In this document: piece after piece, positions 1 through 64,000 of the stretch
Layout: each line of letters begins with the position of its first letter
Position numbering within the stretch: position 1 is the first letter of the stretch
NCBI RefSeq assembly: GCF_009931435.1
Contig: NZ_CP043414.1
Direction: 5' to 3' (one strand)
Length of the DNA stretch: 64,000 nucleotides
Source: Escherichia coli
GTDB taxonomy: Bacteria > Pseudomonadota > Gammaproteobacteria > Enterobacterales > Enterobacteriaceae
The notes under the pieces: generated by a model
What the model saw: the letters and a program-made list of their open reading frames with translations, nothing else
What the model was told of the DNA's origin: nothing
Database searches by the model: none
Program-made: the position numbers and the translations under genes

Positions 1-1324
1 CGCGCGCGGAGGCCTCTTCGATCATTCGTTTTGGCAGACCTGCTTCGATCGCTTTCGCCATGCCACCGGCTTCGTCGATCTGTTGGGTAATGGCTCTGGC
101 TTGTTTGACGATTTGATCGGTCAGCGATTCAACGTAATAGGATCCGGCCAGTGGATCGACGGTGCGGCAGAGTTCTGATTCTTCCTGAATGATGATCTGG
201 GTATTGCGGGCAATGCGTGCTGAGAAATCGGTAGGCAAACCAAGCGCTTCATCAAAGGCGTTGGTATGCAGTGACTGAGTACCGCCCAGCGTTGCAGCCA
301 GTGCTTCAATGGTGGTGCGGATAACGTTGTTATACGGATCCTGTTCAGTCAGGCTCCAGCCTGAGGTCTGGCAGTGGGTACGCAGCGCCAGTGATTTCGG
401 ATCCTGTGCGCCAAATCCACTGACCGCTTCGCTCCATAAATAACGTGCCGCACGCAACATGGCGACGTTCATAAACAGATCCATGCCAATACCGAAGAAA
501 AACGACAGGCGAGGAGCGAAGTCATCAATTTTCAGCCCAGCGGAGATTGCTGCTTTGATGTACTCAATCCCATCAGCGAGCGTAAATGCTACCTGCTGCA
601 CGCAGTTGGCACCCGCTTCACCCATATGGTAACCGCTGATACTGATGGTATTAAATCGCGGCATGTTGCCGGAACACCAGGCGATGATGTCTGCGATAAT
701 ACGCATTGACGGTTTTGGCGGGTAAATATAGGTGTTGCGGCAAAGATACTCTTTGAGGATATCGTTTTGAATGGTGCCGGTCAGTTTATCGGGTGTAACA
801 CCTTGCTCTTCTGCGGCGACAATATAAAACGCCAGTACTGGTAGTACTGCGCCATTCATGGTCATCGAAACCGACATTTTATCCAGCGGGATCTGGTCGA
901 ACAGGACTTTCATATCTTCCACGGTGTCGATAGCAACGCCCGCTTTGCCGACGTCGCCCGCCACGCGCGGGTTATCGGAGTCGTAGCCACGGTGGGTGGC
1001 AAGGTCAAACGCAACGGAAAGACCTTTTTGCCCGGCGGCCAGGTTACGGCGATAAAAAGCGTTGGACTCTTTTGCTGTTGAAAATCCAGCATACTGACGG
1101 ATGGTCCACGGTTGGGCGGTATACATAGTGGCACGCGGGCCACGAACGTAGGGCGGCAAACCAGGAAGGGTACCTGTCACTTCCAGATTATCGAGATCGG
1201 CTTCAGTATACAGCGGCTTGATGGCGATCCCTTCTGCGGTTTGTTGAACCAGCGAGTCGACAGTTTTCTCCCGACGACTCAATTCCTTGTTGGCAATCTG
1301 TTGCCACTCCTGCACGTTAGACAT
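1..1324 (-). CDS. sbm: Methylmalonyl-CoA mutase, N-terminal 441 codons (3-prime end runs off window start)
   Basis: Reverse-strand translation from ATG at 1322-1324 reads [20 protein letters not shown]; frame stays open to position 1 (ends ...[27 protein letters not shown]). Absent from ORF track because it is edge-truncated. Confidence 0.9.
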
Positions 1325-1527
1325 TATTTGCTCCATAAAACGCAATCAAAATGAGGGTATTTGCGCTTACGGTGAGCTTTTTACGTGGGTTTGTCGCCAG
1401 CAAAAAAAATGCATTCAGACGTCGTTTTTTGCCGCCTGAGATTTGTCTATTTTGTGATGTGATTCAAGGAATACAAAAAGAACTGGAGGTGATGCCTGGT
1501 ATGTATTACCAGGCATTATTTGATGGA

Positions 1528-2421
1528 TTATTCCTGACGAAGAACTTTGTGACCATAATCGAGCAACGCATCAGTGACTTTACGCATCATGCGGCTTTCA
1601 GGAGCAAAGCGGTGCCAGTAGAGCATCCGGCGTTGAAATAGCCCTGGCGTTAAGTCAATCAGTTCGCCGCTGGCCAGTTCTTTCTCGATTTGCAGATGTG
1701 GGATCATACAGCAGGTGGTCCCCTGACGAGCAAGTTGCACGAACGCTTCTGAAGAATTAACGATATGGCAGGGTACGCTGCCTGGAGGCAGATCAAAGTT
1801 TTGCTGCAAAAAGGCCTGGTGCATATCATCAAGATGGTCAAACGCGACCACTGGCGCTTTCAGTAATGCCGAACGCGTTACGCCGTTAGGGAAATATTTT
1901 TCGGCAAACGGTTTTGAGCTGACGAACAGATAGTCAAGCGCACCGAGCTTATCGACAAGACAACTCGGCAGCGCCTGATGTTGAATACTCACCGCGCCGA
2001 CCACTTCGCCGCGGCGCAGACGTTCCTGAGTGCGGGTTTCATCTTCTACCTGCAAGTTGAGGCGGATAGGCGAATCAGCTAACACAGGAGCCAGCGCCGG
2101 AAGCAACCACGTCGCCAGACTGTCAGCGTTGACCGCCAGTGAAAGCAGCAGCGGAGTTGAACCGGTTTGTTCATCGCCCAGCCACTCTTCTTCCAGTAAC
2201 TCCACCTGGCGTAGCAGTGCCAGCAGTTTTTGCCCTTGTTCCGTCGGGCGCGGCGGTACGGTACGCACCAACAGCGGCTGCCCGAACATATTTTCCAGTT
2301 GCTTAATGCGCTGTGAGACGGCTGATTGTGTAATGCACAGCTTTTGTGCCGCGCGCTCAAATCCTCGTTCACGTATCACCGCATCCAGTGCCTGTAATGT
2401 TCTGTAGTCCGGGCGTTTCAT
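1528..2421 (-). CDS. argP: LysR-family transcriptional regulator ArgP (IciA)
   Basis: Track ORF 1528..2487; recognised ArgP sequence begins at internal Met ([13 protein letters not shown]...), giving 297 aa. Confidence 0.9.
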
Positions 2422-2561
2422 TGCTGTTGTCTGCTCCTGGTAAATGCTTTTTCCTGCACTATGACACAATTTTGCGTCAGGTTGCATATACCGAAGCCGT
2501 CGGCGGGTACATTTGTATCAGTGGTTAAACACGCAGCTTAAAAGATCAGGGATTTGCGCTA

Positions 2562-2747
2562 TTGCATTTCGCTCAGCGAGTTCGCGCCCTGGTTATGTTG
2601 AATGGCGTGGCGTTATTGCCTCTGTTCGCACCGTGGAGCGGCATACCCAGACCGTTGTATGCTTTATTTGCCGGGCGAAAGGGGATGCCCGCCATTGCGC
2701 GATATTTTATGGATGAGTTAACCACGCGGCTTGCCAACGGGGTCTGA
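2562..2747 (+). CDS. Small hypothetical ORF in argP-rpiA intergenic region (possibly the yqfE-type small ORF)
   Basis: Track ORF of 61 aa; no recognisable domain; position only. Confidence 0.2.
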   Translation: MHFAQRVRALVMLNGVALLPLFAPWSGIPRPLYALFAGRKGMPAIARYFMDELTTRLANGV

Positions 2748-2925
2748 ATCGCTTTTTTTGTATATACTCGTCATACTTCAAGTTGCATGTGCTGCGTCTG
2801 CGTTCGCTCACCCCAGTCACTTACTTCTGTAAGCTCCTGGGGATTCACTCTCTTGTCGCCTTCCTGCAACTCGAATTATTTAGAGTATAATGCGTGTGAA
2901 ATTTCATACCACAGGCGAAACGATC

Positions 2926-3585
2926 ATGACGCAGGATGAATTGAAAAAAGCAGTAGGATGGGCGGCACTTCAGTATGTTCAGCCCGGCACCATTGTTGGT
3001 GTAGGTACAGGTTCCACCGCCGCACACTTTATTGATGCGCTCGGCACGATGAAAGGCCAGATTGAAGGGGCTGTTTCCAGTTCAGATGCTTCCACAGAAA
3101 AACTGAAAAGCCTGGGCATTCACGTTTTTGATCTCAACGAAGTCGACAGCCTTGGCATCTACGTCGACGGTGCAGATGAAATCAACGGCCACATGCAGAT
3201 GATCAAAGGCGGCGGCGCGGCGCTGACCCGTGAAAAAATCATTGCTTCGGTTGCGGAAAAATTTATCTGTATTGCAGACGCTTCTAAGCAGGTTGATATT
3301 CTGGGCAAATTCCCGCTGCCAGTAGAAGTTATCCCGATGGCACGTAGTGCAGTGGCGCGCCAGCTGGTGAAACTGGGCGGTCGTCCGGAATACCGCCAGG
3401 GCGTGGTGACCGATAACGGCAACGTGATCCTCGACGTCCACGGCATGGAAATCCTTGACCCGATAGCGATGGAAAACGCCATAAATGCGATTCCAGGCGT
3501 GGTGACTGTTGGTCTGTTTGCTAACCGTGGCGCGGACGTTGCGCTGATTGGCACACCTGACGGTGTCAAAACCATTGTGAAATGA
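2926..3585 (+). CDS. rpiA: Ribose-5-phosphate isomerase A
   Basis: Track ORF 2890..3585; recognised RpiA begins [19 protein letters not shown] at internal ATG; 219 aa. Confidence 0.93.
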
Positions 3586-3590
3586 TCTGA

Positions 3591-3616
3591 CGGGGGAACC
3601 TCCCCCGTTAAAAAAA
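3591..3616 (+). terminator. Hairpin cgggggaacctcccccg downstream of rpiA (weak, A/T-rich tail)
   Basis: Perfect GC-rich inverted repeat immediately after rpiA stop. Confidence 0.4.
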
Positions 3617-3840
3617 TTCTCTTCATTAAATTTGGTGACATGTGTCACGTTTTTACCTGGCTATTGTCGATTGCTCTAAATAAATCCTCTGAACCAGCAT
3701 ATTCATCCAAGAAATACCTTTGCGTGATATTTCCTCAACATCGCGACGCAAACGTTCATATTGCCGCAATATTATTTTTTGATATGTTGAAAGGCGGATG
3801 CAAATCCGCACACAACATTTCAAAAGACAGGATTGGGTAA

Positions 3841-5073
3841 ATGGCAAAGGTATCGCTGGAGAAAGACAAGATTAAGTTTCTGCTGGTAGAAGGCGTGCAC
3901 CAAAAGGCGCTTGAAAGCCTTCGTGCAGCGGGTTACACCAACATCGAATTTCACAAAGGCGCGCTGGATGATGAACAATTAAAAGAATCCATCCGCGATG
4001 CCCACTTCATCGGCCTGCGATCCCGTACCCATCTGACTGAAGACGTGATCAACGCCGCAGAAAAACTGGTCGCTATTGGCTGTTTCTGTATCGGAACAAA
4101 CCAGGTTGATCTGGATGCAGCTGCAAAACGCGGGATCCCGGTATTTAACGCACCGTTCTCCAATACGCGCTCTGTTGCGGAGTTGGTAATTGGCGAACTT
4201 CTCCTGCTATTGCGCGGCGTACCGGAAGCCAACGCTAAAGCACACCGTGGTGTCTGGAACAAGCTGGCAGCTGGCTCTTTTGAAGCGCGCGGCAAAAAGC
4301 TGGGTATCATCGGCTATGGTCATATTGGTACACAGTTGGGCATTCTGGCTGAATCGCTGGGAATGTATGTTTACTTTTATGATATTGAAAACAAACTACC
4401 GCTGGGCAACGCCACTCAGGTACAGCATCTTTCTGATCTGCTGAATATGAGCGATGTGGTGAGTTTGCATGTGCCAGAGAATCCGTCTACCAAAAATATG
4501 ATGGGCGCGAAAGAGATTTCACTAATGAAGCCCGGCTCGTTGCTGATTAATGCCTCGCGCGGAACGGTGGTGGATATTCCGGCGCTGTGTGACGCGCTGG
4601 CGAGCAAACACCTGGCAGGTGCGGCAATCGATGTCTTCCCGACGGAACCGGCGACCAACAGCGATCCATTTACCTCTCCGCTGTGTGAATTCGACAACGT
4701 CCTTCTGACGCCACATATTGGCGGTTCGACTCAGGAAGCGCAGGAGAATATCGGCCTGGAAGTTGCGGGTAAATTGATCAAGTATTCTGACAATGGCTCA
4801 ACGCTCTCTGCAGTGAACTTCCCGGAAGTCTCGCTGCCACTGCATGGTGGGCGTCGTCTGATGCACATCCACGAAAACCGTCCGGGCGTGCTGACTGCGC
4901 TGAACAAAATCTTTGCCGAGCAGGGCGTTAACATCGCTGCACAGTATCTGCAAACCTCAGCGCAGATGGGTTATGTGGTTATTGATATTGAAGCTGACGA
5001 AGACGTTGCCGAAAAAGCGCTGCAGGCAATGAAAGCTATTCCGGGCACCATTCGCGCCCGTCTGCTGTACTAA
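3841..5073 (+). CDS. serA: D-3-phosphoglycerate dehydrogenase
   Basis: Track ORF 410 aa; recognised SerA sequence (MAKVSLEKDKIKFLLVEGVHQ...) with C-terminal ACT domain. Confidence 0.95.
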   Translation: MAKVSLEKDKIKFLLVEGVHQKALESLRAAGYTNIEFHKGALDDEQLKESIRDAHFIGLRSRTHLTEDVINAAEKLVAIGCFCIGTNQVDLDAAAKRGIPVFNAPFSNTRSVAELVIGELLLLLRGVPEANAKAHRGVWNKLAAGSFEARGKKLGIIGYGHIGTQLGILAESLGMYVYFYDIENKLPLGNATQVQHLSDLLNMSDVVSLHVPENPSTKNMMGAKEISLMKPGSLLINASRGTVVDIPALCDALASKHLAGAAIDVFPTEPATNSDPFTSPLCEFDNVLLTPHIGGSTQEAQENIGLEVAGKLIKYSDNGSTLSAVNFPEVSLPLHGGRRLMHIHENRPGVLTALNKIFAEQGVNIAAQYLQTSAQMGYVVIDIEADEDVAEKALQAMKAIPGTIRARLLY

Positions 5074-5094
5074 TTCCCCTTCTCTGAAAATTAA

Positions 5095-5125
5095 CGGGCA
5101 GGTCACTGACTTGCCCGTTTTTTTA
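5095..5125 (+). terminator. Rho-independent terminator of serA
   Basis: Stem cgggcaggtcactgacttgcccg followed by T8. Confidence 0.8.
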
Positions 5126-5267
5126 TCCCTTTTCCCGCGCATGTCACTGCCATTTGTAGTGCGCTGCAATTGCCTTTGCGAGTCTGCTCGAAGAAATAAA
5201 TCAAAGCCAGATCAATGCGTTGTGCTTATTTAAAGAGAGTTTACGATGGCAGGGCAGCATGGGGCTG

Positions 5268-5412
5268 TAACGGTAAAGCCCTCACCGAAGCGAGGGCTTG
5301 AAGGAGAAGGGTTATGATGCGACTTGCCATCATACTGATTGTACTGTTACTCATAAGTTTGCCAGCTTATTAACAGTCAGTCACAGGGGAGGAGTCATCC
5401 TCCCTTACCCTT
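5268..5412 (-). ncRNA. sibC: Antisense sRNA SibC (antitoxin RNA overlapping ibsC); ends approximate
   Basis: Minus-strand promoter-like TTGACA (plus 5444-5449) N17 TAATTT (plus 5420-5425); minus-strand terminator hairpin gccctcgcttcggtgagggc + TTT near 5275-5300; fully overlaps ibsC. Confidence 0.5.
5314..5373 (+). CDS. ibsC: Type I toxin, 19-aa hydrophobic peptide (Ibs family)
   Basis: ATG ATG CGA ... TAT TAA encodes MMRLAIILIVLLLISLPAY; RBS aggagaagg 4 nt upstream; matches Ibs toxin family pattern and known serA-ygfA location of ibsC/sibC. Confidence 0.75.
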   Translation: MMRLAIILIVLLLISLPAY

Positions 5413-5473
5413 ACTCACTAAATTAGGTTAAAGAATCAACGATGTCAATCAGGGCGATGCAGGTGTGTCGCCC

Positions 5474-6022
5474 TTACCACTCCCAGACTTTCGACGGTGT
5501 AACCACCGCAGGAAGTGGGATATCCCACTCTTCAACGGGGAGTTTTTCCACCAACTGACAATCATGCGCATAACCCACCGGTTGCATTTGATAGCGCTGC
5601 CAGTTCTGTAAGGTCCGATCATAAAAACCACCGCCCATTCCCAGGCGCTGACCGTACTCATCAAAGGCGACCAGCGGTGTGATCAACACGTCTAATCGGG
5701 AAAGGGGTAGCACGTCACGCACATCCAGTTTTGGCTCATGGATCTTCAACCTGTTCATCACCAGTTCGCTTTGCGGATGGTAATTCAGGAACAGCAAATT
5801 ACCGGCACTAAAGGGATGCAAAACTGGAAGATATACGCGCTTACCGGCGCGCCAGAGTTGTTCTATGAGTGGCTGGGTGTCGAGTTCGCCATCAAAAGAG
5901 AGGAATACAGCGACCGTATGTGCCATCACCACCGGGGGATACGTCATCATCCGGGTAGCGGCTTGTTGACCCATTTCCTGCTGTTGTTCCGGCGTTAACG
6001 CACGACGACGTTGCCGAATCAT
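5474..6022 (-). CDS. ygfA: 5-formyltetrahydrofolate cyclo-ligase
   Basis: Track ORF 5474..6220; recognised protein begins MIRQRRRALTPEQQQEMGQQ at internal Met (182 aa); upstream part of track ORF overlaps the 6S RNA gene. Confidence 0.85.
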   Translation of the reverse strand: MIRQRRRALTPEQQQEMGQQAATRMMTYPPVVMAHTVAVFLSFDGELDTQPLIEQLWRAGKRVYLPVLHPFSAGNLLFLNYHPQSELVMNRLKIHEPKLDVRDVLPLSRLDVLITPLVAFDEYGQRLGMGGGFYDRTLQNWQRYQMQPVGYAHDCQLVEKLPVEEWDIPLPAVVTPSKVWEW

Positions 6023-6094
6023 TTTGCGGATTTCTTGTCGGGATAATGTCAGTGGGAGTTCTGGTAGTTGCGTCATGGCTGGTGCCAGATAAGA

Positions 6095-6280
6095 AGGGAA
6101 TCTCCGAGATGCCGCCGCAGGCTGTAACCCTTGAACCCTTGGTTCAAGGTGAATGTGTCGTCGCAGTTTTAAGGCTTCTCGGACGGACCGAGCATGCTCA
6201 CCAACCGCGGAGCGCCACATTCTTGTGGTATGAAATATCGGCTCAGGGGACTGGCCCGCTTGCGAACATCTCAGAGAAAT
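6095..6280 (-). ncRNA. ssrS: 6S RNA (RNA polymerase sigma70 holoenzyme-binding regulatory RNA)
   Basis: Reverse complement reads AUUUCUCUGAGAUGUUCGCAAGCGGGCCAGUCCCCUGAGCCGAUAUUUCAUACCACAAGAAUGUGGCGCUCCGCGG..., the recognised 6S RNA sequence; immediately upstream of ygfA. Confidence 0.93.
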
Positions 6281-6321
6281 TTTGTCTTCACGGTTACTCT
6301 ACCACAGTAAACCGAAAAGTG

Positions 6322-6717
<396 letters not shown>

Positions 6718-6818
6718 CTATAGCTACCCTGATGAGAAGAGACAAGCCCTTTTCTGGTCCACCAGGGCCCAAAGTGGTAGCATATCATGAATATTCCTCC
6801 CTTTGACGACGAATGCTT

Positions 6819-7397
6819 ATGTCTATACAGAACGAAATGCCTGGTTACAACGAAATGAACCAGTATCTGAACCAACAAGGGACGGGTCTGACCCCTGCTG
6901 AGATGCATGGTTTAATCAGTGGGATGATATGTGGTGGTAACGATGACAGCTCATGGCTGCCGCTGCTTCACGACCTGACGAACGAAGGCATGGCTTTCGG
7001 TCATGAGCTGGCACAGGCATTGCGCAAAATGCACTCTGCTACCAGCGATGCCCTGCAGGATGACGGCTTCCTTTTTCAGCTTTATCTGCCTGATGGCGAT
7101 GATGTCAGCGTTTTCGATCGGGCTGATGCGCTGGCAGGTTGGGTTAATCACTTCCTGCTTGGTCTTGGCGTTACGCAACCGAAGCTGGACAAAGTGACCG
7201 GCGAAACCGGTGAAGCCATCGACGATCTGCGTAACATCGCGCAGCTGGGCTACGACGAAGACGAAGATCAGGAAGAGCTGGAAATGTCGCTTGAAGAGAT
7301 CATCGAGTACGTCCGTGTTGCCGCGCTGTTATGCCACGACACCTTTACTCATCCGCAACCGACCGCGCCAGAAGTACAAAAACCGACTCTACACTAA
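6819..7397 (+). CDS. ygfB: UPF0149 family protein YgfB
   Basis: Track ORF 6813..7397; recognised start [17 protein letters not shown] (192 aa). Confidence 0.88.
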
Positions 7398-7422
7398 AAA
7401 CAAAAAACGTAAGGAGAGTGTT

Positions 7423-8748
7423 ATGAGTGAGATATCCCGGCAAGAGTTTCAGCGTCGCCGTCAGGCCCTGGTGGAGCAAATGCAACCCGGCAGCGCCGCG
7501 CTGATTTTTGCTGCACCAGAAGTAACACGTAGCGCCGACAGCGAATACCCCTATCGTCAGAACAGTGACTTCTGGTACTTCACCGGCTTTAACGAACCGG
7601 AAGCGGTGCTGGTGCTGATTAAAAGTGATGACACTCATAACCACAGCGTTCTGTTTAACCGCGTACGCGACCTGACGGCAGAGATCTGGTTTGGTCGCCG
7701 CTTAGGTCAGGATGCTGCACCGGATAAACTGGGCGTTGATCGCGCACTGGCGTTCAGCGAAATCAATCAGCAACTTTATCAACTACTTAATGGTCTGGAT
7801 GTGGTGTACCACGCCCAGGGCGAATATGCATATGCTGATGAAATCGTGAACAGCGCGCTTGAAAAACTGCGTAAAGGTTCGCGACAGAATCTCACCGCCC
7901 CGGCAACGATGATCGACTGGCGTCCCATTGTTCATGAAATGCGCCTGTTCAAATCACCAGAAGAGATTGCCGTACTTCGCCGCGCGGGGGAAATCACCGC
8001 CCTGGCGCATACCCGGGCGATGGAAAAATGCCGTCCGGGAATGTTCGAGTACCACCTGGAAGGCGAAATTCACCACGAATTTAACCGCCACGGTGCGCGC
8101 TATCCTTCCTATAACACCATTGTCGGCAGCGGTGAAAACGGCTGCATTCTGCACTACACCGAAAACGAGAGTGAACTGCGCGACGGTGACCTGGTGTTGA
8201 TTGACGCGGGTTGTGAATACAAAGGTTACGCGGGCGATATTACCCGCACCTTCCCGGTCAACGGCAAATTCACCCAGGCCCAGCGTGAAATCTACGACAT
8301 TGTGCTGGAGTCTCTTGAAACCAGCCTGCGGCTGTATCGTCCGGGAACTTCCATTCAGGAAGTCACTGGTGAAGTGGTGCGCATCATGGTTAGCGGCCTG
8401 GTAAAACTCGGCATCCTGAAAGGTGATGTTGATGAACTGATCGCTCAGAACGCCCATCGTCCTTTCTTTATGCATGGCCTTAGCCACTGGTTAGGTCTGG
8501 ATGTCCATGATGTTGGTATTTATGGTCAGGATCGCTCGCGCATTCTGGAACCGGGCATGGTACTGACCGTAGAGCCGGGGCTGTATATTGCGCCGGATGC
8601 AGAAGTGCCAGAACAATATCGCGGTATCGGCATTCGTATTGAAGACGACATTGTGATTACCGAAACCGGTAACGAAAACCTCACCGCCAGCGTGGTGAAA
8701 AAGCCGGAAGAAATCGAAGCGTTGATGGCAGCTGCGAGAAAGCAATGA
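7423..8748 (+). CDS. pepP: Xaa-Pro aminopeptidase (aminopeptidase P II)
   Basis: Track ORF 7210..8748; recognised PepP begins MSEISRQEFQRRRQAL at internal ATG preceded by aaggagag RBS; 441 aa. Confidence 0.93.
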   Translation: MSEISRQEFQRRRQALVEQMQPGSAALIFAAPEVTRSADSEYPYRQNSDFWYFTGFNEPEAVLVLIKSDDTHNHSVLFNRVRDLTAEIWFGRRLGQDAAPDKLGVDRALAFSEINQQLYQLLNGLDVVYHAQGEYAYADEIVNSALEKLRKGSRQNLTAPATMIDWRPIVHEMRLFKSPEEIAVLRRAGEITALAHTRAMEKCRPGMFEYHLEGEIHHEFNRHGARYPSYNTIVGSGENGCILHYTENESELRDGDLVLIDAGCEYKGYAGDITRTFPVNGKFTQAQREIYDIVLESLETSLRLYRPGTSIQEVTGEVVRIMVSGLVKLGILKGDVDELIAQNAHRPFFMHGLSHWLGLDVHDVGIYGQDRSRILEPGMVLTVEPGLYIAPDAEVPEQYRGIGIRIEDDIVITETGNENLTASVVKKPEEIEALMAAARKQ

Positions 8749-9923
8749 GCGTAATCATCGTCGGTGGCGGCATGGCGGGCGCGACGCTGGCGCTGGCTAT
8801 TTCCCGGTTAAGTCACGGGGCGCTGCCGGTACATTTGATTGAAGCGACCGCGCCAGAGTCACATGCTCATCCGGGCTTTGATGGACGAGCTATTGCGCTG
8901 GCGGCGGGTACTTGTCAGCAACTGGCGCGCATCGGCGTCTGGCAATCTCTGGCTGATTGCGCAACCGCCATCACCAGCGTGCATGTCAGCGATCGTGGTC
9001 ATGCCGGATTCGTCACCCTCGCCGCAGAAGATTACCAACTGGCGGCGCTGGGGCAGGTTGTCGAATTGCATAATGTCGGGCAACGGCTGTTTGCATTACT
9101 GCGCAAAGCACCTGGCGTAACGCTGCATTGCCCTGATCGCGTGGCTAACGTTGCCCGTGCTCAGAGTCACGTTGAAGTGACGCTGGAGAGTGGCGAGACG
9201 CTGACGGGCTGCGTGCTGGTAGCCGCTGATGGCACCCATTCCGCGTTAGCCACCGCGTGCGGTGTTGACTGGCAGCAGGAGCCTTACGAACAACTGGCCG
9301 TGATTGCGAACGTTGCGACTTCCGTTGCGCACGAAGGCCGGGCGTTTGAGCGTTTCACACAATATGGCCCGTTGGCGATGTTGCCGATGTCTGACGGACG
9401 CTGTTCGCTGGTCTGGTGTCATCCACTGGAACGGCGCGAAGAGGTGCTGTCGTGGAGCGACGAGACGTTTTGCCGTGAACTCCAGTCGGCCTTTGGTTGG
9501 CGACTTGGGAAAATTACCCACGCTGGTAAACGCAGTGCTTACCCGCTGGCGTTAACCCGCGCCGCCAGACCTATTACCCATCGTACCGTGCTGGTGGGCA
9601 ATGCGGCGCAAACTCTGCACCCGATTGCCGGGCAAGGGTTCAACCTCGGTATGCGGGATGTGATGAGCCTTGCGGAAACGCTGACTCAGGCTCAGGCACG
9701 TGAAGATGACATCGGTGATTACGGCGTATTGTGCCGTTATCAGCAGCGTCGGCAGAGCGATCGAGAAGCAACCATCGGCGTCACGGACAGCCTTGTACAT
9801 CTTTTTGCCAACCGTTGGACGCCGCTGGTTGTCGGGCGCAACATCGGGCTGATGGCAATGGAATTATTCACTCCGGCACGCGATGTGCTGGCGCAGCGCA
9901 CCCTCGGTTGGGTGGCGCGTTGA
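8745..9923 (+). CDS. ubiH: 2-octaprenyl-6-methoxyphenol hydroxylase (FAD-dependent)
   Basis: Track ORF 392 aa; FAD GxGxxG motif MSVIIVGGGMAGATLA; start overlaps pepP stop (ATGA). Confidence 0.93.
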   Translation: MSVIIVGGGMAGATLALAISRLSHGALPVHLIEATAPESHAHPGFDGRAIALAAGTCQQLARIGVWQSLADCATAITSVHVSDRGHAGFVTLAAEDYQLAALGQVVELHNVGQRLFALLRKAPGVTLHCPDRVANVARAQSHVEVTLESGETLTGCVLVAADGTHSALATACGVDWQQEPYEQLAVIANVATSVAHEGRAFERFTQYGPLAMLPMSDGRCSLVWCHPLERREEVLSWSDETFCRELQSAFGWRLGKITHAGKRSAYPLALTRAARPITHRTVLVGNAAQTLHPIAGQGFNLGMRDVMSLAETLTQAQAREDDIGDYGVLCRYQQRRQSDREATIGVTDSLVHLFANRWTPLVVGRNIGLMAMELFTPARDVLAQRTLGWVAR

Positions 9924-9945
9924 AGGCGGTTTTAAGGAATAAACA

Positions 9946-11148
9946 ATGCAAAGTGTTGATGTAGCCATTGTTGGCGGCGGCATGGTGGGGCTGGCGGTTG
10001 CCTGCGGCTTACAGGGGAGCGGCTTACGCGTTGCCGTACTGGAGCAGCGCGTACCGGAACCCCTGGCGGCGGATGCACCACCACAACTGCGCGTTTCGGC
10101 TATCAATGCCGCCAGCGAAAAATTACTCACCCGTCTTGGCGTCTGGCAGGAGATTCTCTCCCGCAGAGCCAGTTGCTATCACGGCATGGATGTGTGGGAC
10201 AAAGACAGTTTTGGTCACATTTCGTTTGACGATCAAAGCATGGGCTATAGCCATCTTGGGCATATCGTTGAAAATTCAGTCATTCACTACGCGCTGTGGA
10301 ACAAAGCACAGCAGTCCTCAGATATCAGCCTGTTAGCCCCTGCAGAATTACAGCAGGTCGCCTGGGGAGAGAACGAAACCTTCCTGACGCTGAAAGACGG
10401 CAGCATGTTAACGGCGCGTCTGGTAATTGGCGCAGACGGCGCTAATTCCTGGTTGCGCAACAAAGCCGATATTCCGCTGACTTTCTGGGATTATCAGCAT
10501 CACGCGCTGGTGGCGACCATTCGCACGGAAGAACCGCATGATGCGGTGGCGCGACAGGTTTTCCATGGCGAAGGCATTCTGGCCTTTTTGCCGCTTAGCG
10601 ATCCGCATCTTTGCTCAATTGTCTGGTCACTGTCCCCAGAGGAAGCACAGCGGATGCATCAGGCAGGCGAAGACGAATTTAACCGCGAGTTAAATATCGC
10701 TTTTGATAATCGCCTGGGCTTATGCAAGGTTGAGAGTGAACGTCTGGTGTTCCCGCTGACTGGGCGTTATGCGCGCCAGTTTGCCGCGCACCGTCTGGCG
10801 CTGGTGGGCGACGCCGCGCATACCATTCACCCGTTGGCGGGGCAGGGGGTGAATCTCGGCTTTATGGATGCTGCAGAGCTGATTGCTGAACTGAAACGGT
10901 TGCATCGTCAGGGTAAAGACATCGGGCAGTACATTTACCTGCGTCGCTATGAGCGTAGCCGCAAGCACAGTGCGGCGCTGATGCTGGCAGGTATGCAGGG
11001 ATTCCGCGATCTGTTTTCCGGGGCTAATCCGGCGAAAAAACTGCTGCGTGATATTGGCCTGAAACTGGCCGATACGCTTCCTGGCGTTAAACCACAACTT
11101 ATCCGTCAGGCAATGGGATTAAACGATTTGCCTGAATGGCTGCGCTAA
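9946..11148 (+). CDS. ubiI: 2-octaprenylphenol hydroxylase UbiI (VisC), FAD-dependent monooxygenase
   Basis: Track ORF 400 aa; paralogous to UbiH, GxGxxG motif VAIVGGGMVGLA. Confidence 0.92.
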   Translation: MQSVDVAIVGGGMVGLAVACGLQGSGLRVAVLEQRVPEPLAADAPPQLRVSAINAASEKLLTRLGVWQEILSRRASCYHGMDVWDKDSFGHISFDDQSMGYSHLGHIVENSVIHYALWNKAQQSSDISLLAPAELQQVAWGENETFLTLKDGSMLTARLVIGADGANSWLRNKADIPLTFWDYQHHALVATIRTEEPHDAVARQVFHGEGILAFLPLSDPHLCSIVWSLSPEEAQRMHQAGEDEFNRELNIAFDNRLGLCKVESERLVFPLTGRYARQFAAHRLALVGDAAHTIHPLAGQGVNLGFMDAAELIAELKRLHRQGKDIGQYIYLRRYERSRKHSAALMLAGMQGFRDLFSGANPAKKLLRDIGLKLADTLPGVKPQLIRQAMGLNDLPEWLR

Positions 11149-11191
11149 AAATTTCTCTTCTGCTGTTTATTTGATACCCATCACACTTTCA

Positions 11192-11220
11192 TCTCCCGGT
11201 TTTTTCGCCGGGAGATTTTC
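11192..11220 (+). terminator. Rho-independent terminator after ubiI
   Basis: Stem tctcccgg...ccgggaga followed by TTTT. Confidence 0.6.
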
Positions 11221-11229
11221 CTCATTTGA

Positions 11230-11594
11230 AATAAACTAATTTCACCTCCGTTTTCGCATTATATTTTCTAATGTCACGAATTTTTGATTTAGTGTTTTTT
11301 GACATTTTTTCAGTTCTTAATGTTGTCTTATTCAAATTAACTTTCTCATCTAATTATCTTTGTATAGAGAATGGTCGTTTTTTGGTTTTTTATTCTGTTG
11401 CAATTTTGACGTTTTTTAACCATAAGCTAATGTGATGTTTAATTTTACCTTATGGTTAACAGTCTGTTTCGGTGGTAAGTTCAGGGAAAAGAGAACGATT
11501 GCGTTGGGGACCGGGAGTGGCTCCGATGCTGGGTTTCGTGGTGATAATTTCACCATGAAAAAGTTGTCAGCCCCGCTTATTCAATGAGGACAAG
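11230..11594 (+). promoter_or_regulatory. gcvTHP control region (long AT-rich leader; known multi-regulator region in E. coli)
   Basis: ~365 bp AT-rich non-coding region upstream of gcvT; exact binding sites not resolved by eye. Confidence 0.5.
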
Positions 11595-12689
11595 ATGGCA
11601 CAACAGACTCCTTTGTACGAACAACACACGCTTTGCGGCGCTCGCATGGTGGATTTCCACGGCTGGATGATGCCGCTGCATTACGGTTCGCAAATCGACG
11701 AACATCATGCGGTACGTACCGATGCCGGAATGTTTGATGTGTCACATATGACCATCGTCGATCTTCGCGGCAGTCGCACCCGGGAGTTTCTGCGTTATCT
11801 GCTGGCTAACGATGTGGCGAAGCTCACCAAAAGCGGCAAAGCCCTTTACTCGGGGATGTTGAATGCCTCTGGCGGTGTGATAGATGACCTTATCGTCTAC
11901 TACTTTACTGAAGATTTCTTCCGCCTCGTTGTTAACTCCGCCACCCGCGAAAAAGACCTCTCCTGGATTACCCAACACGCTGAACCTTTCGGCATCGAAA
12001 TTACCGTTCGTGATGACCTCTCCATGATTGCCGTACAAGGGCCGAATGCGCAGGCAAAAGCTGCCACACTGTTTAATGATGCTCAGCGTCAGGCGGTGGA
12101 AGGGATGAAACCCTTCTTTGGCGTGCAGGCGGGCGATCTGTTTATTGCCACCACCGGTTATACCGGTGAAGTGGGCTACGAAATTGCGCTGCCCAATGAA
12201 AAAGCGGCGGATTTCTGGCGTGCGCTGGTGGAAGCGGGCGTTAAGCCCTGCGGTCTGGGCGCTCGTGACACACTGCGTCTGGAAGCGGGTATGAATCTGT
12301 ATAGCCAGGAGATGGACGAAACTATTTCTCCTTTAGCCGCCAACATGGGCTGGACCATCGCCTGGGAACCGACTGATCGTGACTTTATCGGTCGTGAAGC
12401 TCTGGAAGCGCAGCGTGAACATGGCACAGAAAAACTGGTTGGTCTGGTGATGACCGAAAAAGGCGTGCTGCGTAATGAACTGCCGGTACGTTTTACCGAT
12501 GCGCAGGGCAATCAGCATGAAGGCATTATCACCAGCGGTACTTTCTCCCCGACGTTGGGTTACAGCATTGCGCTGGCACGCGTGCCGGAAGGTATTGGCG
12601 AAACGGCGATTGTGCAAATTCGCAACCGTGAAATGCCGGTAAAAGTGACGAAACCTGTTTTTGTGCGTAACGGCAAAGCCGTCGCGTGA
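11595..12689 (+). CDS. gcvT: Glycine cleavage system T protein (aminomethyltransferase)
   Basis: Track ORF 364 aa, recognised GcvT sequence. Confidence 0.95.
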
Positions 12690-12711
12690 TTTACTTTTTG
12701 GAGATTAATTG

Positions 12712-13101
12712 ATGAGCAACGTACCAGCAGAACTGAAATACAGCAAAGAACACGAATGGCTGCGTAAAGAAGCCGACGGCACTTACACTGTTGGCATCAC
12801 TGAGCACGCTCAGGAGCTGTTAGGCGATATGGTGTTTGTTGACCTGCCGGAAGTGGGCGCAACAGTTAGCGCGGGCGATGACTGCGCGGTTGCCGAATCG
12901 GTAAAAGCGGCGTCAGACATTTATGCGCCAGTAAGCGGTGAAATCGTGGCGGTAAACGACGCACTCAGCGATTCCCCGGAACTGGTGAACAGCGAACCGT
13001 ATGCAGGCGGCTGGATCTTTAAAATCAAAGCCAGCGATGAAAGCGAACTGGAATCACTGCTGGATGCGACCGCATACGAAGCATTGTTAGAAGACGAGTA
13101 A
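12712..13101 (+). CDS. gcvH: Glycine cleavage system H protein (lipoyl carrier)
   Basis: Track ORF 12709..13101; recognised start [20 protein letters not shown] at second ATG; 129 aa. Confidence 0.93.
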
Positions 13102-13218
13102 CGGCTTTATTCCTCTTCTGCGGGAGAGGATCGGGGTGAGGATATTTACGCCTCACCCTCACTCTCTTCGCAAGGAGAGAGGTTCACAATTCACTGCACG
13201 TTTCAGGAACCATCGCTC

Positions 13219-16092
13219 ATGACACAGACGTTAAGCCAGCTTGAAAACAGCGGCGCTTTTATTGAACGCCATATCGGACCGGACGCCGCGCAACAGCAAG
13301 AAATGCTGAATGCCGTTGGCGCACAATCGTTAAACGCGCTGACCGGCCAGATTGTGCCGAAAGATATTCAGCTTGCGACCCCGCCGCAGGTTGGCGCACC
13401 GGCGACCGAATACGCCGCGCTGGCGGAACTCAAGGCTATTGCCAGTCGCAATAAACGCTTCACGTCTTACATCGGCATGGGTTACACCGCCGTGCAGTTA
13501 CCGCCGGTTATCCTGCGTAACATGCTGGAAAATCCGGGCTGGTATACCGCGTATACTCCGTATCAACCTGAAGTCTCCCAGGGCCGCCTTGAAGCACTGC
13601 TCAACTTCCAGCAGGTAACGCTGGATTTGACTGGCCTGGATATGGCTTCGGCTTCTCTTCTTGACGAAGCCACCGCTGCCGCCGAAGCAATGGCGATGGC
13701 GAAACGCGTCAGCAAACTGAAAAATGCCAACCGCTTCTTTGTTGCTTCTGACGTGCATCCGCAAACGCTGGATGTGGTACGTACTCGTGCCGAAACCTTT
13801 GGTTTTGAAGTGATTGTCGATGACGCGCAAAAAGTGCTGGATCACCAGGACGTCTTCGGCGTGCTGTTACAGCAGGTCGGCACTACCGGTGAAATTCACG
13901 ACTACACCGCGCTTATCAGCGAACTGAAATCACGCAAAATTGTGGTCAGCGTTGCCGCCGATATTATGGCGCTGGTGCTGTTAACTGCGCCGGGTAAACA
14001 GGGCGCGGATATTGTCTTTGGTTCGGCGCAACGCTTTGGCGTACCGATGGGCTACGGTGGCCCGCACGCGGCATTCTTTGCGGCGAAAGATGAATACAAA
14101 CGCTCAATGCCGGGCCGTATTATTGGTGTATCGAAAGATGCTGCGGGCAATACCGCGCTGCGCATGGCGATGCAGACTCGCGAGCAACATATTCGCCGTG
14201 AGAAAGCGAACTCCAACATTTGTACTTCCCAGGTACTGCTGGCAAACATCGCCAGCCTGTATGCCGTTTATCACGGTCCGGTTGGCCTGAAACGTATCGC
14301 TAACCGCATCCACCGTCTTACTGATATCCTGGCTGCAGGTCTGCAACAAAAAGGTCAGAAGCTGCGCCATGCGCACTATTTCGATACTTTGTGTTTGGAA
14401 GTGGCCGACAAAGCGGGCGTGCTGGCGCGTGCCGAAGCGGCTGAAATCAACCTGCGTAGCGATATTCTGAATGCGGTGGGGATCACCCTTGATGAAACCA
14501 CCACGCGCGAAAACGTGATGCAGCTTTTCAGCGTACTGCTGGGCGATAATCACGGACTGGACATCGACACGCTGGACAAAGACGTGGCTCACGACAGCCG
14601 TTCTATTCAGCCTGCAATGCTGCGCGATGACGAAATGCTCACCCATCCGGTGTTTAATCGCTACCACAGCGAAACCGAAATGATGCGCTATATGCACTCG
14701 CTGGAGCGTAAAGATCTGGCGCTGAATCAGGCGATGATCCCGCTGGGTTCCTGCACCATGAAACTGAACGCCGCCGCCGAGATGATCCCAATCACCTGGC
14801 CGGAATTTGCCGAACTGCACCCGTTCTGCCCGCCGGAACAGGCCGAAGGTTATCAGCAGATGATCGCGCAACTGGCTGACTGGCTGGTGAAACTGACCGG
14901 TTACGACGCCGTCTGTATGCAGCCGAACTCTGGCGCTCAGGGCGAATACGCGGGGCTGCTGGCGATTCGTCATTATCATGAAAGCCGCAACGAAGGACAT
15001 CGCGATATCTGCCTGATCCCGGCTTCTGCGCATGGCACTAACCCGGCTTCCGCGCATATGGCAGGAATGCAGGTGGTGGTTGTGGCGTGTGATAAAAACG
15101 GCAACATCGATCTGACTGACCTGCGCGCGAAAGCGGAGCAGGCGGGCGATAATCTCTCCTGCATTATGGTGACCTATCCTTCCACCCACGGCGTGTACGA
15201 AGAAACGATCCGTGAAGTGTGTGAAATCGTGCATCAGTTCGGCGGTCAGGTTTACCTTGATGGCGCGAACATGAACGCCCAGGTTGGCATCACTTCGCCG
15301 GGCTTTATTGGCGCGGACGTTTCGCACCTTAACCTGCATAAAACTTTCTGCATTCCGCACGGCGGTGGTGGTCCGGGTATGGGACCGATCGGCGTGAAAG
15401 CGCATTTGGCACCGTTTGTTCCGGGTCATAGCGTGGTGCAAATCGAAGGCATGTTAACCCGTCAGGGCGCGGTTTCTGCGGCACCGTTCGGTAGCGCTTC
15501 TATTCTGCCAATTAGCTGGATGTACATCCGCATGATGGGCGCAGAAGGGCTGAAAAAAGCAAGCCAGGTGGCAATCCTCAACGCCAACTATATTGCCAGC
15601 CGCCTGCAGGATGCCTTCCCGGTGCTGTATACCGGTCGCGATGGTCGCGTGGCGCACGAATGTATTCTCGATATTCGCCCGTTGAAAGAAGAAACCGGCA
15701 TCAGCGAGCTGGATATTGCCAAGCGTCTGATCGACTATGGTTTCCACGCGCCGACCATGTCGTTCCCGGTGGCGGGGACGCTGATGGTAGAACCGACTGA
15801 ATCTGAAAGCAAAGTGGAACTGGATCGCTTTATCGACGCGATGCTGGCTATCCGCGCAGAAATTGACCAGGTGAAAGCCGGTGTCTGGCCGCTGGAAGAT
15901 AACCCGCTGGTGAATGCTCCGCACATTCAGAGCGAACTGGTCGCCGAGTGGGCGCATCCGTACAGCCGTGAAGTTGCAGTATTCCCGGCAGGCGTGGCAG
16001 ATAAATACTGGCCGACAGTGAAACGTCTGGATGATGTTTACGGGGACCGTAACCTGTTCTGCTCCTGCGTACCGATTAGCGAATACCAGTAA
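13219..16092 (+). CDS. gcvP: Glycine dehydrogenase (decarboxylating), glycine cleavage P protein
   Basis: Track ORF 957 aa, recognised GcvP sequence, PLP-dependent. Confidence 0.95.
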
Positions 16093-16140
16093 TTTACTGA
16101 TTCGACTATCTTCTAAAGGCGCTTCGGCGCCTTTGACACT

Positions 16141-16286
16141 GATGTCAAACTCAACATTGCCTGATGCACCTCGTTTATCAGGCCTACATAGTCTGTGCAA
16201 TGTATTGAATTTGCACGATCTTGTAGGCTGGATAAGGCGTTCACGCCGCATCCGGCATAATAAAAGCACTTTGTCATCAATAATTT
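16141..16286. repeat. REP/BIME element cluster between gcvP and ygfF
   Basis: Contains gcctgatgcacctcgtttatcaggcctaca and tgtaggctggataaggcgttcacgccgcatccggca, typical REP palindromes. Confidence 0.8.
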
Positions 16287-16287
16287 G

Positions 16288-16315
16288 AAAGGCGCTTCGG
16301 CGCCTTTATTTTTTT
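16288..16315 (+). terminator. Rho-independent terminator (second copy of duplicated hairpin aaaggcgcttcggcgccttt + T-tract)
   Basis: Perfect 8-bp stem with 4-nt loop followed by ATTTTTTT. Confidence 0.7.
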
Positions 16316-16325
16316 AGGAAAACAA

Positions 16326-17069
16326 ATGACTATAGCACTTGTGACCGGTGGCAGTCGCGGCATCGGGCGGGCAACTGCATTACTGTTGGCGCAAGAAGGG
16401 TATACGGTGGCGGTTAATTATCAGCAAAACCTCCACGCGGCGCAGGAAGTGGTGAAGTTAATCACGCAAGCCGGTGGCAAGGCATTCGTGCTTCAGGCGG
16501 ATATCAGCGACGAAAATCAGGTCATCGCAATGTTTACAGCAATCGATCAGCACGATGAACCGCTAGCCGCGCTGGTCAATAACGCCGGGATCTTGTTTAC
16601 CCAGTGCACCGTAGAAAACCTTACCGCAGAGCGAATCAACCGGGTACTTTCCACCAATGTGACGGGATATTTTCTCTGCTGCCGCGAGGCGGTAAAGCGC
16701 ATGGCGCTTAAGAACGGCGGTAATGGCGGTGCTATCGTCAATGTCTCGTCAGTGGCTTCACGGCTGGGATCGCCGGGAGAATACGTTGACTATGCGGCAT
16801 CGAAAGGGGCGATTGATACGTTAACCACAGGGCTGTCACTGGAAGTCGCCGCGCAGGGGATCCGCGTTAACGGCGTGCGGCCAGGGTTTATTTATACCGA
16901 AATGCACGCCAGCGGTGGCGAACCTGGACGCGTTGATCGCGTTAAGTCGAACATCCCCATGCAGCGTGGCGGACAGGCGGAAGAGGTCGCGCAGGCCATC
17001 GTCTGGCTGTTAAGTGATAAAGCCTCTTATGTCACGGGAAGTTTTATCGATTTGGCGGGTGGAAAATAA
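16326..17069 (+). CDS. ygfF: Short-chain dehydrogenase/reductase family oxidoreductase
   Basis: Track ORF 247 aa; SDR Rossmann motif TGGSRGIG and YxxxK catalytic motif. Confidence 0.9.
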   Translation: MTIALVTGGSRGIGRATALLLAQEGYTVAVNYQQNLHAAQEVVKLITQAGGKAFVLQADISDENQVIAMFTAIDQHDEPLAALVNNAGILFTQCTVENLTAERINRVLSTNVTGYFLCCREAVKRMALKNGGNGGAIVNVSSVASRLGSPGEYVDYAASKGAIDTLTTGLSLEVAAQGIRVNGVRPGFIYTEMHASGGEPGRVDRVKSNIPMQRGGQAEEVAQAIVWLLSDKASYVTGSFIDLAGGK

Positions 17070-17087
17070 AACAGGAAAGTTATCTGA

Positions 17088-17113
17088 CCGGATGCAACGA
17101 GTATTGCATCCGG
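17088..17113. terminator. Inverted repeat between convergent ygfF and bglA (possible bidirectional terminator)
   Basis: ccggatgcaacgagtattgcatccgg palindrome; lacks strong T-tract. Confidence 0.35.
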
Positions 17114-17125
17114 TACTTCATCGAC

Positions 17126-18586
<1,461 letters not shown>

Positions 18587-18603
18587 TTACAGGAAATAGT
18601 ACC

Positions 18604-18915
18604 ATGCAGCCAAACGACATCACTTTTTTTCAACGTTTCCAGGATGACATTCTGGCTGGTCGTAAAACCATCACCATCCGCGACGAGTCTGAATCGCACT
18701 TCAAAACGGGTGATGTGCTTCGTGTCGGGCGTTTTGAAGATGACGGTTATTTTTGCACGATTGAAGTCACCGCAACCTCAACCGTAACGCTGGATACACT
18801 GACGGAAAAACATGCAGAGCAGGAAAATATGACCCTGACTGATCTGAAAAAGGTCATTGCCGATATCTATCCCGGCCAGACACAGTTTTATGTGATTGAA
18901 TTTAAATGCCTTTAA
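18604..18915 (+). CDS. yqfB: ASCH-domain protein YqfB (N4-acetylcytidine amidohydrolase)
   Basis: Track ORF 103 aa, recognised YqfB sequence. Confidence 0.88.
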
Positions 18916-19075
18916 ATTGAACTCACGCCTGTTAGTTGAAATTTCGCATTTAATTTCATGATTTTTCGGAGATTAGTCTCAAATCAGAATTTATTTTAGC
19001 TAACAGGTGTTCACTGGAACTATTCTCAGTTACGCTGGAGAGGTATACATGTGCGTGTACGTTTCTCCGGAGTAA

Positions 19076-19738
<663 letters not shown>

Positions 19739-19744
19739 TGGGTG

Positions 19745-19910
19745 TGCCTTTGTAGGCCTGATAAGACGCGTCAGCGTCGCATCAGGCATCGGATCGCAAC
19801 TGCCGGATGCGGCGTGAACGCCTTATCCGGCCTACGGGCCGCGTCCTTGGTGTGATAAAGGCACCAAATCCCAGGCATGATAAGACGCGTCAGCGTCGCA
19901 TCAGGCAATA
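19745..19910. repeat. REP/BIME cluster (three REP palindromes) between yqfA and ygfZ
   Basis: Repeated gcctgataagacgcgtcagcgtcgcatcaggc and gccggatgcggcgtgaacgccttatccggcctac units. Confidence 0.85.
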
Positions 19911-19932
19911 GTCGCCGGAGCGATACAGAGAT

Positions 19933-20913
19933 TTACTCTTCGAGCGAATACGGCAGCGGCTCGATATGCAATGTATTCGCATCGTCACGTACGCGGAAGA
20001 TGCTGTCCGGTTCCATATCGTTATTCATGACGACCTGTACCACGACCTGACCATCTTCCAGTTTTACCGCAGCCAGCACCGTACCGGTACGACGCCAGTT
20101 CTCGCCCATTTTCAGCTCTAAATCTTCACCCGCTTCCGGCAGTCGGCTGGCGCTACCTGCCAGCAGCCAGAGGGCACGTTTGTTGGCACCGCGGAATTTA
20201 GCTCGTGCCACCATCTCTTGTCCGGTATAACAGCCTTTTTTAAAGCTGATGCCGCCCAGCGCCTGGAGGTTGGTCGCCTGTGGGATAAACTGCCCGCTGT
20301 TGGCGGCATCAATCACCGGAAAACCCGCTTCAATGTTTAATGCCAGCCACTGTTGGCTATTGTTCAGTTCTGCTTCACCGCGCAGTTTATCGGTCAGCGT
20401 ATTGGCGGTAGCTTCATCGGTTACGATCAGGAAACGTTCTGCTGGGTGTTCAAACCATAGCAGGGTAGTCGCACCTTCTCTGATAACCTGCTTTTCCTTC
20501 GAAGGTAATTCACTAAAGAGGTTAGCCAGCGCAGCGCGTGCCTGAAAACCGGCAACACCAAGCAGCACACGTTCATCGTCTGGCGCGATGGTCACTTTAG
20601 AGAACACCGCATATTTTTTCAGTTCAGTCAGTTGTGACTCGCGCACGCTGCGCCGTTCAATCCACGCAAAGCCATCGCCGTCGCGGAACAGACGTAAATT
20701 GCTCCACATTTTGCCTTTGGCGTCGCAATGGGCGGCGAGCAGGTGCTGATCTTCTGTCATCTGGCTGACATCTGCTGTCACCTGACCCTGCATATATTTT
20801 TCGCTGTCCGCGCCAGTAATGGTGGCAAGCGCCCAGTCATCAAGCGTCATCAGCGTCAGCGGTAAACGGGCAGAAGCCGTAGGCTGACGGGGAGGAAAAG
20901 GTGTAAAAGCCAT
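19933..20913 (-). CDS. ygfZ: tRNA-modifying / Fe-S cluster-associated folate-binding protein YgfZ
   Basis: Track ORF 19933..20979; recognised YgfZ begins [30 protein letters not shown] at internal Met (326 aa). Confidence 0.88.
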
Positions 20914-21152
20914 AATGGAGTCCTGTTTTACAAACGGCGTATTTATGACTAATGGTAAAAGAGCTATGAGGCAATGCAAGTGCTTTCACTACGCGATCTG
21001 TGCCTTCTGATATGCTTTGCGAGGCGACTACCAAAAAAATGAAGCCCTTGAAATATTGTGGGTTAATTTCGCGATCGCGATTGTGTTTACTGATATTCCC
21101 GCAAAAGAAGTCGAAAAACACGTTACAATAGCCTGGTACTGGATTTTCGTGA

Positions 21153-21819
<667 letters not shown>

Positions 21820-21822
21820 AGA

Positions 21823-21853
21823 TGACGGCAAAGGCTGTGTGCTAAGCCGTCAG
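21823..21853. terminator. Hairpin between convergent ygfX and fldB
   Basis: tgacggcaaaggctgtgtgctaagccgtca inverted repeat. Confidence 0.5.
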
Positions 21854-21858
21854 TGACA

Positions 21859-22380
21859 TCAGGCGTAATGCTCTGCCATTTCGTTGAGGATTTGCTCGCA
21901 CCAGCTCTGAATACGCTCGTCGCTAAGGTCATACTGGTTAGTTTCGTCCAGTGCCAGACCCACGAACAGTTGCCCGTCAGCAATCACCGGTTTCGGGCTG
22001 GTAAACTCATATCCTTCCGTTGGCCAGTAGCCGACGAACTTCACGCCTTTGGTCGAGAGTTTGTCATGCAGCATGCCGAGCGCATCGAGGAACCACTCGC
22101 CGTACCCCAGTTGATCGCCAAGCCCATACAGCGCAACAATTTTACCTTCGAGATTCAGGTCGTCGAGCTGATCCCAGATGGCTTCCCAGTCTTCCTGGAT
22201 TTCGCCAAAATCCCAGGTCGGGATACCCAGAATGAGCACATCGTACTGCTCCATTAATTTCGGGGAGTCGTCCTTGAGGTTATGTAAGGTCACCAGTTCT
22301 GGGCCGATAATATCGCGGATTTTTTCTGCCGCCATTTCGGTGTAACAGGTGCTGGAACCGTAAAAAAGACCCATATTCAT
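21859..22380 (-). CDS. fldB: Flavodoxin 2
   Basis: Track ORF 173 aa, recognised FldB sequence ([20 protein letters not shown]). Confidence 0.93.
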
Positions 22381-22491
22381 AACGTAAGCTTCTCGATTCT
22401 GCTGTGGCTTTTGCGGCTAGTGTATCAGAATCGCTTTAGTCACGGCACAATAAGGCATAATGGATCAAATGAGTGACCATAAGGGGCGCAA

Positions 22492-23388
22492 GTGAAACAG
22501 GATCTGGCACGCATCGAGCAGTTTCTTGATGCTCTGTGGCTGGAAAAAAATCTGGCTGAAAATACGTTGAACGCATACCGTCGCGATCTGTCAATGATGG
22601 TGGAGTGGTTGCATCACCGCGGGTTGACGCTGGCGACGGCGCAAAGTGACGATTTGCAGGCATTACTGGCAGAACGGCTGGAGGGTGGGTATAAAGCCAC
22701 CAGCTCAGCGCGTTTGCTGAGTGCAGTGCGCCGATTGTTCCAGTATCTTTATCGCGAAAAGTTTCGTGAAGACGATCCCAGCGCGCATCTCGCTTCGCCG
22801 AAATTGCCCCAGCGTTTGCCAAAAGATTTAAGCGAAGCGCAGGTCGAACGATTATTACAGGCACCATTAATTGATCAGCCACTGGAGCTGCGCGATAAAG
22901 CCATGCTTGAAGTGTTGTATGCTACCGGGCTGCGAGTCTCTGAACTGGTCGGGCTGACAATGAGTGATATCAGCCTGCGTCAGGGCGTAGTGCGGGTCAT
23001 TGGTAAAGGCAACAAAGAACGCCTTGTGCCGTTAGGTGAAGAGGCGGTTTACTGGCTGGAAACTTATCTGGAACACGGGCGACCGTGGTTGCTAAACGGT
23101 GTGTCAATTGACGTGTTGTTTCCCAGTCAGCGCGCGCAGCAGATGACGAGACAAACCTTCTGGCACCGCATTAAACATTATGCTGTGCTGGCGGGTATCG
23201 ACAGCGAAAAGCTGTCACCGCATGTGTTGCGTCACGCTTTTGCCACTCATTTATTAAATCATGGTGCGGATTTACGCGTGGTGCAGATGCTACTGGGCCA
23301 CAGCGATCTCTCCACCACGCAAATTTATACGCATGTCGCTACCGAGCGACTGCGGCAACTTCATCAACAGCATCACCCGCGGGCGTGA
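22492..23388 (+). CDS. xerD: Site-specific tyrosine recombinase XerD (GTG start)
   Basis: Track ORF 298 aa; recognised XerD sequence with catalytic RHRY residues (HVLRHAFATHLL...Y). Confidence 0.95.
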   Translation: MKQDLARIEQFLDALWLEKNLAENTLNAYRRDLSMMVEWLHHRGLTLATAQSDDLQALLAERLEGGYKATSSARLLSAVRRLFQYLYREKFREDDPSAHLASPKLPQRLPKDLSEAQVERLLQAPLIDQPLELRDKAMLEVLYATGLRVSELVGLTMSDISLRQGVVRVIGKGNKERLVPLGEEAVYWLETYLEHGRPWLLNGVSIDVLFPSQRAQQMTRQTFWHRIKHYAVLAGIDSEKLSPHVLRHAFATHLLNHGADLRVVQMLLGHSDLSTTQIYTHVATERLRQLHQQHHPRA

Positions 23389-23412
23389 TGTCTGAAAAGA
23401 ACGGGAAGATTT

Positions 23413-24123
23413 ATGAAGAAAGGTTTTATGTTATTTACGTTGTTGGCGGCGTTTTCAGGCTTTGCTCAGGCGGATGACGCGGTAATTCAACAGACGTTAG
23501 CCAAAATGGGCATCAAAAGCAGCGATATTCAGCCTGCACCCGTGGCTGGCATGAAGACAGTTCTGACTAACAGCGGTGTGTTGTACATCACCGATGACGG
23601 TAAACATATCATTCAGGGGCCAATGTATGACGTTAGCGGAACGGCTCCGGTCAATGTCACCAATAAGATGCTGTTAAAGCAACTGAACGCGCTTGAAAAC
23701 GAGATGATCGTTTATAAAGCGCCGCAGGAAAAACACGTCATTACCGTGTTTACTGATATTACCTGTGGTTACTGCCACAAACTGCATGAGCAAATGGCAG
23801 ACTACAACGCGCTGGGGATCACCGTGCGTTATCTTGCTTTCCCTCGCCAGGGGCTGGAGAGCCAGGCTGAGCAACAAATGAAAGCCATCTGGTGTGCGAA
23901 AGATAAAAAGAAAGCGTTTGATGATGTGATGGCGGGTAAAGCTGCCACTCCGGCAAGTTGCGATATCGATATTGCCGATCATTACGCACTTGGCGTCCAG
24001 CTTGGCGTTAGTGGCACTCCGGCAATTGTGCTGAGCAATGGCACACTTGTTCCGGGTTACCAGCCGCCGAAAGAGATGAAAGAATTCCTCGACGAACACC
24101 AAAAAATGACCAGCGGTAAATAA
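23413..24123 (+). CDS. dsbC: Periplasmic disulfide isomerase DsbC
   Basis: Track ORF 236 aa; signal peptide and CGYC active site. Confidence 0.95.
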   Translation: MKKGFMLFTLLAAFSGFAQADDAVIQQTLAKMGIKSSDIQPAPVAGMKTVLTNSGVLYITDDGKHIIQGPMYDVSGTAPVNVTNKMLLKQLNALENEMIVYKAPQEKHVITVFTDITCGYCHKLHEQMADYNALGITVRYLAFPRQGLESQAEQQMKAIWCAKDKKKAFDDVMAGKAATPASCDIDIADHYALGVQLGVSGTPAIVLSNGTLVPGYQPPKEMKEFLDEHQKMTSGK

Positions 24124-24128
24124 TTCGC

Positions 24129-25862
24129 GTGAAACAACAGATACAACTTCGTCGCCGTGAAGTCGATGAAACGGCAGACTTGCCCGCTGAATTGCCTCCC
24201 TTGCTGCGCCGTTTATATGCCAGCCGGGGAGTACGCAGTGCGCAAGAACTGGAACGCAGTGTTAAAGGTATGCTGCCCTGGCAGCAACTGAGCGGCGTCG
24301 AAAAGGCCGTTGAGATCCTTTACAACGCTTTTCGCGAAGGAACGCGGATTATGGTGGTCGGTGACTTCGACGCCGACGGTGCCACCAGCACGGCTCTAAG
24401 CGTGCTGGCGATGCGCTCGCTTGGTTGCAGCAATATCGACTACCTGGTACCAAACCGTTTCGAAGACGGTTACGGCTTAAGCCCGGAAGTGGTCGATCAG
24501 GCCCATGCCCGTGGCGCGCAGTTAATTGTCACGGTGGATAACGGCATTTCCTCCCATACGGGGGTTGAACATGCTCGATCGTTGGGCATTCCGGTTATTG
24601 TTACCGATCACCATTTGCCGGGCGAAACATTACCCGCGGCGAAAGCGATCATTAACCCTAACTTGCGCGACTGCAATTTCCCGTCGAAATCACTGGCAGG
24701 CGTGGGGGTGGCGTTTTATCTGATGCTGGCGCTGCGCACCTTTTTGCGCGATCAGGGCTGGTTTGATGAGCGCGGCATCGCAATTCCTAACCTGGCAGAA
24801 CTGCTGGATCTGGTCGCGTTGGGGACAGTGGCGGACGTCGTGCCGCTGGATGCTAATAATCGCATTCTGACCTGGCAGGGGATGAGTCGCATCCGTGCCG
24901 GAAAGTGCCGTCCAGGGATTAAAGCGTTGCTGGAAGTGGCCAACCGCGATGCGCAAAAACTCGCCGCCAGCGATTTAGGTTTTGCGCTGGGGCCACGTCT
25001 CAATGCAGCCGGGAGACTGGATGATATGTCCGTTGGTGTGGCGCTGTTGCTGTGCGACAATATCGGCGAAGCGCGAGTACTGGCAAATGAACTCGATGCG
25101 CTAAACCAGACGCGAAAAGAGATCGAACAGGGAATGCAGGTTGAAGCCCTGACCCTGTGCGAGAAACTGGAGCGCAGCCGCGACACGCTACCCGGCGGGC
25201 TGGCAATGTATCACCCGGAATGGCATCAGGGCGTTGTCGGTATTCTGGCTTCGCGTATTAAAGAGCGTTTTCACCGTCCGGTTATCGCTTTTGCGCCTGC
25301 GGGTGACGGTACGCTGAAAGGTTCCGGTCGCTCCATTCAGGGGCTGCATATGCGTGATGCGCTGGAGCGGCTAGACACACTCTACCCCGGCATGATGCTG
25401 AAGTTTGGCGGTCATGCGATGGCGGCAGGCCTGTCGCTGGAAGAGGATAAATTCGAACTCTTTCAGCAACGGTTTGGCGAACTGGTTACTGAGTGGCTGG
25501 ACCCTTCGCTATTGCAAGGCGAAGTGGTGTCAGACGGTCCGCTAAGCCCAGCCGAAATGACCATGGAAGTGGCGCAGCTGCTGCGCGATGCTGGCCCGTG
25601 GGGGCAGATGTTCCCGGAGCCGCTGTTTGACGGTCATTTCCGTCTGCTGCAACAGCGGCTGGTGGGCGAGCGTCATTTGAAAGTCATGGTCGAACCGGTC
25701 GGCGGCGGTCCGCTGCTGGACGGTATTGCTTTTAATGTCGATACCGCCCTCTGGCCGGATAACGGCGTGCGCGAAGTGCAACTGGCTTACAAGCTGGATA
25801 TCAACGAGTTTCGCGGCAACCGCAGCCTGCAAATTATCATCGACAATATCTGGCCAATTTAG
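24129..25862 (+). CDS. recJ: Single-stranded-DNA-specific 5-prime to 3-prime exonuclease RecJ (GTG start)
   Basis: Track ORF 577 aa; DHH/DHHA1 motifs. Confidence 0.95.
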   Translation: MKQQIQLRRREVDETADLPAELPPLLRRLYASRGVRSAQELERSVKGMLPWQQLSGVEKAVEILYNAFREGTRIMVVGDFDADGATSTALSVLAMRSLGCSNIDYLVPNRFEDGYGLSPEVVDQAHARGAQLIVTVDNGISSHTGVEHARSLGIPVIVTDHHLPGETLPAAKAIINPNLRDCNFPSKSLAGVGVAFYLMLALRTFLRDQGWFDERGIAIPNLAELLDLVALGTVADVVPLDANNRILTWQGMSRIRAGKCRPGIKALLEVANRDAQKLAASDLGFALGPRLNAAGRLDDMSVGVALLLCDNIGEARVLANELDALNQTRKEIEQGMQVEALTLCEKLERSRDTLPGGLAMYHPEWHQGVVGILASRIKERFHRPVIAFAPAGDGTLKGSGRSIQGLHMRDALERLDTLYPGMMLKFGGHAMAAGLSLEEDKFELFQQRFGELVTEWLDPSLLQGEVVSDGPLSPAEMTMEVAQLLRDAGPWGQMFPEPLFDGHFRLLQQRLVGERHLKVMVEPVGGGPLLDGIAFNVDTALWPDNGVREVQLAYKLDINEFRGNRSLQIIIDNIWPI

Positions 25863-25952
25863 CGTCATATTATCTATAAAAAAGAGCGTGGATTGGGTAC
25901 AATCCCGCTCTTATCACCGCATTTTGACTAGCTCAATAAAAGAAATCAGACC

Positions 25953-27051
25953 ATGTTTGAAATTAATCCGGTAAATAATCGCATTCAGGACCTCACGGAA
26001 CGCTCCGACGTTCTTAGGGGGTATCTTTGACTATGACGCCAAGAAAGAGCGTCTGGAAGAAGTAAACGCCGAGCTGGAACAGCCGGATGTCTGGAACGAA
26101 CCCGAACGCGCACAGGCGCTGGGTAAAGAGCGTTCCTCCCTCGAAGCCGTTGTCGACACCCTCGACCAAATGAAACAGGGGCTGGAAGATGTTTCTGGTC
26201 TGCTGGAGCTGGCTGTAGAAGCTGACGACGAAGAAACCTTTAACGAAGCCGTTGCTGAACTCGACGCCCTGGAAGAAAAACTGGCGCAGCTTGAGTTCCG
26301 TCGTATGTTCTCTGGCGAATATGATAGCGCCGACTGCTACCTCGATATTCAGGCAGGTTCTGGCGGTACGGAAGCACAGGACTGGGCGAGCATGCTTGAG
26401 CGTATGTATCTGCGCTGGGCTGAATCGCGTGGTTTCAAAACTGAAATTATCGAAGAGTCGGAAGGTGAAGTGGCGGGTATTAAATCCGTGACTATCAAAA
26501 TCTCCGGCGATTACGCTTACGGCTGGCTGCGTACAGAAACTGGCGTTCACCGCCTGGTGCGTAAGAGCCCGTTTGACTCCGGCGGTCGTCGCCACACGTC
26601 GTTCAGCTCCGCGTTTGTTTACCCGGAAGTCGATGATGATATCGATATCGAAATCAATCCGGCGGATCTGCGCATCGACGTTTATCGCGCATCCGGCGCG
26701 GGTGGTCAGCACGTTAACCGTACCGAATCTGCGGTGCGTATTACTCACATCCCAACCGGGATCGTGACCCAGTGCCAGAACGACCGTTCCCAGCACAAGA
26801 ATAAAGACCAGGCCATGAAGCAGATGAAAGCGAAGCTTTATGAACTGGAGATGCAGAAGAAAAATGCCGAGAAACAGGCGATGGAAGATAACAAATCCGA
26901 CATCGGCTGGGGCAGCCAGATTCGTTCTTATGTCCTTGATGACTCCCGCATTAAAGATCTGCGCACCGGGGTAGAAACCCGCAACACGCAGGCCGTGCTG
27001 GACGGCAGCCTGGATCAATTTATCGAAGCAAGTTTGAAAGCAGGGTTATGA
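25953..27051 (+). CDS. prfB: Peptide chain release factor 2, requires programmed +1 ribosomal frameshift at codon 26 (CTT TGA C)
   Basis: ATG at 25953 gives [25 protein letters not shown] then in-frame TGA at 26028-26030; +1 frame continues as [13 protein letters not shown]... to 27051 (track ORF 26170..27051); GGQ motif present. Confidence 0.93.
26016..26031 (+). other. prfB autoregulatory +1 frameshift site (internal SD AGGGGG + CUU UGA C)
   Basis: Sequence agggggtatctttgac read directly. Confidence 0.9.
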
Positions 27052-27060
27052 GGAACCAAC

Positions 27061-28578
27061 ATGTCTGAACAACACGCACAGGGCGCTGACGCGGTAGTCG
27101 ATCTTAACAATGAACTGAAAACGCGTCGTGAGAAGCTGGCGAACCTGCGCGAGCAGGGGATTGCCTTCCCGAACGATTTCCGTCGCGATCATACCTCTGA
27201 CCAATTGCACGCAGAATTCGACGGTAAAGAGAACGAAGAACTGGAAGCGCTGAACATCGAAGTTGCCGTTGCTGGCCGCATGATGACCCGTCGTATTATG
27301 GGTAAAGCCTCCTTCGTTACTCTGCAGGACGTTGGCGGCCGCATTCAGCTGTACGTTGCCCGTGACGATTTACCGGAAGGCGTTTACAACGATCAATTCA
27401 AAAAATGGGATCTCGGCGATATCCTCGGCGCGAAAGGTAAACTGTTCAAAACCAAAACGGGTGAACTGTCTATCCACTGTACCGAGCTGCGTCTGCTGAC
27501 CAAAGCACTGCGTCCGCTGCCGGACAAATTCCACGGTTTGCAGGATCAGGAAGCGCGCTATCGTCAGCGTTATCTGGATCTCATTTCTAACGATGAATCC
27601 CGCAACACCTTTAAAGTGCGTTCGCAGATCCTCTCTGGCATTCGCCAGTTCATGGTGAATCGTGGCTTTATGGAAGTTGAAACGCCGATGATGCAGGTGA
27701 TCCCAGGCGGCGCGGCGGCGCGTCCGTTTATCACCCATCACAATGCGCTGGATCTCGACATGTACCTGCGTATCGCGCCGGAACTGTACCTCAAGCGTCT
27801 GGTGGTTGGTGGCTTCGAGCGTGTATTCGAAATCAACCGTAACTTCCGTAACGAAGGTATTTCCGTACGTCATAACCCAGAGTTCACCATGATGGAACTC
27901 TATATGGCTTACGCGGATTACAAAGATCTGATCGAGCTGACCGAATCGCTGTTCCGTACTCTGGCACAGGATATTCTCGGTAAGACGGAAGTGACCTACG
28001 GCGACGTGACGCTGGACTTCGGTAAACCGTTCGAAAAACTGACCATGCGTGAAGCGATCAAGAAATATCGCCCGGAAACCGACATGGCGGATCTGGACAA
28101 CTTCGACTCTGCGAAAGCGATTGCTGAATCTATCGGCATCCACGTTGAGAAGAGCTGGGGTCTGGGCCGTATCGTTACCGAGATCTTCGAAGAAGTGGCA
28201 GAAGCACATCTGATTCAGCCGACCTTCATTACTGAATATCCGGCAGAAGTTTCTCCGCTGGCGCGTCGTAATGACGTTAACCCGGAAATCACTGACCGCT
28301 TTGAGTTCTTCATTGGTGGTCGTGAAATCGGTAACGGTTTTAGCGAGCTGAATGACGCGGAAGATCAGGCGCAGCGCTTCCTGGATCAGGTTGCCGCGAA
28401 AGACGCAGGCGACGACGAAGCGATGTTCTACGACGAAGATTATGTCACCGCACTGGAACACGGCTTACCGCCGACAGCAGGTCTGGGAATTGGTATCGAC
28501 CGTATGGTAATGCTGTTCACCAACAGCCATACCATCCGCGACGTTATTCTGTTCCCGGCGATGCGTCCGGTGAAATAA
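27061..28578 (+). CDS. lysS: Lysyl-tRNA synthetase (constitutive)
   Basis: Track ORF 505 aa, class II aaRS motifs; recognised LysS sequence. Confidence 0.95.
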
Positions 28579-28598
28579 GCATTACGTTATGCTCACAA

Positions 28599-28626
28599 CC
28601 CCGGCAAATGTCGGGGTTTTTTATTT
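28599..28626 (+). terminator. Rho-independent terminator after lysS (overlaps idi stop)
   Basis: Stem ccccggcaaatgtcgggg followed by T-run. Confidence 0.85.
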
Positions 28627-29169
28627 AAGCTGGGTAAATGCAGATAATCGTTTTCTGGCTTCGCGATTTGTCGCCTGCATCACCATCCACGGACTGAACG
28701 CCCACGGCGTGGCATCAATACCGCGTAAAACCGCTGCTAAATCACACCATTGATAATCCATCACTTCATCATCGTTGATCTGTAACGCACTGGTCGTGCG
28801 TGCGGCAAATACCGGACATACTTCATTTTCTACAATGCCATTCGGATCGGTGGCGCGGTAGCGAAAGTCAGGATAGACCGGTTCTGGTGCTGTTATTTCC
28901 ACACCCAGTTCAAAGCGGCAACGGCGGATCACCGCGTATTCGTTGCTTTCGCCCAGTTGTGGGTGCCCACAAACCGAGTTAGTCCACACGCCCGGCCATG
29001 CTTTTTTGCTAAGGGCGCGGCGGGTAACTAATAATTGCCCTTTGGCATTAAACAGCCAGCAGGAGAACGCGAGATGTAAGAGAGTGTCTGCCGTGTGTGC
29101 GGCATACTTTTCCAGCGTACCCGTGGGAACTCCCTGTGCATTCAATAAAATGACGTGTTCCGTTTGCAT
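28621..29169 (-). CDS. idi: Isopentenyl-diphosphate delta-isomerase (Nudix type I)
   Basis: Track ORF 182 aa, recognised Idi sequence. Confidence 0.93.
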
Positions 29170-29417
29170 AATTTCTCACATGTAATTCTAATCACTCATC
29201 ATTATAGATAATTGAAGAGTGAAATGATTAACCAAGTGAGCGTTTATCGACAACCGCCCGTTTTGAGCGGATGTCGACAGGTAAAACCATTTAAAAAAGC
29301 AGCATCATATATTTGAAGCGACTTTCAATGGCCATTGCAACACAGTCAGAAATGACAGGAATAGAGAGAGTAAAAAGCAACAACAGACTGAATATAGCGC
29401 GCATTAAAAGATTCATA

Positions 29418-30866
29418 TTATTCTCCATGCTCATTTTTCTTCAGCTTGCGCATCAGAAGCCACATACGTACTGTCCTGACTTTTAAATCTTTATCAGAGA
29501 CGGATTCCTTCACCAGATCAGCATGATGCTGATAGCCATTAAAGAAGACGTTCAGCACAACGGCGCTAAGGGTTGCGAGCATAATGCCGCTATGCAGCAA
29601 CGGTTGCAGTACGGCCGGTAACTTAGAAAAGAAATCGTGTGAGAGCGTCGGAGTCATGCCAACGCCGAGACTGATCGCCACAATATAGAGGTTGTAACGG
29701 TTAGTGGTGTAGTTACAGCGCGACAGAATTCGAATCCCCGTCGCCAGTACCATGCCGAACATCACCAGCCCTGCGCCGCCAAGCACAAATTGCGGAATCG
29801 AGGCTACCAGCACCGCCATTTTGGGCACCATGCCAAACATGATTAATATGATCCCCGAAGAAATACACACCCAGCGACTATGAACGCGAGTCACGCTAAC
29901 CAGGCCAACGTTTTGAGAAAATGACGTGTGGGGGAAGCTGTTAAACGTTCCGCCTATCATTGTCCCTACACCATCGACACGCAGCCCGCGAATAATATCG
30001 TGCGAAGAGAGTTTACGACCGACTATTTCACCCAGTGCCAGGAACATCCCCATCGACTCGATAAACACGATGATTAACACAGCGGTCATGGTTAGAATAG
30101 AAACGGGGTCAAATACCGGCATACCAAACGACATTGGGGTGACAATCGCAAACCACGAAGCATCATGTAGCCCGGACAAATTGACTTCATTCATCATCCA
30201 CGAAAGTAAAAAGCCAAATACAATCCCCAGTAATACGGCGACGTTGGACATAAATCCTTTCGCATAGCGAGTAATGAGCAAGATAAAAATTAAGACGGCA
30301 AAGGAGATACCTAAATAAACGGGATTACCATATTGCGGATTCCCTTTACCTCCAGCGGCCCAGTCAATACCGACCTGAATAATGCTAAGCCCGATAGAAG
30401 TAATAACCACACCGGTAACCAGTGGCGGGAATAAAGGCATTAAGCGACCGATAAGTGGTGCTAATAATGTGGTGATAAATCCCGCGGCGATAGTGGCACC
30501 AAATATCCCCAGCAGGCCGATATCCGGGTTCATGCCAATGGCTATCATTGGTGTTACAGCAGCAAAGGTTACCGACATAATCACCGGCAGACGGATCCCC
30601 ATAAAGCGGCCGATACCGATACATTGTAATAATGTGACGATCCCGCAGCAAAAGAGATCCGAGCTAATGAGCATCGCAATAGCTTCTTTTGAGAGGCCCA
30701 GTCGGTCACCAATCATAAGAGGAACAGCGACTGCACCTGCGTACATTACAAGGACGTGTTGCAGACCGAGTATGATCAGCTTTCCTGGTGATAATATGCG
30801 GTCAACCTCATCAGTTGGGCGGTCTTGCCCTGAAGATGAGGGAAGTTGGGAATCTATGGCGCTCAT
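29418..30866 (-). CDS. uacT: NCS2-family uric acid/xanthine permease
   Basis: Track ORF 29418..30995 (TTG artefact start); recognised protein begins MSAIDSQLPSSSGQDRPTDE at internal ATG; 482 aa, many TM helices. Confidence 0.88.
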   Translation of the reverse strand: MSAIDSQLPSSSGQDRPTDEVDRILSPGKLIILGLQHVLVMYAGAVAVPLMIGDRLGLSKEAIAMLISSDLFCCGIVTLLQCIGIGRFMGIRLPVIMSVTFAAVTPMIAIGMNPDIGLLGIFGATIAAGFITTLLAPLIGRLMPLFPPLVTGVVITSIGLSIIQVGIDWAAGGKGNPQYGNPVYLGISFAVLIFILLITRYAKGFMSNVAVLLGIVFGFLLSWMMNEVNLSGLHDASWFAIVTPMSFGMPVFDPVSILTMTAVLIIVFIESMGMFLALGEIVGRKLSSHDIIRGLRVDGVGTMIGGTFNSFPHTSFSQNVGLVSVTRVHSRWVCISSGIILIMFGMVPKMAVLVASIPQFVLGGAGLVMFGMVLATGIRILSRCNYTTNRYNLYIVAISLGVGMTPTLSHDFFSKLPAVLQPLLHSGIMLATLSAVVLNVFFNGYQHHADLVKESVSDKDLKVRTVRMWLLMRKLKKNEHGE

Positions 30867-31300
30867 CAGTGTTTCTCCTTTCGCCCGCCAGAGTAAAAAG
30901 CAACCGTTTACGTTCATGAAACTGTTTAAACACATGCTCGTGGAGTGCCAGTTTTTGCAAGGAAGGGGAGTTAGAGACAGGAATTGCGGAGGCAATCACA
31001 TAATCGTGATTAAACTACGAAAATGAGAAGAGAACCAGACAGTGGAATTATCTGCAATTTTCTCATATTGATATTTTATTAATCATTCTGGCATGTAGCT
31101 CTCTCGCATTTAATCAAGTTTATCTGGATAGCTCTCTTTTGGACCTTGATGTTGAAATAATGAAAGCGGCACAGATTGAGGGGTAATAATTTGAACTTAG
31201 TCACAAACTTATAATTAAAAAGTCATTCTACCTAATATATGCCCGTTTATTGCATCGCGAACTTTGAGAAGACATAACTCATTAAATGAAAGGGATGCAA

Positions 31301-33220
31301 ATGAATAAGTTTATCGCTGCTGAAGCTGCGGAATGTATAGGCTGTCATGCTTGTGAAATTGCCTGTGCGGTGGCACACAATCAAGAAAACTGGCCGCTGA
31401 GTCACAGTGACTTTCGACCGCGTATCCACGTTGTAGGGAAAGGCCAGGCTGCGAATCCGGTGGCCTGTCATCACTGCAACAATGCTCCTTGCGTTACGGC
31501 TTGTCCGGTTAATGCTCTGACTTTCCAGCCCGATAGCGTACAACTGGACGAGCAAAAATGTATTGGTTGTAAAAGATGCGCAATCGCTTGCCCCTTTGGC
31601 GTCGTTGAGATGGTCGATACGATTGCGCAGAAATGCGACCTTTGTAACCAGCGCAGTTCCGGCACGCAAGCCTGTATTGACGTATGCCCAACACAGGCGT
31701 TACGGCTGATGGACGATAAAGGGTTGCAGCAGATAAAGGTGGCCCGCCAGCGCAAAACGGCAGCAGGAAAAGCGTCATCAGACGCTCAGCCATCTCGCAG
31801 TGCAGCGTTGCTCCCCGTTAACTCGCGTAAAGGCGCAGATAAAATTTCAGCGAGTGAACGGAAAACCCACTTTGGCGAAATTTATTGCGGGCTGGATCCA
31901 CAACAAGCGACTTATGAGAGTGACCGCTGTGTTTATTGCGCCGAAAAAGCTAACTGCAACTGGCATTGCCCGCTGCATAACGCTATTCCGGATTACATCC
32001 GTCTGGTGCAGGAAGGAAAGATTATTGAAGCGGCAGAACTTTGCCACCAGACCAGTTCCTTACCAGAAATCTGCGGCAGGGTATGTCCACAGGACCGTCT
32101 TTGTGAAGGCGCATGTACTTTGAAAGATCACTCTGGCGCAGTCTCTATCGGTAATCTGGAACGCTACATCACCGATACCGCGCTGGCGATGGGCTGGCGT
32201 CCTGATGTCAGCCATGTTGTTCCCCGTATCGAAAAAGTGGCGGTGATTGGCGCAGGGCCTGCAGGGTTAGGGTGTGCTGATATTCTGGCGCGCGCAGGAG
32301 TTCAGGTTGATGTCTTTGATCGCCATCCAGAAATTGGCGGTATGCTGACTTTTGGCATACCTCCTTTCAAACTCGATAAAACGGTATTAAGCCAGCGGCG
32401 AGAGATATTCACCGCAATGGGAATCGACTTTCATCTTAACTGTGAAATTGGCCGCGATATTACCTTTAGCGATTTAACTTCTGAATATGATGCCGTTTTC
32501 ATCGGCGTGGGGACTTACGGGATGATGCGAGCAGATCTGCCGCATGAAGATGCGCCCGGTGTCATTCAGGCTCTACCGTTCCTGACTGCCCATACCCGCC
32601 AGTTGATGGGATTGCCGGAGTCTGAAGAGTATCCGCTGACGGATGTGGAAGGTAAGCGAGTCGTGGTATTGGGCGGTGGCGATACGACCATGGATTGTTT
32701 GCGGACTTCCATCCGCCTCAATGCCGCCAGCGTGACCTGCGCGTATCGTCGTGATGAAGTCAGTATGCCGGGCTCGCGCAAAGAGGTGGTCAATGCGCGC
32801 GAGGAAGGTGTCGAGTTTCAGTTCAATGTTCAGCCGCAATATATCGCTTGTGACGTAGATGGGCGTTTAACTGCGGTGGGCCTTATTCGTACCGCTATGG
32901 GTGAGCCGGGTCCGGATGGACGCCGTCGTCCTCGTCCGGTAGCGGGTTCAGAGTTTGAGCTGCCTGCCGATGTTCTGATTATGGCCTTTGGTTTCCAGGC
33001 GCATGCCATGCCGTGGTTGCAAGGCAGCGGAATTAAGCTCGATAAATGGGGCCTGATTCAAACCGGGGACGTCGGGTATTTACCTACCCAGACGCACCTG
33101 AAAAAAGTCTTTGCTGGTGGGGATGCAGTTCATGGCGCGGATCTGGTTGTCACTGCAATGGCCGCAGGAAGGCAAGCGGCGCGCGATATGTTAACTCTGT
33201 TTGATTCGAAGGCATCGTGA
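31301..33220 (+). CDS. ygfT: Fused 4Fe-4S ferredoxin-like / NAD(P)H-flavin oxidoreductase (GltD/PreT-like small-subunit homolog)
   Basis: Track ORF 31286..33220; N-terminal Cys clusters ([32 protein letters not shown]), central FAD/NAD motif [14 protein letters not shown]; 639 aa from [11 protein letters not shown]. Confidence 0.88.
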
Positions 33221-33708
33221 TGAAATCGTTAATTATCGTTAATCCGGCTGACTGTATTGGCTGCCGTACTTGTGAAGTGGCCTGTGTGGTCGCTCACCCT
33301 TCAGAACAGGAGTTGAATGCCGATGTCTTTTTACCCCGGCTGAAGGTACAGCGACTGGACTGCATCAGTGCGCCGGTGATGTGCCATCAGTGTGAAAACG
33401 CCCCTTGTGTTGGCGCTTGCCCCGTGGGAGCGCTGACGATGGGCGAGCAGGTGGTGCAGGCCAATTCTGCCCGTTGTATTGGCTGTCAGAGTTGCGTCAG
33501 TGCGTGCCCGTTTGGGATGATAACCATTCAGTCGTTGCCGGGGGATACCCGGCAACAAATTGTGAAATGCGATCTCTGTGAACAGCGGGAAGAGGGGCCT
33601 GCCTGCGTTGAATCTTGCCCGACACAGGCGCTGCAGTTGCTTACTGAAAGAGAACTCAGGCGAGTCCGCCAGCAGCGTATTGTTGCCAGCGGTGAGAATC
33701 CTCTCTGA
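33220..33708 (+). CDS. ygfS: 4Fe-4S ferredoxin-type protein
   Basis: Track ORF 33217..33708; four Cys clusters ([38 protein letters not shown]); start codon overlaps ygfT stop. Confidence 0.85.
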
Positions 33709-33711
33709 AAG

Positions 33712-33737
33712 AATTCTCCGCGCTGAAAGGCGCGGAG
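33712..33737. terminator. Bidirectional hairpin between convergent ygfS and ghxQ
   Basis: ttctccgcgctgaaaggcgcggagaa palindrome. Confidence 0.5.
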
Positions 33738-33743
33738 AATCTA

Positions 33744-35111
33744 TTAGATAGCCCATCCACCCGCGTAAAATGCGACCAGTGCGGCAGTAATGATTACCGT
33801 ACCAATATTCAGCTTTTGCCATTCGCGTGCAAAGACGCGGCCTACGACCAGTGTCACAAAGCCCAGCATAATACCGGTAACGATATTACAAGTCAGAACG
33901 ATAAACACGGCACACACCAGGCCAGCCATTGCGTCAATAAAATCGTTGAAATCCAGCTTCGAGACGTTACTTAACATCAGCAAACCTACGTACATCAGAG
34001 CGGGTGCAGTGGCGTAACCAGGGATCAAAAATGACAGTGGTGATAAAAACAGAATCAACAGGAATAACGCCCCCACTACGGTTGCGGTCAACCCTGTTTT
34101 ACCCCCGGCGGCGGTTCCTGCCGCTGATTCGATATAAACCGCTGCGGGCGCAGCACCCACCAGGCCGGAGAATATTGAACTTACTGAGTCACTGGTCAGG
34201 GCTTTACCGCCGTTGATGATCTGGTTGTCTTTATCTAACAAATTCGCCTGACCGGCGACGGCACGGATGGTACCGGTGGCGTCGAACACTGCGGTCATCA
34301 CCAATGCCAGTACACTCGGAAGTACAGTTGGCTGGAGTGCCCCCATAATATCGAGGCTGAAAATCAGAGACTTACCATCTTCGCCAGTCAGACTGGGCAT
34401 CGCCACCAGACCGTGGTACTTCACCGCTGGATCAAAGATTAAGCCGATGATCGAAATTGCAATAATCACCAACAAGATCCCGCCAGGTACGCGGCACTTT
34501 TCCAGACCGAAGATGACCGCCAGACCCAGTAAGCTCATCATCACCGGGAAGGAGGTAAACGCACCGAGCGCCACCGGCAAGCCTTCAATCGGGTTTTTGA
34601 TAACCATTCCCACACCGTTAGCAGCAATCAGCAGCAGAAACAGGCCGATACCGATACCTGTGCCGTGAGCGATACCCATCGGTAAATTACGTAATATCCA
34701 GGTTCGCACACCGGTTACAGAAATGGCGGTGAAGATGACGCCCATCAGAAAGACCGCACCCAGTGCGACAGGAACGCTAATTTGTTGCCCGAGTACCAGA
34801 CTGAATGCGGTAAATGCCGTTAAGGAAATAGCGCAACCAATCGCCATTGGCAAGTTGGCCCACAAGCCCATCAGCAACGAGCCGAAGCCCGCGACCAGAC
34901 AGGTGGCAACAAACACAGCTGCGGGAGGAAAACCTGCTTTGCCCAGCATTCCCGGAACGACGATAACGGAATAAACCATGGCCAGAAAGGTCGTTAAGCC
35001 AGCCAGTACTTCCTGACGAACGGTACTGCCACGAGCGGTAATTTTAAAATAATTATCCAGCGCGCCTTGTGGCTTTGGTGCGTCCGGTGTTTGTAGGATG
35101 TCTCCAGACAT
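33744..35111 (-). CDS. ghxQ: NCS2/AzgA-family guanine/hypoxanthine permease
   Basis: Track ORF 455 aa; polytopic membrane protein. Confidence 0.88.
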
Positions 35112-35146
35112 AATGATGTCCTCACGAGGATGTTAAAGTTTTATTA

Positions 35147-36466
35147 TTAGTTGCGTTCGTACACCAGACGACCATCAACGTAGGTGCGGTAGATCGAACG
35201 GTCATCGCCCAACGTCATCATCACGAACAATTTGTCGACTAAAGAAACAGAGTTGTCATAGCGCAGCTGCTGTAGCGGGGTGGCGGTGGGTTCCATCACC
35301 ACGAAATCAGCCTCTTTGCCAGGTAAAAAGTTGCCAATCAAATCGTCAAGGCCCAGAGATTTCGCCCCGCCGAGCGTGGCAAGGTAAAACGCTTCATATG
35401 CCGAGAGGCGATAGCCTTGTAATTGCAACACTTTGTAGGCTTCGTTCAGCGTTTGCAGCATGTTGAAAGTTGTTCCTGCGCCAATGTCAGTCCCCATGCC
35501 CACTTTGACTTTCTTCTGCCATGCTTTTTTCAAGTTGAATAAGCCACTGCCGAGGTAAAGGTTGGAGGTAGGACAGAAAGCAATGCTGGATTTGGTTTCG
35601 CTGAGACGATCCCACTCTTTCTCTTCGAGATGGACGCAGTGAGCAAAGACACAATTTTTACCTGTCAGACCGTACTGATGGTAAACATCCAGATAACCAT
35701 CATGGTCAGGATAAAGCGATTTGACCCAGGCAATTTCATCTTTATTTTCACAAAGATGGGTATGTACCCATGTGTCGGGATACTCTTCTTTCAGGCGTTG
35801 CGCCATCGCCATCTGTTCAGGAGATGAGGTTGGGGCGAAGCGTGGCGTAATCGCATACAACAGACGACCATTTTTGTGCCAGCGTTCGATCAGTTCTTTG
35901 CTTTGGTGATAGCTGCTTTCGGCAGTGTCGAGCAGATAATCCGGTGCGTTGCGGTCCATCATCACCTTACCGGCAATCATACGCATATTGATATGACTGG
36001 CGGCTTCAAACAGCGCATCAACGGATTGCGGATGAACGGTACCAAACACCAACGCTGTGGTGGTTCCGTTACGTAAAAGCTGCTTGATGAAGAACGCCGA
36101 CATTTCGCGGGCGTACTCTAAATCCTCATAACGACGTTCAGTAGGGAAGGTGTGTTTATTCAACCACTCCAACAATTGTTCACCATAGGCCCCAACCATT
36201 TCACTTTGCGGATAATGGATATGTGTATCGACAAAGCCCGGTACTACCAGTTTGCCGCGATAGTCGCGCACGCGAATGGTGTCAGGAATTTGATGCTTTC
36301 CGTCTTCCCATTCGCCAAACCATTCCACTTTTCCCTGTTTAATGAGTAATAAACCATCCTCAATAAACCGCAGCGCAGAGGCAATCTCTTCCGGGTTATC
36401 GACCGTACGGGTGACATCAATAAAACTGCCTCGTACCGCTTTTAACGTGTGTTCTCCTGACATCAT
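35147..36466 (-). CDS. guaD: Guanine deaminase (amidohydrolase superfamily)
   Basis: Track ORF 35147..36586; recognised start MMSGEHTLKAVRGSF; HxH metal motif (VDTHIHYPQ); 439 aa. Confidence 0.9.
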   Translation of the reverse strand: MMSGEHTLKAVRGSFIDVTRTVDNPEEIASALRFIEDGLLLIKQGKVEWFGEWEDGKHQIPDTIRVRDYRGKLVVPGFVDTHIHYPQSEMVGAYGEQLLEWLNKHTFPTERRYEDLEYAREMSAFFIKQLLRNGTTTALVFGTVHPQSVDALFEAASHINMRMIAGKVMMDRNAPDYLLDTAESSYHQSKELIERWHKNGRLLYAITPRFAPTSSPEQMAMAQRLKEEYPDTWVHTHLCENKDEIAWVKSLYPDHDGYLDVYHQYGLTGKNCVFAHCVHLEEKEWDRLSETKSSIAFCPTSNLYLGSGLFNLKKAWQKKVKVGMGTDIGAGTTFNMLQTLNEAYKVLQLQGYRLSAYEAFYLATLGGAKSLGLDDLIGNFLPGKEADFVVMEPTATPLQQLRYDNSVSLVDKLFVMMTLGDDRSIYRTYVDGRLVYERN

Positions 36467-36480
36467 TGACTCCTTTACTG

Positions 36481-37881
36481 TTAATCCATCTCTTCCGCTG
36501 AGGTAATACCAGGCAGAACGTTTTCCTGTCGGTAGCCACCAGGGAGGATAATATTTAATAAAATCGCAGTTAATCCACCAGCACAAATAGGGTTTTCAAC
36601 TAATACATAAATAGAGGCTGGCAATATTTTAAAAATTTCCGGGTCGTAGGAGACGCCAAGCCCTAAACCTAAAGAAGTGGCGACAATAAGTGTTTCACGG
36701 CGCTTTAATCCGTTGGTGATGATGATGCGAATCCCAGCGATGGCAATCATGGAAAACATCAACGTCATTGCGCCTCCCAGAACAGCCGAGGGAATGGTCG
36801 TGAAGAAGCCGCCAATCATCGGAAACAAGCCGAGAATAACCAACATGACCGCGATGGTTCGCCCGACATAACGTGAAGCGACACCGGTCATCTGAATAAC
36901 CCCATTATTTTGCGCAAACGTGGTTAACGGTAATGAACCGACAGCGGAAGCGATAACCGAAACCAGGCCATCTGCCAGTACGCCGCCTTTCAGACGCGAC
37001 TGATACTCTTCTCCCTGGATGGGGCGGCGGGAAACCATTGCCGTGGCGGTGATATCACCGACAGCTTCCAGCACGCTAAGCAAATAAATCGTGCCGACCA
37101 CCAGGAACTGATGGAAGCTGAAACTAAACCCGTATTTGAACGGATGCGGGATGGTGATTAACGGCAAATTGCGCATACTGCTGAAATCCACCATGCCCAG
37201 GCATAACGACGCGATATAACCGACACATAGCCCAATGGCAATCCCTCCCATGCGTAGTAACGGACTGCGGCAGCAGTTAAAGCCGATCACCACAATCAAA
37301 ACCAATAAACCAACGCCGAGATGTTCGTAATTGCCGAACGTACCGCTGCTTTTGGCAGCAAATCCTCCACCAAAATCGATAATGCCGACTTTAATCAGGC
37401 TTAAGCCGATCATCAGCACCACAATGCCGCTAACGGTAGGTGTAATAACCCGACGTAAATAGGGCAGGATAAAAGAAGAGCCGACAACCAGAAATGCGCC
37501 AACGAAGGAGACGCCGAGAAGCGACGACATGATTAACTCTTCGTGAAAACCATCGCTTTTCATGCTGCTGCCCAGCGCAATCATGACTGTAACAAATGAA
37601 AAATTGACTGACTGAATTGAGAGTAGGCCAGAACCGACGATGCCATAGCGGTTTACCTGTAACCAGGTACCAATACCAGAGGCGATCATCGCCATAGAAA
37701 CAAGATAGGCGGTTGTTTCAGCGGAAAGCTGTAAGGCCGCACCCACGATTAACGCAGGGGTTACCATCGGAACGAAAATTGCCAACAGATGGGTAATGGC
37801 ACCAACGAGAGCCTGATGAAAGGGAGGGCGATCCTCCAGTTCAAATATAAGGTCAGAACCTGCATGGTTTATATCAGACAT
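36481..37881 (-). CDS. xanQ: NCS2-family xanthine permease
   Basis: Track ORF 36481..37938; recognised start MSDINHAGSDLIFELEDRPPF; 466 aa. Confidence 0.9.
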   Translation of the reverse strand: MSDINHAGSDLIFELEDRPPFHQALVGAITHLLAIFVPMVTPALIVGAALQLSAETTAYLVSMAMIASGIGTWLQVNRYGIVGSGLLSIQSVNFSFVTVMIALGSSMKSDGFHEELIMSSLLGVSFVGAFLVVGSSFILPYLRRVITPTVSGIVVLMIGLSLIKVGIIDFGGGFAAKSSGTFGNYEHLGVGLLVLIVVIGFNCCRSPLLRMGGIAIGLCVGYIASLCLGMVDFSSMRNLPLITIPHPFKYGFSFSFHQFLVVGTIYLLSVLEAVGDITATAMVSRRPIQGEEYQSRLKGGVLADGLVSVIASAVGSLPLTTFAQNNGVIQMTGVASRYVGRTIAVMLVILGLFPMIGGFFTTIPSAVLGGAMTLMFSMIAIAGIRIIITNGLKRRETLIVATSLGLGLGVSYDPEIFKILPASIYVLVENPICAGGLTAILLNIILPGGYRQENVLPGITSAEEMD

Positions 37882-38011
37882 CCCTTCACTCCTTTTAAAG
37901 TAAATTTGATCATCTGAATCAGTAAAATAAATTCCCACGAATTTGGGGCGCAGGACGCCTTGAGAACGGCTTATCTCATTTTCGCAGTCAACTATTTAGT
38001 CATCGTTCAAA

Positions 38012-38037
38012 CAGAGAAACAGGCCGCCGAAGCGGCC
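38012..38037 (-). terminator. Terminator-like hairpin downstream of xdhD (ggccgcttcggcggcc + T-rich tail on minus strand)
   Basis: Inverted repeat aggccgccgaagcggcc read on plus strand. Confidence 0.5.
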
Positions 38038-38046
38038 ATTTATTAT

Positions 38047-40917
38047 TTATATTTTTTCCAGCGCGGTGAGTATTTTCTCCGGTGTGAAATGCCATTCGCG
38101 TAACCAGATGCCGCAGGCATCGTGAATTGCGGTAGCAATCGCCGGAGCTGCGCCATTTACACCGATTTCTGAGATTGATTTCGCCCCGAATGGGCCGACT
38201 TTATCGTCGCTCGGCACCAGCACAGCGCGGAAATCACGCGGAATGTCACCAATTTTCGGTGCGCCGTAACTGCGTAAATCACGCGTTAACGGGTGGCCTT
38301 CGGCGTCATAAATGATTTCTTCGCTCATACTGTGCCCGATAGCACGCAGGGTGGCTCCGTAGATTTGTCCCAACGCTAACTCTGGATTGACCGGTGTACC
38401 ACAGTCCAGCAAGGCGTAGAATTTATCCAGGCGGATTTCACCCGTACGTGTGTTGACGGCAACTTCAGCAAAGTTTGCGCCATACGGGAAGGCGAAATCA
38501 GGCGTGATATAACTGGCAGTTCCCACCAGTGAACCAAAACCGGTGCCGGTTTCGCCTTTATGGGCAATATCCCCGAAACTAACTTCGCCTTTCTTGCCGC
38601 GCACGACGCCCGGCGTTGCTAGTTGAACATCTGCCACTGGCTCACCCAACATTTGCGCGCCGTGGAACAGAATTTTATCCCGCAGATTTTCCGCTGCCAA
38701 ACGCGCCGCGTTACCCGAGAAGCAAGTACCGGACGAGGCATATGCGCCTTTATCAAACAACGCATGATCGGTATCACCGGAGATAACATGCACGTCCTGC
38801 GGTGGGCAGTGCAGCACTTCTGCTGCCAGTTTCGTCACCACGGTATCCAGACCAGTACCAATATCCGCACCGCCAGAATGAACAATAAAGGTACCGTCCG
38901 ATTCCAGTTTAATCATGCAGTTAGCCTGATCGATATCCGGGATCCCCGATTTCTGCATGATAATGGCGACGCCGCGACCGATGTGCCAGTCACCATTTTG
39001 CGGTTTTGGTGAAGACCATTGGATCATCTCGCGACCCTGACGCAGGATCTCTTCCAGCGCGCAGCTGGCGGCGGAAGGAACGGAGGTCGGCGCTTTACCT
39101 TCACCAATCGCACCGAGAATTTTCAGCTCTTGCCCTTCGTGTACCCGGTTACGTTCGATAATTTCCAGTTGGTCGATCTGTAACTGTTCAGCCAGTTCCG
39201 CTAATGCCATAGTGATAGCGAAGTTACCTTTCGGTGCACCATAACCCTGATAAGCACCATTTGGACAAATGTTGCTGTAGTAGGTGGTGACCTGGAAATC
39301 GACGTTATCGCACGGATATAACGGCAGCGACAGCGCCGGTCCGTTACATGGTACGGTGAGTGAGTGATTGCCGTAAGGGCCTGTGTTGGCGCGGAAATCC
39401 ATCTTCACGGCCGTCAGGCGACCATCTTTCTTTGCCCCCAGTTTGACGGTGACTTTCGCGACGTGACGAGAGGTGTTAGCAATAAACTCTTCTTCACGGG
39501 TGTAGCGGAACAGTACCGGACGCCCGGTCACGCAGGTTGCCCAGGCGCACACTTCTTCCAGCAGGATGTCCTGTTTAGACCCAAAACCGCCGCCAACTCG
39601 CTCTTTAATTACATGAACTTTATGTTGTTTCATGCCCACGAGGCGCGCGACCTGGCGGCGTAAGTGCCATGGTACCTGGGTGGAGGCGTGGATAACCAGA
39701 CGATCGCCGTCCATACGGGTAAAGCATATATGAGTTTCAGTCGGGCACTGCTGCGCCTGCGTTGAGTTATAGGTTCGCTCAATGATCACATCGGCATCGG
39801 CAAAGCCTTTGTCCATATCGCCAATATGACCATGAATACTGGCGGCGATATTTTTACGGGGGCGAGAACCGATCGGGAAGTTGATGATCATATGCTCGCC
39901 GCGCTGGGCTGCATGGCTGTTATCGTCTTCCAGAGTATCTGGCGCACCAGCAACATACACCACCGGTTCATCGTGCACGACAGGCGCATCTTCCGCCATT
40001 GCCTCGTCAATCGACATTACAGGTTTAAGCACTTCATATTCAACGTCGATGAGCTTCAGTGCTTCGAGCGCAATTTCTTCACTTTCTGCGACGACCGCAG
40101 CAACGCGATCGCCGACGTGACGCATTTTCTTGCCGAACATACGGCGGTCAAGCGGTGACGGTTCCGGTGCGCTCTGACCACCCGGGGTGTAGTAGATATC
40201 CGGGCAATTCAGATGAGTAATAACGTGGACGACGCCTGGTAAGGCTTCAGCTTTGCTGACATCCAGGTGAGTAATCAGTGCGTGAGCGTGAGGGCTACGT
40301 AACATTTTAATGACGCAGGCGTCAGCCGTTACGCGGTCTTCAACATAGCAGGGTTTCGCCTGCACCATTTTTGCGGCATCAGTTTTAGGATAATGCTTAC
40401 CAATGACTTCAAGGTCATCGCGGAAAGTCGGAGCGATATCAATGGTGGCCTGCGGGTTATTTTTACGTGCAACCGCCAGTTCAATGACCTGATAGTATTG
40501 TTGCCAGCCTGCATCGCGACTGAACAAACCAGAAAGCGCGTCGTCGATCTCTTCGCGGGTCGGTGCGGCGATACGCTCGAGCAGATCAGTGATAATCAGA
40601 GCCGCAGCTGGATCGTTATAACCAGACTGCACCACGCCAACATCAACCATTGCCTGTTGAACCAGACTTAACTCGTTCCATTTGCCCAGAGACTCTGCGG
40701 TACGAATATCTGCCTTCTCTAACTGTGCGGCGATAAGCAAGGACGCGTTAACGATATTACCGTTAAAGATAATTGCGTCAGAACCGGCAAACCCGAATCC
40801 ATCATCGCTGTTGCGTACAGAGTGCATTCCCATGTTAAACAACAGCTTTTGCACGTTTTCGCCTGGATTAACGGTTAGCTCCTGAGGCGCGCCATTTAAA
40901 GTAAAGTGGATGATCAT
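38047..40917 (-). CDS. xdhD: Molybdenum-hydroxylase family protein with fused N-terminal 2Fe-2S domain and C-terminal molybdopterin domain (xanthine-dehydrogenase-like)
   Basis: Track ORF 956 aa; aldehyde oxidase/xanthine dehydrogenase family features. Confidence 0.88.
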   Translation of the reverse strand: MIIHFTLNGAPQELTVNPGENVQKLLFNMGMHSVRNSDDGFGFAGSDAIIFNGNIVNASLLIAAQLEKADIRTAESLGKWNELSLVQQAMVDVGVVQSGYNDPAAALIITDLLERIAAPTREEIDDALSGLFSRDAGWQQYYQVIELAVARKNNPQATIDIAPTFRDDLEVIGKHYPKTDAAKMVQAKPCYVEDRVTADACVIKMLRSPHAHALITHLDVSKAEALPGVVHVITHLNCPDIYYTPGGQSAPEPSPLDRRMFGKKMRHVGDRVAAVVAESEEIALEALKLIDVEYEVLKPVMSIDEAMAEDAPVVHDEPVVYVAGAPDTLEDDNSHAAQRGEHMIINFPIGSRPRKNIAASIHGHIGDMDKGFADADVIIERTYNSTQAQQCPTETHICFTRMDGDRLVIHASTQVPWHLRRQVARLVGMKQHKVHVIKERVGGGFGSKQDILLEEVCAWATCVTGRPVLFRYTREEEFIANTSRHVAKVTVKLGAKKDGRLTAVKMDFRANTGPYGNHSLTVPCNGPALSLPLYPCDNVDFQVTTYYSNICPNGAYQGYGAPKGNFAITMALAELAEQLQIDQLEIIERNRVHEGQELKILGAIGEGKAPTSVPSAASCALEEILRQGREMIQWSSPKPQNGDWHIGRGVAIIMQKSGIPDIDQANCMIKLESDGTFIVHSGGADIGTGLDTVVTKLAAEVLHCPPQDVHVISGDTDHALFDKGAYASSGTCFSGNAARLAAENLRDKILFHGAQMLGEPVADVQLATPGVVRGKKGEVSFGDIAHKGETGTGFGSLVGTASYITPDFAFPYGANFAEVAVNTRTGEIRLDKFYALLDCGTPVNPELALGQIYGATLRAIGHSMSEEIIYDAEGHPLTRDLRSYGAPKIGDIPRDFRAVLVPSDDKVGPFGAKSISEIGVNGAAPAIATAIHDACGIWLREWHFTPEKILTALEKI

Positions 40918-41693
40918 ACGGCTTCCTCCCCAGCCTGTTGGCAGTCGGCATAAAGGTCGGCTACCAGAACTCCCGTGATATAGCGTTTATAGGCCACGCT
41001 GCCCCGCAAATCTTCCTGCGGGAAAATGGCGTTGGCGACAGCCTGTTCAAGTGCATTGCCTTCCAGGTTTTGTTTTTCAACATCGTGCAGACGCAGTGCT
41101 TTACTGGCCACGCCATCCAACGCAATTCGCATACCGTCGTGATCGGTAAACGCAACGGCTGCCGTTACTACCGTTAACCCAGCCTGAGAACGGCTAATTT
41201 TGCGAGTCGCACAGGTGCGATACGGATCTTTAATGATGATTTCGGTTAGCAGGTGATCGCATGGGCAGGCCAGGTACTCCTCAATTGACAGAGTTTCACC
41301 GTTGCCAAAAACCAGTTCGGCATCTAGTGCCAGCAGGACGGGAAGCAGCACCGACTCTTCCTGCCGGGCGGCGATTTCACCACCAATGGTCGACTGATTA
41401 CGAATATGGCGAGAATAGACAAAGCCGAGAGCCTCACGCAGTGCTGCAGGAATAAACCGTGCATCACGCAGTGTTTGCAAGCGAGACATCGCGCCAATCC
41501 GCAATGCACCGTTATCCCAGTCAACCCAGTCCAGTTCCAGATCCTGTAAGGATATGGCAATCTTTTTATCGGTACGGGTTGGTGTGGCGTTGAGTTTACT
41601 GCCTCCGGCGAACCAGACGGCTTCATCCTGGTAGCGGCGCTTCAGTTCCAGCGCCTGTTCGACAGAGTCGGGCCTGAAAAATTGTTCAATCAT
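40914..41693 (-). CDS. ygfM: FAD-binding subunit of molybdopterin dehydrogenase (CO dehydrogenase medium-subunit-like)
   Basis: Track ORF 259 aa; 4-nt overlap with xdhD start. Confidence 0.85.
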   Translation of the reverse strand: MIEQFFRPDSVEQALELKRRYQDEAVWFAGGSKLNATPTRTDKKIAISLQDLELDWVDWDNGALRIGAMSRLQTLRDARFIPAALREALGFVYSRHIRNQSTIGGEIAARQEESVLLPVLLALDAELVFGNGETLSIEEYLACPCDHLLTEIIIKDPYRTCATRKISRSQAGLTVVTAAVAFTDHDGMRIALDGVASKALRLHDVEKQNLEGNALEQAVANAIFPQEDLRGSVAYKRYITGVLVADLYADCQQAGEEAV

Positions 41694-41743
41694 CTTCTTT
41701 CCTTATTTAACCCTCTTCCCTGCGGGAAGAGGGTATTTGTCAT

Positions 41744-43072
41744 TTATGCCAGCGCATCCATCCGACGCCACATAGCAGCAGCGGCTTTTCTGGCTTGCGC
41801 ATAAATGGAATCGCAATCGAAGTTAAACTGACGGTCTTCATAGACCATAACGCCGTTGACCATCACGCTGTGGACGCTGCCTGAACCCATGCCGAAAGCG
41901 ATATGTCCAGCGATATTGTCTGCCAGCAGTGGCGTCGGCGAGTTGTAATCGCAAATGGTTAAATCGGCTTTATAACCGGTTTCCAGCAGGCCAAATTTCG
42001 CGCCAAAGTTGCGGCTCATCAGTTCGTTGCCGTTAGCCAGAGCTTTGGCAAAGCTGTCAGGCCACAGCGGACCACCCGCATCGCGATGTTTAAAGAAGGC
42101 AAATTTCATCTCTTCAAACATATCTGAACCAATACCGTCCGTACCCAACGCCAGATTGCGGATGTCGCAAAGATGATGGTTGTAGCCGACATGGTTGTTC
42201 ATGTTTGAACGGGCGTTATGCACCAGGAATGCATCACGCTGATTGAGCAACGCGATGTCGTCTTTAGACAGATAAAGCCCATGAGCGACCAGCGTTTTGC
42301 TGTCGATGAGATCGAATTGCGCTAATCGTGCCAGCAGATCTTTGCCGTACCAGTGATGACTATGGGAAACATCGTAAAGGTCTTCCGCAGCGTGAATATG
42401 TAAACCACGGCCTGTGGCTTTCACGGCCTCACGCAGCATTTCCAGACCGGCATCCGGCACAGTAAACGGCGCGTGAGCACCAATATGAGCCTCTACCAGA
42501 TACGGTTCAGTTGCCGCTTTCTTCGCATCATCAATCTGACGGGCGAAGCGGATATTTTCCTCTACTCCTTCCTGTAGTTCTTTAATGCCGTTGTTACGGT
42601 CAGTGGTTTCAAAACAGGTCATCGCACGCAGGCCAACTTTTAAAAATGCGTTGCGCAATGTGGAGAGCGACCCGCTGATATACGCCGGAGAGGCATGGTG
42701 ATCGATAACAGATGTACAGCCGCTCTTAATCGCTTCCAGTGAACAAATCAGCCCGCTGTAATAGAGCGACTCTTCATCAAGGGCGCGATCGAGCCGCCAC
42801 CAGAGATTTTTCAGCGTTGAAATGAAATCCGGGCAGGGGGCGATGTTTGCCATAATTCCACGGGAAAGCCCCGAGTAAAAATGGTTGTGCGAGCAGACAA
42901 TTCCCGGCATCACAATCCGACCATGCATCTCTTTGTAGTTGGCATCGGGGTAGCGTTGCGTCAGCGCATCGCCGATAGCGACAATCACATCATTTTCGAT
43001 GGCGATATCAACGCCTTCCTGCACTTTCGCCGGGTGTAACTGCACTGCGGTGACATTCTTCAGAATCAACAT
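41744..43072 (-). CDS. ssnA: Amidohydrolase-superfamily protein SsnA (chlorohydrolase/aminohydrolase-like)
   Basis: Track ORF 442 aa; HxH motif (CSHNHFYSG). Confidence 0.88.
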   Translation of the reverse strand: MLILKNVTAVQLHPAKVQEGVDIAIENDVIVAIGDALTQRYPDANYKEMHGRIVMPGIVCSHNHFYSGLSRGIMANIAPCPDFISTLKNLWWRLDRALDEESLYYSGLICSLEAIKSGCTSVIDHHASPAYISGSLSTLRNAFLKVGLRAMTCFETTDRNNGIKELQEGVEENIRFARQIDDAKKAATEPYLVEAHIGAHAPFTVPDAGLEMLREAVKATGRGLHIHAAEDLYDVSHSHHWYGKDLLARLAQFDLIDSKTLVAHGLYLSKDDIALLNQRDAFLVHNARSNMNNHVGYNHHLCDIRNLALGTDGIGSDMFEEMKFAFFKHRDAGGPLWPDSFAKALANGNELMSRNFGAKFGLLETGYKADLTICDYNSPTPLLADNIAGHIAFGMGSGSVHSVMVNGVMVYEDRQFNFDCDSIYAQARKAAAAMWRRMDALA

Positions 43073-43074
43073 GA

Positions 43075-46000
43075 TTACACCTCCACGCGGCCCAGCAGAT
43101 AATGATGATGCTGGTGGACATGGCTAATGATGCGGCACATATCGTTCAGCTCCGGTGGTACGTTGTTGAACTGACCTTCGCTGTCGATGTTTAACACCCA
43201 GCTTTGGTTATTCAGACGTACTCGTACCCGGCAATCTTCCACAAGGAAGCCTGGGTTGCTGCTGTTATCAAAGTCTTGCGACAGGCTGAAGACGGTGATT
43301 TTGTCTTTGTACGGTTTACCGTTCCACGGACAGAACTGAGCACAGTTGCCGCATTCGTTACAGTAAGCGTCGAGGTGCAGCGTCTGGAAACGGTTCTGGA
43401 AGCCAGGGACCGCAATGGATACGTTGGCGCGGTTCGGGCAGACATCCACACACTTGCTGCAAACGTAGTTACATTCAAGGCAGCGAGCGGCTTCCTGGGC
43501 GACAAACGCGTCACGATCGTCGCTATCCACCAGGGTGATAGAGATATCGCCTTTGCGTTGATAGATTTCCGCCGGATTGACGTTGTTCCAGTATTTATCG
43601 TTCTGGTGGGAACGGATATTTTCCCGACTAAGGATGGCATCGGTAGCCCGACGCGCAGTTCCGACAGCAGCGACAATGGAGGATGGTCCGCGCTGTACGT
43701 CGCCGATCATAAAGACGTCAGTCAGACGAGTTTCGCCATTATGGTCGACGTCTGGCCAGCCATTTTTGTCCAGCGGCACGCCCATCGCATTCAGGGCTTC
43801 AGTATCCTGCTGTTCGCCAATGGCGGTGATCAGGCTGTCTACATGCAGTGTTACTGTTTCGTTGGTTTCAACCGGACGGCGACGACCTTTCTCATCAGGT
43901 TCGCCAAGCGACATAACGCGCAAGGTTAAGGTGCCATCAGCATCGAAACGTTCCGGATTATTCAGGAAACGGAACTCCACGCCGTCGTGCAACGCTTCTT
44001 CATACTCTTCGCGCCATGCGGGCATCTCTTGCAGTGAACGACGATAAACGACCGTTGCTTTTTCTACGCCTGGAACGCGTAACGCCGCACGAGCGCAGTC
44101 CATTGCGGTGTTACCCGCCCCGACAACGACCACATGCTTGCCCAGCTTGAGCGTAGTGCCTTTGTTGTATTCACGCAGGAAGGGGAGTGATTTCCACACA
44201 TTTTGGTTGTCGCCCGCCAATTTCACACCGCTATTTTTATCAGTGCCGGTGGCAATCAGAACATAGTGGAAGCCCTGATTTTTTAACTGTTCAACGGTCA
44301 GATCGGGTGAGCAGCCATACTCAAATTTCACGCCGTGAGCGGCAACAAAATCGATATCGTGCTGAATTAACTCTGCAGGAATACGGAACTGAGGAATGAT
44401 ATTTTTCACCACGCCGCCCGCATTGGCTTCGCGTTCAAACAGCGTAACCGGATGGCCCGCTCTGGCAAGGAAGTAACCTGCTGCCAGACCCGCCGGACCT
44501 GCACCAATCACGGCAACCGGATGGCGTGAACCAGAACCGGCTGGTTTGTGCCAGCGTTGCTTATATTCATCCCAACCTTTTTCCAGCGCGACTTTTTTCA
44601 GTTCGCGGATATTCAGCGCACTGTCGTAATCCAGGCGGGTACAGTTGTATTGGCACTGGTGATCGCAAATATGACCGGTAATGGCGGGCAGGGCGTTGCG
44701 TTGGTAGATGAGTTCCAGTGCGTCGGCATAGCGGTGTTCGCCAAGCAGACGGATGTATTCCGGAATATCCTGTTTAATGGCGCAAGCAGTAACGCACGGT
44801 GCAACGTAGCAGTCGGTCAGCGGCAGGTCTTCTGCCACTTCAATACGCTCTTCTGGCTTCCAGTGTTTCTGCGTGTATTCCATGGTTAACGCGTCTGCTG
44901 CCAGTTTGTTCAGTCGTTCGACGTCAACATGGTCAAGCCCCCAGGCGTCGGAGCCTTCCAGCTCGCGCATGCAGGCACTTAAGCGCAGATAGCCGCCAGG
45001 TTTCAGCAGGTCGGTTGCCATAGTAATAGGGCGAATACCAGTATCAAAAATATCGCGGATAGTCAGCTGACTGGCACCACCGGAATAAGAAATGGGCAGT
45101 TTGCCGTCAAAGGCGCGAGAGAGAACTGCTGCAACATTGATGGAGAGCGGGAACAGCGCACGGCCTGACATATACATCTCTTCACCAGGCAGTGCACCTT
45201 TGTTATTAATGGTGCCGAGGGTATTGGTCAGTTTGACGCCAAAGCCGAGTGATTTTTCTTTTGCCAGTACCATCAGGCGTTCCAGCATTTCCAGCGCTTG
45301 CGTCAGCTTGAGGTCGTGATCAAATGACTCTTCTTTTAAGCCTATGTAACCGAAACCGCAGACATCGAGGATCTCACGAACACGCGCGTACCCCAGTAAG
45401 GTCGGGTTGAGTTTCACAAAGGTATTGAGCCCTTTTTCTTCCAGCATGTAGCGGCAAATGGCTTCGATTTCATGCGGAGGACAGCCGTGCATCGTGGAGA
45501 GGGTAACGCCTTGTACCATGCTGGTGGGGATGCGTGCCGGTAAGGCCTGCAAGCATTCGCGTTTTTCCTGTAAGCCGTGGCGGGCTAAAAATGCGTCATC
45601 CTGGAGTAATTTATTCAGCGTATCGCGATATTGAGCGAATTTCGGATGGTCAGATGCGTCCATCATATTATCGATGAACTGTTGCATCGGCGGTTGCTTA
45701 ATACCTTCGAGGTTGTAACCGACGCTCATATTAAAGATGAACGATTTACCGGAATCAGAAGGCTGGAACATCGCTTCGAGAAGGTGCAGGGCAAACCAGG
45801 CTTTGAGGTATTCATCCCAGGCTTTAAGCAGGGTAAATTCGGTGGACCATTCGGTGTTAAAGCACTCGTCTTCGGCATCAATACAGGGCTTTTCCAGCTC
45901 CAGGCGGTCAAGAATTTGGACGGTTTTTAGTTCGATGAAGCGTCCGCCAGTCAGCCAGGATGTGACAATATTTTGCGCGAGCTGCGTGTGCGGACCAGCG

Positions 46001-46173
46001 GCAGGGCCGACGGGAGTGGCACAGGTTTCACCGAAGACGCTAACAGTTTTACCTTTTACGGGTGAGTAAAACTGTTGCTCGGGAATACCAAAGATTGAGC
46101 GTTGTTGTTGGTATTCATCAAATATGCGCGTCAAAAGTTCCTCAAACGGAATGGGACGCATAATATCCCCCAT
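43075..46173 (-). CDS. ygfK: Large Fe-S / FAD-NAD(P) oxidoreductase (historically annotated putative selenate reductase subunit YgfK)
   Basis: Track ORF 1032 aa; GAGPAG dinucleotide motifs and C-terminal Cys clusters (CxxCxxCxxxCP). Confidence 0.88.
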   Translation of the reverse strand: MGDIMRPIPFEELLTRIFDEYQQQRSIFGIPEQQFYSPVKGKTVSVFGETCATPVGPAAGPHTQLAQNIVTSWLTGGRFIELKTVQILDRLELEKPCIDAEDECFNTEWSTEFTLLKAWDEYLKAWFALHLLEAMFQPSDSGKSFIFNMSVGYNLEGIKQPPMQQFIDNMMDASDHPKFAQYRDTLNKLLQDDAFLARHGLQEKRECLQALPARIPTSMVQGVTLSTMHGCPPHEIEAICRYMLEEKGLNTFVKLNPTLLGYARVREILDVCGFGYIGLKEESFDHDLKLTQALEMLERLMVLAKEKSLGFGVKLTNTLGTINNKGALPGEEMYMSGRALFPLSINVAAVLSRAFDGKLPISYSGGASQLTIRDIFDTGIRPITMATDLLKPGGYLRLSACMRELEGSDAWGLDHVDVERLNKLAADALTMEYTQKHWKPEERIEVAEDLPLTDCYVAPCVTACAIKQDIPEYIRLLGEHRYADALELIYQRNALPAITGHICDHQCQYNCTRLDYDSALNIRELKKVALEKGWDEYKQRWHKPAGSGSRHPVAVIGAGPAGLAAGYFLARAGHPVTLFEREANAGGVVKNIIPQFRIPAELIQHDIDFVAAHGVKFEYGCSPDLTVEQLKNQGFHYVLIATGTDKNSGVKLAGDNQNVWKSLPFLREYNKGTTLKLGKHVVVVGAGNTAMDCARAALRVPGVEKATVVYRRSLQEMPAWREEYEEALHDGVEFRFLNNPERFDADGTLTLRVMSLGEPDEKGRRRPVETNETVTLHVDSLITAIGEQQDTEALNAMGVPLDKNGWPDVDHNGETRLTDVFMIGDVQRGPSSIVAAVGTARRATDAILSRENIRSHQNDKYWNNVNPAEIYQRKGDISITLVDSDDRDAFVAQEAARCLECNYVCSKCVDVCPNRANVSIAVPGFQNRFQTLHLDAYCNECGNCAQFCPWNGKPYKDKITVFSLSQDFDNSSNPGFLVEDCRVRVRLNNQSWVLNIDSEGQFNNVPPELNDMCRIISHVHQHHHYLLGRVEV

Positions 46174-46254
46174 AACCCTCTCCTTAGCTTATACAGATAT
46201 CATTGAGTGACCGGTGTTGAGAAATCCGGTGGTTTAGGGGGATAGAGCAACAAT

Positions 46255-46271
46255 CGCACCACTCTTGCCAG
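46255..46271 (-). promoter_or_regulatory. Candidate sigma54-like promoter upstream of ygfK: minus strand CTGGCAAGAGTGGTGCG (GG-N10-GC)
   Basis: Read directly; ~85 nt upstream of ygfK ATG; -12 element GTGC deviates from TTGC. Confidence 0.35.
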
Positions 46272-46494
46272 GTTTGGCGGGAAATATAAAAAAATGTGAG
46301 GCGGCTCGAAACTTAAGGGCTTTTTGTGAATGAACTCACAGGTGCCAAATGAGAATTAAAATCACTCCTGGGAATTATTATTACCAGCCCATTTATCACT
46401 TTTTCTCTTTTCTCAAAATCAGTGATTCCTTATCATAATGATAAAGCAGGCTGGATGGTTTAAATATTTGAACGCAAACGTTTAACTACGTTTT

Positions 46495-47073
46495 CTAAAT
46501 TTCAGTATACCTTTTTTGCGCTGTAATAAAGTCGTCCGGAGTATCAATATCTAAAATTATTTCTGCATTCTCTATTTCGACGGAATAATGTTCTCCCATA
46601 AGGAGTGCCTGACGCATATTGGTGACATTGGGTCGCTGGGTTGCCTGCATCAGGCATGGCTTTGACACTAAAATCGGATGGCCGGGGATACCTTTATGGA
46701 GTGGCAGTATTGCGCCATCATTACGTAACGACCAGATTTTTCTAAAAATATCGATGGTGAGGGTTGGCATGTCACCGTGGGTGAGAAAACAATGTTCGGT
46801 TTGCACCGCGGGTACTGCGGCCTTTACTGATGTCAGTAAACCCTGCGCATAATTTGGGTTGTGGATAATAGTGATATTACTCTGGTTCGCATAACGTTCG
46901 TGCAGTTCATTACCACGATAGCCGGTGACTAAAATAATTCGGCTACAAAACTGCAACGCATTTTTGATACTTGCATCAAGAATTGTTCCCTCTTGCCAGG
47001 GTAACATCATTTTCCATTGCCCCATTCTTGATGATAATCCGGCAGCGGTAATTATACAGTCGATGGCTGACAT
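46495..47073 (-). CDS. mocA: Molybdenum cofactor cytidylyltransferase
   Basis: Track ORF 192 aa; nucleotidyltransferase N-terminal motif IITAAGLSSRMG. Confidence 0.88.
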   Translation of the reverse strand: MSAIDCIITAAGLSSRMGQWKMMLPWQEGTILDASIKNALQFCSRIILVTGYRGNELHERYANQSNITIIHNPNYAQGLLTSVKAAVPAVQTEHCFLTHGDMPTLTIDIFRKIWSLRNDGAILPLHKGIPGHPILVSKPCLMQATQRPNVTNMRQALLMGEHYSVEIENAEIILDIDTPDDFITAQKRYTEI

Positions 47074-47175
47074 AGTGGTTCCATTATTAATAGGGGCTAA
47101 TAACGCCTGTTAATTGCGTTACTTCCTGATGGATTAAGTTGGGGATAATTTATCCCAGAGAGGTCATAAAGACTC

Positions 47176-47946
47176 GTGAAAAGTATAGTTGACCCATCGG
47201 CATTATTCATTGATTTAGGCGCGCAGAAACGCCCCACTGTGATTTCTGTTGTTGGGGCTGGGGGGAAAACCAGCTTGCTTTTTTGGCTGGCAGAACTGCT
47301 CCAGGCTAGCGGCAGGCGTGTGTTAATCACTACGACGACACATATGTTTATGCCAACGTCTCACTGGCCCGTGGTTTTCTGTCGTGATCCCGCCATGCTT
47401 CCTCATACGTCTCTTACATCCCCCATTTCATTTTGTTTTCACAGCTGGAAAGCGAACCAGGGAAAAGTGCAGGGATTTATGCCAGAAGCGATTGATGCAC
47501 TGGTGCAACGACCAGAGTGTGACGTAATTCTCATTGAGGCAGATGGCTCGCGTGGAATGCCGTTAAAAGCGCCTGATGAGCACGAACCTTGCATACCCAA
47601 AAGCAGTTGCTGCGTGATTGCTGTGATGGGAGGACATATTTTGGGTGCGAAAGTGAGCACAGAAAATGTCCATCGCTGGTCGCAGTTTGCTGATATTACC
47701 GGGTTAACACCTGATGCAACCTTGCAACTGAGCGATCTCGTTGCGCTGGTTCGCCACCCTCAGGGCGCATTTAAAAACGTACCGCAAGGTTGTCGGCGAG
47801 TCTGGTTCATTAACCGTTTTTCTCAATGTGAGAATGCGATTGCGCAAAGCGAGCTCCTTCAACCGCTGCAACAACACGACGTAGAGGCAATCTGGCTGGG
47901 CGATATACAAGAACATCCTGCAATCGCGCGCAGATTTGTGAATTAG
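47176..47946 (+). CDS. yqeC: Selenium-dependent hydroxylase accessory protein YqeC family (GTG start)
   Basis: Track ORF 256 aa; P-loop-like VVGAGGKTS. Confidence 0.85.
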   Translation: MKSIVDPSALFIDLGAQKRPTVISVVGAGGKTSLLFWLAELLQASGRRVLITTTTHMFMPTSHWPVVFCRDPAMLPHTSLTSPISFCFHSWKANQGKVQGFMPEAIDALVQRPECDVILIEADGSRGMPLKAPDEHEPCIPKSSCCVIAVMGGHILGAKVSTENVHRWSQFADITGLTPDATLQLSDLVALVRHPQGAFKNVPQGCRRVWFINRFSQCENAIAQSELLQPLQQHDVEAIWLGDIQEHPAIARRFVN

Positions 47947-47993
47947 CGGCCCGGGTATTCCGGGTTACTGAAAGGATATCCATTGAGGTTGGT

Positions 47994-49619
47994 ATGAATA
48001 TTTTCACAGAGGCTGCAAAACTTGAAGAGCAAAATTGTCCGTTTGCGATGGCGCAAATTGTTGATAGCCGAGGCTCGACTCCCCGCCATTCTGCACAAAT
48101 GTTAGTGCGCGCCGATGGTTCTATCGTCGGTACAATTGGTGGTGGAATGGTTGAGCGGAAGGTGATTGAAGAGTCGCTTCAGGCATTGCAGGAACGTAAG
48201 CCGCGATTATTCCATGGACGTATGGCTCGTAACGGTGTGGATGCTGTCGGGTCAGATTGTGGAGGTGCAATGTCCGTGTTTATCAGCGTCCATGGTATGC
48301 GTCCTCGTCTGGTGTTGATTGGCGCGGGGCATGTCAACCGGGCGATAGCCCAGAGTGCGGCGCTATTAGGATTTGATATTGCCGTTGCCGATATTTATCG
48401 CGAAAGCCTTAATCCTGAATTATTCCCACCATCAACCACGCTTCTCCATGCTGAGTCGTTTGGTGCGGCAGTGGAAGCACTGGATATTCGCCCTGATAAT
48501 TTTGTCCTGATTGCCACGAATAATCAGGATCGTGAAGCCCTCGACAAACTCATTGAACAGCCCATTGCATGGCTGGGGTTGCTGGCAAGTCGCCGCAAGG
48601 TTCAGCTTTTCCTACGTCAATTGCGTGAGAAAGGCGTGGCTGAAGAACATATTGCCCGTTTACATGCGCCCGTTGGTTACAACATAGGTGCGGAAACGCC
48701 GCAGGAGATCGCCATCAGCGTGCTGGCAGAAATATTACAGGTGAAAAATAACGCGCCGGGTGGGCTGATGATGAAACCTTCTCATCCTTCCGGACACCAG
48801 CTGGTGGTGATTCGCGGTGCGGGGGATATCGCCAGTGGTGTGGCGCTACGTCTGTATCATGCGGGTTTTAAAGTGATCATGCTGGAAGTGGAAAAGCCGA
48901 CGGTGATTCGTTGTACCGTGGCGTTTGCCCAGGCTGTGTTCGACGGCGAAATGACGGTCGAAGGTGTTACTGCCCGTCTGGCAACCAGCTCTGCTGAGGC
49001 GATGAAACTTACCGAACGCGGATTCATCCCTGTGATGGTAGATCCCGCCTGTTCATTGCTTGATGAACTGAAACCGCTTTGCGTGGTGGACGCTATTCTG
49101 GCGAAACAGAATTTGGGTACGCGGGCAGATATGGCACCAGTAACAATCGCGCTTGGGCCGGGCTTTACTGCTGGGAAGGATTGCCATGCGGTAATTGAAA
49201 CAAATCGCGGGCACTGGCTCGGTCAGGTGATTTACTCTGGTTGTGCGCAGGAGAATACCGGTGTTCCCGGCAATATTATGGGGCATACCACCCGACGGGT
49301 GATCCGTGCTCCTGCTGCAGGCATTATGCGATCCAACGTGAAATTAGGCGATCTGGTGAAAGAGGGCGATGTGATTGCCTGGATTGGTGAGCATGAAATT
49401 AAAGCACCATTGACGGGGATGGTGCGTGGCTTGTTGAACGACGGACTGGCGGTGGTCGGTGGTTTTAAAATTGGTGATATCGATCCACGTGGTGAAACGG
49501 CTGATTTCACCAGCGTTTCTGATAAAGCCCGGGCAATTGGCGGCGGCGTACTTGAGGCGTTAATGATGTTGATGCATCAGGGCGTTAAAGCGACAAAAGA
49601 AGTGCTGGAAGTGGCTTAA
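47994..49619 (+). CDS. yqeB: Selenium-dependent molybdenum hydroxylase system protein YqeB (XdhC/CoxI-family)
   Basis: Track ORF 541 aa. Confidence 0.85.
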   Translation: MNIFTEAAKLEEQNCPFAMAQIVDSRGSTPRHSAQMLVRADGSIVGTIGGGMVERKVIEESLQALQERKPRLFHGRMARNGVDAVGSDCGGAMSVFISVHGMRPRLVLIGAGHVNRAIAQSAALLGFDIAVADIYRESLNPELFPPSTTLLHAESFGAAVEALDIRPDNFVLIATNNQDREALDKLIEQPIAWLGLLASRRKVQLFLRQLREKGVAEEHIARLHAPVGYNIGAETPQEIAISVLAEILQVKNNAPGGLMMKPSHPSGHQLVVIRGAGDIASGVALRLYHAGFKVIMLEVEKPTVIRCTVAFAQAVFDGEMTVEGVTARLATSSAEAMKLTERGFIPVMVDPACSLLDELKPLCVVDAILAKQNLGTRADMAPVTIALGPGFTAGKDCHAVIETNRGHWLGQVIYSGCAQENTGVPGNIMGHTTRRVIRAPAAGIMRSNVKLGDLVKEGDVIAWIGEHEIKAPLTGMVRGLLNDGLAVVGGFKIGDIDPRGETADFTSVSDKARAIGGGVLEALMMLMHQGVKATKEVLEVA

Positions 49620-49659
49620 ATGAAAATGGCCGGATGGTATTACCCACCCGGCCTTTAAA

Positions 49660-50592
49660 TTACTGACAAATCACCGTTCCGGTTTTGCCTTCAATCCCTT
49701 CTTTCGCTTTGCTCAATACGGTAATCAGTGCTTCGCGTCCAGCGCGAGAGCGAGCAAACGAGGCGGCTGCTTCCACTTTAGGCAGCATAGAACCTTTCGC
49801 AAAATGACCTTCTTCGATAAAGCGTTCAGCATCACTTAATGACAGGCGATCGAGCCACTGTTCGTTCTCTTTACCGAAGTTAATGGCCACTTTTTCTACC
49901 GCAGTCAGAATGATCAGCATATCGGCATCAATCATTTCTGCTAAACGGGCGCTGGCCCAGTCTTTATCGATAACCGCACTGGCACCGCGCAGATGGTTGC
50001 CTTCACGAATAACAGGAATGCCACCACCGCCAACGGTGATCACCACCTGGCCTGCTTCTACCAGCGCTTTTACCGTCTCTTTTTCAATGATATCAACCGG
50101 TTTTGGTGAAGCAACAACACGGCGATAGCCGCGACCAGCATCTTCTTTCAGGGTGTAGCCCTGTTTTGTCAGAAGTTCAGCTTCCTGCTCGGTAAAGAAC
50201 GAACCGATCGGTTTGGTCGGGTTGAGGAATGCCGGATCGTTAGCGTCGACTTCGACCTGGGTCACCAGAGTGACAACGGGTTTATGAATGCCACGGGAGA
50301 GCAACTCTTCCCTTAAGGCGTTTTGCAAATCGTAACCAATATATCCCTGGCTTAAGGCAACACAGACAGACATCGGCAGCATTGGCGAGTGCGCTTCAGT
50401 TTTTGCGGCGGCTTCAAAGGCCTGGTTAATCATGCCTACCTGCGGCCCGTTACCATGAGTGACGATGACCTCATGTCCCTGGGCAATTAAATCAACAATT
50501 GCCTGAGACGTAATTTTTACCGCTTTCATTTGTCCGGCTAGATCGTCGCCCAGCGCATTCCCGCCCAGGGCGAGAACAATTTTCTTACTCAT
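49660..50592 (-). CDS. yqeA: Carbamate kinase-like protein
   Basis: Track ORF 310 aa; amino acid kinase family N-terminus MSKKIVLALGGNALG. Confidence 0.88.
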   Translation of the reverse strand: MSKKIVLALGGNALGDDLAGQMKAVKITSQAIVDLIAQGHEVIVTHGNGPQVGMINQAFEAAAKTEAHSPMLPMSVCVALSQGYIGYDLQNALREELLSRGIHKPVVTLVTQVEVDANDPAFLNPTKPIGSFFTEQEAELLTKQGYTLKEDAGRGYRRVVASPKPVDIIEKETVKALVEAGQVVITVGGGGIPVIREGNHLRGASAVIDKDWASARLAEMIDADMLIILTAVEKVAINFGKENEQWLDRLSLSDAERFIEEGHFAKGSMLPKVEAAASFARSRAGREALITVLSKAKEGIEGKTGTVICQ

Positions 50593-50639
50593 TTTTCCTC
50601 ACTCATCATTCTTGATTGTGTATAGATCCCTGGCAGTGG

Positions 50640-52025
50640 TTAGAGCACGGGAGGGACAAACGGTTTGCGTCGCAGGAAACGACCTCGCCCGGCTTTACCT
50701 GTAAAGGTGCCGTCACAGAAAATCGTTTCACCACGGGATAATGTTCTGACAATCGCGCCCTGACAGGTAAACCCCTCCCAGGGCGAGTAGTCGGCGTTGT
50801 CGTGGAGATGGCTATGCTGAATTTGTTGGCTCTGACGTGGGTCGATAATCACCACGTCACCATCGGAACCGGGCGCTAATATCCCTTTTTGCGGCCACAG
50901 GCCAAACAGCCTGGCGGGCATTGCACTGGTTAGTTCAACAAAACGTTCCGGTGTTATACGTCCCGTCATCACTCCACTGGAAAACAGTAACTGCATGCGG
51001 TTTTCCACACCGGGTAAGCCATTTGGGCAGCGACTGAAATCGCCTTTAGAAATTTGCAGGCGTTGAGCCATCGAGAAGGTGCAGTGATCGGTCGCCACCA
51101 CGTCAATCGCACCATCACTAATGCCACACCACAGTTTGTCCTGCTCGCGTACGTTACGCAGTGGTGGGCTAAGAATGAACTTCATGCCGTCTTCTGTATC
51201 GTAACTGCGTTCGTCCAGCAGGAGATATTGCGGGCAGGTTTCAACCCAGACTGGCTGCTGATTCGCGCGGGCAAGACGCAGATAATCCAGACCTAAGCCG
51301 TTAGAGAGGTGGACGATATAGAGCGGGGCGTTACCGGCAATTTGTGCCAGGTTAATCATGCGGGCGATGGCTTCCGCTTCGCATTCCAGAGGGCGACTCA
51401 AGGCGTGATAGCGCGGCGCGGTTAACCCTGCGGCAATAAACTCCGCCCGCTTGCTGGCGATAGCCGCGTCATTTTCCGGGTGCACGGTGGTCAGTGCGCC
51501 AGACTCATGCAAGCGGCGTAATGCCTGCAACACTTCATCATCGTTGAGTTTATATTGATAGGTTAAATAGAGTTTAAAACTGCTCAGCCCTTCTTCGACC
51601 ATCATCGGAATTTCGTCGAGGATGGCGTGATTAATGTGCTGGATAACACCGTGAAAGCTGTAGTCAATAACCGCTTTATGGGCGGCATAACCACGATAAA
51701 CTTCCAGTTGATGGCGTAATCGGCAGCCATTTGGTCCAAATCCCATATGGTCAATAATGGTTGTTGTACCGCCACACGCAGCTGCGCGGGTACCGGTAAA
51801 AAAATCATCACAACTGCGCGCGATGCCGACATCAATATTGAAGTGTGTATGGACATCTACGCCGCCAGGGAAAACGTAACAGCCAGTAGCATCAATTTCT
51901 TCATAAGGGAGCTGCGGCGAAATATCGGAGCCCAACTGGCGAACAATCCCGCTTTCAATCAGCAAATCTTGTTTGGCTTGTCCATCTGCGTTAACGACAG
52001 TGCCGTTTTTGATCAATACGCGCAT
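50640..52025 (-). CDS. hyuA: D-phenylhydantoinase / dihydropyrimidinase-family cyclic amidohydrolase
   Basis: Track ORF 50640..52037; recognised start MRVLIKNGTVVNADG; HxH motif VDVHTHF; 461 aa. Confidence 0.9.
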   Translation of the reverse strand: MRVLIKNGTVVNADGQAKQDLLIESGIVRQLGSDISPQLPYEEIDATGCYVFPGGVDVHTHFNIDVGIARSCDDFFTGTRAAACGGTTTIIDHMGFGPNGCRLRHQLEVYRGYAAHKAVIDYSFHGVIQHINHAILDEIPMMVEEGLSSFKLYLTYQYKLNDDEVLQALRRLHESGALTTVHPENDAAIASKRAEFIAAGLTAPRYHALSRPLECEAEAIARMINLAQIAGNAPLYIVHLSNGLGLDYLRLARANQQPVWVETCPQYLLLDERSYDTEDGMKFILSPPLRNVREQDKLWCGISDGAIDVVATDHCTFSMAQRLQISKGDFSRCPNGLPGVENRMQLLFSSGVMTGRITPERFVELTSAMPARLFGLWPQKGILAPGSDGDVVIIDPRQSQQIQHSHLHDNADYSPWEGFTCQGAIVRTLSRGETIFCDGTFTGKAGRGRFLRRKPFVPPVL

Positions 52026-52077
52026 AGCAAACTCCAAAAACCCTCCGGCGAACCGGAGGGGAATAAGTGAAGAGTAA

Positions 52078-53289
52078 TTATTCGGTTGCCAGCCAGCTTA
52101 ACGGGATTGCAGCGTACATCGCGGCACAGGTCACCAGGTGAGATTTCCAGGTTTTTTCGTTAGGTGCATGCGCTTCAGGTTCTTTACCCGGGCCAAAGCC
52201 GATCACCGGAATGCCGTGACGACCCATGATAGATACGCCGTTAGTTGAGAAGGTCCACTTATCAACAACCGGCGCTTTGCCAAACAGACCTTCGTAGGCA
52301 TTCACCAGTGCTTTAACAGTGAAGTGATCTTCTTCCACTTTCCAGGTCGGGAAGTAGCATTCGGTTGGGTAAACCAGGCCAGTCCAGGACGGACGGTCGT
52401 AGTTGTACATAGAAACAACCGCGTTAGCTTTCTGTACCGCAGGCAGGGCGCGGATTTCGTCCAGCGCGCCTTCCCAGGTTTCGCCCCAGGTCAGACGACG
52501 GTCGATTGAAACTGCGCAGCTATCTGCTACAGCGCAACGGCTTGGGGATGTGAAGAAAATTTCAGAAACGGTGAGGGTGCCTTTGCCGAGGAATTCATCA
52601 TAGCCCAGGCGCTGGGAGAGTTCTTGTAATTCGCCAAGAATCGGACCCATTTTGAAAATGGCGTTGTCACCGCGTTCTGGTGCAGAACCGTGGCAGCTAA
52701 CACCCTGAACATCAATGCGAATTTCCATACGACCGCGTTGACCACGGTATACCTGGCAATCAGTCGGTTCAGTACTGACCACAAATTCCGGGCGAATGCC
52801 GGATTGTTCAATAATGTACTGCCAGCACAGACCGTCGCAGTCTTCTTCCTGCACCGTACCGGTAACCAGCAGGGTATATTCATCTTCCAGACCGAGGTCT
52901 TTAATGATTTTACCGGCATAAACCATAGAGGCCATGCCGCCTTCCTGGTCGGAAGTACCGCGACCACCGATCAGTTCATCAGTTTCCATGCCTTCGTACG
53001 GATCGAAGTCCCAGTTTTTGATGTTGCCAATGCCGACGGTATCAATATGAGCATCCATTGCCACCAGACGCGGGCCGTGACCGATATAACCGAGAACGTT
53101 GCCCATCGGGTCGATTTCAACTTTATCGAAGCCGACTTTTTCCATCTCTTCTTTAATACGATGCACTACGCGTTTTTCGTCGCAGCTTTCGCTGGGGATC
53201 GCAACCATGTCGCGCAGGAAGCGAGTCATGTCTGCCTGGTAATCTTTTGCTTTTTCAAGAATCAGTTTGAATGGAATATTCTTAGCCAT
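52078..53289 (-). CDS. ygeY: M20-family peptidase / amidohydrolase YgeY
   Basis: Track ORF 403 aa. Confidence 0.88.
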
Positions 53290-53346
53290 TATTTTTCTCC
53301 AGATTTTTTACTCCCCGTTTTGCGGGGAGCAGTTCCAATAGGGTGA

Positions 53347-54543
53347 TTAAGGTGCTACAGAGTGTTTGCCTTCCCAGACAACTTCGCGGTAGTGCTTCAC
53401 GTCGGTGTCGCCTTCAGTGCTGATAACCAGCACCACTGCATCTTTGTTCAGCGCTAGTTTTTCCATCAGGCTTTGACGTTGCGGGTGATAATGAACCGCC
53501 GCGAGAACGCCCAAACCGACAGCGCCGGATTCACCGGAGATGATGCGCGGGTCGTTGCCGTACGGATTACCCAGCACGCGCATACCTAATGCGGCAACGC
53601 TGTCCTGGCAGGAGATGAATTGGGTGGCGCAGTTACGTAGGATTTCCCAGCCCAGTGGGTTAGGTTCGCCGCAAGCCAGGCCCGCCATGATAGTGGCCAT
53701 ATCGCCGCCAACGTTGACGATGTCGCCTTTGACACCAGAACGATAGATACAGTCAGCTTTGTCAGGTTCAACAATAATGCTGTGCAGGTTTTGCGGGCTG
53801 TAGACGTCGACCAGATAACCCAGTACGCCGCCGGCCATCGCGCCGACACCGGCTTGCAGCAGAACGTGAGTTGGGGTTACGCCCATTTCACGCATTTGCT
53901 CGACGGCTTCATCTGCCAGAGTGGCATAGCCCTGCATGATCCAGGTTGGGATTTTGGTGTAGCCTTCCCAGGCGGTATCTTGCACCACTTCCCAGCCGTG
54001 TTGCTGCGCGTGTTGCATGGTCAGGCGAACGGTATCGTCATAGTTCATATCAGTGACGATGCACTCGGCTCCGAGGTTCAGAATGGCGTCAACGCGTTCC
54101 TGAGCGGAACCTTTCGGCATGTAAATTACCGCGTTCTGACCGAGTTGCTGTGCTGCCCAGGCAACACCGCGCCCGTGGTTGCCGTCGGTCGTTGTAGCAA
54201 ATGTCATTTTTTCGCCGATGGCATTTTTCAGATGCTCGAATGACAGTGTTTCGATATCAAGATGATATTTTTCGCACAACAACTGAGCGATGGCATATGC
54301 GCCGCCGAGCATTTTGAATGCGTTCAGACCGAATCGTTTTGATTCGTCCTTAACGAGAATTTTTTTCACCCCAAAAAGGTTTGCGAGATCGTCCAGCGCG
54401 CAAAGTGGTGTTGGGCGATAGCCAGCAATTTTCTGGTGGAACTGGCGCGCCAGTTTTGCCTGGCTTTGCGAAAAGAGCGGTGATGTTTCGCCGTTGAAAA
54501 ATTTGTTATCGGCGATATCAATCTTCAATGAGAAAACGGACAT
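53347..54543 (-). CDS. dpaL: PLP-dependent diaminopropionate ammonia-lyase
   Basis: Track ORF 398 aa; recognised YgeX/DpaL sequence. Confidence 0.88.
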   Translation of the reverse strand: MSVFSLKIDIADNKFFNGETSPLFSQSQAKLARQFHQKIAGYRPTPLCALDDLANLFGVKKILVKDESKRFGLNAFKMLGGAYAIAQLLCEKYHLDIETLSFEHLKNAIGEKMTFATTTDGNHGRGVAWAAQQLGQNAVIYMPKGSAQERVDAILNLGAECIVTDMNYDDTVRLTMQHAQQHGWEVVQDTAWEGYTKIPTWIMQGYATLADEAVEQMREMGVTPTHVLLQAGVGAMAGGVLGYLVDVYSPQNLHSIIVEPDKADCIYRSGVKGDIVNVGGDMATIMAGLACGEPNPLGWEILRNCATQFISCQDSVAALGMRVLGNPYGNDPRIISGESGAVGLGVLAAVHYHPQRQSLMEKLALNKDAVVLVISTEGDTDVKHYREVVWEGKHSVAP

Positions 54544-54601
54544 ATCCTATCCTTTTGGCCTCTGGAAATAGAGAGCCGACCTGTCGATCGGCCCGAGGGG
54601 G

Positions 54602-55792
54602 TTATTTCACGCGTTCTTGCGCTTCTTTCAGCAGTTGTTCGAGCAGTGCGCCTGGTTTGGAATATTTACGGGAAAGGATCATTGCTGCGATGATGTATGG
54701 CTTCCAGCTGGCTTCTTTGTAGGTCGCGATACGGTATTTTTCGAATACGCCTTCAGTGACTTCACCTTCTTTGCAGGATACGCCGCTGATATCTGCTGGC
54801 AGGCAGTGCATGTACAGGGCTTCGCCATCACGGGTCAGTTCCATCATCTCTTCAGTGCAATGCCAGTCTTTGTGTTGCGCGTTCTGTGCCAGACACTGTT
54901 TTTCCAGTGCTTTTAAGCCTTCGTGATCGTTCGCACGCAGCAGTTCAGTACGCTCTTCCATCACTTTGTAAGGTGCCCATGACTTCGGATAAACGATGTC
55001 TGCGTCTTTGAAGGCTTCTTCCATGCTGGTGACCTGACGGAAGCTACCGCCAGAGGCTTTAGCATTATTTTTAGCTACTTCAACTACATCCGGGATCAAA
55101 TCGTAGCCTTCCGGATGGGCCAGGGTGACATCCATACCGAAGCGGGTCATCAGGCCGATAATGCCTTGCGGTACAGAGAGCGGTTTGCCGTAGCTTGGCG
55201 AGTATGCCCAAGTCATGGCGATTTTTTTACCTTTCAGGTTTTCGAGCGAACCAAAGTGTTCACGCAACCATGCCAGGTCAGCCATTGACTGAGTCGGATG
55301 GTCGATATCGCATTGTAGGTTCACTAAAGCCGGACGCTGTGGAAGCACGCCCTGCTTGTAGCCGTCATCAAGCGCAGCGCCAACTTCACGCATATAGGCG
55401 TTACCTGCGCCCAGATACATATCGTCACGAATACCAATAGCGTCGGCGCAGAAGGAGATCATATTGGCGGTTTCACGTACGGTTTCGCCGTGAGCGATTT
55501 GTGATTTGCCTTCGTCGAGATCTTGCTGTGCAAGGCCGAGCAGGTTAAGCGCGGAAGCATAAGAGAAGCGGGTACGGGTGGAGTTGTCGCGGAATACGGA
55601 AATACCTAATCCACTATTAAAGACTTTGGTTGAGATGTTTTCAGCACGCAGTGCTTTTAATGCTGCGGCAACGTCCAGTACTTGTTTCAGTTCATCAGGC
55701 GTCTGTTCCCACGTTAACAAAAAATCTTTCTCGTGAAGGTGAGAGGTCAGCGAATTGATATCCTTAATCAGCTCATTAACAGTTTTCATCAT
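54602..55792 (-). CDS. ygeW: Knotted carbamoyltransferase YgeW (ATCase/OTCase fold)
   Basis: Track ORF 396 aa; carbamoyl-phosphate-binding STRTR motif. Confidence 0.88.
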   Translation of the reverse strand: MMKTVNELIKDINSLTSHLHEKDFLLTWEQTPDELKQVLDVAAALKALRAENISTKVFNSGLGISVFRDNSTRTRFSYASALNLLGLAQQDLDEGKSQIAHGETVRETANMISFCADAIGIRDDMYLGAGNAYMREVGAALDDGYKQGVLPQRPALVNLQCDIDHPTQSMADLAWLREHFGSLENLKGKKIAMTWAYSPSYGKPLSVPQGIIGLMTRFGMDVTLAHPEGYDLIPDVVEVAKNNAKASGGSFRQVTSMEEAFKDADIVYPKSWAPYKVMEERTELLRANDHEGLKALEKQCLAQNAQHKDWHCTEEMMELTRDGEALYMHCLPADISGVSCKEGEVTEGVFEKYRIATYKEASWKPYIIAAMILSRKYSKPGALLEQLLKEAQERVK

Positions 55793-55882
55793 AAAGTCCC
55801 GGTAGTGGAATGACAGGCAAAGTGGTTTATTTCACTGTGACTTGCCAAAGTGATTGGTGTTTTCACAGCTATACCAGGGACT

Positions 55883-55899
55883 AACAATAAGTGTGCCAG
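55883..55899 (-). promoter_or_regulatory. Candidate sigma54-like promoter upstream of ygeW: minus strand CTGGCACACTTATTGTT (perfect TGGCAC, -12 TTGT)
   Basis: Read directly; ~95 nt upstream of ygeW ATG; -12 GC replaced by GT. Confidence 0.3.
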
Positions 55900-56267
55900 A
55901 ATTATCCACACGGCTATAAAAGACTAATTTGACGGGTAATGTGTGGTGTAGATCACAAATTGATGCCAGCTTCCGGTTGTGTGTAAAATACGAAAACGTT
56001 TGGCTTTTTTTATTGCGTTGTTTATTTGCTGCTAAGTATCAGAAATAAGATAAAGGGGCAGGCTATCCCTCGTCAGTTTGATAAACTCACCGCTGTAATT
56101 CTCATATTGATATAGAAATGTGATATCTCTTCCATAATTTCATTAGAAAGTGATAAAAACCTTATGTTTTTATCAAAGCCAATTTCGCCTGAGTTAATAT
56201 CATGATGATCTGTGAACCATCAACGTCTTCAATGATCGACTTTTAAGTAAGTCTGGAAGGTAAAGCT

Positions 56268-58046
56268 ATGGAGCTTGCTACTACGCAGTCAGTATTGATG
56301 CAAATTCAACCGACAATTCAGCGTTTTGCCAGAATGCTTGCCAGCGTTTTGCAGCTTGAGGTTGAGATCGTTGATGAAAACTTGTGTCGCGTCGCCGGAA
56401 CGGGCGCGTATGGGAAGTTTCTTGGCCGCCAGTTGAGCGGCAACTCACGCCTGCTCCGCCACGTCCTGGAAACGAAAACTGAAAAAGTTGTGACACAGTC
56501 TCGCTTCGATCCCCTTTGCGAAGGTTGCGATAATAAAGATAATTGTCGCGAAAAAGCATTTCTGGGTACGCCTGTCATTTTACAGGATCGTTGTGTTGGG
56601 GTGATAAGTTTGATTGCAGTTACCCACGAGCAACAAGAACATATCAGTGATAATTTACGCGAGTTTTCTGATTACGTTCGCCATATATCCACCATTTTTG
56701 TTTCGAAACTTCTGGAGGATCAGGGACCAGGAGATAACATCAGTAAAATATTCGCGACCATGATCGATAATATGGATCAGGGCGTATTAGTTGTTGATGA
56801 CGATAATCGGGTTCAGTTTGTTAATCAGACGGCCTTAAAAACACTCGGTGTTGTGCAAAATAATATTATTGGGAAACCTATCCGTTTCAGACCATTAACA
56901 TTTGAGAGTAATTTTACCCACGGACATATGCAACATATTGTTTCGTGGGACGATAAAAGTGAATTAATCATTGGCCAATTGCATAACATTCAGGGCAGAC
57001 AATTATTTTTAATGGCGTTTCACCAATCGCATACCAGTTTTTCTGTAGCAAATGCACCTGATGAACCGCATATTGAACAATTGGTTGGCGAGTGCCGTGT
57101 TATGCGGCAATTAAAACGACTCATTAGCCGTATTGCGCCCAGCCCATCCAGCGTTATGGTGGTTGGTGAAAGCGGCACGGGTAAAGAAGTCGTCGCGCGT
57201 GCAATCCATAAGTTGAGTGGAAGACGAAATAAACCCTTTATTGCTATCAACTGTGCCGCGATTCCTGAACAACTTCTGGAGAGCGAACTATTCGGTTATG
57301 TTAAAGGCGCATTTACTGGCGCTTCAGCCAACGGTAAAACAGGGTTGATTCAGGCGGCGAATACGGGCACGCTGTTTCTCGATGAAATTGGTGATATGCC
57401 ATTAATGTTGCAGGCTAAATTACTGCGCGCTATTGAGGCGCGTGAAATACTGCCGATTGGTGCCAGTAGCCCAATTCAGGTCGACATCCGAATCATTTCT
57501 GCAACTAACCAGAATTTGGCCCAGTTCATTGCCGAAGGTAAATTCCGCGAAGATCTCTTCTACCGACTCAATGTTATCCCGATCACTCTTCCACCGCTGC
57601 GTGAACGTCAGGAAGATATTGAACTGCTGGTACATTACTTTTTACATCTGCATACCCGTCGTCTGGGATCGGTTTATCCTGGCATTGCTCCCGATGTCGT
57701 CGAGATATTGCGTAAGCATCGTTGGCCCGGAAACCTGCGCGAGTTAAGCAATTTAATGGAATATCTGGTTAACGTTGTTCCTTCAGGTGAAGTTATCGAC
57801 AGCACGCTATTGCCTCCAAATTTGCTGAATAATGGCACAACGGAGCAAAGTGATGTAACAGAGGTCAGCGAGGCGCACTTGGCACTCGATGATGCGGGCG
57901 GCACGGCGCTGGAGGAGATGGAAAAGCAAATGATCCGCGAGGCGCTTTCACGTCATAGCAGCAAGAAGCAAGTTGCTGATGAACTGGGTATCGGCATTGC
58001 TACGCTCTATCGCAAGATAAAGAAATATGAGTTGTTAAACGCATAA
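56268..58046 (+). CDS. ygeV: Sigma54-dependent transcriptional activator (bacterial enhancer-binding protein) with N-terminal sensor region, AAA+ domain and C-terminal HTH
   Basis: Track ORF 592 aa; Walker A GESGTGKE, GAFTGA sigma54-contact motif, C-terminal HTH. Confidence 0.9.
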   Translation: MELATTQSVLMQIQPTIQRFARMLASVLQLEVEIVDENLCRVAGTGAYGKFLGRQLSGNSRLLRHVLETKTEKVVTQSRFDPLCEGCDNKDNCREKAFLGTPVILQDRCVGVISLIAVTHEQQEHISDNLREFSDYVRHISTIFVSKLLEDQGPGDNISKIFATMIDNMDQGVLVVDDDNRVQFVNQTALKTLGVVQNNIIGKPIRFRPLTFESNFTHGHMQHIVSWDDKSELIIGQLHNIQGRQLFLMAFHQSHTSFSVANAPDEPHIEQLVGECRVMRQLKRLISRIAPSPSSVMVVGESGTGKEVVARAIHKLSGRRNKPFIAINCAAIPEQLLESELFGYVKGAFTGASANGKTGLIQAANTGTLFLDEIGDMPLMLQAKLLRAIEAREILPIGASSPIQVDIRIISATNQNLAQFIAEGKFREDLFYRLNVIPITLPPLRERQEDIELLVHYFLHLHTRRLGSVYPGIAPDVVEILRKHRWPGNLRELSNLMEYLVNVVPSGEVIDSTLLPPNLLNNGTTEQSDVTEVSEAHLALDDAGGTALEEMEKQMIREALSRHSSKKQVADELGIGIATLYRKIKKYELLNA

Positions 58047-58055
58047 CCTCAGTAA

Positions 58056-58085
58056 ATCCGGCCTGAGTTCAGGCCGGATATCCTT
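58056..58085 (+). terminator. Terminator hairpin after ygeV (bidirectional with xdhC)
   Basis: atccggcctgagttcaggccggat followed by T-rich tail. Confidence 0.65.
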
Positions 58086-58565
58086 TTACTTCGTTTTCTC
58101 GCAATCCAGAACTGTATTTACAATCATCTGATACCCCGTGCAGCGACAAAGATTTCCCGCCAGGCCGCGACGAATCTCCGTAATAGTTAATGGCTTCTCG
58201 CGTGGTTTCGCCAGCATTGCCGTGGTAGCCATAATCAGGCCAGGCGTACAAAACCCGCACTGCACCGCGCCGGATTTCGCATAAGCTTGCTGGACATGAG
58301 AAAGTTTTCCGCCTTTCGCTTCACCTTCCAGCGTGCGGATTTCTTTGCCTTCAGCCCAGGCGGCAAGGTATAAGCAACTGTCTATCGCAGTACCGTCGAC
58401 CAGCACCGTACAGGCACCACATTCACCCACGCAGCAACCTTGCTTGACGCTTAGCAGCCCTTGTTCGCGGAGTAATTCCGAGAGCGGCGTGCCTGGCGCG
58501 GCGTGAAGCTGAAAAGGTATCCCGTTAATGGTGCATGCGATGGTAATTGTTTCGCTGTGATTCAT
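58086..58565 (-). CDS. xdhC: Xanthine dehydrogenase Fe-S subunit (two 2Fe-2S clusters)
   Basis: Track ORF 159 aa; Cys motifs CxxGxCGxC and CGFC. Confidence 0.9.
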
Positions 58566-59440
58566 TGCAATTTTCCCCCCGCCGCGGCGACGGCTTCGCT
58601 AATCACTTTTTTAGTCATCGTCTGGATGAGATGCAGACGAAACTCTTTGCTGGCCCGCCATGAAGAACGCGGGGCGACATCCTGCAGGACTGATTCGCTG
58701 ATGGCTTCCAGCGTTTGCAGGTTTAATGGCGCATTTTGTGCAGTTTGTTCGGCATGTTGGCAGCGAATCGGCGTTGGCGCGGCAACGCCAAATGCCAGGC
58801 GTAATTCGCTGAAATTGCCGTTATCCAGTCGGCAATGTGCGGCACAGCCAATCGTTGAAATATCCATCGCATCGCGCATGGCATATTTAAAATGGGCGCT
58901 GCCTGCGTGTTCTTTCGGCTGGGGCGGAAAATGAAAGGCGACAAGGATTTCGTCATGCTCAAGGGATACTTTGCCCGGTCCGGTGTGGAAGCCATTAATC
59001 GGGACGAAATGAACACCGCGCGGGGAGTGGATCTCCAGCTTCGCATCATAAATTAGCGTTGGCGTGGCAGAATCCGCGCTGGTGGCTCCATTGCAAATAT
59101 TTCCTCCGTAGGTAGCGACGTTACGGATCTGCGGTCCAGCAATGGACGAGGCCGCAGCACATAACGCCGGGAGATGACGTTGAGTTACAGGATCTTCAAT
59201 GAGCTGGGTAAATGTCGTTGCTGAGCCGATGCGTAGCGAGTCATCTTCCGCTAGCGTAATTCCACGAAGCTCCGTCAGATTGTGGATATCAACAATATGG
59301 CGATAACGGTCATTGTGATGGTGGAGCTGAATCAGTACGTCAGTGCCACCGGCGAGCAGTTTGGCCTGTGGGTTGTCAGCCAGCAGGTTTATTGCATCGG
59401 CAAGGGATGCTGCGCGATGGTAAGAAGCAAAATCAAACAT
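58562..59440 (-). CDS. xdhB: Xanthine dehydrogenase FAD-binding subunit
   Basis: Track ORF 292 aa; 4-nt overlap with xdhC. Confidence 0.9.
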
Positions 59441-59450
59441 GATGTTATCC

Positions 59451-61709
59451 TCAAATCAATCCTGCCAGATGGAACTCTTCATATAACCGTTTTGGCGTCA
59501 GCGGCAGTGTATTGATTGCAACACCGGTAGCCATTTTCACCGCGTTACGAATAGCAGCGGCAACAGGAATTATTGGTGGCTCACCCAGTGACTTATGTCC
59601 GTATGCGGATTGCGGCTCATTGATTTCGACGAACGCGCTTTCCAGTTGTGGCAGATCTGGCATGGTCGGCATTTTGTAATCCAGCAGATTGGGGTTACGG
59701 ACCACGCCGCTTTTCGCATCGATGATCATTTCTTCAAATAGCGCCCAGCCAATGCCCATCCCCATTCCGCCGTGTACCTGACCTTCTGCCAGCAACGGAT
59801 TAAGAATATGACCCGAATCATGAACGTTGAGGATGCGGTTGATGGTGACTTTGCACAGCGCAATATCGACCGTCAGATCAACAAAGGTACAGCCAAATGC
59901 TGGTGGGTTAGTGGTGGTTTTGATGGAGCTTTCGGCAGAGAGCTGCCCGCCGCGTTCAGGGTGGTAGAAAGCGTCCATCGCCAAATCTTTTAACGACAAT
60001 AACGATTCTTCCGGTCGTTCAACCAGCACGATATGGCCTTTTATTAGGGTCAGATTCATCGCTGACTGATGTAGCATGACAGCGGCGTGAGCGATGATTT
60101 TTTCTTTTAATAACAGTGCCGCACTGCGCAATGCAGGCGCGGCAACATAGCTCTGGCGTGAGGCAAATGCGCCGGGATCGAACGGCGTAACGTCGGTATC
60201 TTGTGTTGAAATAACGCGAACGTCGCTGACCGGAACCCCTACGGTTTCTGCCACCATTTGCGAGAACACGGTGTCGGCACCCTGGCCGATTTCCGTCGCG
60301 CCGCTTTGCACATTGATGGTTCCATCCTGATTCATCAGAAGGCGCGCGCCGGCTATTTCTACGCCGACAGGCCAGGTGTTAGAGGTGTAGCTAAAACAGG
60401 CGACGCCAACGCCGCGGCGTAAATTGCCTTGCTGGTTCTGGCATTCTGCACGGCGTTTTTCCCATTCAAAGATTTTCCGGCCTTTTTCAAGACACTCCGG
60501 CAACCCTGCGCTGTAAATACGTTTGCCCGTGAGCGGATTAGCATCTCCTTCGCGGGCGGCGTTGCGTAAACGAATTTCAATAGGATCAATATTTAACGCT
60601 GTCGCGGCGTCATCAAGCATTGACTCAACGGCAAATACGACTTGTGGCGCGCCATAACCGCGCATCGCTCCAGCCGAGGGGAGGTTGGTATAAAAGGTCT
60701 TTGAACTGTAAGCGTAGGCACAACGAGGATAAAGGTAAGCGACTTTATTCCCGCCCGCAGAAGCGATGGAGTGCCCGTGAGATGCATAAGCGCCTGTGTT
60801 AGACAGAACATCCAGACTATAGCCTTTCAACGTTCCGTCTCGGTTTACGCCCATTTGCCCGTCAATAGTAAAAGCGTGGCGGGTACGGGTTGCGAGGAAA
60901 CACTCTTCACGGCTAAGGGAAACTTTCACCGGAATGCCGCCGAGCTTGCTGGTCAGAAAAGCCGCCATGGGCTCTTCCAGCACATCCTGTTTATTACCAA
61001 AACCGCCACCGACAAACGGTTTGATGACTCGTACGCATGACCAGGGAATACCCAGCGCCTGACCAACCACGCGGCGAACAATGTGCGGGATCTGGGTGCT
61101 GGAAACGATGGTAATTCGAGAGTCATCCTCCATCCATGCCAGCGATGTCACGCTTTCCATATGACAATGTTGAATAACGGGAGTCTGATAGTGCCCCTGC
61201 ACCTGGTAATCGGCGGCATCGATTGTTTGTTGGACATTACCCGTCGACATCGAGCTTTGTTTTAGTAAATTGCCGCCGTTATGGATTGGTGCAGCGTCAT
61301 CTGCCAGCGCCGCTTCTGGCGTGGTGATAACGGGTAATTCTTGCCACTCAATGCTGACCAATTGCGCCGCTTTTTCTGCCGTGAGTTCATCACGGGCCAC
61401 GACGATGGCAACGGCGTCACCATGATGACGAACATGGCGAGTTAGCAGTGCGCGATCGGCGGTATCGCGCTTGTTTTCGTCAAGTGTCCAGGCATGCCCA
61501 GCTGTAGCGAATGGGATATCAGGTACATCTTCCCAGGTAAAAATTGCCAGTACGCCTGGTAAACTTCTGGCTTGTTCATCATTAATACTTACGGCATAAC
61601 CATGTGCGATAGGGCTACGTACATATTTCGCGTAACACATGCCCGCCATAACATAATCGTCAGTATATCGTGCCCGCCCAGTGACCTTAGCAATGGCATC
61701 GACGCGCAT
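59451..61709 (-). CDS. xdhA: Xanthine dehydrogenase molybdenum-binding subunit
   Basis: Track ORF 59451..61748; recognised start MRVDAIAKVTGRARYTDDY at internal ATG; 752 aa. Confidence 0.9.
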   Translation of the reverse strand: MRVDAIAKVTGRARYTDDYVMAGMCYAKYVRSPIAHGYAVSINDEQARSLPGVLAIFTWEDVPDIPFATAGHAWTLDENKRDTADRALLTRHVRHHGDAVAIVVARDELTAEKAAQLVSIEWQELPVITTPEAALADDAAPIHNGGNLLKQSSMSTGNVQQTIDAADYQVQGHYQTPVIQHCHMESVTSLAWMEDDSRITIVSSTQIPHIVRRVVGQALGIPWSCVRVIKPFVGGGFGNKQDVLEEPMAAFLTSKLGGIPVKVSLSREECFLATRTRHAFTIDGQMGVNRDGTLKGYSLDVLSNTGAYASHGHSIASAGGNKVAYLYPRCAYAYSSKTFYTNLPSAGAMRGYGAPQVVFAVESMLDDAATALNIDPIEIRLRNAAREGDANPLTGKRIYSAGLPECLEKGRKIFEWEKRRAECQNQQGNLRRGVGVACFSYTSNTWPVGVEIAGARLLMNQDGTINVQSGATEIGQGADTVFSQMVAETVGVPVSDVRVISTQDTDVTPFDPGAFASRQSYVAAPALRSAALLLKEKIIAHAAVMLHQSAMNLTLIKGHIVLVERPEESLLSLKDLAMDAFYHPERGGQLSAESSIKTTTNPPAFGCTFVDLTVDIALCKVTINRILNVHDSGHILNPLLAEGQVHGGMGMGIGWALFEEMIIDAKSGVVRNPNLLDYKMPTMPDLPQLESAFVEINEPQSAYGHKSLGEPPIIPVAAAIRNAVKMATGVAINTLPLTPKRLYEEFHLAGLI

Positions 61710-61802
61710 GCATGATTCACCCGTAGCGGTTGCTTCCCGCGCTTCCATAGAAATCCCCTCGATTTGAACATTTGGTTCTTATGGCAAAGATTTAGTCTAA
61801 GC

Positions 61803-61819
61803 AGGCAAGATTTACGCCA
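61803..61819 (-). promoter_or_regulatory. Candidate sigma54 promoter for xdhABC: minus strand CTGGCGTAAATCTTGCC (TGGC-N8-TTGC spacing exact)
   Basis: Read directly: reverse complement of ggcaagatttacgccag; ~90 nt upstream of xdhA ATG; sigma54 EBP gene ygeV adjacent. Confidence 0.5.
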
Positions 61820-62163
61820 GAAACGACGATAAACGTTAGGGGAGGAAGGAAGTGTGATGACGTTAAAAAAATACAGATACGATACGAAACAGGACCCTGA
61901 ATAGGGACAGTGATACGTATCAATATGAGTGGCGATAAAATCAATGTGATAAATCAGGATTATTACGCATCAGGATGGGAAATAGGGTAAAAGAGTCAGG
62001 AACTTCGATACCACCACAGCAAATATTTTGCTTATGATACTTCCCTTTGCCAAATGAAATTAATCTCTTTCTCAATTACCTCGTTTTTCCAGAAGCGAGA
62101 GATTGGGTATCCAGAGGCTGGCTGCTATGATATGGCGTCTTGTTTTTTAAGCGAGGAAAGATT

Positions 62164-62916
62164 TTGAGTGCGGGACGCCTGAATAAAAAATCTCTGGGTA
62201 TCGTGATGTTGTTATCGGTTGGACTGCTTATGGCGGGCTGTTCGGGTAGCAAATCATCCGATACAGGAACGTATTCCGGCTCCGTTTACACCGTGAAACG
62301 GGGGGATACGCTATATCGTATTTCGCGCACCACGGGAACCAGCGTAAAAGAGCTGGCGCGGCTGAACGGCATTTCCCCCCCTTACACCATTGAAGTTGGT
62401 CAGAAACTAAAACTGGGTGGGGCGAAAAGTAGCAGTACACGTAAATCAACCGCCAAATCAACGACCAAAACCGCATCGGTTACACCGTCATCAGCAGTAC
62501 CAAAATCTTCCTGGCCGCCAGTAGGGCAACGTTGTTGGTTATGGCCAACGACAGGGAAAGTTATCATGCCGTATTCGACAGCTGATGGCGGCAATAAAGG
62601 GATTGATATCTCAGCTCCACGGGGTACACCTATTTACGCCGCGGGTGCAGGAAAGGTGGTGTATGTGGGCAACCAGCTGCGTGGCTACGGTAATCTCATC
62701 ATGATTAAACACAGTGAAGATTACATTACGGCTTACGCCCATAATGACACGATGCTGGTAAATAATGGGCAAAGCGTGAAGGCTGGGCAAAAAATCGCCA
62801 CTATGGGGAGCACTGATGCGGCATCGGTTCGCCTGCATTTCCAGATTCGTTACCGTGCAACGGCAATTGATCCGCTACGTTACTTGCCGCCTCAGGGCAG
62901 CAAGCCAAAATGCTGA
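62164..62916 (+). CDS. ygeR: LysM-domain / M23 (LytM) peptidase-family lipoprotein
   Basis: Track ORF 62140..62916; likely TTG start giving (M)SAGRLNKKSLGIVMLLSVGLLMAGCSGS lipobox; LysM motif YTVKRGDTLYRISR; M23 C-terminal domain. Start codon uncertain (62140 or 62164). Confidence 0.85.
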   Translation: MSAGRLNKKSLGIVMLLSVGLLMAGCSGSKSSDTGTYSGSVYTVKRGDTLYRISRTTGTSVKELARLNGISPPYTIEVGQKLKLGGAKSSSTRKSTAKSTTKTASVTPSSAVPKSSWPPVGQRCWLWPTTGKVIMPYSTADGGNKGIDISAPRGTPIYAAGAGKVVYVGNQLRGYGNLIMIKHSEDYITAYAHNDTMLVNNGQSVKAGQKIATMGSTDAASVRLHFQIRYRATAIDPLRYLPPQGSKPKC

Positions 62917-62994
62917 TGGCGAATTAATCAGCAGTCAGCAGCGCGGCACTTGCTAAGGAGAGCGTAAGGTTTATAATGCCTTACGCATCTCGAA

Positions 62995-63068
62995 GCGGGC
63001 GTAGTTCAATGGTAGAACGAGAGCTTCCCAAGCTCTATACGAGGGTTCGATTCCCTTCGCCCGCTCCA
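62995..63068 (+). tRNA. glyU: tRNA-Gly (anticodon CCC)
   Basis: GCGGGCGTAGTTCAATGGTAGAACGAGAGCTTCCCAAGCTCTATACGAGGGTTCGATTCCCTTCGCCCGCTCCA: 7-bp acceptor stem, anticodon loop CTTCCCAAG, T-loop GGTTCGATTCC, encoded CCA end. Confidence 0.95.
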
Positions 63069-63301
63069 ATTTATCTTCACCTCATCAATCTGCCATTTTT
63101 GCTGTATCTGATTTTCTATATTATCTTAATTCAATTGCTTCAGACTTTTCACAATCGCTGTAACACTTCCCCATTTTTTTGTAAATAAAAAGCGTTTACG
63201 CAATGCAATCCTTTTGTAACAACCCAGGTAAAATACCTTATTTTCAAGTTGTTAAATAAGTGGTTATCTACGCTTTTAACAAACGATAGATGGAATATTT
63301 T

Positions 63302-64000
63302 ATGAAAGGGAAATCTGCATTAACTCTTCTGCTCGCTGGTATATTTTCATGCGGCACATGCCAGGCGACAGGGGCAGAAGTGACGAGTGAATCTGTATTT
63401 AACATTCTTAATTCCACAGGGGCGGCAACTGATAAAAGTTATTTATCGTTAAATCCAGATAAGTATCCTAATTATCGTCTTCTGATTCACTCAGCCAAAT
63501 TAAAAAATGAAATAAAGAGCCACTATACCAAAGACGAAATTCAAGGATTGTTAACATTAACAGAAAATACACGAAAGTTAACGTTGACGGAGAAACCCTG
63601 GGGAACATTTATTCTTGCTTCTACTTTCGAAGATGACAAAACAGCGGCAGAAACCCACTATGATGCTGTCTGGCTGAGGGATAGTTTATGGGGCTATATG
63701 GCATTAGTATCAGATCAGGGAAATAGTGTAGCCGCAAAAAAGGTTCTGCTCACTCTGTGGGATTATATGTCTACGCCCGACCAGATTAAGCGGATGCAGG
63801 ACGTCATTAGCAACCCAAAACGACTGGATGGTATTCCTGGGCAAATGAATGCTGTGCATATCCGATTTGACAGCAACTCCCCCGTGATGGCAGATGTGCA
63901 GGAAGAAGGCAAGCCGCAGCTGTGGAACCATAAACAAAATGATGCGTTAGGTCTTTATCTTGATCTCCTTATACAAGCAATCAATACTGGTACTATTAAC
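63302..64000 (+). CDS. Putative secreted/lipoprotein with GH15 (glucoamylase-like) N-terminal signature, 5-prime partial (continues beyond window)
   Basis: ATG at 63302, open to window end; signal peptide MKGKSALTLLLAGIFSCGTC; conserved-looking WLRDS motif; AT-rich codon usage unlike the core genes. Not in ORF track because edge-truncated. Confidence 0.6.
   Translation, partial: MKGKSALTLLLAGIFSCGTCQATGAEVTSESVFNILNSTGAATDKSYLSLNPDKYPNYRLLIHSAKLKNEIKSHYTKDEIQGLLTLTENTRKLTLTEKPWGTFILASTFEDDKTAAETHYDAVWLRDSLWGYMALVSDQGNSVAAKKVLLTLWDYMSTPDQIKRMQDVISNPKRLDGIPGQMNAVHIRFDSNSPVMADVQEEGKPQLWNHKQNDALGLYLDLLIQAINTGTIN

Follow-up and report, generated by a model that had tools for sequence, protein, structure and literature searches.

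The ygf/yge/xdh purine and urate catabolic locus in an Escherichia coli genome

The window, the whole 64,000-nucleotide stretch of E. coli DNA analysed here, carries 22 consecutive genes from uacT to xdhA (29418–61748; Table 1), all of them intact, with no internal stop in any of the 22 open reading frames. They run uacT (−), ygfT ygfS (+), ghxQ guaD xanQ xdhD ygfM ssnA ygfK mocA (−), yqeC yqeB (+), yqeA hyuA ygeY ygeX/dpaL ygeW (−), ygeV (+) and xdhC xdhB xdhA (−), an order and orientation on which the open reading frame list and two RefSeq annotations agree, one for the E. coli chromosome that matches best and one for K-12 MG1655. The locus is collinear with b2866–b2888 of K-12 MG1655, where the same 22 genes lie in the same order and on the same strands (nucleotide identity 96–97%, a divergence of 3–4%; protein identity 95.3–100%); between yqeA and yqeB, K-12 is longer by a REP-type insert of ~150 bp that the window lacks. 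This agreement confirms the consecutive 22-gene cluster described in an earlier note on this DNA, and NCBIfam gave family matches above cutoff for 21 of the 22 proteins; GhxQ matched no NCBIfam model, though it is 100% identical to its K-12 counterpart. The span given in that note, 29418–61709, extends from the uacT stop to a K-12-style xdhA start, and the RefSeq start of xdhA is longer (61748). Of 5426 complete E. coli genomes searched by megablast, 5373 gave a match to the first 20 kb of the locus and 5331 to its last 12.4 kb; coverage was at least 80% in 5155 for each part, so that ~95% of genomes hold the locus. This is the well-known ygf/yge/xdh purine/urate catabolic region of E. coli; since the route from urate to pyruvate, ammonia and ATP via 2,8-dioxopurine was solved biochemically in 2023–2025, the locus is real but ordinary.

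Table 1. Genes and regulatory features of the locus, in window coordinates.
Feature	Position	Strand	Evidence or remark
uacT, urate:H+ symporter (NCS2 family)	29418..30866	-	TIGR03173/TIGR00801 above cutoff; annotation; 99.6% identical to K-12
Predicted YgeV site, uacT/ygfT spacer, TTCTCATATTGATAT	31060..31074	.	~185 bp upstream of ygfT sigma-54 site; kept in K-12
CRP-like site, one mismatch (ygfT)	31190-31205		pattern search
Weak sigma-54 site upstream of ygfT, TATGCCCGTTTATTGCA	31238..31254	+	exact copy of K-12 ChIP-seq motif OS32
ygfT, Fe-S/FAD oxidoreductase, probable electron input	31301..33220	+	NF009451 equivalog, 1497 bits
ygfS, 4Fe-4S dicluster ferredoxin-like (HydN-like)	33220..33708	+	HydN/AegA N-terminal-like matches; annotation
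ghxQ, guanine/hypoxanthine transporter	33744..35111	-	annotation; 100% identical to K-12 GhxQ
guaD, guanine deaminase	35147..36463	-	TIGR02967, 633 bits
xanQ, xanthine:H+ symporter	36481..37881	-	TIGR00801; 100% identical to K-12 XanQ
Strong hairpin after xdhD	38022-38037		
xdhD, Mo/Fe-S subunit of urate reductase	38047..40917	-	TIGR03313, 2120 bits; Glu606 present
ygfM, FAD-binding partner subunit of XdhD	40914..41693	-	TIGR03312, 485 bits
ssnA, amidohydrolase opening reduced purine ring	41744..43072	-	TIGR03314, 737 bits
ygfK, NAD(P)H:2,8-dioxopurine oxidoreductase (DOPOR), FMN/FAD/Fe-S protein	43075..46173	-	TIGR03315, 1781 bits
Sigma-54 promoter of ygfK-ssnA-ygfM-xdhD, GTGGTGCGATTGTTGCT	46246..46262	-	exact copy of K-12 ChIP-seq motif OS31
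CRP-like site, perfect TGTGA-N6-TCACA	46325..46340	.	between predicted YgeV site and ygfK promoter
Predicted YgeV site upstream of ygfK, TTATCATAATGATAA	46430..46444	.	12/12 palindrome; ~189 bp upstream of promoter; kept in K-12
mocA, molybdenum cofactor cytidylyltransferase	46495..47073	-	TIGR03310, 214 bits
yqeC, selenium-cofactor marker protein	47176..47946	+	TIGR03172, 240 bits
yqeB, XdhC-like maturation factor, selenium-dependent Mo-hydroxylase marker	47994..49619	+	TIGR03309, 417 bits
Bidirectional terminator hairpin, yqeA/yqeB	49628..49653	.	
yqeA (arcC), carbamate kinase, ATP-forming step	49660..50592	-	TIGR00746, 386 bits
hyuA, hydantoinase, second ring to 2,3-diureidopropionate	50640..52025	-	TIGR02033, 671 bits
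ygeY, M20 hydrolase, last ureido group off	52078..53289	-	TIGR03526, 722 bits
ygeX (dpaL), PLP diaminopropionate ammonia-lyase	53347..54543	-	TIGR03528, 651 bits
ygeW, knotted carbamoyltransferase, ureido phosphorolysis	54602..55792	-	NF005538, 825 bits
Sigma-54 promoter of ygeW operon, CTGGCACACTTATTGTT	55883..55899	-	exact copy of K-12 ChIP-seq motif OS30
CRP-like site, one mismatch (ygeW)	55942-55957		pattern search
Predicted YgeV site, ygeV/ygeW spacer	56070-56084	.	later, looser pattern only
Predicted YgeV site, ygeV/ygeW spacer	56099-56113	.	conserved in K-12
Third, weaker predicted YgeV site, same spacer	56197-56211	.	conserved in K-12
ygeV, sigma-54 enhancer-binding protein, GAF(Cx2Cx5C)-PAS-AAA+(GAFTGA)-HTH_8	56268..58046	+	
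Strong hairpin, ygeV/xdhC	58056-58079		
xdhC, 2Fe-2S subunit of xanthine dehydrogenase	58086..58565	-	NF007387, 338 bits
xdhB, FAD subunit of xanthine dehydrogenase	58562..59440	-	NF007427, 528 bits
xdhA, Mo subunit of xanthine dehydrogenase (xanthine/urate interconversion)	59451..61748	-	NF007426, 1480 bits
Sigma-54 promoter of xdhABC, CTGGCGTAAATCTTGCC	61804..61820	-	exact copy of K-12 ChIP-seq motif OS29
Two predicted YgeV sites upstream of xdhA, 21 bp apart	61917-61931 and 61938-61952	.	kept in K-12

Turning to the supply of substrate, established knowledge or annotation indicates that UacT, XanQ and GhxQ would import urate, xanthine and guanine/hypoxanthine, respectively, and that GuaD would convert guanine to xanthine. 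XdhABC would interconvert xanthine and urate, as shown with E. coli enzymes or mutants; a ΔxdhA strain of E. coli leaves xanthine unconsumed (PMC12507026). Electrons from formate could enter through YgfT/YgfS: ygfT is associated with formate-dependent urate utilisation, responds strongly to urate and is implicated alongside aegA and ygeV (10.1101/2022.07.24.501321).

The uricolytic core, read from work with E. coli enzymes, would begin with the Mo/Fe-S/FAD enzyme XdhD–YgfM, which would reduce urate with NADH to 2,8-dioxopurine; the K-12 XdhD enzyme has this activity, and YgfM co-purifies with XdhD (PMC12507026). YgfK, an Fe-S flavoprotein, would then use NAD(P)H to dearomatise 2,8-dioxopurine, and SsnA would hydrolyse the reduced ring to ureidomethylhydantoin, the product found in a coupled YgfK–SsnA assay (PMC12507026). 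HyuA would open the hydantoin ring to give 2,3-diureidopropionate, one ureido group of which YgeW would release as carbamoyl phosphate for the formation of ATP from ADP by YqeA; YgeY would hydrolyse the remaining ureido group to yield 2,3-diaminopropionate, and YgeX would convert this to pyruvate and ammonia. HyuA and YgeY have been assayed and the YgeX and YgeW steps reported (PMC12507026), the YgeX step also in bioRxiv 10.1101/2025.04.24.650524, where ATP was obtained from 2,3-diureidopropionate with YgeW and YqeA. The two papers disagree on which ureido group leaves, the YgeW product being albizziin (3-ureido-2-aminopropionate) according to PMC12507026 but 3-amino-2-ureidopropanoate according to bioRxiv 10.1101/2025.04.24.650524. 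Between them, these 2025 studies reconstituted each step from urate to pyruvate in vitro with E. coli enzymes, and the earlier description, by which the chemistry and intermediates were only partly defined, no longer holds. What that description proposed has been borne out in E. coli itself: an anaerobic purine/urate catabolic system, a carbamoyl (ureido) intermediate produced when the ring is opened, and substrate-level ATP formation via carbamoyltransferase and carbamate kinase (PMC12507026; bioRxiv 10.1101/2025.04.24.650524; 10.1101/2022.07.24.501321). The checks it suggested are likewise in print: for E. coli, neighbourhood analysis and the metabolite profiles of gene deletions, and for clostridia, the dependence on selenium and molybdenum. 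Carrying function over from the K-12 orthologues, we consider it very probable that the region works as proposed.

Control by sigma-54 and YgeV, also put forward in the earlier note, agrees with the literature, and all four K-12 ChIP-seq sigma-54 motifs are unchanged in the window, that of ygfT lacking the GG (motif score 4.5); a gSELEX RpoN site also falls within the ygeV/ygeW spacer. Across the window as a whole, sigma-54-like matches were not enriched (41 versus 44 expected). YgeV carries the Walker A and GAFTGA motifs, and its GAF domain contains an invariant Cx2Cx5C motif. A palindrome, TTATCA-N3-TGATAA, lies upstream of each of the four sigma-54 motifs, and this pattern gave 19 strand-matches against 5.2 expected, a number reached in 0 of 100 shuffles; the 12-mer CTCATATTGATA occurs exactly four times, and five times with one mismatch allowed (0.17 expected at that tolerance). 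The intergenic palindromes compared with K-12, all but that at 56070–56084, are conserved there; a palindrome inside ygeY at 53040 is absent from K-12. Bacillota, Fusobacteriota and another proteobacterium also have the palindrome next to a YgeV homologue, and in Sedimentibacter, Propionigenium, a Clostridium MAG and L082 it precedes sigma-54 promoters adjacent to such homologues; the 19–21 bp spacing of the pair upstream of xdhA is found again in L004 and L011, and the recognition helix LGIGIATLYRK is common only to YgeV homologues that adjoin such palindromes. We therefore predict, on these sequence patterns, that YgeV would bind the palindromes 100–320 bp upstream of the xdhA, ygeW, ygfK and ygfT sigma-54 promoters. 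The CRP-like pattern had six matches against 2.2 expected, and CRP sites between the predicted YgeV sites and the promoters would account for glucose repression; that repression is on record, as is a Crp site between ygeV and ygeW (PMC12507026).

The locus encodes two Mo-hydroxylases, XdhA/B/C and XdhD/YgfM. The three counted previously are an overestimate because YgfK–SsnA, an Fe-S flavoprotein reductase with an amidohydrolase, is not a molybdoenzyme: in NCBIfam, YgfK matched only TIGR03315 and GltD-like FAD/Fe-S families and no molybdopterin-binding domain was found, its homologue in L082 has only the Pfam domains Fer4_20 and Pyr_redox_2, and the published enzyme activity agrees. MocA, as annotated, would make the cytosine-dinucleotide form of the Mo cofactor. 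The selenium-cofactor markers named before are indeed present (yqeC and yqeB), and YqeB/YqeC would mature a labile selenium cofactor, for which the genetics come from clostridia only, yqeB being required in C. difficile for use of urate/xanthine. RefSeq and NCBIfam names still call YgfK a "selenate reductase subunit" and XdhD, YgfM, SsnA and YgeY "selenium metabolism-linked", in keeping with older annotation of the cluster as serving mainly selenium metabolism or selenate reduction. These names reportedly derive from co-occurrence with SelD, YqeB and YqeC. We give that reading almost no credence, since the pathway has been reconstituted in vitro: E. coli YgfK, as a recombinant protein, acts as an NADPH:2,8-dioxopurine oxidoreductase that does not need selenate and is not stimulated by it, selenium being a cofactor need of the Mo enzymes and not a substrate (bioRxiv 10.1101/2025.04.24.650524), and every "selenium-linked" hydrolase has a defined purine-derived substrate (PMC12507026).

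The 32 kb falls into at least eight transcription units, which occupy both strands and are separated by strong terminator hairpins, and the sigma-54 sites and palindromes are confined to four operon heads; xanQ-guaD-ghxQ, mocA and yqeBC have neither a sigma-54 site nor an intergenic palindrome and are missing from the iModulon gene list; the 22 genes are not all one regulon. Elsewhere, the core occurs with other accessory genes, or with the xanthine dehydrogenase fused or absent. A neighbourhood of separately evolved and regulated modules cooperating only in part (xanQ-guaD-ghxQ salvage, XdhABC salvage, mocA/yqeBC cofactor maturation and the uricolytic core) nevertheless seems unlikely, since the modules link into an unbroken chain from guanine or xanthine through urate to pyruvate, ΔxdhA and ΔxdhD act in sequence (PMC12507026), xdhABC shares the sigma-54/palindrome architecture of the core, and permease, xanthine dehydrogenase and core genes co-localise with a YgeV homologue across phyla. 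Nor do we favour the view, which we regard as very improbable, that the genes are largely cryptic and without physiological role in E. coli. Urate degradation by the wild type is limited, nutrient-dependent and glucose-repressed, and strong flux needed promoter replacement (PMC12507026; 10.1101/2022.07.24.501321); against this stand the intact reading frames and wide retention of the locus, the strong induction of ygfK and ygfT by urate and the loss, in deletion mutants, of labelled acetate from labelled urate (10.1101/2022.07.24.501321), as well as the gut fitness advantage that the pathway confers in C. sporogenes (bioRxiv 10.1101/2025.04.24.650524).

Besides the K-12 locus, the catabolic system preferred here has close counterparts in the 2,8-dioxopurine (reductive uricolytic) clusters of C. 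sporogenes and C. difficile, which follow the same reaction sequence and share homologous SsnA, HyuA, YgeY, YgeX, YqeB/YqeC and a Mo-hydroxylase. They are likewise under sigma-54 control with a YgeV-like activator, DioR, whose predicted sites in Clostridiales have an identical TTATCA-N3-TGATAA core. The clostridial urate reductase, unlike that of E. coli, is without the FAD subunit YgfM, and C. difficile has the PydA-like UacX in place of YgfK and the hydrolase UacY in place of YgeW and YqeA (PMC12507026), so that it forms no ATP at this point. Selenium dependence has been demonstrated only for the clostridial enzymes (bioRxiv 10.1101/2025.04.24.650524). For YgeV, the closest known activators are GAF-PAS sigma-54 proteins such as DhaR of E. 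coli, and the Fe-S redox-sensing OrpR; in contrast to activators of these types, its three invariant cysteines lie in the GAF and not the PAS domain.

In its energy logic, YgeW–YqeA resembles the ornithine carbamoyltransferase and carbamate kinase of the arginine deiminase pathway, a comparison drawn by the authors of bioRxiv 10.1101/2025.04.24.650524: ureido/carbamoyl phosphorolysis yields carbamoyl phosphate, from which carbamate kinase makes ATP. YgeW acts on 2,3-diureidopropionate rather than citrulline and belongs to a separate "knotted" family (NF005538), matching the OTC/ATC families of NCBIfam below cutoff. The overall strategy of ring reduction, amidohydrolase opening and ureido removal recalls reductive pyrimidine degradation by PydA (dihydropyrimidine dehydrogenase), PydB (dihydropyrimidinase) and PydC (ureidopropionase); HyuA is, like PydB, a dihydropyrimidinase-family member (TIGR02033), and the architecture of YgfK resembles that of PydA (PMC12507026). 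Unlike the Pyd route, the E. coli pathway takes a bicyclic purine after Mo-dependent dehydroxylation, with two rings to open and two ureido groups to remove.

The 22-gene cluster uacT–xdhA appears as a run of large ORFs in an ORF listing of window positions 27000–64000, and its gene content and order, as set out in the earlier note, are the same in the best-matching annotated E. coli chromosome and in K-12 MG1655. None of the 22 ORFs contains an internal stop, and the encoded proteins are 95.3–100% identical to their K-12 counterparts. For 21 of the 22 proteins the expected NCBIfam family is matched above its curated cutoff, bearing out the family assignments of the earlier note; GhxQ matches no NCBIfam model yet is identical to K-12 GhxQ. 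By megablast, 5373 of 5426 complete E. coli genomes match the region's first 20 kb and 5331 of 5426 its last 12.4 kb, with 5155 genomes reaching at least 80% coverage for each half. The region is 96.2–96.8% identical to K-12, and the top match of the window among complete genomes shows only 99.0% identity, so the window derives from an E. coli lineage that has been sampled rather sparsely. The feature is genuine and was rightly recognized; it is already known in detail and is not a new system.

Between yqeA and yqeB, K-12 (L081 17395–17614, compared with window 49620–49659) carries an extra REP/BIME-like insert of ~150 bp flanked by a duplicated terminator hairpin, whereas the window has a single hairpin only. 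At ygeY/hyuA and ygeW/ygeX there are strong hairpins, GC-rich and followed by T-rich tails, which could be internal attenuators or terminators within the ygeW–yqeA gene row; the sigma-70/terminator scan of the window, which served only to place these hairpins, showed no enrichment, and Rfam returned no RNA family within the cluster.

The chemistry, which had been described as only partly defined, is answered directly in the recent literature, for E. coli itself. Li et al. (Life Metab 2025, PMC12507026) purified the enzymes, mostly those of E. coli: XdhD with a co-purifying ~30 kDa protein, putatively YgfM, uses NADH to reduce urate to 2,8-dioxopurine; YgfK and SsnA with NAD(P)H yield ureidomethylhydantoin and a lesser amount of 5-ureidodihydrouracil; the HyuA step, assayed with the orthologue from C. 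difficile, leads to 2,3-diureidopropionate; YgeW and phosphate remove one ureido group; and YgeY and YgeX form pyruvate. YgeW and YqeA together form ATP (Liu et al., 10.1101/2025.04.24.650524). The proposal of ring opening to a carbamoyl intermediate with ATP formation via carbamate kinase is therefore correct, as judged by this published enzyme work (PMC12507026; 10.1101/2025.04.24.650524). On the YgeW product the two reports disagree, with opposite regiochemistry: PMC12507026 has 3-ureido-2-aminopropionate (albizziin), and 10.1101/2025.04.24.650524 has 3-amino-2-ureidopropanoate.

The corresponding proteins are all encoded in the window. XdhD matches TIGR03313 at 2120 bits (cutoff 1102), shares 99.7% identity with the K-12 XdhD that was assayed, and retains Glu606, proposed to orient urate, while its FAD partner YgfM matches TIGR03312 at 485 bits. 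YgfK (DOPOR; TIGR03315, 1781 bits) and SsnA (TIGR03314, 737 bits) are encoded by adjacent genes separated by 3 bp, and the downstream module is complete, with HyuA (TIGR02033), YgeW (NF005538/TIGR03316), carbamate kinase (TIGR00746), YgeY (TIGR03526), and YgeX (TIGR03528) all above cutoff. By transfer from assayed K-12 orthologues at 95–100% identity, the window's proteins are predicted to convert urate to pyruvate, NH3, and ATP.

The cluster encodes two Mo-hydroxylases, XdhA (with XdhB and XdhC) and XdhD (with YgfM), and not three as the earlier note had it. Only XdhA and XdhD match molybdopterin-binding Mo-subunit families (Ald_Xan_dh_C/MoCoBD type); YgfK matches only TIGR03315 and glutamate-synthase-small-subunit-like (GltD-like) FAD/Fe-S families, and its homologue in a proteobacterial chromosome with a YgeV homologue (L082) carries Pfam Fer4_20 and Pyr_redox_2 without a Mo domain. 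Markers of Se-dependent hydroxylases are indeed present beside a Mo-hydroxylase, namely yqeB (TIGR03309, 417 bits) and yqeC (TIGR03172, 240 bits), with selD located outside the window. Because the cluster genes contain no in-frame stops, TGA included, selenium, if involved, would act as a labile cofactor and not as selenocysteine. Only for C. sporogenes and C. difficile has enzyme activity been demonstrated to depend on selenium: in the former, urate reductase and XDH both depend on selenophosphate synthase (Liu et al., 10.1101/2025.04.24.650524); in C. difficile, yqeB is needed and yqeC not clearly so (Johnstone and Self). E. coli YgfK does not need selenate (Liu et al., 10.1101/2025.04.24.650524).

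Turning to regulation, YgeV is a sigma-54 enhancer-binding protein, as proposed, with PF00158 (E 2e-70), HTH_8, a Walker A motif GESGTGK at 300, and GAFTGA at 347. K-12 ChIP-seq places sigma-54 sites upstream of xdhA, ygeW, ygfK, and ygfT (Bonocora et al., PMC4591121), and all four motifs are unchanged in the window. A general sigma-54 consensus scan of the window was not enriched (41 matches against 44 expected), so what makes these promoters credible is solely their coincidence with the published sites. Binding of RpoN holoenzyme in the ygeV/ygeW spacer has been reported by gSELEX, ygfK and ygfT are strongly induced by urate (Liu et al., 10.1101/2022.07.24.501321), and ygeV, whose mutant shows lowered ygfT expression, is implicated in urate use; no YgeV inducer or DNA site in E. 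coli is named in the literature searched. The description of the genes as one system is metabolically accurate, but they are not a single regulon, as xanQ-guaD-ghxQ, mocA, and yqeBC fall outside it: they have neither sigma-54 sites nor intergenic palindromes and are absent from the iModulon list. Upstream of uacT, a YgeV iModulon member, lies TGGCACTCCACGAGCA, with correct GG-N10-GC spacing, 69–84 nt from the start; ~130 bp separate it from the palindrome at 31060. It is absent from the K-12 ChIP-seq table and, from its sequence, could serve uacT as a sigma-54 promoter.

Positions in the window of regulatory elements, RNA genes, and other features
Feature	Position	Remark
Sigma-54 motif, xdhA	61804-61820	identical to K-12 ChIP-seq motif
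Sigma-54 motif, ygeW	55883-55899	identical to K-12 ChIP-seq motif
Sigma-54 motif, ygfK	46246-46262	identical to K-12 ChIP-seq motif
Sigma-54 motif, ygfT	31238-31254	identical to K-12 ChIP-seq motif; weak
TGGCACTCCACGAGCA	30935-30950 (-)	upstream of uacT
Intergenic palindrome	31060	TTATCA-N3-TGATAA scoring
Intergenic palindrome	46430	TTATCA-N3-TGATAA scoring; 12/12
Intergenic palindrome	56070	TTATCA-N3-TGATAA scoring
Intergenic palindrome	56099	TTATCA-N3-TGATAA scoring
Intergenic palindrome	61938	TTATCA-N3-TGATAA scoring
Intergenic palindrome	56197	looser TATCA-N3-TGAKA pattern
Intergenic palindrome	61917	looser TATCA-N3-TGAKA pattern
Intragenic palindrome, yqeC	47820-47834	
Intragenic palindrome, ygeX	54254-54268	
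Intragenic palindrome, ygeY	53040-53052	
Hairpin, ygeY/hyuA	52041-52060 (-)	
Hairpin, ygeW/ygeX	54573-54594 (-)	
YgeV Cx2Cx5C	56517-56546	residues 84-93
Sib antitoxin RNA	5298-5448	Rfam/ARAGORN, outside cluster
6S RNA (ssrS)	6097-6280	Rfam/ARAGORN, outside cluster
ES036 sRNA	16180-16222	Rfam/ARAGORN, outside cluster
REP element (Rfam naRNA4)	19755-19832	between trhA and ygfZ
tRNA-Gly(CCC) glyU	62995-63068	Rfam/ARAGORN, outside cluster
prfB programmed frameshift	about 25952-27050	L001 annotation

Comparison of the 320 bp upstream of each of the four sigma-54 sites for shared words revealed a common 12-mer, CTCATATTGATA, of which the 64 kb contains four exact copies, or five copies with one mismatch allowed (0.17 expected at that tolerance). 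Its palindromic form, TATCA-N3-TGAKA, gave 19 strand-matches against 5.2 expected, a number reached in none of 100 shuffles; scoring against TTATCA-N3-TGATAA gave 10 sites (null mean 2.35, null maximum 5). All seven intergenic palindromes sit 100–320 bp upstream of the four sigma-54 promoters, and the six compared with K-12 (31060, 46430, 56099, 56197, 61917, and 61938) are all conserved there. We propose these palindromes as predicted upstream activating sites for YgeV. At ygfK, ygeW, and ygfT a CRP-like site separates palindrome from promoter, the ygfK one being perfect; this agrees with Li et al. (PMC12507026), who report a Crp site and repression by glucose. Palindromes also occur within yqeC, ygeX, and ygeY; the first two are kept in K-12. 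No sigma-54 promoter within 2 mismatches lies downstream of any of these three, and the ygeY copy is missing in K-12, so we make no claim for them as functional sites.

Among the matches listed, full-length YgeV relatives (33–41% identity) are encoded in a Clostridium MAG, Sedimentibacter hydroxybenzoicus, Propionigenium maris, and a 5.2 Mb proteobacterial chromosome, where they adjoin ygeX, ygeW, ygeY, yqeA, ssnA, hyuA, XDH, and purine permease genes. Each of these four genomes has perfect TTATCA-N3-TGATAA palindromes, often paired 19–21 bp apart, ahead of canonical sigma-54 promoters, and the recognition helix LGIGIATLYRK is common only to these relatives among the matches listed. A Clostridiales sigma-54 regulon study had already named the same regulator DioR, with function 'Unknown', and the sites in its supplementary list (ATTTATCAAAGTGATAAGT, ATTTATCATAATGATAAGG, and so on) share their core with the E. 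coli palindromes. Given these shared neighbours, palindromes, recognition helix, and site core, YgeV is likely the DioR orthologue, with TTATCA-N3-TGATAA as its predicted binding site. The contig scan with YgeV gave no close enterobacterial orthologues among the matches listed, the relatives being 33–50% identical with generic AAA+ patterns dominant, and the homologous-protein search gave only E. coli variants 99–100% identical, hence without footprinting power. The name 'uacR' was discarded as a synonym for YgeV, since its literature matches are urine albumin-creatinine papers only. In Citrobacter werkmanii (L003 7207–11740), a YgeV relative 38% identical, with recognition helix LGISIATLYRK, has no neighbours beyond a dpaL homologue and a distant M20 peptidase, and no clear palindrome excess; its regulon may be confined to diaminopropionate.

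Elsewhere in the window, the only Rfam/ARAGORN matches are four RNA genes and a REP element. The latter lies in the 194 bp between trhA and ygfZ (19740–19933), where strain R32_14_1F (L001 3597–5416) carries an insert of 1.8 kb that includes two hypothetical genes. Just 3' of glyU, ~73 bp (63082–63154) have no K-12 counterpart, although both flanks align; the site is the insertion hotspot known at glyU.

Gut bacteria with this cluster clear urate from the host, a trait relevant to gout and hyperuricaemia, and E. coli Nissle over-expressing the locus lowered serum urate in mice (PMC12507026). The remaining value of the finding is its regulation, where our predictions are incremental. The palindromes and a three-cysteine GAF motif in YgeV are directly testable handles on this regulator; they could explain the poor expression of the pathway in wild-type E. 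coli and show how to de-repress it without promoter replacement.

The N-terminal part of YgeV matches only a PAS fragment and, marginally, GAF in Pfam. A profile-free search with residues 1–265 returned 888 representatives at 50% clustering, mostly activators of 560–600 aa, and 85 of 88 full-length representatives carry Cx2Cx5C (CEGCDNKDNC in YgeV). Aligning 25 diverged family members shows C84, C87, and C93 to be invariant. FNR Cys20/23/29 have the same spacing. The literature searched describes no Cx2Cx5C GAF sensor and no cofactor for this motif. That YgeV is the DioR orthologue, binds TTATCA-N3-TGATAA at all four sigma-54 promoters, and ligates an Fe-S cluster or other metal centre through the GAF Cx2Cx5C is, as a combined proposal, rather improbable in our estimation. 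If true, the pathway would be on only in anoxic or reducing conditions, together with a PAS-sensed purine signal and with CRP as an architectural co-factor. For a metal or redox role of the motif a precedent is OrpR, in which three cysteines hold a redox-sensing [4Fe-4S] cluster in the activator's sensor domain; YgeV would then mark, next to OrpR, a second class of enhancer-binding proteins that sense metals or redox state, with GAF as the sensor domain and several hundred protein clusters (at 50% identity) as members.

Follow-up and report, generated by a model that had tools for sequence, protein, structure and literature searches.

In the 64,000-nt stretch of Escherichia coli DNA analysed here (the window), ygfT and ygfS form a translationally coupled two-gene operon within the anaerobic urate-degradation regulon, and their products probably work with FdhF (FDH-H) as a formate:NADP+ oxidoreductase, a soluble electron relay that would supply NADPH to YgfK. 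The genes and their role have already been published and we describe no new entity; what is new here is the conservation of the pair across genera, its adjacency to ssnA-ygfK and the FdhF gene found in the cluster. Gut bacteria that degrade urate anaerobically lower the urate of their host, and the pathway is being built into anti-gout probiotics.

The ygfT gene (uacF) lies at 31301..33220 on the + strand (639 aa; ATG at 31301, TGA stop at 33218-33220) and ygfS at 33220..33708 on the same strand (162 aa; ATG at 33220, TGA stop at 33706-33708). Stop and start overlap in TGATG (33218..33222, + strand; 33217-33222 reads GTGATG), which by its sequence is translational coupling; the first-pass annotation had placed both genes and their overlap exactly to the base. 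This overlap is kept in 13 orthologous loci across genera: it is TGATG in Escherichia, or GTGA if the upstream GTG serves as start; Citrobacter sp. MGH106 and the remaining genera have ATGA (one Kluyvera has GTGA), with AAGGAGG preceding it in most of the non-Escherichia loci. A Shine-Dalgarno AAGGGA can be read before ygfT (31290..31295, + strand); placed 5-7 nt before the ATG, it is kept in most of 16 orthologous loci and altered in Citrobacter sp. R56, Enterobacteriaceae RIT693 and the Cedecea aegA-like locus. Two in-frame ATGs upstream of the ygfT start (31286 and 31295) are used by no ortholog, and the Shine-Dalgarno of ygfS is GAAGG, 7 nt upstream of its start. These are the same genes as K-12 YgfT (b2887, UacF) and YgfS (b2886), with identities of 633/639 and 160/162 (99%), in the same locus, with the divergent uacT on the upstream side, the convergent ghxQ on the downstream side and an identical overlap. 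The 2408-bp ygfT-ygfS stretch has matches in 5204 of 5426 complete E. coli genomes, where it is annotated as ygfT/ygfS, and about 4% of the complete genomes are without it.

Upstream, the urate:H+ symporter gene uacT (ygfU; 29418..30866, - strand; TIGR03173, 509 bits) diverges from ygfT across a 434-bp control region common to both genes. This divergent layout is retained in every orthologous ygfT locus examined, and the aegA-like locus of Cedecea sulfonylureivorans is without uacT. A sigma-54-type promoter element, TATGCCCGTTTATTGCA, is found 47-63 nt upstream of the ygfT ATG (31238..31254, + strand), and the identical 17-mer is listed as a K-12 sigma-54 ChIP-seq site for ygfT. Its core, TTGCATCG, is invariant at 15 of the 16 loci compared, which come from seven genera, and the sequence around it diverges. 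Taken alone the motif is weak, with 3 mismatches to TGGCAC-N5-TTGCW: the -12 part, TTGCA(T), is conserved, and the -24 part is non-canonical (ATGCCC or GCGCCT instead of TGGCAC). When the window was scanned for the consensus at ≤2 mismatches, matches were not enriched (41 vs 44 expected) and the ygfT site was missed; the known ygfK and ygeW sites were recovered. Consensus scans for sigma-70 promoters and intrinsic terminators over 30900-33900 returned sites no commoner than in shuffled sequence, none of them usefully placed. Published data show that urate strongly induces ygfT and ygfK, and the YgeV iModulon includes ygfT, xdhA-C (xdhABC), xdhD, ygfM, ygfK, ssnA and uacT. The co-expression with the hydroxylases that the first-pass annotation looked for, in proposing these genes as an electron module for purine reduction, is thus found.

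YgfT matches the NCBIfam YgfT equivalog NF009451 at 1497.4 bits (cut-off 1154) over residues 1-639 of 639, and its genomic position, divergent from uacT and with ygfS next, fits this assignment. The protein has three parts: a HycB/HydN-type domain, a linker and a GltD module, in which Pfam recognises Fer4_11/Fer4_7 (aa 1-140), Fer4_20 (188-298, 126 bits) and Pyr_redox_2 (312-623, 91 bits); the same Pfam search found no DHO_dh domain. Residues 1-140 (31301..31720, + strand) make up the polyferredoxin domain, whose 16 Cys are arranged in four [4Fe-4S] motifs (C12/15/18/22, C56/59/64/68, C87/90/93/97 and C112/115/125/129) and are all invariant in 17 YgfT/AegA sequences, and likewise in 33 sequences. 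Among the structures that this domain matches are HycB from formate hydrogenlyase (7z0s_B, 3.8e-30) and HycB3/HycB4 from HDCR. The linker (about residues 141-185; 31721..31855, + strand) is poorly conserved, with little conservation across it in the consensus alignment, and is modelled with low confidence (AlphaFold pLDDT 54-57 at residues 151-180, below 50 at 157-164 and 172-176; mean 80.5 for the whole model); on this model, the linker appears to be flexible. Residues 186-639 (31856..33217, + strand) form the GltD-type module, with two [4Fe-4S] sites (C210/213/219/223 and C258/262/268/272, aligned with the GltD cysteines), a FAD motif (GAGPAGL) and an NADPH motif (GGGDTTMDC...CAYRRDE..MPGS), both motifs, including the Arg pair of the latter, common to GltD. 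Altogether, the motifs of YgfT predict an Fe-S flavoprotein that carries FAD and has six [4Fe-4S] sites besides a site for NADPH.

The nearest known relative of this module is GltD itself. YgfT scores 847.2 bits against the gltD family TIGR01318 (cut-off 482.95) and is 58% identical to GltD (PDB 6s6s_G, 2vdc_G) over 461 aligned residues, with a TM-score of 0.90-0.91; the GltD reference is the 472-aa protein encoded directly after 1486-aa GltB. The eight cluster Cys, the FAD motif and the NADPH motif are common to both proteins. In Foldseek the module reached TM-scores of 0.87-0.91 to 6s6s_E, 6s6t_E and 5jca_L (GltD and the NfnI large subunit). The fusion of a ferredoxin domain to a GltD-like NAD(P)H/FAD domain that had been read from the window is upheld by the Pfam order and the TIGR01318 score, and with GltD homology this strong the domain searches support the earlier proposal. 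GltD differs in that it lacks an N-terminal polyferredoxin and works bound to GltB, whereas YgfT has its HycB-like domain in the partner's place; no gltB was found near ygfT, and in true gltBD loci the 472-aa GltD comes directly after a 1486-aa ORF.

YgfS is a free-standing ferredoxin of the HycB/HydN type with four [4Fe-4S] motifs (Pfam Fer4 families), all 16 cluster Cys of which are invariant in 14 orthologs, and it matches HycB (7z0s_B) at 1.9e-30. Against the HydN equivalog NF007658 (cut-off 260), YgfS reaches 134.5 bits and the YgfT N-terminus 119.9 bits, both below the cut-off, so by these scores the two are paralogs of HydN, not HydN itself. They have the same four-cluster Cys pattern as HycB, HydN and YsaA, the tetra-[4Fe-4S] partners of FDH-H, for which a published phylogeny describes one paralog group; unlike these three, YgfS/YgfT are not encoded with hydrogenase genes. 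The HDCR proteins HycB3/HycB4 (7qv7) follow at E-values of 1e-27 to 1e-28, against ~1e-30 for HycB. The formate/FDH-H link, and the fact that the ferredoxin parts are of the HycB/HydN type that docks FdhF, had been missed by the first-pass annotation. YgfS is 45% identical to the N-terminal domains of YgfT and AegA alike, and, given this equal distance, we discarded a recent tandem duplication of the ygfT 5' end as the origin of ygfS. A pseudogene was rejected as well, since the conserved cluster Cys and coupled start rule out decay of ygfS. Nevertheless, Citrobacter sp. R56 has ygfT and no ygfS, and in E. coli no ferredoxin gene adjoins aegA, showing that YgfS is not always indispensable.

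The overlapping pair is kept in at least seven genera (Escherichia, Citrobacter, Enterobacter, Kluyvera, Cedecea, Raoultella and Intestinirhabdus). In the genera other than Escherichia and Citrobacter, the pair directly abuts ssnA-ygfK, and an FdhF gene lies by the pair in 8 of 12 such loci (seven, plus one cut by a contig end). This cluster-linked fdhF comes after uacT and a small yqfG-like ORF and is divergent from ygfT-ygfS; its product has 715 aa and 92% identity to K-12 FDH-H, with Sec encoded by an in-frame TGA within VDCCARV-U-HGPSVAGLHQ. No sigma-54 motif of its own was seen at cluster-linked fdhF. In most of the other genera, a molybdenum hydroxylase operon is found 2-3 genes off, beyond uacT and, where present, fdhF.

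The pathway that these genes accompany is published to consume four electrons. YgfK is the NADPH:2,8-dioxopurine reductase, which reduces the purine ring and in E. coli requires NADPH, not NADH; in both 2025 pathway papers the reductant was artificial (NAD(P)H, or dithionite plus methyl viologen) and YgfT/YgfS were left out. E. coli is reported to require aegA or ygfT for the urate degradation that depends on formate and FDH-H (Iwadate and Kato 2019, as cited in later papers), and AegA/YgfT have been proposed as carriers of electrons from FDH to NADP+ or urate. AegA (b2468) is the YgfT paralog of E. coli: 54% identical over its full length, it has the same HycB-like and GltD-like layout and the same cysteines, and a GltD module 67% identical to GltD, against 58% for YgfT. 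Published work assigns it the same role as YgfT in formate-dependent urate degradation. Unlike ygfT, aegA is only modestly induced by urate, and in E. coli it is monocistronic between nudK and narQ, with no purine genes near.

We favour as probable the relay stated at the outset, in which FdhF would oxidise formate and electrons would enter through the HycB-like modules, YgfS being the likely FdhF-docking adaptor by analogy with HycB and HydN elsewhere. About ten [4Fe-4S] clusters would then carry them to the FAD of YgfT, where NADP+ would be reduced, and the NADPH would pass to YgfK; low-potential electrons may also reach the molybdenum hydroxylase directly. This direction of flow through YgfT/YgfS is one that we infer. 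In support of the formate relay, both ferredoxin parts match HycB at ~1e-30, and in formate hydrogenlyase this subunit is the carrier of FdhF. A literature search for an NADP-dependent formate dehydrogenase with a GltD-like beta subunit (Moorella Moth_2312/2314) yielded no usable precedent. Two findings on AegA count against the relay: in bacterial two-hybrid assays the protein did not interact with FdhF, and deletion of aegA did not lower the dye-linked activity of FDH-H. AegA bound strongly to HydN, YsaA and HycB, however, and for this reason we put an adaptor of the HydN kind between the fusion protein and FdhF. Also against the relay, in vitro NADH allows XdhD-YgfM of E. coli to reduce urate and added NADPH supports YgfK, so that the pathway can be reconstituted without YgfT/YgfS.

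If YgfT/YgfS and FDH-H are the physiological formate link, the formate dependence of E. coli would be explained, and possibly that of termite-gut Enterococcus too. Engineered strains may then need ygfTS, fdhF and a formate supply for the full pathway rate, and FDH-H would gain a documented second job outside hydrogen production.

Electrons might instead run the opposite way: YgfT would oxidise NADPH as GltD does and pass the electrons through its Fe-S clusters and YgfS to the molybdenum hydroxylase that reduces urate (XdhD, or in other genera the three-subunit XDH-like enzyme), whose physiological reductase would be YgfT-YgfS. The 58% identical GltD normally moves electrons from NADPH through FAD and [4Fe-4S] to its partner, the molybdenum hydroxylase operon is close by in most other genera, and neither NADH nor NADPH works with the clostridial 2,8-dioxopurine dehydrogenase. 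We nevertheless consider this reversal unlikely, as it explains neither the published requirement for formate and FDH-H nor the FdhF gene beside the pair, and in E. coli XdhD purifies together with a FAD subunit of its own, YgfM, and takes electrons directly from NADH. NADPH is moreover a weaker reductant than formate for the potential expected of the step: its potential is -320 mV, and the xanthine/urate step is expected near -360 mV or below.

The structural matches raise another reading, flavin-based bifurcation or confurcation, in which the FAD of YgfT would act as in NfnB and the cis ferredoxin domain and YgfS would be two separate branches connecting low-potential formate electrons, NADP(H) and one further partner. 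Structurally, YgfT is matched best by the NfnI large subunit (5jca_L, E 1.4e-45, TM-score 0.87), followed by a group to which the bifurcating NfnABC and StnABC complexes belong; two polyferredoxin modules are at hand, and a review has raised the possibility for AegA. The GltD-like NADPH/FAD/2x[4Fe-4S] subunit of NfnAB, NfnABC and StnABC (PDB 5jca, 4ylf, 9bov, 9n5u, 8oh5) indeed has the same fold; its identity to YgfT, however, is 35-37%, and the YgfT module is much closer to the non-bifurcating GltD. An NfnA-type FAD/[2Fe-2S] subunit or domain (PF10418, FNR-like) is absent from YgfT and YgfS, and no sign of a second nucleotide site was found. PF10418 was detected in genuine NfnA-NfnB fusions among distant homologs (P0157, P0222). 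Bifurcation by YgfT is thus the less parsimonious reading, and an improbable one. The same low standing is given to a more elaborate proposal, a long shot in our estimation, that FdhF, YgfS and YgfT form a dedicated soluble complex in which the YgfT flavin would bifurcate or confurcate, sending low-potential formate electrons straight to the urate-reducing hydroxylase while NADPH is made for YgfK. The HycB-like modules might then polymerise as in HDCR filaments, and the cluster fdhF (Enterobacter, Kluyvera, Cedecea, Raoultella) would encode the catalytic subunit, with FDH-H moonlighting outside formate hydrogenlyase.

Confurcation, and a likeness to PreT/PreA, had also been put forward in the first-pass annotation, and here the resemblance holds at the level of the module only. 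PreT/PreA, mammalian DPD and YgfK have the Fer4_20 and Pyr_redox_2 module in common with YgfT; in PDB searches, however, DPD (3.8e-44, 28% identity) ranks well behind GltD (3.8e-108), and DPD, PreA and YgfK carry a substrate-reducing FMN domain that YgfT/YgfS do not have. No PreA-like partner (DHODH-fold FMN domain plus two [4Fe-4S]) was recognised, YgfS matching only Fer4 and HycB-type models. YgfK itself is encoded at 43075..46173 on the - strand (TIGR03315, 1781 bits) and is 1032 aa long, the length first given for it. Its supposed kinship in architecture with YgfT is partial: the two are 34% identical over the GltD-like module (YgfT 217-632 vs YgfK 458-849; Fer4_20 at 453-532 and Pyr_redox_2 at 552-839 of YgfK), but YgfK has no HycB-like N-terminus.

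That YgfT/YgfS are instead a general anaerobic redox accessory of the HydN or YsaA kind, beside purine genes by accident and with ygfS a decaying duplicate, fits with the paralog aegA lying far from purine genes, a distant AegA-like/YgfS-like pair in an unrelated neighbourhood, the few E. coli genomes without the pair and the absence of ygfS from Citrobacter sp. R56, but it is largely refuted, and very improbable, in view of the synteny with uacT and ssnA-ygfK over seven genera, the induction of ygfT by urate and its place in the YgeV iModulon, the published genetic requirement, and the conservation of the 16 YgfS cluster Cys and the coupled start.

An exhaustive search of 1.84 billion representatives turned up a single further full-length HycB+GltD representative (P0121); the remaining long matches carry N-terminal modules of other kinds (NapH-like Fer4_5 or NfnA-like PF10418). 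A distant AegA-like representative located outside any purine cluster is followed directly by a YgfS-like gene. The DNA of the window belongs to an uncommon E. coli lineage; its YgfT and YgfS differ from those of K-12 by few substitutions, among them an extra, seventeenth Cys at YgfS position 48, which is Ser in K-12. At the other end of the operon, ygfS and the convergent ghxQ are 35 bp apart, and in this gap lies a strong stem-loop (33701..33751) that was not called by a simple intrinsic-terminator scan and has no T-run; with an MFE of -27.7 kcal/mol (z = -6.2 vs shuffles), it is probably a bidirectional transcript end.

The ygfT (uacF)-ygfS pair is already known and a functional assignment for it has been published. 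On the plus strand of the window, ygfT runs from an ATG at 31301 to a TGA at 33218-33220 (639 aa), behind a Shine-Dalgarno sequence read as AAGGGA at 31290-31295 (plus strand), and ygfS runs from an ATG at 33220 to a TGA at 33706-33708 (162 aa, plus strand). Two in-frame ATGs upstream of ygfT, at 31286 and 31295, are unused. The products are identical to K-12 YgfT (b2887) and YgfS (b2886) at 633/639 and 160/162 positions, and of 5426 complete E. coli genomes, 5204 carry a match to the 31301-33708 DNA and have it annotated as ygfT/ygfS. No match was found in the other 222, with recJ-lysS present in all but one. At 24129-28578 or 31301-33708, genomes with at least 99% identity number just 3-5 among more than 5200 complete E. 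coli genomes (nearly all others, 95-99%), which places the window in an uncommon E. coli lineage.

The stop/start overlap TGATG at 33218-33222 (plus strand), proposed in the first-pass annotation, is base-exact, 33217-33222 reading GTGATG. Escherichia loci have TGATG, or GTGA should the GTG upstream serve as the start. Citrobacter sp. MGH106 has ATGA, as do Enterobacter, Kluyvera (GTGA in one case), Cedecea, Raoultella and Intestinirhabdus; in these last five genera AAGGAGG precedes it at most loci. This conserved overlap supports translational coupling of ygfT and ygfS. Downstream, the 35-bp gap between ygfS and convergent ghxQ is occupied by a stem-loop (-27.7 kcal/mol, z = -6.2).

AegA, a YgfT paralog, and YgfT have long been recognised as ferredoxin + GltD fusions, and a review counts them the least understood of the GltD-module proteins. 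The fusion ascribed to YgfT was borne out: residues 1-140 match 4Fe-4S dicluster families, with Fer4_20 at 188-298 and Pyr_redox_2 at 312-623 (Pfam), and the protein scores 1497 bits against the YgfT equivalog (cut-off 1154) and 847 bits against the gltD family TIGR01318 (cut-off 483; both NCBIfam). Among solved structures, the matches of the N-terminus are the formate hydrogenlyase subunit HycB (7z0s_B, 3.8e-30) and HycB3/HycB4 of hydrogen-dependent CO2 reductase. The C-terminal 450 residues match GltD (6s6s_G, 3.8e-108), the NfnB-type subunits 4ylf_B and 5jca_L and, less strongly, dihydropyrimidine dehydrogenase (3.8e-44). GltD is a far nearer relative of the flavoprotein half than PreT or dihydropyrimidine dehydrogenase. 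In an AlphaFold model built from 33 homologs (mean pLDDT 80.5, low-confidence linker at ~151-180), this half gives TM-scores of 0.87-0.91 to GltD and the NfnI large subunit. Many loci in the genome scan matched residues 187-635 only (59-60% identity) and are genuine gltBD, where a 1486-aa ORF immediately precedes the gene for a 472-aa protein. Aligned with this genuine GltD, YgfT shows 58% identity and AegA 67%; all three carry the eight cluster cysteines together with an FAD motif (GAGPAGL) and an NADPH motif (GGGDT(T/A)MDC...CAYRRDE..MPGS), which marks the YgfT half as a recent GltD paralog with predicted NADP(H) use. Taxonomically, the exact HycB+GltD fusion is narrow, the best 150 of 1.84 billion representatives including a single further example.

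YgfS matches ferredoxin models only (Pfam), and its best structural relative is HycB (1.9e-30). HydN, YsaA, HycB, HyfA, AegA, YgfS and YgfT form one paralog group, and YgfS shares 45% identity with the N-terminal domain of YgfT and likewise with that of AegA. Its HydN equivalog score (134.5 bits, cut-off 260) rules out HydN itself and makes it a HydN paralog. All 16 cluster cysteines are invariant in 14 orthologs whose overall identity falls to 55-60%; a remnant is thereby rejected, and YgfS is in all appearance a functional four-cluster ferredoxin. A seventeenth cysteine, at codon 48 (33361-33363), is seen in 1 of the 14 orthologs, the YgfS of the window; K-12 has Ser there and other Escherichia Ser or Arg.

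The gene order in the window is uacT< >ygfT >ygfS <ghxQ <guaD <xanQ <xdhD <ygfM <ssnA <ygfK. In Escherichia and Citrobacter, the ghxQ-ygfM block (~8 kb, 33744-41693) stands between ygfS and ssnA; it is absent from the 12 loci outside these two genera. In Enterobacter, Kluyvera, Cedecea, Raoultella, Intestinirhabdus and other Enterobacteriaceae, ygfS adjoins ssnA-ygfK, and beyond uacT, on the opposite side, there is a separate three-subunit XDH-like operon. Identity of this operon to XdhA is 28%, and at one Enterobacteriaceae locus (L009) it encodes a 1095-aa subunit with the Mo and FAD parts fused. For uacT (ygfU; minus strand, 29418-30995), the longest ORF starts at TTG 30995 (525 aa) and the annotated, conserved start is ATG 30866 (482 aa). 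Citrobacter sp. R56 (L006:11911-11975) is missing ygfS, with ~55 bp from the ygfT stop to ghxQ, and its ygfT is intact (639 aa, 80% identity). A distant AegA-like protein (L086:8001-10544; 670 aa, 55% identical to YgfT), whose dcrB/yhhS-type neighbourhood is free of purine genes, has a gene for a 170-aa YgfS-like ferredoxin 19 nt downstream, making the two-gene unit ancestral; E. coli aegA has no adjacent YgfS-like gene.

The most informative result of the analysis is the adjacency of an fdhF gene, encoding the selenoprotein formate dehydrogenase H (FDH-H). At 7 of the 12 loci outside Escherichia and Citrobacter (L009:5750-7894, minus strand; L010, L012, L013, L015, L016, L020), plus one cut by a contig end (L019), fdhF lies within the urate cluster, just past uacT and a short yqfG-like ORF, and is oriented divergently from ygfT-ygfS. 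These genes, from Enterobacter, Kluyvera, Cedecea and Raoultella, encode 715 aa, 92% identical to K-12 FdhF, with an in-frame TGA (selenocysteine) in the context VDCCARV-U-HGPSVAGLHQ; no sigma-54 motif of their own was seen at those loci. No fdhF was found within the window, and K-12 fdhF lies 1.27 Mb from ygfT-ygfS. The literature searched, Iwadate and Kato (2019) apart, makes no mention of this synteny. According to papers citing it, that study showed aegA or ygfT to be needed for formate- and FDH-H-dependent urate degradation, a link missing from the first-pass annotation, and proposed that electrons pass from FDH to NADP+ or to urate.

The coupled, urate-regulated pair YgfT-YgfS is predicted from its motifs to hold single FAD and NADPH sites along with about ten [4Fe-4S] sites, and the idea of an electron module holds. 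This analysis contributes comparative support (conserved coupled pair, ssnA-ygfK adjacency, embedded FdhF gene, GltD-grade NADPH site). Rather probably, electrons run from formate through FdhF, YgfS and YgfT to NADPH for YgfK: FdhF would oxidise formate, HydN-like YgfS would dock FdhF and hand electrons to the YgfT ferredoxin domain, and these would pass via the GltD-type clusters and FAD to NADP+. This order agrees with the cluster-linked fdhF of other genera, with the homology to HycB and with the two-hybrid behaviour of AegA, which binds HydN, YsaA and HycB and not FdhF. YgfK is itself the ring reductase. In the urate pathway, by now defined, XdhD-YgfM converts urate to 2,8-dioxopurine, with NADH as in vitro reductant; YgfK with SsnA next carries out ring reduction and opening, and E. 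coli YgfK requires NADPH, not NADH. Its supposed relatedness to YgfT stands for the common GltD module (34% identity) but not for the HycB-like domain, which it lacks. NADPH-driven electron delivery to the molybdenum hydroxylase is unlikely. Less likely still is Nfn-like bifurcation, the NfnB-type matches of YgfT notwithstanding: no NfnA-like partner was found for YgfT/YgfS, and the likening of the pair to confurcating systems, as to PreT/PreA, fails on the partner subunit. Two 2025 pathway studies give YgfT and YgfS no role.

In published data, urate strongly induces ygfT and ygfK, and the YgeV iModulon comprises ygfT, xdhA-C, ygeW-Y, hyuA, ygfK, ssnA, ygfM, xdhD and uacT; ygfT is therefore co-expressed with the hydroxylases, and a general, non-purine role for YgfT-YgfS is very improbable. 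Upstream of ygfT, the 17-mer TATGCCCGTTTATTGCA (31238-31254) matches the published sigma-54 ChIP-seq site for this gene, reported with the sequence TATGCCCGTTTATTGCA; the -12 core, TTGCAT, is unchanged at 15 of the 16 loci compared, which span seven genera, and the -24 element is non-canonical. A second conserved element (31200-31215, ~45 nt further upstream, at the equivalent position in L004-L020, the ygfT loci of other genomes) has the sequence TCGCAAAAAT in most genera, Escherichia having GTCACAAAC/TTATAATTAAAA, and may be a site for IHF or an activator. Also present in the window, on the minus strand, are the sigma-54 promoter motifs published for ygfK (TGGTGCGATTGTTGCT, 46246-46261) and ygeW (TGGCACACTTATTGTT, 55883-55898). 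By the annotation of a genome 99% identical, ygeV, which encodes the activator, and xdhABC are located further downstream.

Follow-up and report, generated by a model that had tools for sequence, protein, structure and literature searches.

The locus analyzed here raises the question of how Escherichia coli controls transcription of ygfK-ssnA-ygfM-xdhD, a gene set for core steps of the anaerobic uric-acid degradation by which gut bacteria lower host urate. The window, meaning the whole stretch of 64,000 nucleotides (64 kb) that was analyzed, contains the E. coli ygeV/xdh/ygfK urate (purine) catabolism locus in reversed orientation compared to K-12. Within it, ygfK (43075-46173, minus strand) encodes a protein of 1032 amino acids that recent work has assigned to the reductive uric-acid degradation pathway, and it heads the unit ygfK-ssnA-ygfM-xdhD, the last three genes following 3' of ygfK in the RefSeq annotation. 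The upstream neighbor on the same strand is mocA (46495-47073, minus strand), and the two genes are separated by a spacer of 321 bp (46174-46494). Farther upstream are yqeC/yqeB, arcC-hyuA-ygeY-dpaL-ygeW and then ygeV, divergent from ygeW, and xdhABC. As ygfK and mocA both lie on the minus strand at these coordinates, the motifs pointed out in an earlier note on this DNA fall inside the 321-bp spacer.

A query of 461 bp across the mocA–ygfK spacer found matches in 5,171 of 5,426 complete E. coli genomes, and in a RefSeq genome that is 100% identical over this query the spacer is flanked by mocA and by ygfK, annotated as "putative selenate reductase subunit". The annotation of this genome agrees with the gene context given in the earlier note, with ygfK-ssnA-ygfM-xdhD downstream and mocA upstream, and the three strings singled out there (a sigma-54-like element, a CRP core, and a palindrome) were all recovered at the same positions. 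On balance, we consider it likely that ygfK-ssnA-ygfM-xdhD is transcribed from an enhancer-dependent sigma-54 promoter within the spacer, with an enhancer for the activator YgeV and assistance from CRP in forming the loop between enhancer and promoter.

Two overlapping -24/-12 candidates upstream of ygfK

In order to locate the promoter, a position weight matrix (PWM) for sigma-54 was trained on 41 published intergenic ChIP-seq motifs, leaving out the motif of peak OS31. The sequence GTGGTGCGATTGTTGCT (46246-46262, minus strand), with the -24 GG at 46260/46259 and the -12 GC at 46248/46247, scored 11.8 bits and ranked 7 of about 128,000 positions in the window; the score lies below that of most training sites because the -24 element reads TGGTGC. 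This 17-mer, read from 46262 to 46246, is identical to the K-12 ChIP-seq motif of OS31, a sigma-54 peak upstream of ygfK with a fold-above-threshold (FAT) value of 26 and the motif GTGGTGCGATTGTTGCT (Bonocora et al. 2015, PMC4591121). The same study confirmed by ChIP-seq five sigma-54 targets predicted from microarrays, ygfK among them, and reported sibling sites at xdhA, ygeW, and ygfT (PMC4591121). Genomic SELEX for sigma-54 did not report ygfK.

The earlier note had placed the sigma-54-like element elsewhere, at the minus-strand pattern TGGCAA-N5-GTGC. This string is indeed present (TGGCAAGAGTGGTGC, 46270-46256, minus strand), and the corresponding 17-mer CTGGCAAGAGTGGTGCG (46255-46271, minus strand) overlaps the -24 box of GTGGTGCGATTGTTGCT and scored 10.3 bits, rank 19 of about 128,000 positions. 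The difference between 11.8 and 10.3 bits means that the score alone does not settle which element is the true one; conservation does. To this end, 80 ygfK orthologue loci were fetched and 450 bp upstream of each were scanned with the PWM. The top match in about 45 proteobacterial genomes was the counterpart of GTGGTGCGATTGTTGCT, at -55 to -156 from the ATG, and its consensus, cTGG(T/C)(G/C)(T/C)GATTGTTGCT, was the best match in essentially all gammaproteobacterial and some betaproteobacterial loci. Across 17 enterobacterial lineages the TGG and TTGC of GTGGTGCGATTGTTGCT are 100% conserved.

The element of the earlier note is confined to E. coli, with a lower score (8.0) in E. coli E69, and to Citrobacter sp. 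MGH106. Its TGGCA columns show a mean identity of 51% across the 17 enterobacterial lineages, four of its eight core bases are changed in Klebsiella indica, and the pattern TGGCA-N7-TGC occurs in the window at chance level, with five matches compared to 4.26 expected. On the basis of this frequency and poor conservation, TGGCAA-N5-GTGC was rejected as a sigma-54 promoter, the real -24/-12 lying 9 bp downstream, and CTGGCAAGAGTGGTGCG is probably a fortuitous overlap of the true -24 box. Many loci also showed apparent divergent sigma-54 promoters (GCACGAACCTTGCA). These fall within the yqeC gene, where they code for a conserved HEPCI peptide, and for this reason they were not used as promoters.

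From the geometry of sigma-54 promoters we infer a transcription start at about 46235 (minus strand), 12 nucleotides past the C of the -12 GC and with an uncertainty of 1-2 nucleotides, which would give a leader of 62 nucleotides to the ATG at 46173. The distance listed for OS31 is likewise 62 (Bonocora et al., PMC4591121). The leader contains a hairpin, ACCGG-N11-CCGGT (46210-46230, minus strand; +6 to +26), and most enterobacterial and Aeromonas orthologues are predicted to form a stem-loop from about +5, their stem sequences being different; the mean z was -1.15, with z below -1 in 14 of 25. A match of an RNA family, lysM-TM7, reached 20 bits compared to a gathering score of 61.5 and was set aside as a sub-threshold chance match. 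Seven small ORFs of 20-34 amino acids were present in the spacer, none of them compelling.

A palindrome common to four promoters and its candidate activator

A sigma-54 promoter of this kind would be opened by an activator bound upstream, and a candidate upstream activating sequence (UAS) is the palindrome TTATCA-N3-TGATAA (TTATCATAATGATAA, 46430-46444). It is 15 bp long (7+1+7) and is centered at -202, within the range of about 80-250 bp upstream of the -24/-12 where the inverted repeat of a UAS is sought. Its role was left open in the earlier note, which had remarked on a TGATA/TATCA theme at ygfK, xdhA, and ygeW. This theme is borne out and extends to ygfT, so that the palindrome is a motif common to the ygfK, xdhA, ygeW, and ygfT promoters, as the sites of one activator should be. 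Allowing at most one mismatch, TATCA-N3-TGATA occurs seven times in the window compared to 1.35 expected, a number reached in none of 100 shuffles. Five of the seven matches fall in four spacers with sigma-54 promoters, namely uacT-ygfT, mocA-ygfK, ygeW-ygeV (two matches), and the region upstream of xdhA.

The motif is also retained across species. In 36 genomes, the DNA upstream of ygfK contains 36 occurrences of TATCA-N3-TGATA at up to one mismatch, compared to 1.1 ± 1.1 in shuffles, and members of the family are present in most gammaproteobacterial orthologues examined. They mostly lie at about -202 or about -182, two classes that are two helical turns apart. In Kluyvera and Cedecea neteri the palindrome reads TTCTCATATTGATA, the same sequence as upstream of E. 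coli ygeW and ygfT, and in Symbiopectobacterium and Lonsdalea it reads TTCTCATTTTGAGAA; across species the arms are conserved and the N3 is variable. The family extends to Aeromonas, Vibrio, Photobacterium (four copies), Shewanella, Reinekea, and one metagenome-assembled genome (MAG) of the betaproteobacterial Rhodocyclaceae. Two sites of the family are kept in ygeW orthologues and two in xdhA orthologues.

The protein most likely to bind the palindrome is YgeV, which is encoded within the locus (56268-58046) and carries PAS, Sigma54_activat (E = 2e-70), and HTH_8 domains. An orthologue of ygeV adjoins ygeW in all eight additional genomes examined, and ygfK belongs to the YgeV iModulon, a list in which mocA does not appear. 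Judged from motif and neighborhood, the palindrome is therefore proposed as the YgeV enhancer, though another dimeric factor could be its binder. A search of the accessible literature returned no published YgeV binding site and no described signal for YgeV.

The palindrome could also be read as a site for Fur, IHF, or another factor, or as a chance A/T-rich palindrome, with ygfK transcribed mainly by read-through from mocA. In favor of Fur, a run of ten bases (ATAATGATAA) agrees with the Fur-box consensus GATAATGATAATCATTATC, of which at least about 12 of 19 matches are required. For IHF, the motif of some species comes within one mismatch of the core WATCAA-N4-TTR, and for read-through, a scan of the spacer detected no intrinsic terminator downstream of mocA. 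However, arms that are conserved around a free N3 fit neither a Fur box nor the asymmetric sites of IHF. Each of the four sigma-54 promoters of the locus moreover has the motif, frequently with two to four copies; it accompanies the ygfK sigma-54 promoter into the betaproteobacterial MAG, and the presence of ygfK but not mocA in the YgeV iModulon list speaks against read-through. We regard this alternative as very unlikely; its Fur version was rejected at 10 of 19 matches to the consensus and on the misfit of the cross-species TATCA-N3-TGATA.

If YgeV is the activator, two further conserved blocks may serve as auxiliary YgeV sites, as they carry TGA[GT]A/T[AC]TCA half-sites. The block GTGATTTTAATTCTCATT (46348-46365, minus strand; about -130 to -113) contains TGAT and TCTCA half-sites, is nearly invariant in 17 of 19 aligned Enterobacterales, and differs at none or one of its 18 bases in Citrobacter and K. 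indica. Located 19 bp upstream is a degenerate direct copy of the block, and beyond this copy the search for internal repeats in the spacer gave only weak inverted repeats. The block TTTTGAGAAA (46409-46418, minus strand; about -183 to -174), with a TGA[GT]A half-site, lies about 24 bp downstream of the palindrome center and is kept as TTTTGA[GT]AA in all 19 aligned Enterobacterales.

A different element is found at the mocA end of the spacer. The sequence ACGCAAACGTTTAACT (46472-46487; about -245), which begins 8 bp past the mocA stop codon, resembles a PUR box, matching the consensus at 13 of 16 positions. The PurR operator is a 16-bp palindrome with a central CG (ACGCAAACGTTTGCGT). By this consensus there are three PUR-box-like sites in the window compared to 0.56 expected, all of them in regulatory spacers of this locus, and the site is kept as TTWAWCGATTGCGYTC in several genera, some of which lack mocA upstream. 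The assignment of this site to PurR is tentative, and a limited literature search found no link of PurR to ygfK, ygeW, or uacT. The two conserved blocks and this site had escaped the earlier note.

CRP-like sites between enhancer and promoter

Between the candidate enhancer and the promoter lies the sequence TGTGAATGAACTCACA (46325-46340), hereafter site 1, in which the earlier note had recognized both consensus half-sites of CRP. Its TGTGA-N6-TCACA core holds up, with no mismatch and the proper 6-bp spacing, with arms that are conserved, and with ygfK among the targets listed by SELEX. It is the only perfect core in the 64 kb; as 0.10 are expected by chance, with at least one in 10 of 100 shuffles, its uniqueness is by itself only suggestive. 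With the -24/-12 corrected by 9 bp, the center of site 1 lies at -97.5 from the predicted start.

Conservation adds to this. Among the orthologues listed, 15 loci have site 1 at -97.5 or -98.5 with no more than one mismatch, in E. coli, two Citrobacter, K. indica, Kluyvera, Pluralibacter, Serratia, Edwardsiella, Buttiauxella, Hafnia, and Morganella. The position is kept in about a dozen enterobacterial genera, and the six spacer bases vary. Column identity across the 17 enterobacterial lineages is 0.84 in the arms versus 0.61 in the spacer, and between K. indica and E. coli none of the 10 arm bases is changed compared to 48% of the non-motif positions of the mocA–ygfK spacer. Arms that are kept around a free N6 are the signature of a protein-binding site, which site 1 would accordingly be on alignment grounds.

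Likeness to CRP sites was judged throughout by core mismatches and published SELEX results. Genomic SELEX with cAMP-CRP gave ygfK, ygeV<>ygeW, and ygfT<>ygfU as new targets (Shimada et al. 2011, PMC3105977), and cores with at most one mismatch occur in exactly these three SELEX-target spacers of the window, at 46325, 55942, and 31190. SELEX-chip resolves the spacer and not the individual CRP site, and the accessible text of that study specifies neither a placement with respect to a sigma-54 promoter nor a sign of regulation (PMC3105977).

A second CRP-like site, TTCGAGCCGCCTCACA (46295-46310, minus strand), was missed by the earlier note. This site 2 has two mismatches, is centered at -67.5, and is followed by an A/T-rich tract. 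Its consensus across Enterobacterales is TT[CA]GA-N6-cTCAC[AG] at -67.5 or -68.5, and in Aeromonas, Vibrio, Photobacterium, and Shewanella a TCACG version occupies either this position or one that lies a helical turn upstream of it, so that site 2 is conserved even more widely than site 1. Column identity in the 17 enterobacterial lineages is 0.93 for the arms versus 0.54 for the spacer. Given the non-consensus left arm TT[CA]GA in many genera, site 2 could be bound by a protein other than CRP. The A/T richness at -59 to -46 upstream of ygfK is conserved as well.

The arrangement recurs at the other three sigma-54 promoters of the locus. Within the window, nnnnA-N6-TCACA is centered at -67.5 upstream of both xdhA and ygfT, and ygeW has TGTGATCTACACCACA at -77.5. 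The ygeW orthologues of nine genera, Aeromonas among them, keep yGTGA-N6-TCnCA at -77.5, and xdhA orthologues retain TCACA at -64 to -60. A CRP-like site is therefore present at all four promoters, always in the same helical register (-67.5, -77.5, -97.5). At ygfK, sites 1 and 2 are separated by 30 bp, which places both on the same face of the helix, and the distance from enhancer to CRP site 1 is 104.5 or 84.5 bp, in whole helical turns. The layout is seen upstream of both ygfK and ygeW in Enterobacterales and Aeromonas, and the -67.5 element at ygfK also in Vibrionaceae and Shewanella.

A perfect CRP core might instead serve a separate CRP-dependent sigma-70 promoter for ygfK, of class I or class II, beside the sigma-54 promoter. 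Such tandem sigma-70/sigma-54 promoters are known at glnA (glnAp1/glnAp2), and a TATATT hexamer is available at -53 to -48 in sigma-54 coordinates. Taking this hexamer as the -10 element, however, would put the CRP center at about -55 to -57, which fits neither class, since class I and II sites are centered at -41.5, -61.5, -71.5, and so on from the sigma-70 start. The hexamer is also unconserved, only its A/T richness being kept, and a promoter scan of the minus strand of the spacer gave no sigma-70-like promoter. A sigma-70 promoter of this type is accordingly very unlikely.

The site between enhancer and promoter is where IHF acts at other sigma-54 promoters, and an IHF-dependent reading was considered here. 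It was rejected, as the IHF consensus is absent from the intervening DNA: in E. coli the core WATCAA-N4-TTR has no match with at most one mismatch between -230 and -25, and in the orthologues no conserved IHF site was found between enhancer and promoter, the sole recurrent near-match being the palindrome itself in some species.

Whether CRP would act positively or negatively is a separate question. The same elements could act with CRP as a negative regulator, a bend or an alpha C-terminal domain (alpha-CTD) contact at -97.5/-67.5 keeping YgeV from the closed complex. Wherever CRP has been studied mechanistically at a sigma-54 promoter, it inhibits (glnAp2, dctA, Pu; PMC1865078, PMC3900584), and the ygfK sites are located in the stretch from enhancer to promoter, in which a misphased bend blocks looping; the direction of the effect at ygfK is therefore uncertain. 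Nevertheless, urate degradation is repressed by glucose, that is, higher with active cAMP-CRP. At glnAp2, CRP represses from -51.5 by bending on the polymerase face, and by simple arithmetic the positions -67.5, -77.5, and -97.5 are roughly half a helical turn out of phase with it; no IHF site is present that would otherwise supply a productive bend. We consider a negative role of CRP unlikely. With a phase opposite to -51.5 and no IHF consensus, the CRP bend is more plausibly one that helps looping.

The preferred reading, with CRP assisting the loop, combines the predicted start site, YgeV as presumed binder of the palindrome, and a presumed positive, architectural role of CRP. Sigma-54 RNA polymerase would be held as a closed complex at GTGGTGCGATTGTTGCT (46262-46246). 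YgeV would occupy TTATCA-N3-TGATAA about 200 bp upstream (46430-46444), probably aided by the nearby TGA[GT]A/T[AC]TCA half-sites, and would loop to the polymerase to open the promoter. The complex of cAMP and CRP would bind the perfect site at -97.5 and probably also the weaker site at -67.5, and its bend, possibly together with an alpha-CTD contact over the adjacent A/T tract, would favor the loop. Full expression of ygfK would thus need both the YgeV signal and low glucose.

The combined catabolite and enhancer-dependent control suggested in the earlier note is supported by OS31, the CRP SELEX targets, the YgeV iModulon, glucose repression of the pathway, and the phylogenetic footprints. 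The model is weakest where it assigns a direction to the effect of CRP. In wild-type E. coli, according to a 2025 paper, urate degradation is under glucose repression, an effect observed at the level of the pathway and not of ygfK itself; the paper also mentions a native Crp site in the ygeV-ygeW spacer. Replacing only this spacer relieved the repression in that work, and CRP at ygfK may thus be dispensable when YgeV is abundant. A stronger form of the model, in which a natural class of sigma-54 promoters depends on cAMP-CRP as an obligatory co-activator that forms the loop and takes the place of IHF, is conceivable, and we put it forward as speculative. If true, catabolite control would be wired directly into enhancer-promoter communication, the opposite of CRP inhibition at glnAp2, dctA, and Pu.

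Comparison with known systems

Two parts of this picture are already recorded in genome-wide datasets, namely the sigma-54 site of ygfK and the binding of CRP to the spacer. The OS31 entry has the same 17-mer, GTGGTGCGATTGTTGCT, in the same orientation to ygfK, and its listed distance equals the predicted leader length; it is an entry for a binding site only, without activator, enhancer, CRP site, or start site (PMC4591121). The element of the earlier note differs from the OS31 string and lies 9 bp upstream of it. The CRP targets coincide with the three spacers in which the window has cores with at most one mismatch, at spacer-level resolution (PMC3105977). In the literature searched, there appears to be no earlier description of how the two overlapping -24/-12 candidates are told apart, of the conserved candidate enhancer motif, of CRP sites in fixed phase at all four promoters, of the lack of IHF sites, or of PUR-box-like sites in three spacers. 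The enhancer motif and the fixed-phase CRP layout are modest additions and not a new type of system.

These features have a practical side, as engineered E. coli strains directed at gout already swap native promoters of this locus. The corrected -24/-12, the motif TATCA-N3-TGATA shared across proteobacterial classes, and the fixed-phase CRP sites would be targets for studying how urate degradation is switched on and how glucose shuts it off. Additionally, the ygfK region would offer a natural test case of a positive architectural role for CRP at sigma-54 promoters.

With regard to gene content, the closest counterpart is the DioR regulon of Clostridiales, in which a sigma-54 activator is placed over homologues of the same gene set, ygeW-ygfK-ssnA-ygeY, dpaL, yqeB/yqeC/ygfJ, and xdhC (PMC6615313). 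This regulon belongs to another phylum and is likened to the YgeV locus by gene set alone, and its sigma-54/activator control in Clostridiales is itself inferred (PMC6615313). In architecture, the ygfK region resembles the IHF-assisted promoters nifH, Pu, and glnHp2 in having an enhancer 100-200 bp upstream and a site for a bending protein in between, but it differs from them in that the IHF consensus is absent and CRP sites stand in that place (PMC2709558).

Finally, glnAp2, dctA, and Pu are like ygfK in that CRP acts between the enhancer and the -24/-12, and the likely route there, bending or alpha-CTD contact, is the one proposed at ygfK; at those promoters, however, the effect of CRP is inhibition, exerted from -51.5 or with no specific site (PMC1865078, PMC3900584). 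By contrast, the putative CRP sites of the urate locus are evolutionarily fixed at -67.5, -77.5, and -97.5 and would be of high affinity, and a positive effect is what the physiology suggests. A nearer analogue than glnAp2, dctA, or Pu is the sigma-54 promoter of prpBCDE, at which the effect of CRP is positive.

Palindromes and PUR-box-like sites in the urate-locus spacers

The palindrome in the mocA–ygfK spacer (TTATCA-N3-TGATAA, 46430-46444), a candidate YgeV site, belongs to a motif family that recurs upstream of other genes of the locus. Identical copies of the 15-mer TTCTCATATTGATAT were found at 31060-31074 in the uacT-ygfT spacer and at 56099-56113 in the ygeW-ygeV spacer, with a close variant, CACTCATATTGATAC, upstream of xdhA. 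In genomes from Symbiopectobacterium and Lonsdalea (L039 and L045) and from Cedecea sulfonylureivorans (L028), ygfK stands opposite a divergent gene with a strong sigma-54 site of its own. These loci hold just one palindrome, TTCTCATTTTGAGAA (or TTATCGTAATGATAA), in the interval separating the two promoters, an arrangement that suggests a bidirectional enhancer common to ygfK and the divergent gene.

The spacers also harbor matches to the PurR operator consensus, ACGCAAACGTTTGCGT; the assignment of these sites as PUR boxes is tentative. With up to three mismatches allowed, three matches occurred in the window against 0.56 expected, all of them inside regulatory spacers of the urate locus. The first (46472-46487) lies shortly after the mocA stop codon, upstream of the ygfK enhancer, and is kept across several genera; the second (55990-56005) falls in the ygeW control region, with the enhancer on one side and the CRP-like site on the other, and is kept in Klebsiella indica; the third (30898-30913) precedes the start codon of uacT by about 32 bp. 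On the basis of this placement and the retention of two sites elsewhere, purine catabolism may be acted on by PurR or another LacI-family factor.

Spacer variability and a leader stem-loop

Only 10 of 5,171 E. coli genomes matched the window at 99% identity or more over a 461-bp query (46100-46560), with the remainder at 95-99%, and the GTDB representative strain E69 differed at 43 of the 321 spacer positions (46174-46494). Within E. coli, then, the ygfK spacer shows an unusual amount of variation, although all motif cores remained intact.

A stem-loop, ACCGG-N11-CCGGT, is predicted on the minus strand at 46210-46230, starting near +6 in the inferred leader of ygfK. In Hafnia, Edwardsiella, Buttiauxella, Serratia, and Aeromonas, the orthologues have a hairpin at the same position with unrelated stem sequences, which suggests that the structure is conserved, with modest z-scores among orthologues (mean -1.15). 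The stem-loop possibly contributes to mRNA stability.

Sigma-54-like sequences inside genes

Orthologues of yqeC (loci L012, L014, L015, L016, L019, L023, L032, L035, L050, and L076) contain a conserved GCA(C/T)GA(A/G)CCTTGCA scoring 14-16 bits as a sigma-54 site. This sequence encodes the conserved peptide HEPCI. Either the match is an artefact of the coding sequence, or a sigma-54 site is conserved within the gene.

Within the ygfK operon, minus-strand sigma-54-like sequences in sense orientation were observed inside xdhD (ATGGCGCAAACTTTGCT, 38467-38483, 15.3 bits) and ssnA (CTGGCACGATTAGCGCA, 42318-42334, 13.7 bits), both outscoring the ygfK promoter (46262-46246, 11.8 bits). These two sequences are similar to the sigma-54 sites that have been reported inside genes across the genome.

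Follow-up and report, generated by a model that had tools for sequence, protein, structure and literature searches.

Among the three ways in which selenium is used in biology, its attachment to the molybdenum cofactor (Moco) is understood least. YqeB and YqeC were proposed by comparative genomics to be genomic markers of the labile, non-selenocysteine selenium trait of molybdenum hydroxylases, and TIGR03309, the model to which YqeB belongs, was confined to genomes possessing selD (Haft & Self 2008, PMC2276186); this proposal, which the first-pass annotation of the present locus adopted, has since been backed by clostridial genetics. Growth of Clostridioides difficile on xanthine and urate requires both selD and yqeB, and a yqeB deletion phenocopies selD mutants (PMC11448449), while XDH and 2,8-dioxopurine dehydrogenase (DOPDH) of Clostridium sporogenes are inactive without SelD (bioRxiv 10.1101/2025.04.24.650524). 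Biochemical demonstration of the trait, that is, cyanide-labile selenium needed for activity, has been given for clostridial enzymes only. A further related system is that of XdhC: Moco is bound by this protein, sulfurated on it by NifS4, and then inserted by it (PMC2997495). As for Escherichia coli, XdhD-YgfM converts urate into 2,8-dioxopurine, of which YgfK is the reductase (PMC12507026). The enzymes concerned act in the anaerobic breakdown of urate and purines in gut bacteria, with a bearing on hyperuricaemia and gout, and E. coli is a genetically tractable host with the whole system, which makes its locus a good one for settling the selenium chemistry.

In the window, the whole 64-kb stretch of E. 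coli DNA analysed here, yqeC and yqeB were found as open reading frames at exactly the positions where the first-pass annotation had placed them (Table 1). The stretch is 99.6% identical across 3301 bases (megablast) to E. coli chromosomes, on which the matching reading frames are annotated yqeC and yqeB, and was found in 5175 of 5426 complete genomes. Family cut-offs are far exceeded: YqeC scored 239.5 bits against TIGR03172 of NCBIfam (cut-off, 73.05) and matched Pfam PF19842 with an E-value of 7.1e-42, and YqeB scored 417 bits against TIGR03309 (cut-off, 220) with all 256 of the 256 model positions aligned to residues 271-526. The finding is correct but ordinary, being already annotated and published, and as first written it held nothing beyond the current annotation and literature, in which the two proteins are helpers thought to place loosely bound selenium on the Moco of two purine-degrading enzymes. 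What can be added to narrow the range of useful experiments is the view of YqeC as a MocA-linked NTPase, the finding that neither family has a conserved cysteine, and the removal of YgfK from the possible selenium acceptors.

Table 1. Features of the yqeC-yqeB locus and its surroundings in the window.
Feature	Position	Strand	Description
xdhD	38047-40917	-	Mo/Fe-S subunit of urate-to-2,8-dioxopurine enzyme; TIGR03313, 2120 bits
ygfM	40914-41693	-	FAD subunit of urate-to-2,8-dioxopurine enzyme; TIGR03312, 484.7 bits
ygfK	43075-46173	-	Flavin/Fe-S reductase; TIGR03315, 1781 bits
Sigma-54 site upstream of ygfK	46246-46261	-	
mocA (ygfJ)	46495-47073	-	Molybdenum cofactor cytidylyltransferase; TIGR03310, 213.9 bits (cut-off, 186.45)
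yqeC	47176-47946	+	256 aa, GTG start; YqeC-family P-loop NTPase
YqeC Walker A, GAGGKTS	47254-47274	+	Residues 27-33
YqeC TTTT			Residues 52-55
YqeC EADG			Residues 121-124
YqeC HEPC			Residues 136-139
Sigma-54 promoter of yqeB, TGAGCACGAACCTTGCA	47577-47593	+	Intragenic; overlaps YqeC codons E135-H136-E137-P138-C139
yqeB	47994-49619	+	541 aa; XdhC-type Moco chaperone half and EF2563/YqeB selenium-linked half
YqeB N-terminal half	48027-48734	+	XdhC_CoxI, residues 12-74; XdhC Rossmann domain (XdhC_C), residues 106-247
YqeB C-terminal half	48804-49571	+	Residues 271-526; Rossmann-like subdomain, biotinyl/lipoyl-like barrel, then long C-terminal helix
Sigma-54 site upstream of ygeW	55883-55898	-	
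ygeV	56268-58046	+	Sigma-54 enhancer-binding protein; matches sigma-54 activator families
xdhC	58086-58565	-	Xanthine dehydrogenase (xdhABC, 58086-61748); NF007387, 337.9 bits
xdhB	58562-59440	-	Xanthine dehydrogenase; NF007427, 527.8 bits
xdhA	59451-61748	-	Xanthine dehydrogenase; NF007426, 1479.9 bits

The earlier statement that no in-frame UGA interrupts the hydroxylase genes is borne out, because none of the 18 cluster genes has an internal stop codon and the family models of XdhA and XdhD could each be aligned over the whole protein; the cluster therefore lacks a selenocysteine gene. A search for a concealed one, or for a SECIS element, was negative as well: the cluster has no split reading frames, and Rfam detected no RNA element in it. 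Three in-frame TGAs with 100 or more open codons to either side occur in the window, all of them outside the cluster, and two are merely adjacent genes sharing a frame. The selD gene, which E. coli carries, does not lie within the window.

Concerning the enzyme that might receive selenium, three hydroxylases had been counted at first, a number that has to be lowered to two catalytic subunits in the window, XdhA and XdhD, located 9.8 kb downstream and 6.3 kb upstream of yqeC-yqeB, respectively. YgfK matches flavin/NAD(P)/Fe-S oxidoreductase families only, with all further matches being GltD/DPD-type NAD(P) flavoproteins; it is a dihydropyrimidine-dehydrogenase-like flavoprotein and neither a molybdenum hydroxylase nor a candidate selenium acceptor. 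Choosing between the two subunits by their similarity to the selenium-dependent XDH had to be given up: against TIGR03311, XdhA and XdhD scored 373.3 and 297.8 bits, both far below the cut-off of 830.45, and the slight lead of XdhA over XdhD in BLASTP with the Moorella enzyme (30% identity, 1e-86, versus 25%, 5e-62) is not decisive. The original remark that the acceptor is not evident from sequence accordingly holds as far as these scores go, but the matter is less open than it implied. The clostridial enzyme catalyzing the same urate-to-2,8-dioxopurine reaction is SelD-dependent, and for this reason XdhD-YgfM is most likely the acceptor, with XdhABC as a second possible one; the published evidence likewise favours XdhD and XdhA. 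The same enzymes have also been connected with selenium in another way, in which the cluster would serve selenate or selenite reduction, with YgfK-YgfM-XdhD as a “selenate reductase” and YqeB/YqeC helping to feed selenide to SelD. Databases still carry the names “putative selenate reductase subunit YgfK” and “Se_sel_red_Mo”, and selenate-reduction genetics were cited by Haft & Self (PMC2276186), but such a role is highly improbable now that purine substrates and mutant phenotypes have been defined for XdhD-YgfM and YgfK (PMC12507026; bioRxiv 2025), and YqeB has a domain of the cofactor-chaperone type rather than one for reduction or transport.

The N-terminal half of YqeB contains the Pfam domains XdhC_CoxI (PF02625, E-value 9.8e-20) and XdhC_C (PF13478, 1.2e-32), and its relatives in PDB, 2we7 (1.2e-26) and 3on5, are both XdhC-like. 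The score of YqeB against TIGR02964, 109.9 bits, falls below the cut-off of 161.6, and so its relationship with XdhC is, as judged from sequence, homology at the domain level and not that of an equivalog. The C-terminal half has no invariant cysteine across the aligned family, nor does its fold point directly to selenium chemistry. Its barrel lacks the modified lysine that biotinyl/lipoyl carriers conserve at the hairpin tip, and with a Pfam match of only E 0.05 a biotin- or lipoate-type swinging arm was rejected, as was the idea that the Rossmann subdomain is a duplicated XdhC_C (hhalign probability 1%, E 0.05). A sequence search found no solved structure of this domain or of YqeC. The domain shares 52-63% identity with the YqeB proteins that stand alone in clostridia, Moorella, and spirochaetes, and therefore it has likely kept the same function.

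This identity bears on the possibility that in E. coli the two proteins act as ordinary chaperones of the cytosine-dinucleotide molybdenum cofactor (MCD), supplying XdhD and XdhABC with a cofactor that is sulfurated rather than selenated, and that the family's selenium link does not hold in this organism. Such a role agrees with the bona fide XdhC-type domain in the N-terminal half and with the fact that XdhD and XdhABC have no XdhC homologue other than YqeB at their disposal (PMC2997495). In addition, active E. coli XdhD-YgfM has been purified without selenium or a selenium supplement being mentioned, and no experiment in the searchable literature shows selenium in, or a selenium requirement of, E. 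coli XdhD or XdhABC. The selenium of rich medium is, however, sufficient for the formate dehydrogenases of E. coli, and therefore the activity of XdhD-YgfM obtained without added selenium proves little. Together with the closeness of the C-terminal domain to stand-alone YqeB and the confinement of the family to selD genomes, this makes the ordinary role unlikely, although a selenium dependence of any enzyme of the E. coli cluster is itself an inference.

YqeC is a SIMIBI-class P-loop NTPase. The Walker A, TTTT, E-x-D-G, and K-x-P-x-x-H-E-P motifs are all present in the protein and are invariant or nearly so across phyla. Cys139, at the end of the HEPC sequence, is invariant across 30 proteobacterial sequences, but Firmicutes, spirochaetes, and Chloroflexi have Val or Ala at its position; therefore, Cys139 as a carrier of selenium or persulfide was rejected where a catalytic residue of the whole family is meant. 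The conservation of this residue in proteobacteria may be partly fixed by DNA, as the CCT TGC of Pro138 and Cys139 is the -12 element of the yqeB promoter. The sigma-54 site TGAGCACGAACCTTGCA, which has a single exact match in the window, corresponds to IS34, whose mutation abolishes YqeB protein (Bonocora et al. 2015, PMC4591121), and the CCT-TGC codons are the same in six of six proteobacterial yqeC genes, leaving their synonymous sites frozen across six genera. As others have shown, transcription of yqeB starts from this separate promoter within yqeC, so that expression of the pair is not simply shared. The product of ygeV is a candidate activator of the sigma-54 promoters of the cluster, and sigma-54 activators also adjoin the module in three other loci (L003, L004, and L010). 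A role of the pair in anti-phage defence was considered and dropped, as PADLOC gave no match.

The gene neighbourhoods connect YqeC with MocA. In the window, mocA is divergent from yqeC across an intergenic region of 102 bp (47074-47175), and the order mocA, yqeC, yqeB with this divergence is retained in Klebsiella, Morganella, Aeromonas, Psychromonas, and locus L010. A GTDB sample comprised 47 loci, representing different species, in which yqeC has 3 kb or more of DNA to either side. Of these, 72% encode YqeB within 3 kb, 62% MocA (17% as a fusion with YqeC), and 62% XdhC; at least one of the three was present in 46 of the 47 loci, and six had MocA and neither YqeB nor XdhC. Among the 30 loci that extend at least 9 kb to either side, 80% have a molybdenum hydroxylase within 10 kb. 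YqeC-MocA fusions, in which both domains exceed the curated cut-offs, exist in Moorella and many others; of the 120 proteins most similar to the Moorella fusion, all but one (119) have both Pfam domains, some fusions also possess a HAD pyrophosphatase-like domain, and in three loci (L011, L012, and L013) the fusion gene has no yqeB within 9 kb. Selenium-related contexts surround yqeB as well: the Moorella gene adjoins a selenium-dependent XDH (TIGR03311, 1577.8 bits), and yqeC-yqeB is followed by a NifS-like gene in L005 and by XdhC, NifS-like, YedE, TusA, and Se_S_carrier genes in L006.

One possible, if tentative, explanation of these fusions and yqeB-free loci is that YqeC, far from being a selenium protein, is a MobB-like NTPase partner of MocA in MCD synthesis and hand-over, leaving the EF2563 domain of YqeB as the only selenium-specific part. 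The SIMIBI P-loop fold and the Val or Ala in place of Cys139 outside proteobacteria are consistent with such a role. So is the lack of phenotype of the C. difficile yqeC deletion, and deletion of mobB is likewise known to be without phenotype. YqeC as a homologue of MobB was rejected, with no sequence match and MobB absent from the top structural matches, and the functional analogy alone is retained.

Taken as a whole, we somewhat favour the idea that yqeC, yqeB, and the divergent mocA form a module of MCD maturation with selenium exchange, working for two xanthine-oxidase-family enzymes. MocA would first add CMP to Mo-molybdopterin, a reaction shown by others in E. coli. By homology with Rhodobacter XdhC, the XdhC-like N-terminal half of YqeB would then hold the finished cofactor, and the fused C-terminal EF2563 domain might direct the replacement of a terminal molybdenum ligand by selenium, via SelD, on the YqeB-bound cofactor, an exchange taking the place of the NifS-dependent sulfuration of ordinary XdhC systems. 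The last step is suggested by the fusion, the strict co-occurrence with selD, the clostridial genetics, and the selenium-gene neighbourhoods. YqeB would finally insert the selenated cofactor into apo-XdhD-YgfM and probably into apo-XdhABC. Nucleotide hydrolysis by YqeC is most likely coupled to the hand-over of the cofactor between MocA and YqeB, with YqeC itself not carrying selenium, and no selenocysteine would take part in the proposed pathway. Points that speak against this scheme are the purification of active XdhD-YgfM described above, the YqeB C-terminal half with neither an invariant cysteine nor a telling fold, and the C. difficile yqeC deletion without phenotype. It is conceivable, though we would not yet lean on it, that the pair is half of a four-part module, consisting of MocA, YqeC, XdhC, and the YqeB domain variously fused by lineage, in which YqeC is a nucleotide-driven hand-over factor of MocA and no selenium carrier, the cysteine-free EF2563 domain alone is selenium-specific, and in proteobacteria the Cys139 and Pro codons may be held in part by the promoter.

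The closest counterparts are EF2563/EF2564 of Enterococcus faecalis and CD3478/CD2071 of C. difficile, which belong to the same TIGR03309/TIGR03172 families as YqeB/YqeC and are, as in E. coli, tied to xanthine-oxidase-family enzymes and purine/urate catabolism. E. coli YqeB differs from its clostridial and enterococcal counterparts, which stand alone with about 265 aa, in having the extra XdhC half at the N terminus; moreover, yqeB and yqeC are unlinked in C. difficile, while in E. coli the former is transcribed from its own promoter within the latter. With Rhodobacter capsulatus XdhC-NifS4 and E. coli PaoD, YqeB shares the XdhC-type domain, which binds Moco, provides the platform on which a terminal oxo ligand is exchanged, and delivers the cofactor to the apo-hydroxylase. 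The incoming atom is, however, persulfide sulfur in the R. capsulatus system and presumably selenium in YqeB, where, unlike in R. capsulatus XdhC, the chaperone carries a fused domain that is confined to selD genomes. MocA-YqeC resembles MobA/MobB of bis-MGD synthesis, a guanylyltransferase and a P-loop adaptor that are sometimes fused, in that a Mo-molybdopterin nucleotidyltransferase is paired or fused with a small and genetically dispensable P-loop NTPase, but the nucleotide added is CMP instead of GMP, and the two NTPases have no detectable sequence similarity. Compared with the SIMIBI NTPases of metallocentre assembly, such as UreG, HypB, CooC, and ApbC/Cfd1, YqeC is without a family-wide Cys/His metal-binding motif and has conserved motifs of its own, TTTT, EADG, and LKAPxxHEP.

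The open reading frames of yqeC and yqeB lie exactly where the first-pass annotation placed them, and both products far exceed the curated NCBIfam cut-offs (YqeC, 239.5 bits against TIGR03172, cut-off 73.05; YqeB, 417 bits against TIGR03309, cut-off 220). The window comes from the E. coli chromosome, and the surrounding genes are the known purine/urate cluster. Positions 46400-49700 match NZ_CP074749 at 99.6% identity, and of 5426 complete E. coli genomes, 5175 carry this stretch. This mocA-yqeC-yqeB stretch had no match in the other 251, and one copy in the collection lies on a plasmid. The proposal that YqeB and YqeC are markers of selenium-dependent molybdenum hydroxylases matches the published view (PMC2276186, PMC11448449, 10.1101/2025.04.24.650524). 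Haft and Self (2008; PMC2276186) described TIGR03309 (YqeB), TIGR03172 (YqeC) and TIGR03310 (YgfJ/MocA) as accessory markers of these enzymes, found YqeB restricted to selD genomes and frequently fused to XdhC, and explicitly named this E. coli region. For growth of C. difficile on xanthine and urate, selD and yqeB are required but yqeC is not (Johnstone and Self 2024; PMC11448449), and SelD is required by the XDH and 2,8-dioxopurine dehydrogenase of C. sporogenes, the latter being inactive when purified from a selD mutant (2025 preprint; 10.1101/2025.04.24.650524). Given this earlier comparative genomics and clostridial genetics, the interpretation is the standard one, essentially that already established in the literature; for E. 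coli, it is still an inference.

Positions of the genes, promoter and recoding sites, and RNAs in the window
Feature	Position	Strand	Description
yqeC	47176-47946	+	ORF, 256 aa, GTG start; RefSeq "selenium cofactor biosynthesis protein YqeC"
yqeB	47994-49619	+	ORF, 541 aa; RefSeq [quoted passage not shown]
mocA	46495-47073	-	divergent from yqeC
xdhD-ygfM	38047-41693	-	purine/urate cluster
ssnA			purine/urate cluster
ygfK	43075-46173	-	purine/urate cluster
yqeA, hyuA, ygeY, ygeX, ygeW			purine/urate cluster
ygeV	56268-58046	+	purine/urate cluster
xdhCBA	58086-61748	-	purine/urate cluster
yqeB promoter 17-mer	47577-47593	+	sigma-54, inside yqeC
site upstream of ygfK	46246-46261	-	sigma-54
site upstream of ygeW	55883-55898	-	sigma-54
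prfB site	26016-26031	+	programmed +1 frameshift
Sib antitoxin RNA	5298-5448	-	known RNA outside cluster
6S RNA	6097-6280	-	known RNA outside cluster
ES036	16180-16222	-	known RNA outside cluster
naRNA4	19755-19832		known RNA outside cluster
tRNA	62995-63065	+	known RNA outside cluster

The yqeC-yqeB pair is real and conserved, as follows from the co-location figures of a neighborhood census of 80 yqeC loci (one genome per GTDB species). At the 47 loci flanked by 3 kb or more on each side, YqeB (72%), MocA (62%, with 17% fused to YqeC) and XdhC (62%) are encoded within 3 kb of yqeC, at least one of them at 46 of the 47; at the 30 loci flanked by 9 kb or more on each side, a molybdenum hydroxylase is found within 10 kb in 80% and YgfK in 33%. 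The pair makes up half of a module of four parts, whose fusions vary between lineages. The E. coli order, with mocA divergent from yqeC and the XdhC-fused yqeB following, is kept in Klebsiella, Morganella, Aeromonas, Psychromonas and one further proteobacterial contig. YqeC of Moorella thermoacetica is fused to MocA (locus L002, 8525-9892), each half scoring above its curated cut-off, and the fusion gene adjoins genes for a pyrophosphatase-like HAD hydrolase, a split XdhC, YqeB and a selenium-dependent XDH. The fusion's 120 best homologues (P0241-P0360) include 119 with both Pfam domains; some YqeC-MocA fusions (733-773 aa) have a third, HAD pyrophosphatase-like domain, and no yqeB occurs within 9 kb of three of the fusion genes (L011-L013). 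On a Sphaerochaetaceae contig (L005, 7958-10649), yqeC-yqeB is directly followed by a NifS-like gene, and the order on a Firmicute-like contig (L006, 9289-14424) is yqeC-yqeB-XdhC-NifS-like-YedE-TusA-Se_S_carrier, where the NifS-like protein is an aminotransferase and the YedE-like one a transporter. These neighborhoods point to a dedicated route of selenium or sulfur mobilization. In Geobacter, Desulfobacterales, Holophagaceae and Chloroflexota (L018, L022, L024, L029, L047 and other loci), the yqeC/yqeB/xdhC/mocA module stands beside molybdenum hydroxylase genes without urate-pathway genes; from these loci and the frequency of YgfK, the selenium trait probably serves hydroxylases with other substrates, beyond the urate pathway.

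The first-pass annotation counted three hydroxylases, but the molybdenum hydroxylase subunits of the cluster are only XdhA and XdhD, as YgfK matches exclusively flavoproteins of the GltD/dihydropyrimidine-dehydrogenase type. E. coli XdhD-YgfM converts urate into 2,8-dioxopurine, which is reduced by YgfK, in a 2025 paper that did not address selenium (PMC12507026). The first-pass annotation held that the acceptor is not evident from sequence, which is correct in that sequence alone is undecisive: XdhA (373 bits) and XdhD (298 bits) score below the cut-off (830) of TIGR03311, the "selenium-dependent XDH" model, and share 30% and 25% identity, respectively, with its member adjoining yqeB in Moorella (1577.8 bits). 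The question is, however, less open than was stated, with XdhD the clear front-runner and XdhA second. Our literature search found no paper testing selenium in the E. coli cluster enzymes, and the locus is a good experimental entry to an unsolved part of selenium biochemistry.

That the window encodes no selenocysteine protein stands, because none of the 18 cluster genes contains an internal stop, Rfam detected no RNA element in the cluster, and the three in-frame TGA codons of the window with at least 100 open codons on either side all lie outside it, two of them reflecting neighboring genes that share a frame by chance. Family models aligned end to end with XdhA and XdhD. The sole in-frame UGA in the window that is bypassed via recoding belongs to the prfB frameshift site (AGGGGGTATCTTTGAC), which is unrelated to selenocysteine.

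The model of YqeC (pLDDT 89.9, confident) has the predicted fold of a SIMIBI-class P-loop NTPase, and the family-wide invariants are the Walker A lysine motif, TTTT, E-x-D-G, K131, P138, G197, K200 and N213. The cysteine of the HEPC motif appeared in the proteobacterial alignment as a candidate selenium carrier; since other phyla have Val or Ala at this position, the idea was dropped. Transcription of yqeB was shown to come from a sigma-54 promoter within yqeC, whose mutation abolished YqeB protein (Bonocora et al. 2015; PMC4591121). This 17-mer overlies codons E135-H136-E137-P138-C139, those of the HEPC motif. Among six proteobacterial yqeC genes (the window, L004 and L007-L010; 31-53% protein identity), a small sample, CCT-TGC (P138-C139) recurs without exception and supplies the -12 element TTGC, and the codon preceding His always ends in G; P138 is the only frozen codon among 22 invariant four-fold-degenerate positions. 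Non-proteobacterial yqeC genes, with Val or Ala codons at position 139, have no such site. Codon usage in this comparison suggests DNA-level selection for the promoter at the HEPC codons, which may help explain the confinement of the cysteine to proteobacteria. Both ygfK and ygeW have a sigma-54 site upstream, and each matches a published ChIP-seq site. Considered alongside the ygeV activator gene, these two sites suggest a single sigma-54 regulon spanning the entire cluster, with yqeB part of it.

YqeB contains both domains of the XdhC/CoxI cofactor chaperone (residues 12-74 and 106-247; PDB 2we7, E 1.2e-26), followed by the EF2563 domain (residues 271-526). The latter is unusually conserved, with 52-63% identity to stand-alone Moorella, clostridial and spirochaete proteins, and its model (pLDDT 93, confident) consists of three pieces, including a Rossmann-like subdomain and a long C-terminal helix. 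Its only structural relatives in the AlphaFold database are other YqeB proteins, and the alignment contains no invariant cysteine in this domain. Comparison of its Rossmann part with the XdhC Rossmann domain, of which it might have been a copy, gave no demonstrable relation. Rhodobacter XdhC binds Moco and provides the platform on which NifS4 replaces oxo with sulfur before cofactor insertion, and YqeB is the sole XdhC homologue available to E. coli XdhD and XdhABC (PMC2997495). The main rival explanation, that YqeB and YqeC of E. coli deliver an ordinary sulfurated cofactor, seems rather unlikely to us. We consider a selenium-specific maturation in four steps, taken as a whole, moderately probable. 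MocA makes the cytosine-dinucleotide cofactor, as others have shown; the XdhC half of YqeB would, by homology, hold it; the fused EF2563 half would direct the swap of a terminal Mo ligand for SelD-derived selenium; and YqeB would insert the cofactor into apo-XdhD-YgfM, and probably into apo-XdhABC too. The ligand swap is proposed because EF2563 is fused to the XdhC half and co-occurs with selD, and on the strength of clostridial genetics and of the selenium genes found in yqeC-yqeB neighborhoods.

YqeC, by analogy, most likely couples NTP hydrolysis to the hand-over of the cofactor from MocA. The analogy is with MobB, and is functional only, because YqeC failed every test of MobB homology in both sequence and structure. 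MobB and MobA likewise occur fused, and MobB is also genetically dispensable, a parallel to YqeC that fits the absence of a yqeC phenotype in C. difficile.

Follow-up and report, generated by a model that had tools for sequence, protein, structure and literature searches.

The closest described counterpart of the E. coli purine/urate cluster is the regulon of DioR, a sigma-54 activator named in a computational reconstruction of sigma-54 regulons in Clostridiales (Nie et al. 2019, BMC Genomics 20:565). The predicted DioR regulon comprises dpaL-pyrC, ygeW-ygfK-ssnA-ygeY, xdhABC, yqeB, and, as predicted in C. difficile, dioR itself. Its predicted enhancer motif is TTATCA-N3-TGATAA, and the predicted sites in the supplement to that study include ATTTATCATAATGATAAGG (C. 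botulinum ygeW) and AATTCTCGTATTGATAAAA (C. difficile dpaL). In E. coli, the ygeW-ygfT cluster constitutes a gut-bacterial anaerobic pathway of urate/purine degradation that is being engineered against hyperuricaemia, and its pathway-specific regulation has so far been described only as a putative YgeV regulon. That name comes from an iModulon study, which reports a YgeV iModulon and cites lower ygfT expression in a ygeV mutant. The literature also reports that ygeV is strongly induced by indole, that ygeW is among the candidate PurR-regulon genes of one computational study, and that the ygeV/ygeW spacer contains a native Crp site, in connection with glucose repression (bioRxiv 2025.05.19.654654). 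No published YgeV DNA site or YgeV binding experiment was found in the literature searched.

We analyzed a 64,000-nucleotide stretch of an E. coli genome (the window), which contains the purine/urate cluster in reversed orientation relative to K-12. According to the RefSeq annotation, ygeW, the first gene of the regulated operon, occupies 54602-55789 on the minus strand (ATG at 55789) and is divergent from ygeV (56268-58046, plus strand), which encodes a sigma-54 enhancer-binding protein; the two genes are separated by a spacer of 475 bp. The other genes considered here are xdhCBA (58086-61748, minus strand), ygfK (approximately 43075-46173, minus strand), and yqeC/yqeB (47176-49619, plus strand). 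The spacer of the present strain is unusual (55750-56310), since only 12 of 5,181 matching genomes carry it at ≥99% identity and most are at 95 to 97%. Within E. coli, the ygeW-proximal half of the spacer is far more variable than the ygeV-proximal half. Allele counts were taken over 5,426 complete E. coli genomes, and nine E. coli genomes were aligned separately. The one non-E. coli orthologous spacer compared is that of an enterobacterium recovered from metagenomes (contig L092, extended with L093 to L098) by means of a wobble-degenerate DNA pattern excluding the E. coli codon. We refer to this organism as species X. Its YgeW and YgeV proteins are 93% and 87.5% identical to those of E. coli, and only 43% of 4-fold degenerate sites are identical between the two.

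An earlier note on this DNA had reported a minus-strand TGGCAC-N5-TTGT about 95 nt before ygeW, and the element is indeed found at 55883-55899 (CTGGCACACTTATTGTT; reverse complement, CTGGCAC-ACTTA-TTGTT), with its -12 end 95 nt from the ygeW ATG. Its -24 element, TGGCAC, and its spacing conform fully to the consensus; the -12 element reads TTGT instead of TTGC. The identical 17-mer appears in Table 1 of Bonocora 2015 as the intergenic ChIP-seq site OS30 for ygeW (FAT, 3; PSSM, 9.8), and genomic SELEX placed an RpoN peak in the ygeV/ygeW spacer at 53 to 55% (Shimada et al. 2021); sequence and position here are the same as those published. The same table lists xdhA, ygfK, and ygfT sites as well as an intragenic one in yqeC, which drives yqeB, as that study established by mutation. 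We found all five of these sequences unchanged in the window. The cognate ATPase is present as the divergent ygeV product, which carries a Sigma54_activat domain (E value, 2e-70) and HTH_8. The ygeW sigma-54 element is a genuine site, experimentally bound and already published, and our sole addition is that the block 55881-55904 is kept in species X, TTGT variant included. No sigma-54-like element directed at ygeV was seen in the spacer by eye or in a crude scan.

The TGATA/TATCA theme that the earlier note had seen upstream of ygeW, xdhA, and ygfK is well founded, since these pentamers are enriched relative to shuffled sequences in all three regions. The ygeV/ygeW spacer contains 7 against 1.4 expected (none of 1,000 shuffles reached 7), the region upstream of xdhA contains 5 against 1.2 (P = 0.007), and the region upstream of ygfK contains 4 against 0.7 (P = 0.006). 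The TGATA-containing repeats placed around 56108-56127 are present there as TGATATAGAAATGTGATATC. The element that recurs among the promoters, however, is AATTCTCATATTGATAT (56097-56115), only the right edge of which falls within that interval. This site, which we call S1 (AATTCTCATATTGATATAG; TTCTCA-N3-TGATAT), is situated roughly 230 bp before the predicted ygeW start and fits a 15-bp dyad TTMTCA-N3-TGAKAA with A/T flanks; AATTCTCATATTGATAT is almost the same as the C. difficile dpaL site.

We scanned the 64-kb window with a matrix made from 20 clostridial DioR sites only. Five matches of at least 14 bits were found, compared with 0.5 expected from composition-preserving shuffles (maximum, 3), and the top five matches lie at ygfT, ygeW, yqeB, ygfK, and xdhA, each no more than 250 bp away from one of the five sigma-54 sites mapped in the cluster. 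S1 scored 18.7 bits, the second highest in the window. As a specificity control, matches of at least 14 bits had a density of 1.97 per 10 kb around YgeV-like genes with purine-gene neighbors versus 0.11 per 10 kb across 717 kb around other enhancer-binding-protein genes. S1 is unchanged in the nine aligned E. coli genomes and identical at 16 of 16 positions in species X, and the 38-mer around it occurs in 5,176 genomes. The 12-mer CTCATATTGATA is found at 56101 within S1 and recurs in the upstream regions of ygfT (31062) and xdhA (61918); a further copy at 53040 was dismissed as coincidental because it lies within ygeY and encodes an H-I-D-T metal-site motif. Besides S1, the spacer blocks kept in species X were the sigma-54 promoter, the CRP half-sites, AAACGTTTGGCTTTTT, the lone half-site TTGATAAA (56078-56085; 8 of 8 positions, with diverged flanks), a 23-bp block directly after S1, and TGTTTTTATCAAAGC, which contains the right arm of the inverted repeat discussed below. 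YgeV is the most plausible binder of the recurrent motif, and the likely activator site for ygeW is S1.

The remaining matches vary in their placement relative to the promoter. The best match in the window (21.7 bits) lies in the uacT/ygfT spacer at 31058-31076 and precedes the sigma-54 site of ygfT (31238-31254) by about 170 bp. On the minus strand at 30934-30951 we observed CTGGCACTCCACGAGCAT, a GG-N10-GC element that precedes the start codon of uacT (30866) by approximately 70 nt and is about 115 bp away from the enhancer site on the ygfT side. This element, absent from the published ChIP-seq rows examined, could be a second sigma-54 promoter that uses the same enhancer site. Upstream of ygfK, where TTTATCATTATGATAAGG is found, the site TTATCA-TAA-TGATAA (46428-46446; 16.2 bits) is kept in species X, and the sigma-54 site is at 46246-46262. 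Also conserved upstream of ygfK are an outward pair TGATTT-TAA-TTCTCA (46350-46364) and a lone half-site TTTTGAGAAAA (46408-46418); outward half-site pairs may be general in these E. coli enhancers.

Two sites are found upstream of xdhA, one at 61936-61954 (14.0 bits) and one with its core at 61917-61931 that contains the 12-mer (combined span, 61915-61954). Their centres are 21 bp apart, they lie 95 to 130 bp upstream of the -24 element of the sigma-54 site (61804-61820), and both are kept in species X. Between these sites and the promoter there is a 23-bp block TTTTTTAACGTCATCACACTTCC (61848-61870) that is identical in species X. A 12-bp palindrome, TGATACGTATCA, which also lies upstream of xdhA and is FNR-like too, is not kept in species X and was set aside. 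The remaining match, the perfect palindrome TTCTCA-ATG-TGAGAA (47818-47836; 17.5 bits), falls in the coding region of yqeC and is located some 225 bp downstream of the published intragenic promoter (47577-47593) from which yqeB is transcribed. Species X retains both half-sites and has a different spacer codon, although this conservation is confounded by the coding sequence. The palindrome is a possible enhancer that would act from a position downstream of the promoter.

The inverted repeat TGATAAAAAC-cttat-GTTTTTATCA, which the earlier note had put forward as a perfect 10-bp-arm repeat, is present at 56151-56175. It is the strongest dyad in the ygeV/ygeW spacer and the only AT-rich repeat of such size in the window, the others being GC-rich hairpins located where genes end. 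When the 475-bp spacer was dinucleotide-shuffled, inverted repeats with arms of at least 9 bp arose in 3.3% of the shuffles and those with arms of at least 10 bp in 0.85%. Its perfection proved to be restricted to 10 of the 5,426 complete genomes (counted as a 38-mer with C at 56160), whereas at least 4,953 genomes carry TGATAAAAAT, with T at 56160 and arms of 9 bp, as do all eight of the other aligned genomes at that position. The 10-bp perfection is thus a rare allele of the small lineage to which the present strain belongs.

Nor is the repeat the shared motif. Its half-sites face outward (TGATAA-N13-TTATCA) and are 19 bp apart, in the opposite order to the family motif TTATCA-N3-TGATAA, in which they are 9 bp apart, and the outward arrangement has no copy at xdhA, ygfK, ygfT, or yqeB. 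When the E. coli arms were extended to full 19-mers, each scored less than 1.5 bits with the DioR matrix; the partner halves are degenerate, and the implied centre-to-centre spacing is 28 bp compared with 15 to 22 bp in the clostridial arrays examined. Each arm is a consensus half-site whose outer side bears the AAG spacer of clostridial sites such as ATTTATCAAAGTGATAAGT: AAAG precedes TGATAA in the left arm (56151-56160), and AAG follows TTATCA in the right arm with its flank (56165-56179; TGTTTTTATCAAAGC).

Comparison with species X separates what is kept of the repeat from what is not. S1-type sites and the outer 7 bp of both arms are conserved in the orthologous intergenic regions, but the 10-bp arms and their spacing are not. 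The left arm retains TGATAAA shifted by 1 bp relative to S1, the arms are 1 bp closer, and the inner 3 bp differ (AAGAG versus AAAAC in E. coli for the inner bases of the left arm). The right arm is the better conserved of the two, with TGTTTTTATCAAAGC identical at 15 of 15 positions, and in species X its 19-mer TTTTATCAAAGCAATATTT scores 15.8 with the DioR matrix; the distance from the right-arm site to S1 is 71 bp in both species. Because the inner bases and the spacing have changed, the repeat persists as two half-sites rather than as a stem of 10 bp. The best reading of it is a pair of conserved, outward-facing YgeV-type half-sites near the ygeV promoter, perhaps for autoregulation. Because their order and 13-nt gap are at odds with a single dimer bound to the family motif and their 28-bp spacing differs from that of the clostridial arrays, we read the arms as auxiliary or low-affinity predicted YgeV contacts.

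Among the alternatives, the repeat or its right arm could be part of a ygeV sigma-70 promoter or the operator of another regulator of ygeV, such as a mediator of the indole response or an AT-preferring nucleoid protein, with the likeness to YgeV sites being coincidental. The arms lie 93 to 117 bp upstream of the ygeV ATG, and the only -35/-10 pair there that is common to both species is a weak one, TTATCA-19-TAATAT (TAGTAT in species X), so that the right arm could double as a -35 element and its conservation could reflect promoter function alone. The strong induction of ygeV by indole also favors this explanation, as does the location of the repeat on the far side of S1 from the ygeW promoter, since the repeat is then not needed for looping. 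We still think it rather unlikely, since the arms bear the clostridial AAG spacer in addition to TGATAA/TTATCA and both the score of the species X right arm and the pentamer enrichment argue against coincidence. IHF, Fis, Fur, and Nac were considered as binders of the repeat and rejected because their consensus sequences do not match it by eye, and we know of no other E. coli factor whose motif fits.

Alternatively, the repeat itself could be the main YgeV site, with one dimer across the palindrome serving both as ygeW enhancer and as ygeV operator. Although no dyad in the spacer is stronger and the repeat is made of family-motif half-site words with conserved outer arms, this explanation is very unlikely given the reversed order and wide separation of its half-sites, the S1-type sites found in place of any comparable dyad at the other four promoters, the rarity of the perfect arms, and the changed inner bases and spacing in species X. 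That the repeat is an RNA or DNA hairpin (for instance, a ygeV leader) or a functionless AT-rich chance palindrome is hardly credible: it folds at -8.1 kcal/mol (z = -3.4 versus shuffles) and arms of 9 bp or more do arise in shuffled spacers, but it has no Rfam match, its stem lacks G+C and is followed by no T run as a terminator would be, the species X changes fall on one arm only and leave, uncompensated, a 7-bp stem with a 10-nt loop, and identity at 15 of 15 right-arm positions, against 43% at neutral sites, excludes a lack of function for the right arm. A role in RNA is unlikely.

Several other elements of these control regions are conserved. A CRP site TGTGG-N6-TCACA lies at 55942-55957. 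Among E. coli genomes and in species X alike, its half-sites are conserved and its 6-nt spacer varies. Upstream of ygfK, a consensus CRP site TGTGA-GTTCAT-TCACA (46325-46340) likewise has its half-sites kept in species X with a different spacer, and it matches the reported glucose repression of the pathway. A PurR-like box ACGAAAACGTTTGGCT is found at 55990-56005 (55994-56009 is identical at 16 of 16 positions in species X), and a second, TTAAACGTTTGCGTTC, upstream of ygfK at 46470-46485 is kept in species X. Both resemble the PurR operator, ACGCAAACGTTTGCGT, and are candidate sites by that likeness. The block directly after S1 (56116-56138; AAATGTGATATCTCTTCCATAAT) is invariant in the nine E. 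coli genomes and identical at 22 of 23 positions in species X. Its left end equals AAATGTGA, a CRP consensus half; any role as the left half of a CRP-like site or within the ygeV promoter is a guess. Two further candidates were discarded: a perfect DnaA-box word (55902-55910) varies among E. coli strains, and a sigma-70-like pair TTGATG-18-TAAAAT (55960-55989) is not kept in species X.

YgeV contains PAS, Sigma54_activat, AAA_lid_14, and HTH_8 (Fis-type helix-turn-helix) domains in Pfam. A protein homologue search with YgeV returned only E. coli variants of at least 99% identity, and a contig scan with the whole protein was dominated by generic AAA+ patterns, with homologues at no more than 50% local and 39% full-length identity. 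Full-length homologues of 36 to 39% identity were found in Propionigenium, Sedimentibacter, Ruthenibacterium, and Clostridium MAGs, where they adjoin dpaL, ygeW, ygeY, xdh, and ssnA genes. At the Propionigenium, Sedimentibacter, and Ruthenibacterium loci, three high-scoring sites lie 100 to 290 bp upstream of a canonical sigma-54 promoter, beside dpaL/ygeW. Among the homologues found here and set beside YgeV, the recognition helix is shared by these distant proteins encoded beside purine genes, with one conservative change in two of them: LGIGIATLYRKI is common to YgeV and the homologues on L002, L004, and L012, while L006 has LGIGLATLYRKI and L003 has LGISIATLYRKI. The helix is identical in species X and in the homologues of the Propionigenium, Sedimentibacter, and Ruthenibacterium loci.

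L003 is from Citrobacter werkmanii, in which a YgeV-like gene (38% identity) is divergent from a dpaL-ygeY-like operon. The spacer of this locus contains a sigma-54 promoter CTGGTAAGCATTTTGCT, two adjacent TGATAA-type sites, one with a 4-nt spacer, and an inward repeat TTTATCA-N7-TGATAAA that lies approximately 35 to 60 bp upstream of the regulator's start codon (5698-5714 and 5818-5975 on L003).

Taken together, these observations make it probable, in our judgment, that the spacer serves ygeW and ygeV, which diverge from it, as a compound control region. Others have placed sigma-54 RNA polymerase at 55883-55899, on the -24/-12 element, and have located a CRP site in the spacer; every step beyond sigma-54 and CRP binding is one that we infer from sequence. 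YgeV would be the E. coli counterpart of clostridial DioR, and its dimers would bind TTMTCA-N3-TGAKAA sites, with S1 as the main site for ygeW. The conserved lone half-sites at 56078, 56151, and 56170 would probably add contacts that help hexamer assembly. The DNA would then loop, perhaps aided by a CRP bend at 55942-55957, and ATP hydrolysis by YgeV would open the ygeW promoter. With the same type of site at the xdhA, ygfK, yqeB, and ygfT sigma-54 promoters, YgeV would switch on the whole urate/purine cluster directly.

For the outward half-sites upstream of the ygeV ATG, the most likely role is the binding of YgeV at or near its own weak promoter, which we propose with less confidence. Such feedback is plausible because the arms adjoin the only conserved, if weak, -35/-10 pair, and autoregulation is also suggested by the membership of dioR in its own predicted regulon in C. 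difficile and by the position of the C. werkmanii repeat near the start of the regulator gene. A broader proposal is more tentative still, and we regard it as possible and not as the expected outcome: YgeV may directly run the whole cluster through DioR-type sites that were acquired from an anaerobe lineage along with the regulator and the enzymes, including an enhancer about 225 bp downstream of its promoter in yqeC, and the outward pair may be a feedback operator that sets YgeV levels.

The lasting result is that each of the five sigma-54 promoters in the E. coli cluster has been assigned a predicted DioR-type enhancer site, in a form open to testing. With a predicted 19-bp site at each promoter and CRP sites at two, regulation of the pathway becomes accessible to simple experiments, and the assignment also accounts for the relief of glucose repression upon replacement of the spacer. 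The idea of a shared motif was right in spirit and attached to the wrong element, the eye-catching perfect palindrome being a rare allele and not the motif itself.

NtrC at glnAp2 and NorR at norV represent the classical architectures of enhancer-binding proteins. The ygeW region resembles them in having dyad sites for a predicted Fis-type helix-turn-helix binder upstream of a -24/-12 promoter and several sites that would promote hexamer assembly, and, as in norR-norV, the activator gene is divergent. It differs in its half-site sequence, in the greater distance of S1 from the start (about -230), and in having a CRP site between enhancer and promoter, where no clear IHF site was seen by eye. 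Relative to the DioR regulon, which consists of predictions and not footprints, the E. coli promoters mostly have one full site plus lone half-sites, whereas clostridia have arrays of two or three full sites; one E. coli site lies downstream of its promoter, inside yqeC; and the outward-facing repeat is without counterpart in the published list. The two systems are otherwise alike in their gene set (dpaL, ygeW-ygfK-ssnA-ygeY, xdhABC, and yqeB), in the kind of sigma-54 activator, and in sharing the 15-bp core TTATCA/TTCTCA-N3-TGATAA/TGAGAA, located roughly 100 to 300 bp upstream of the promoter.
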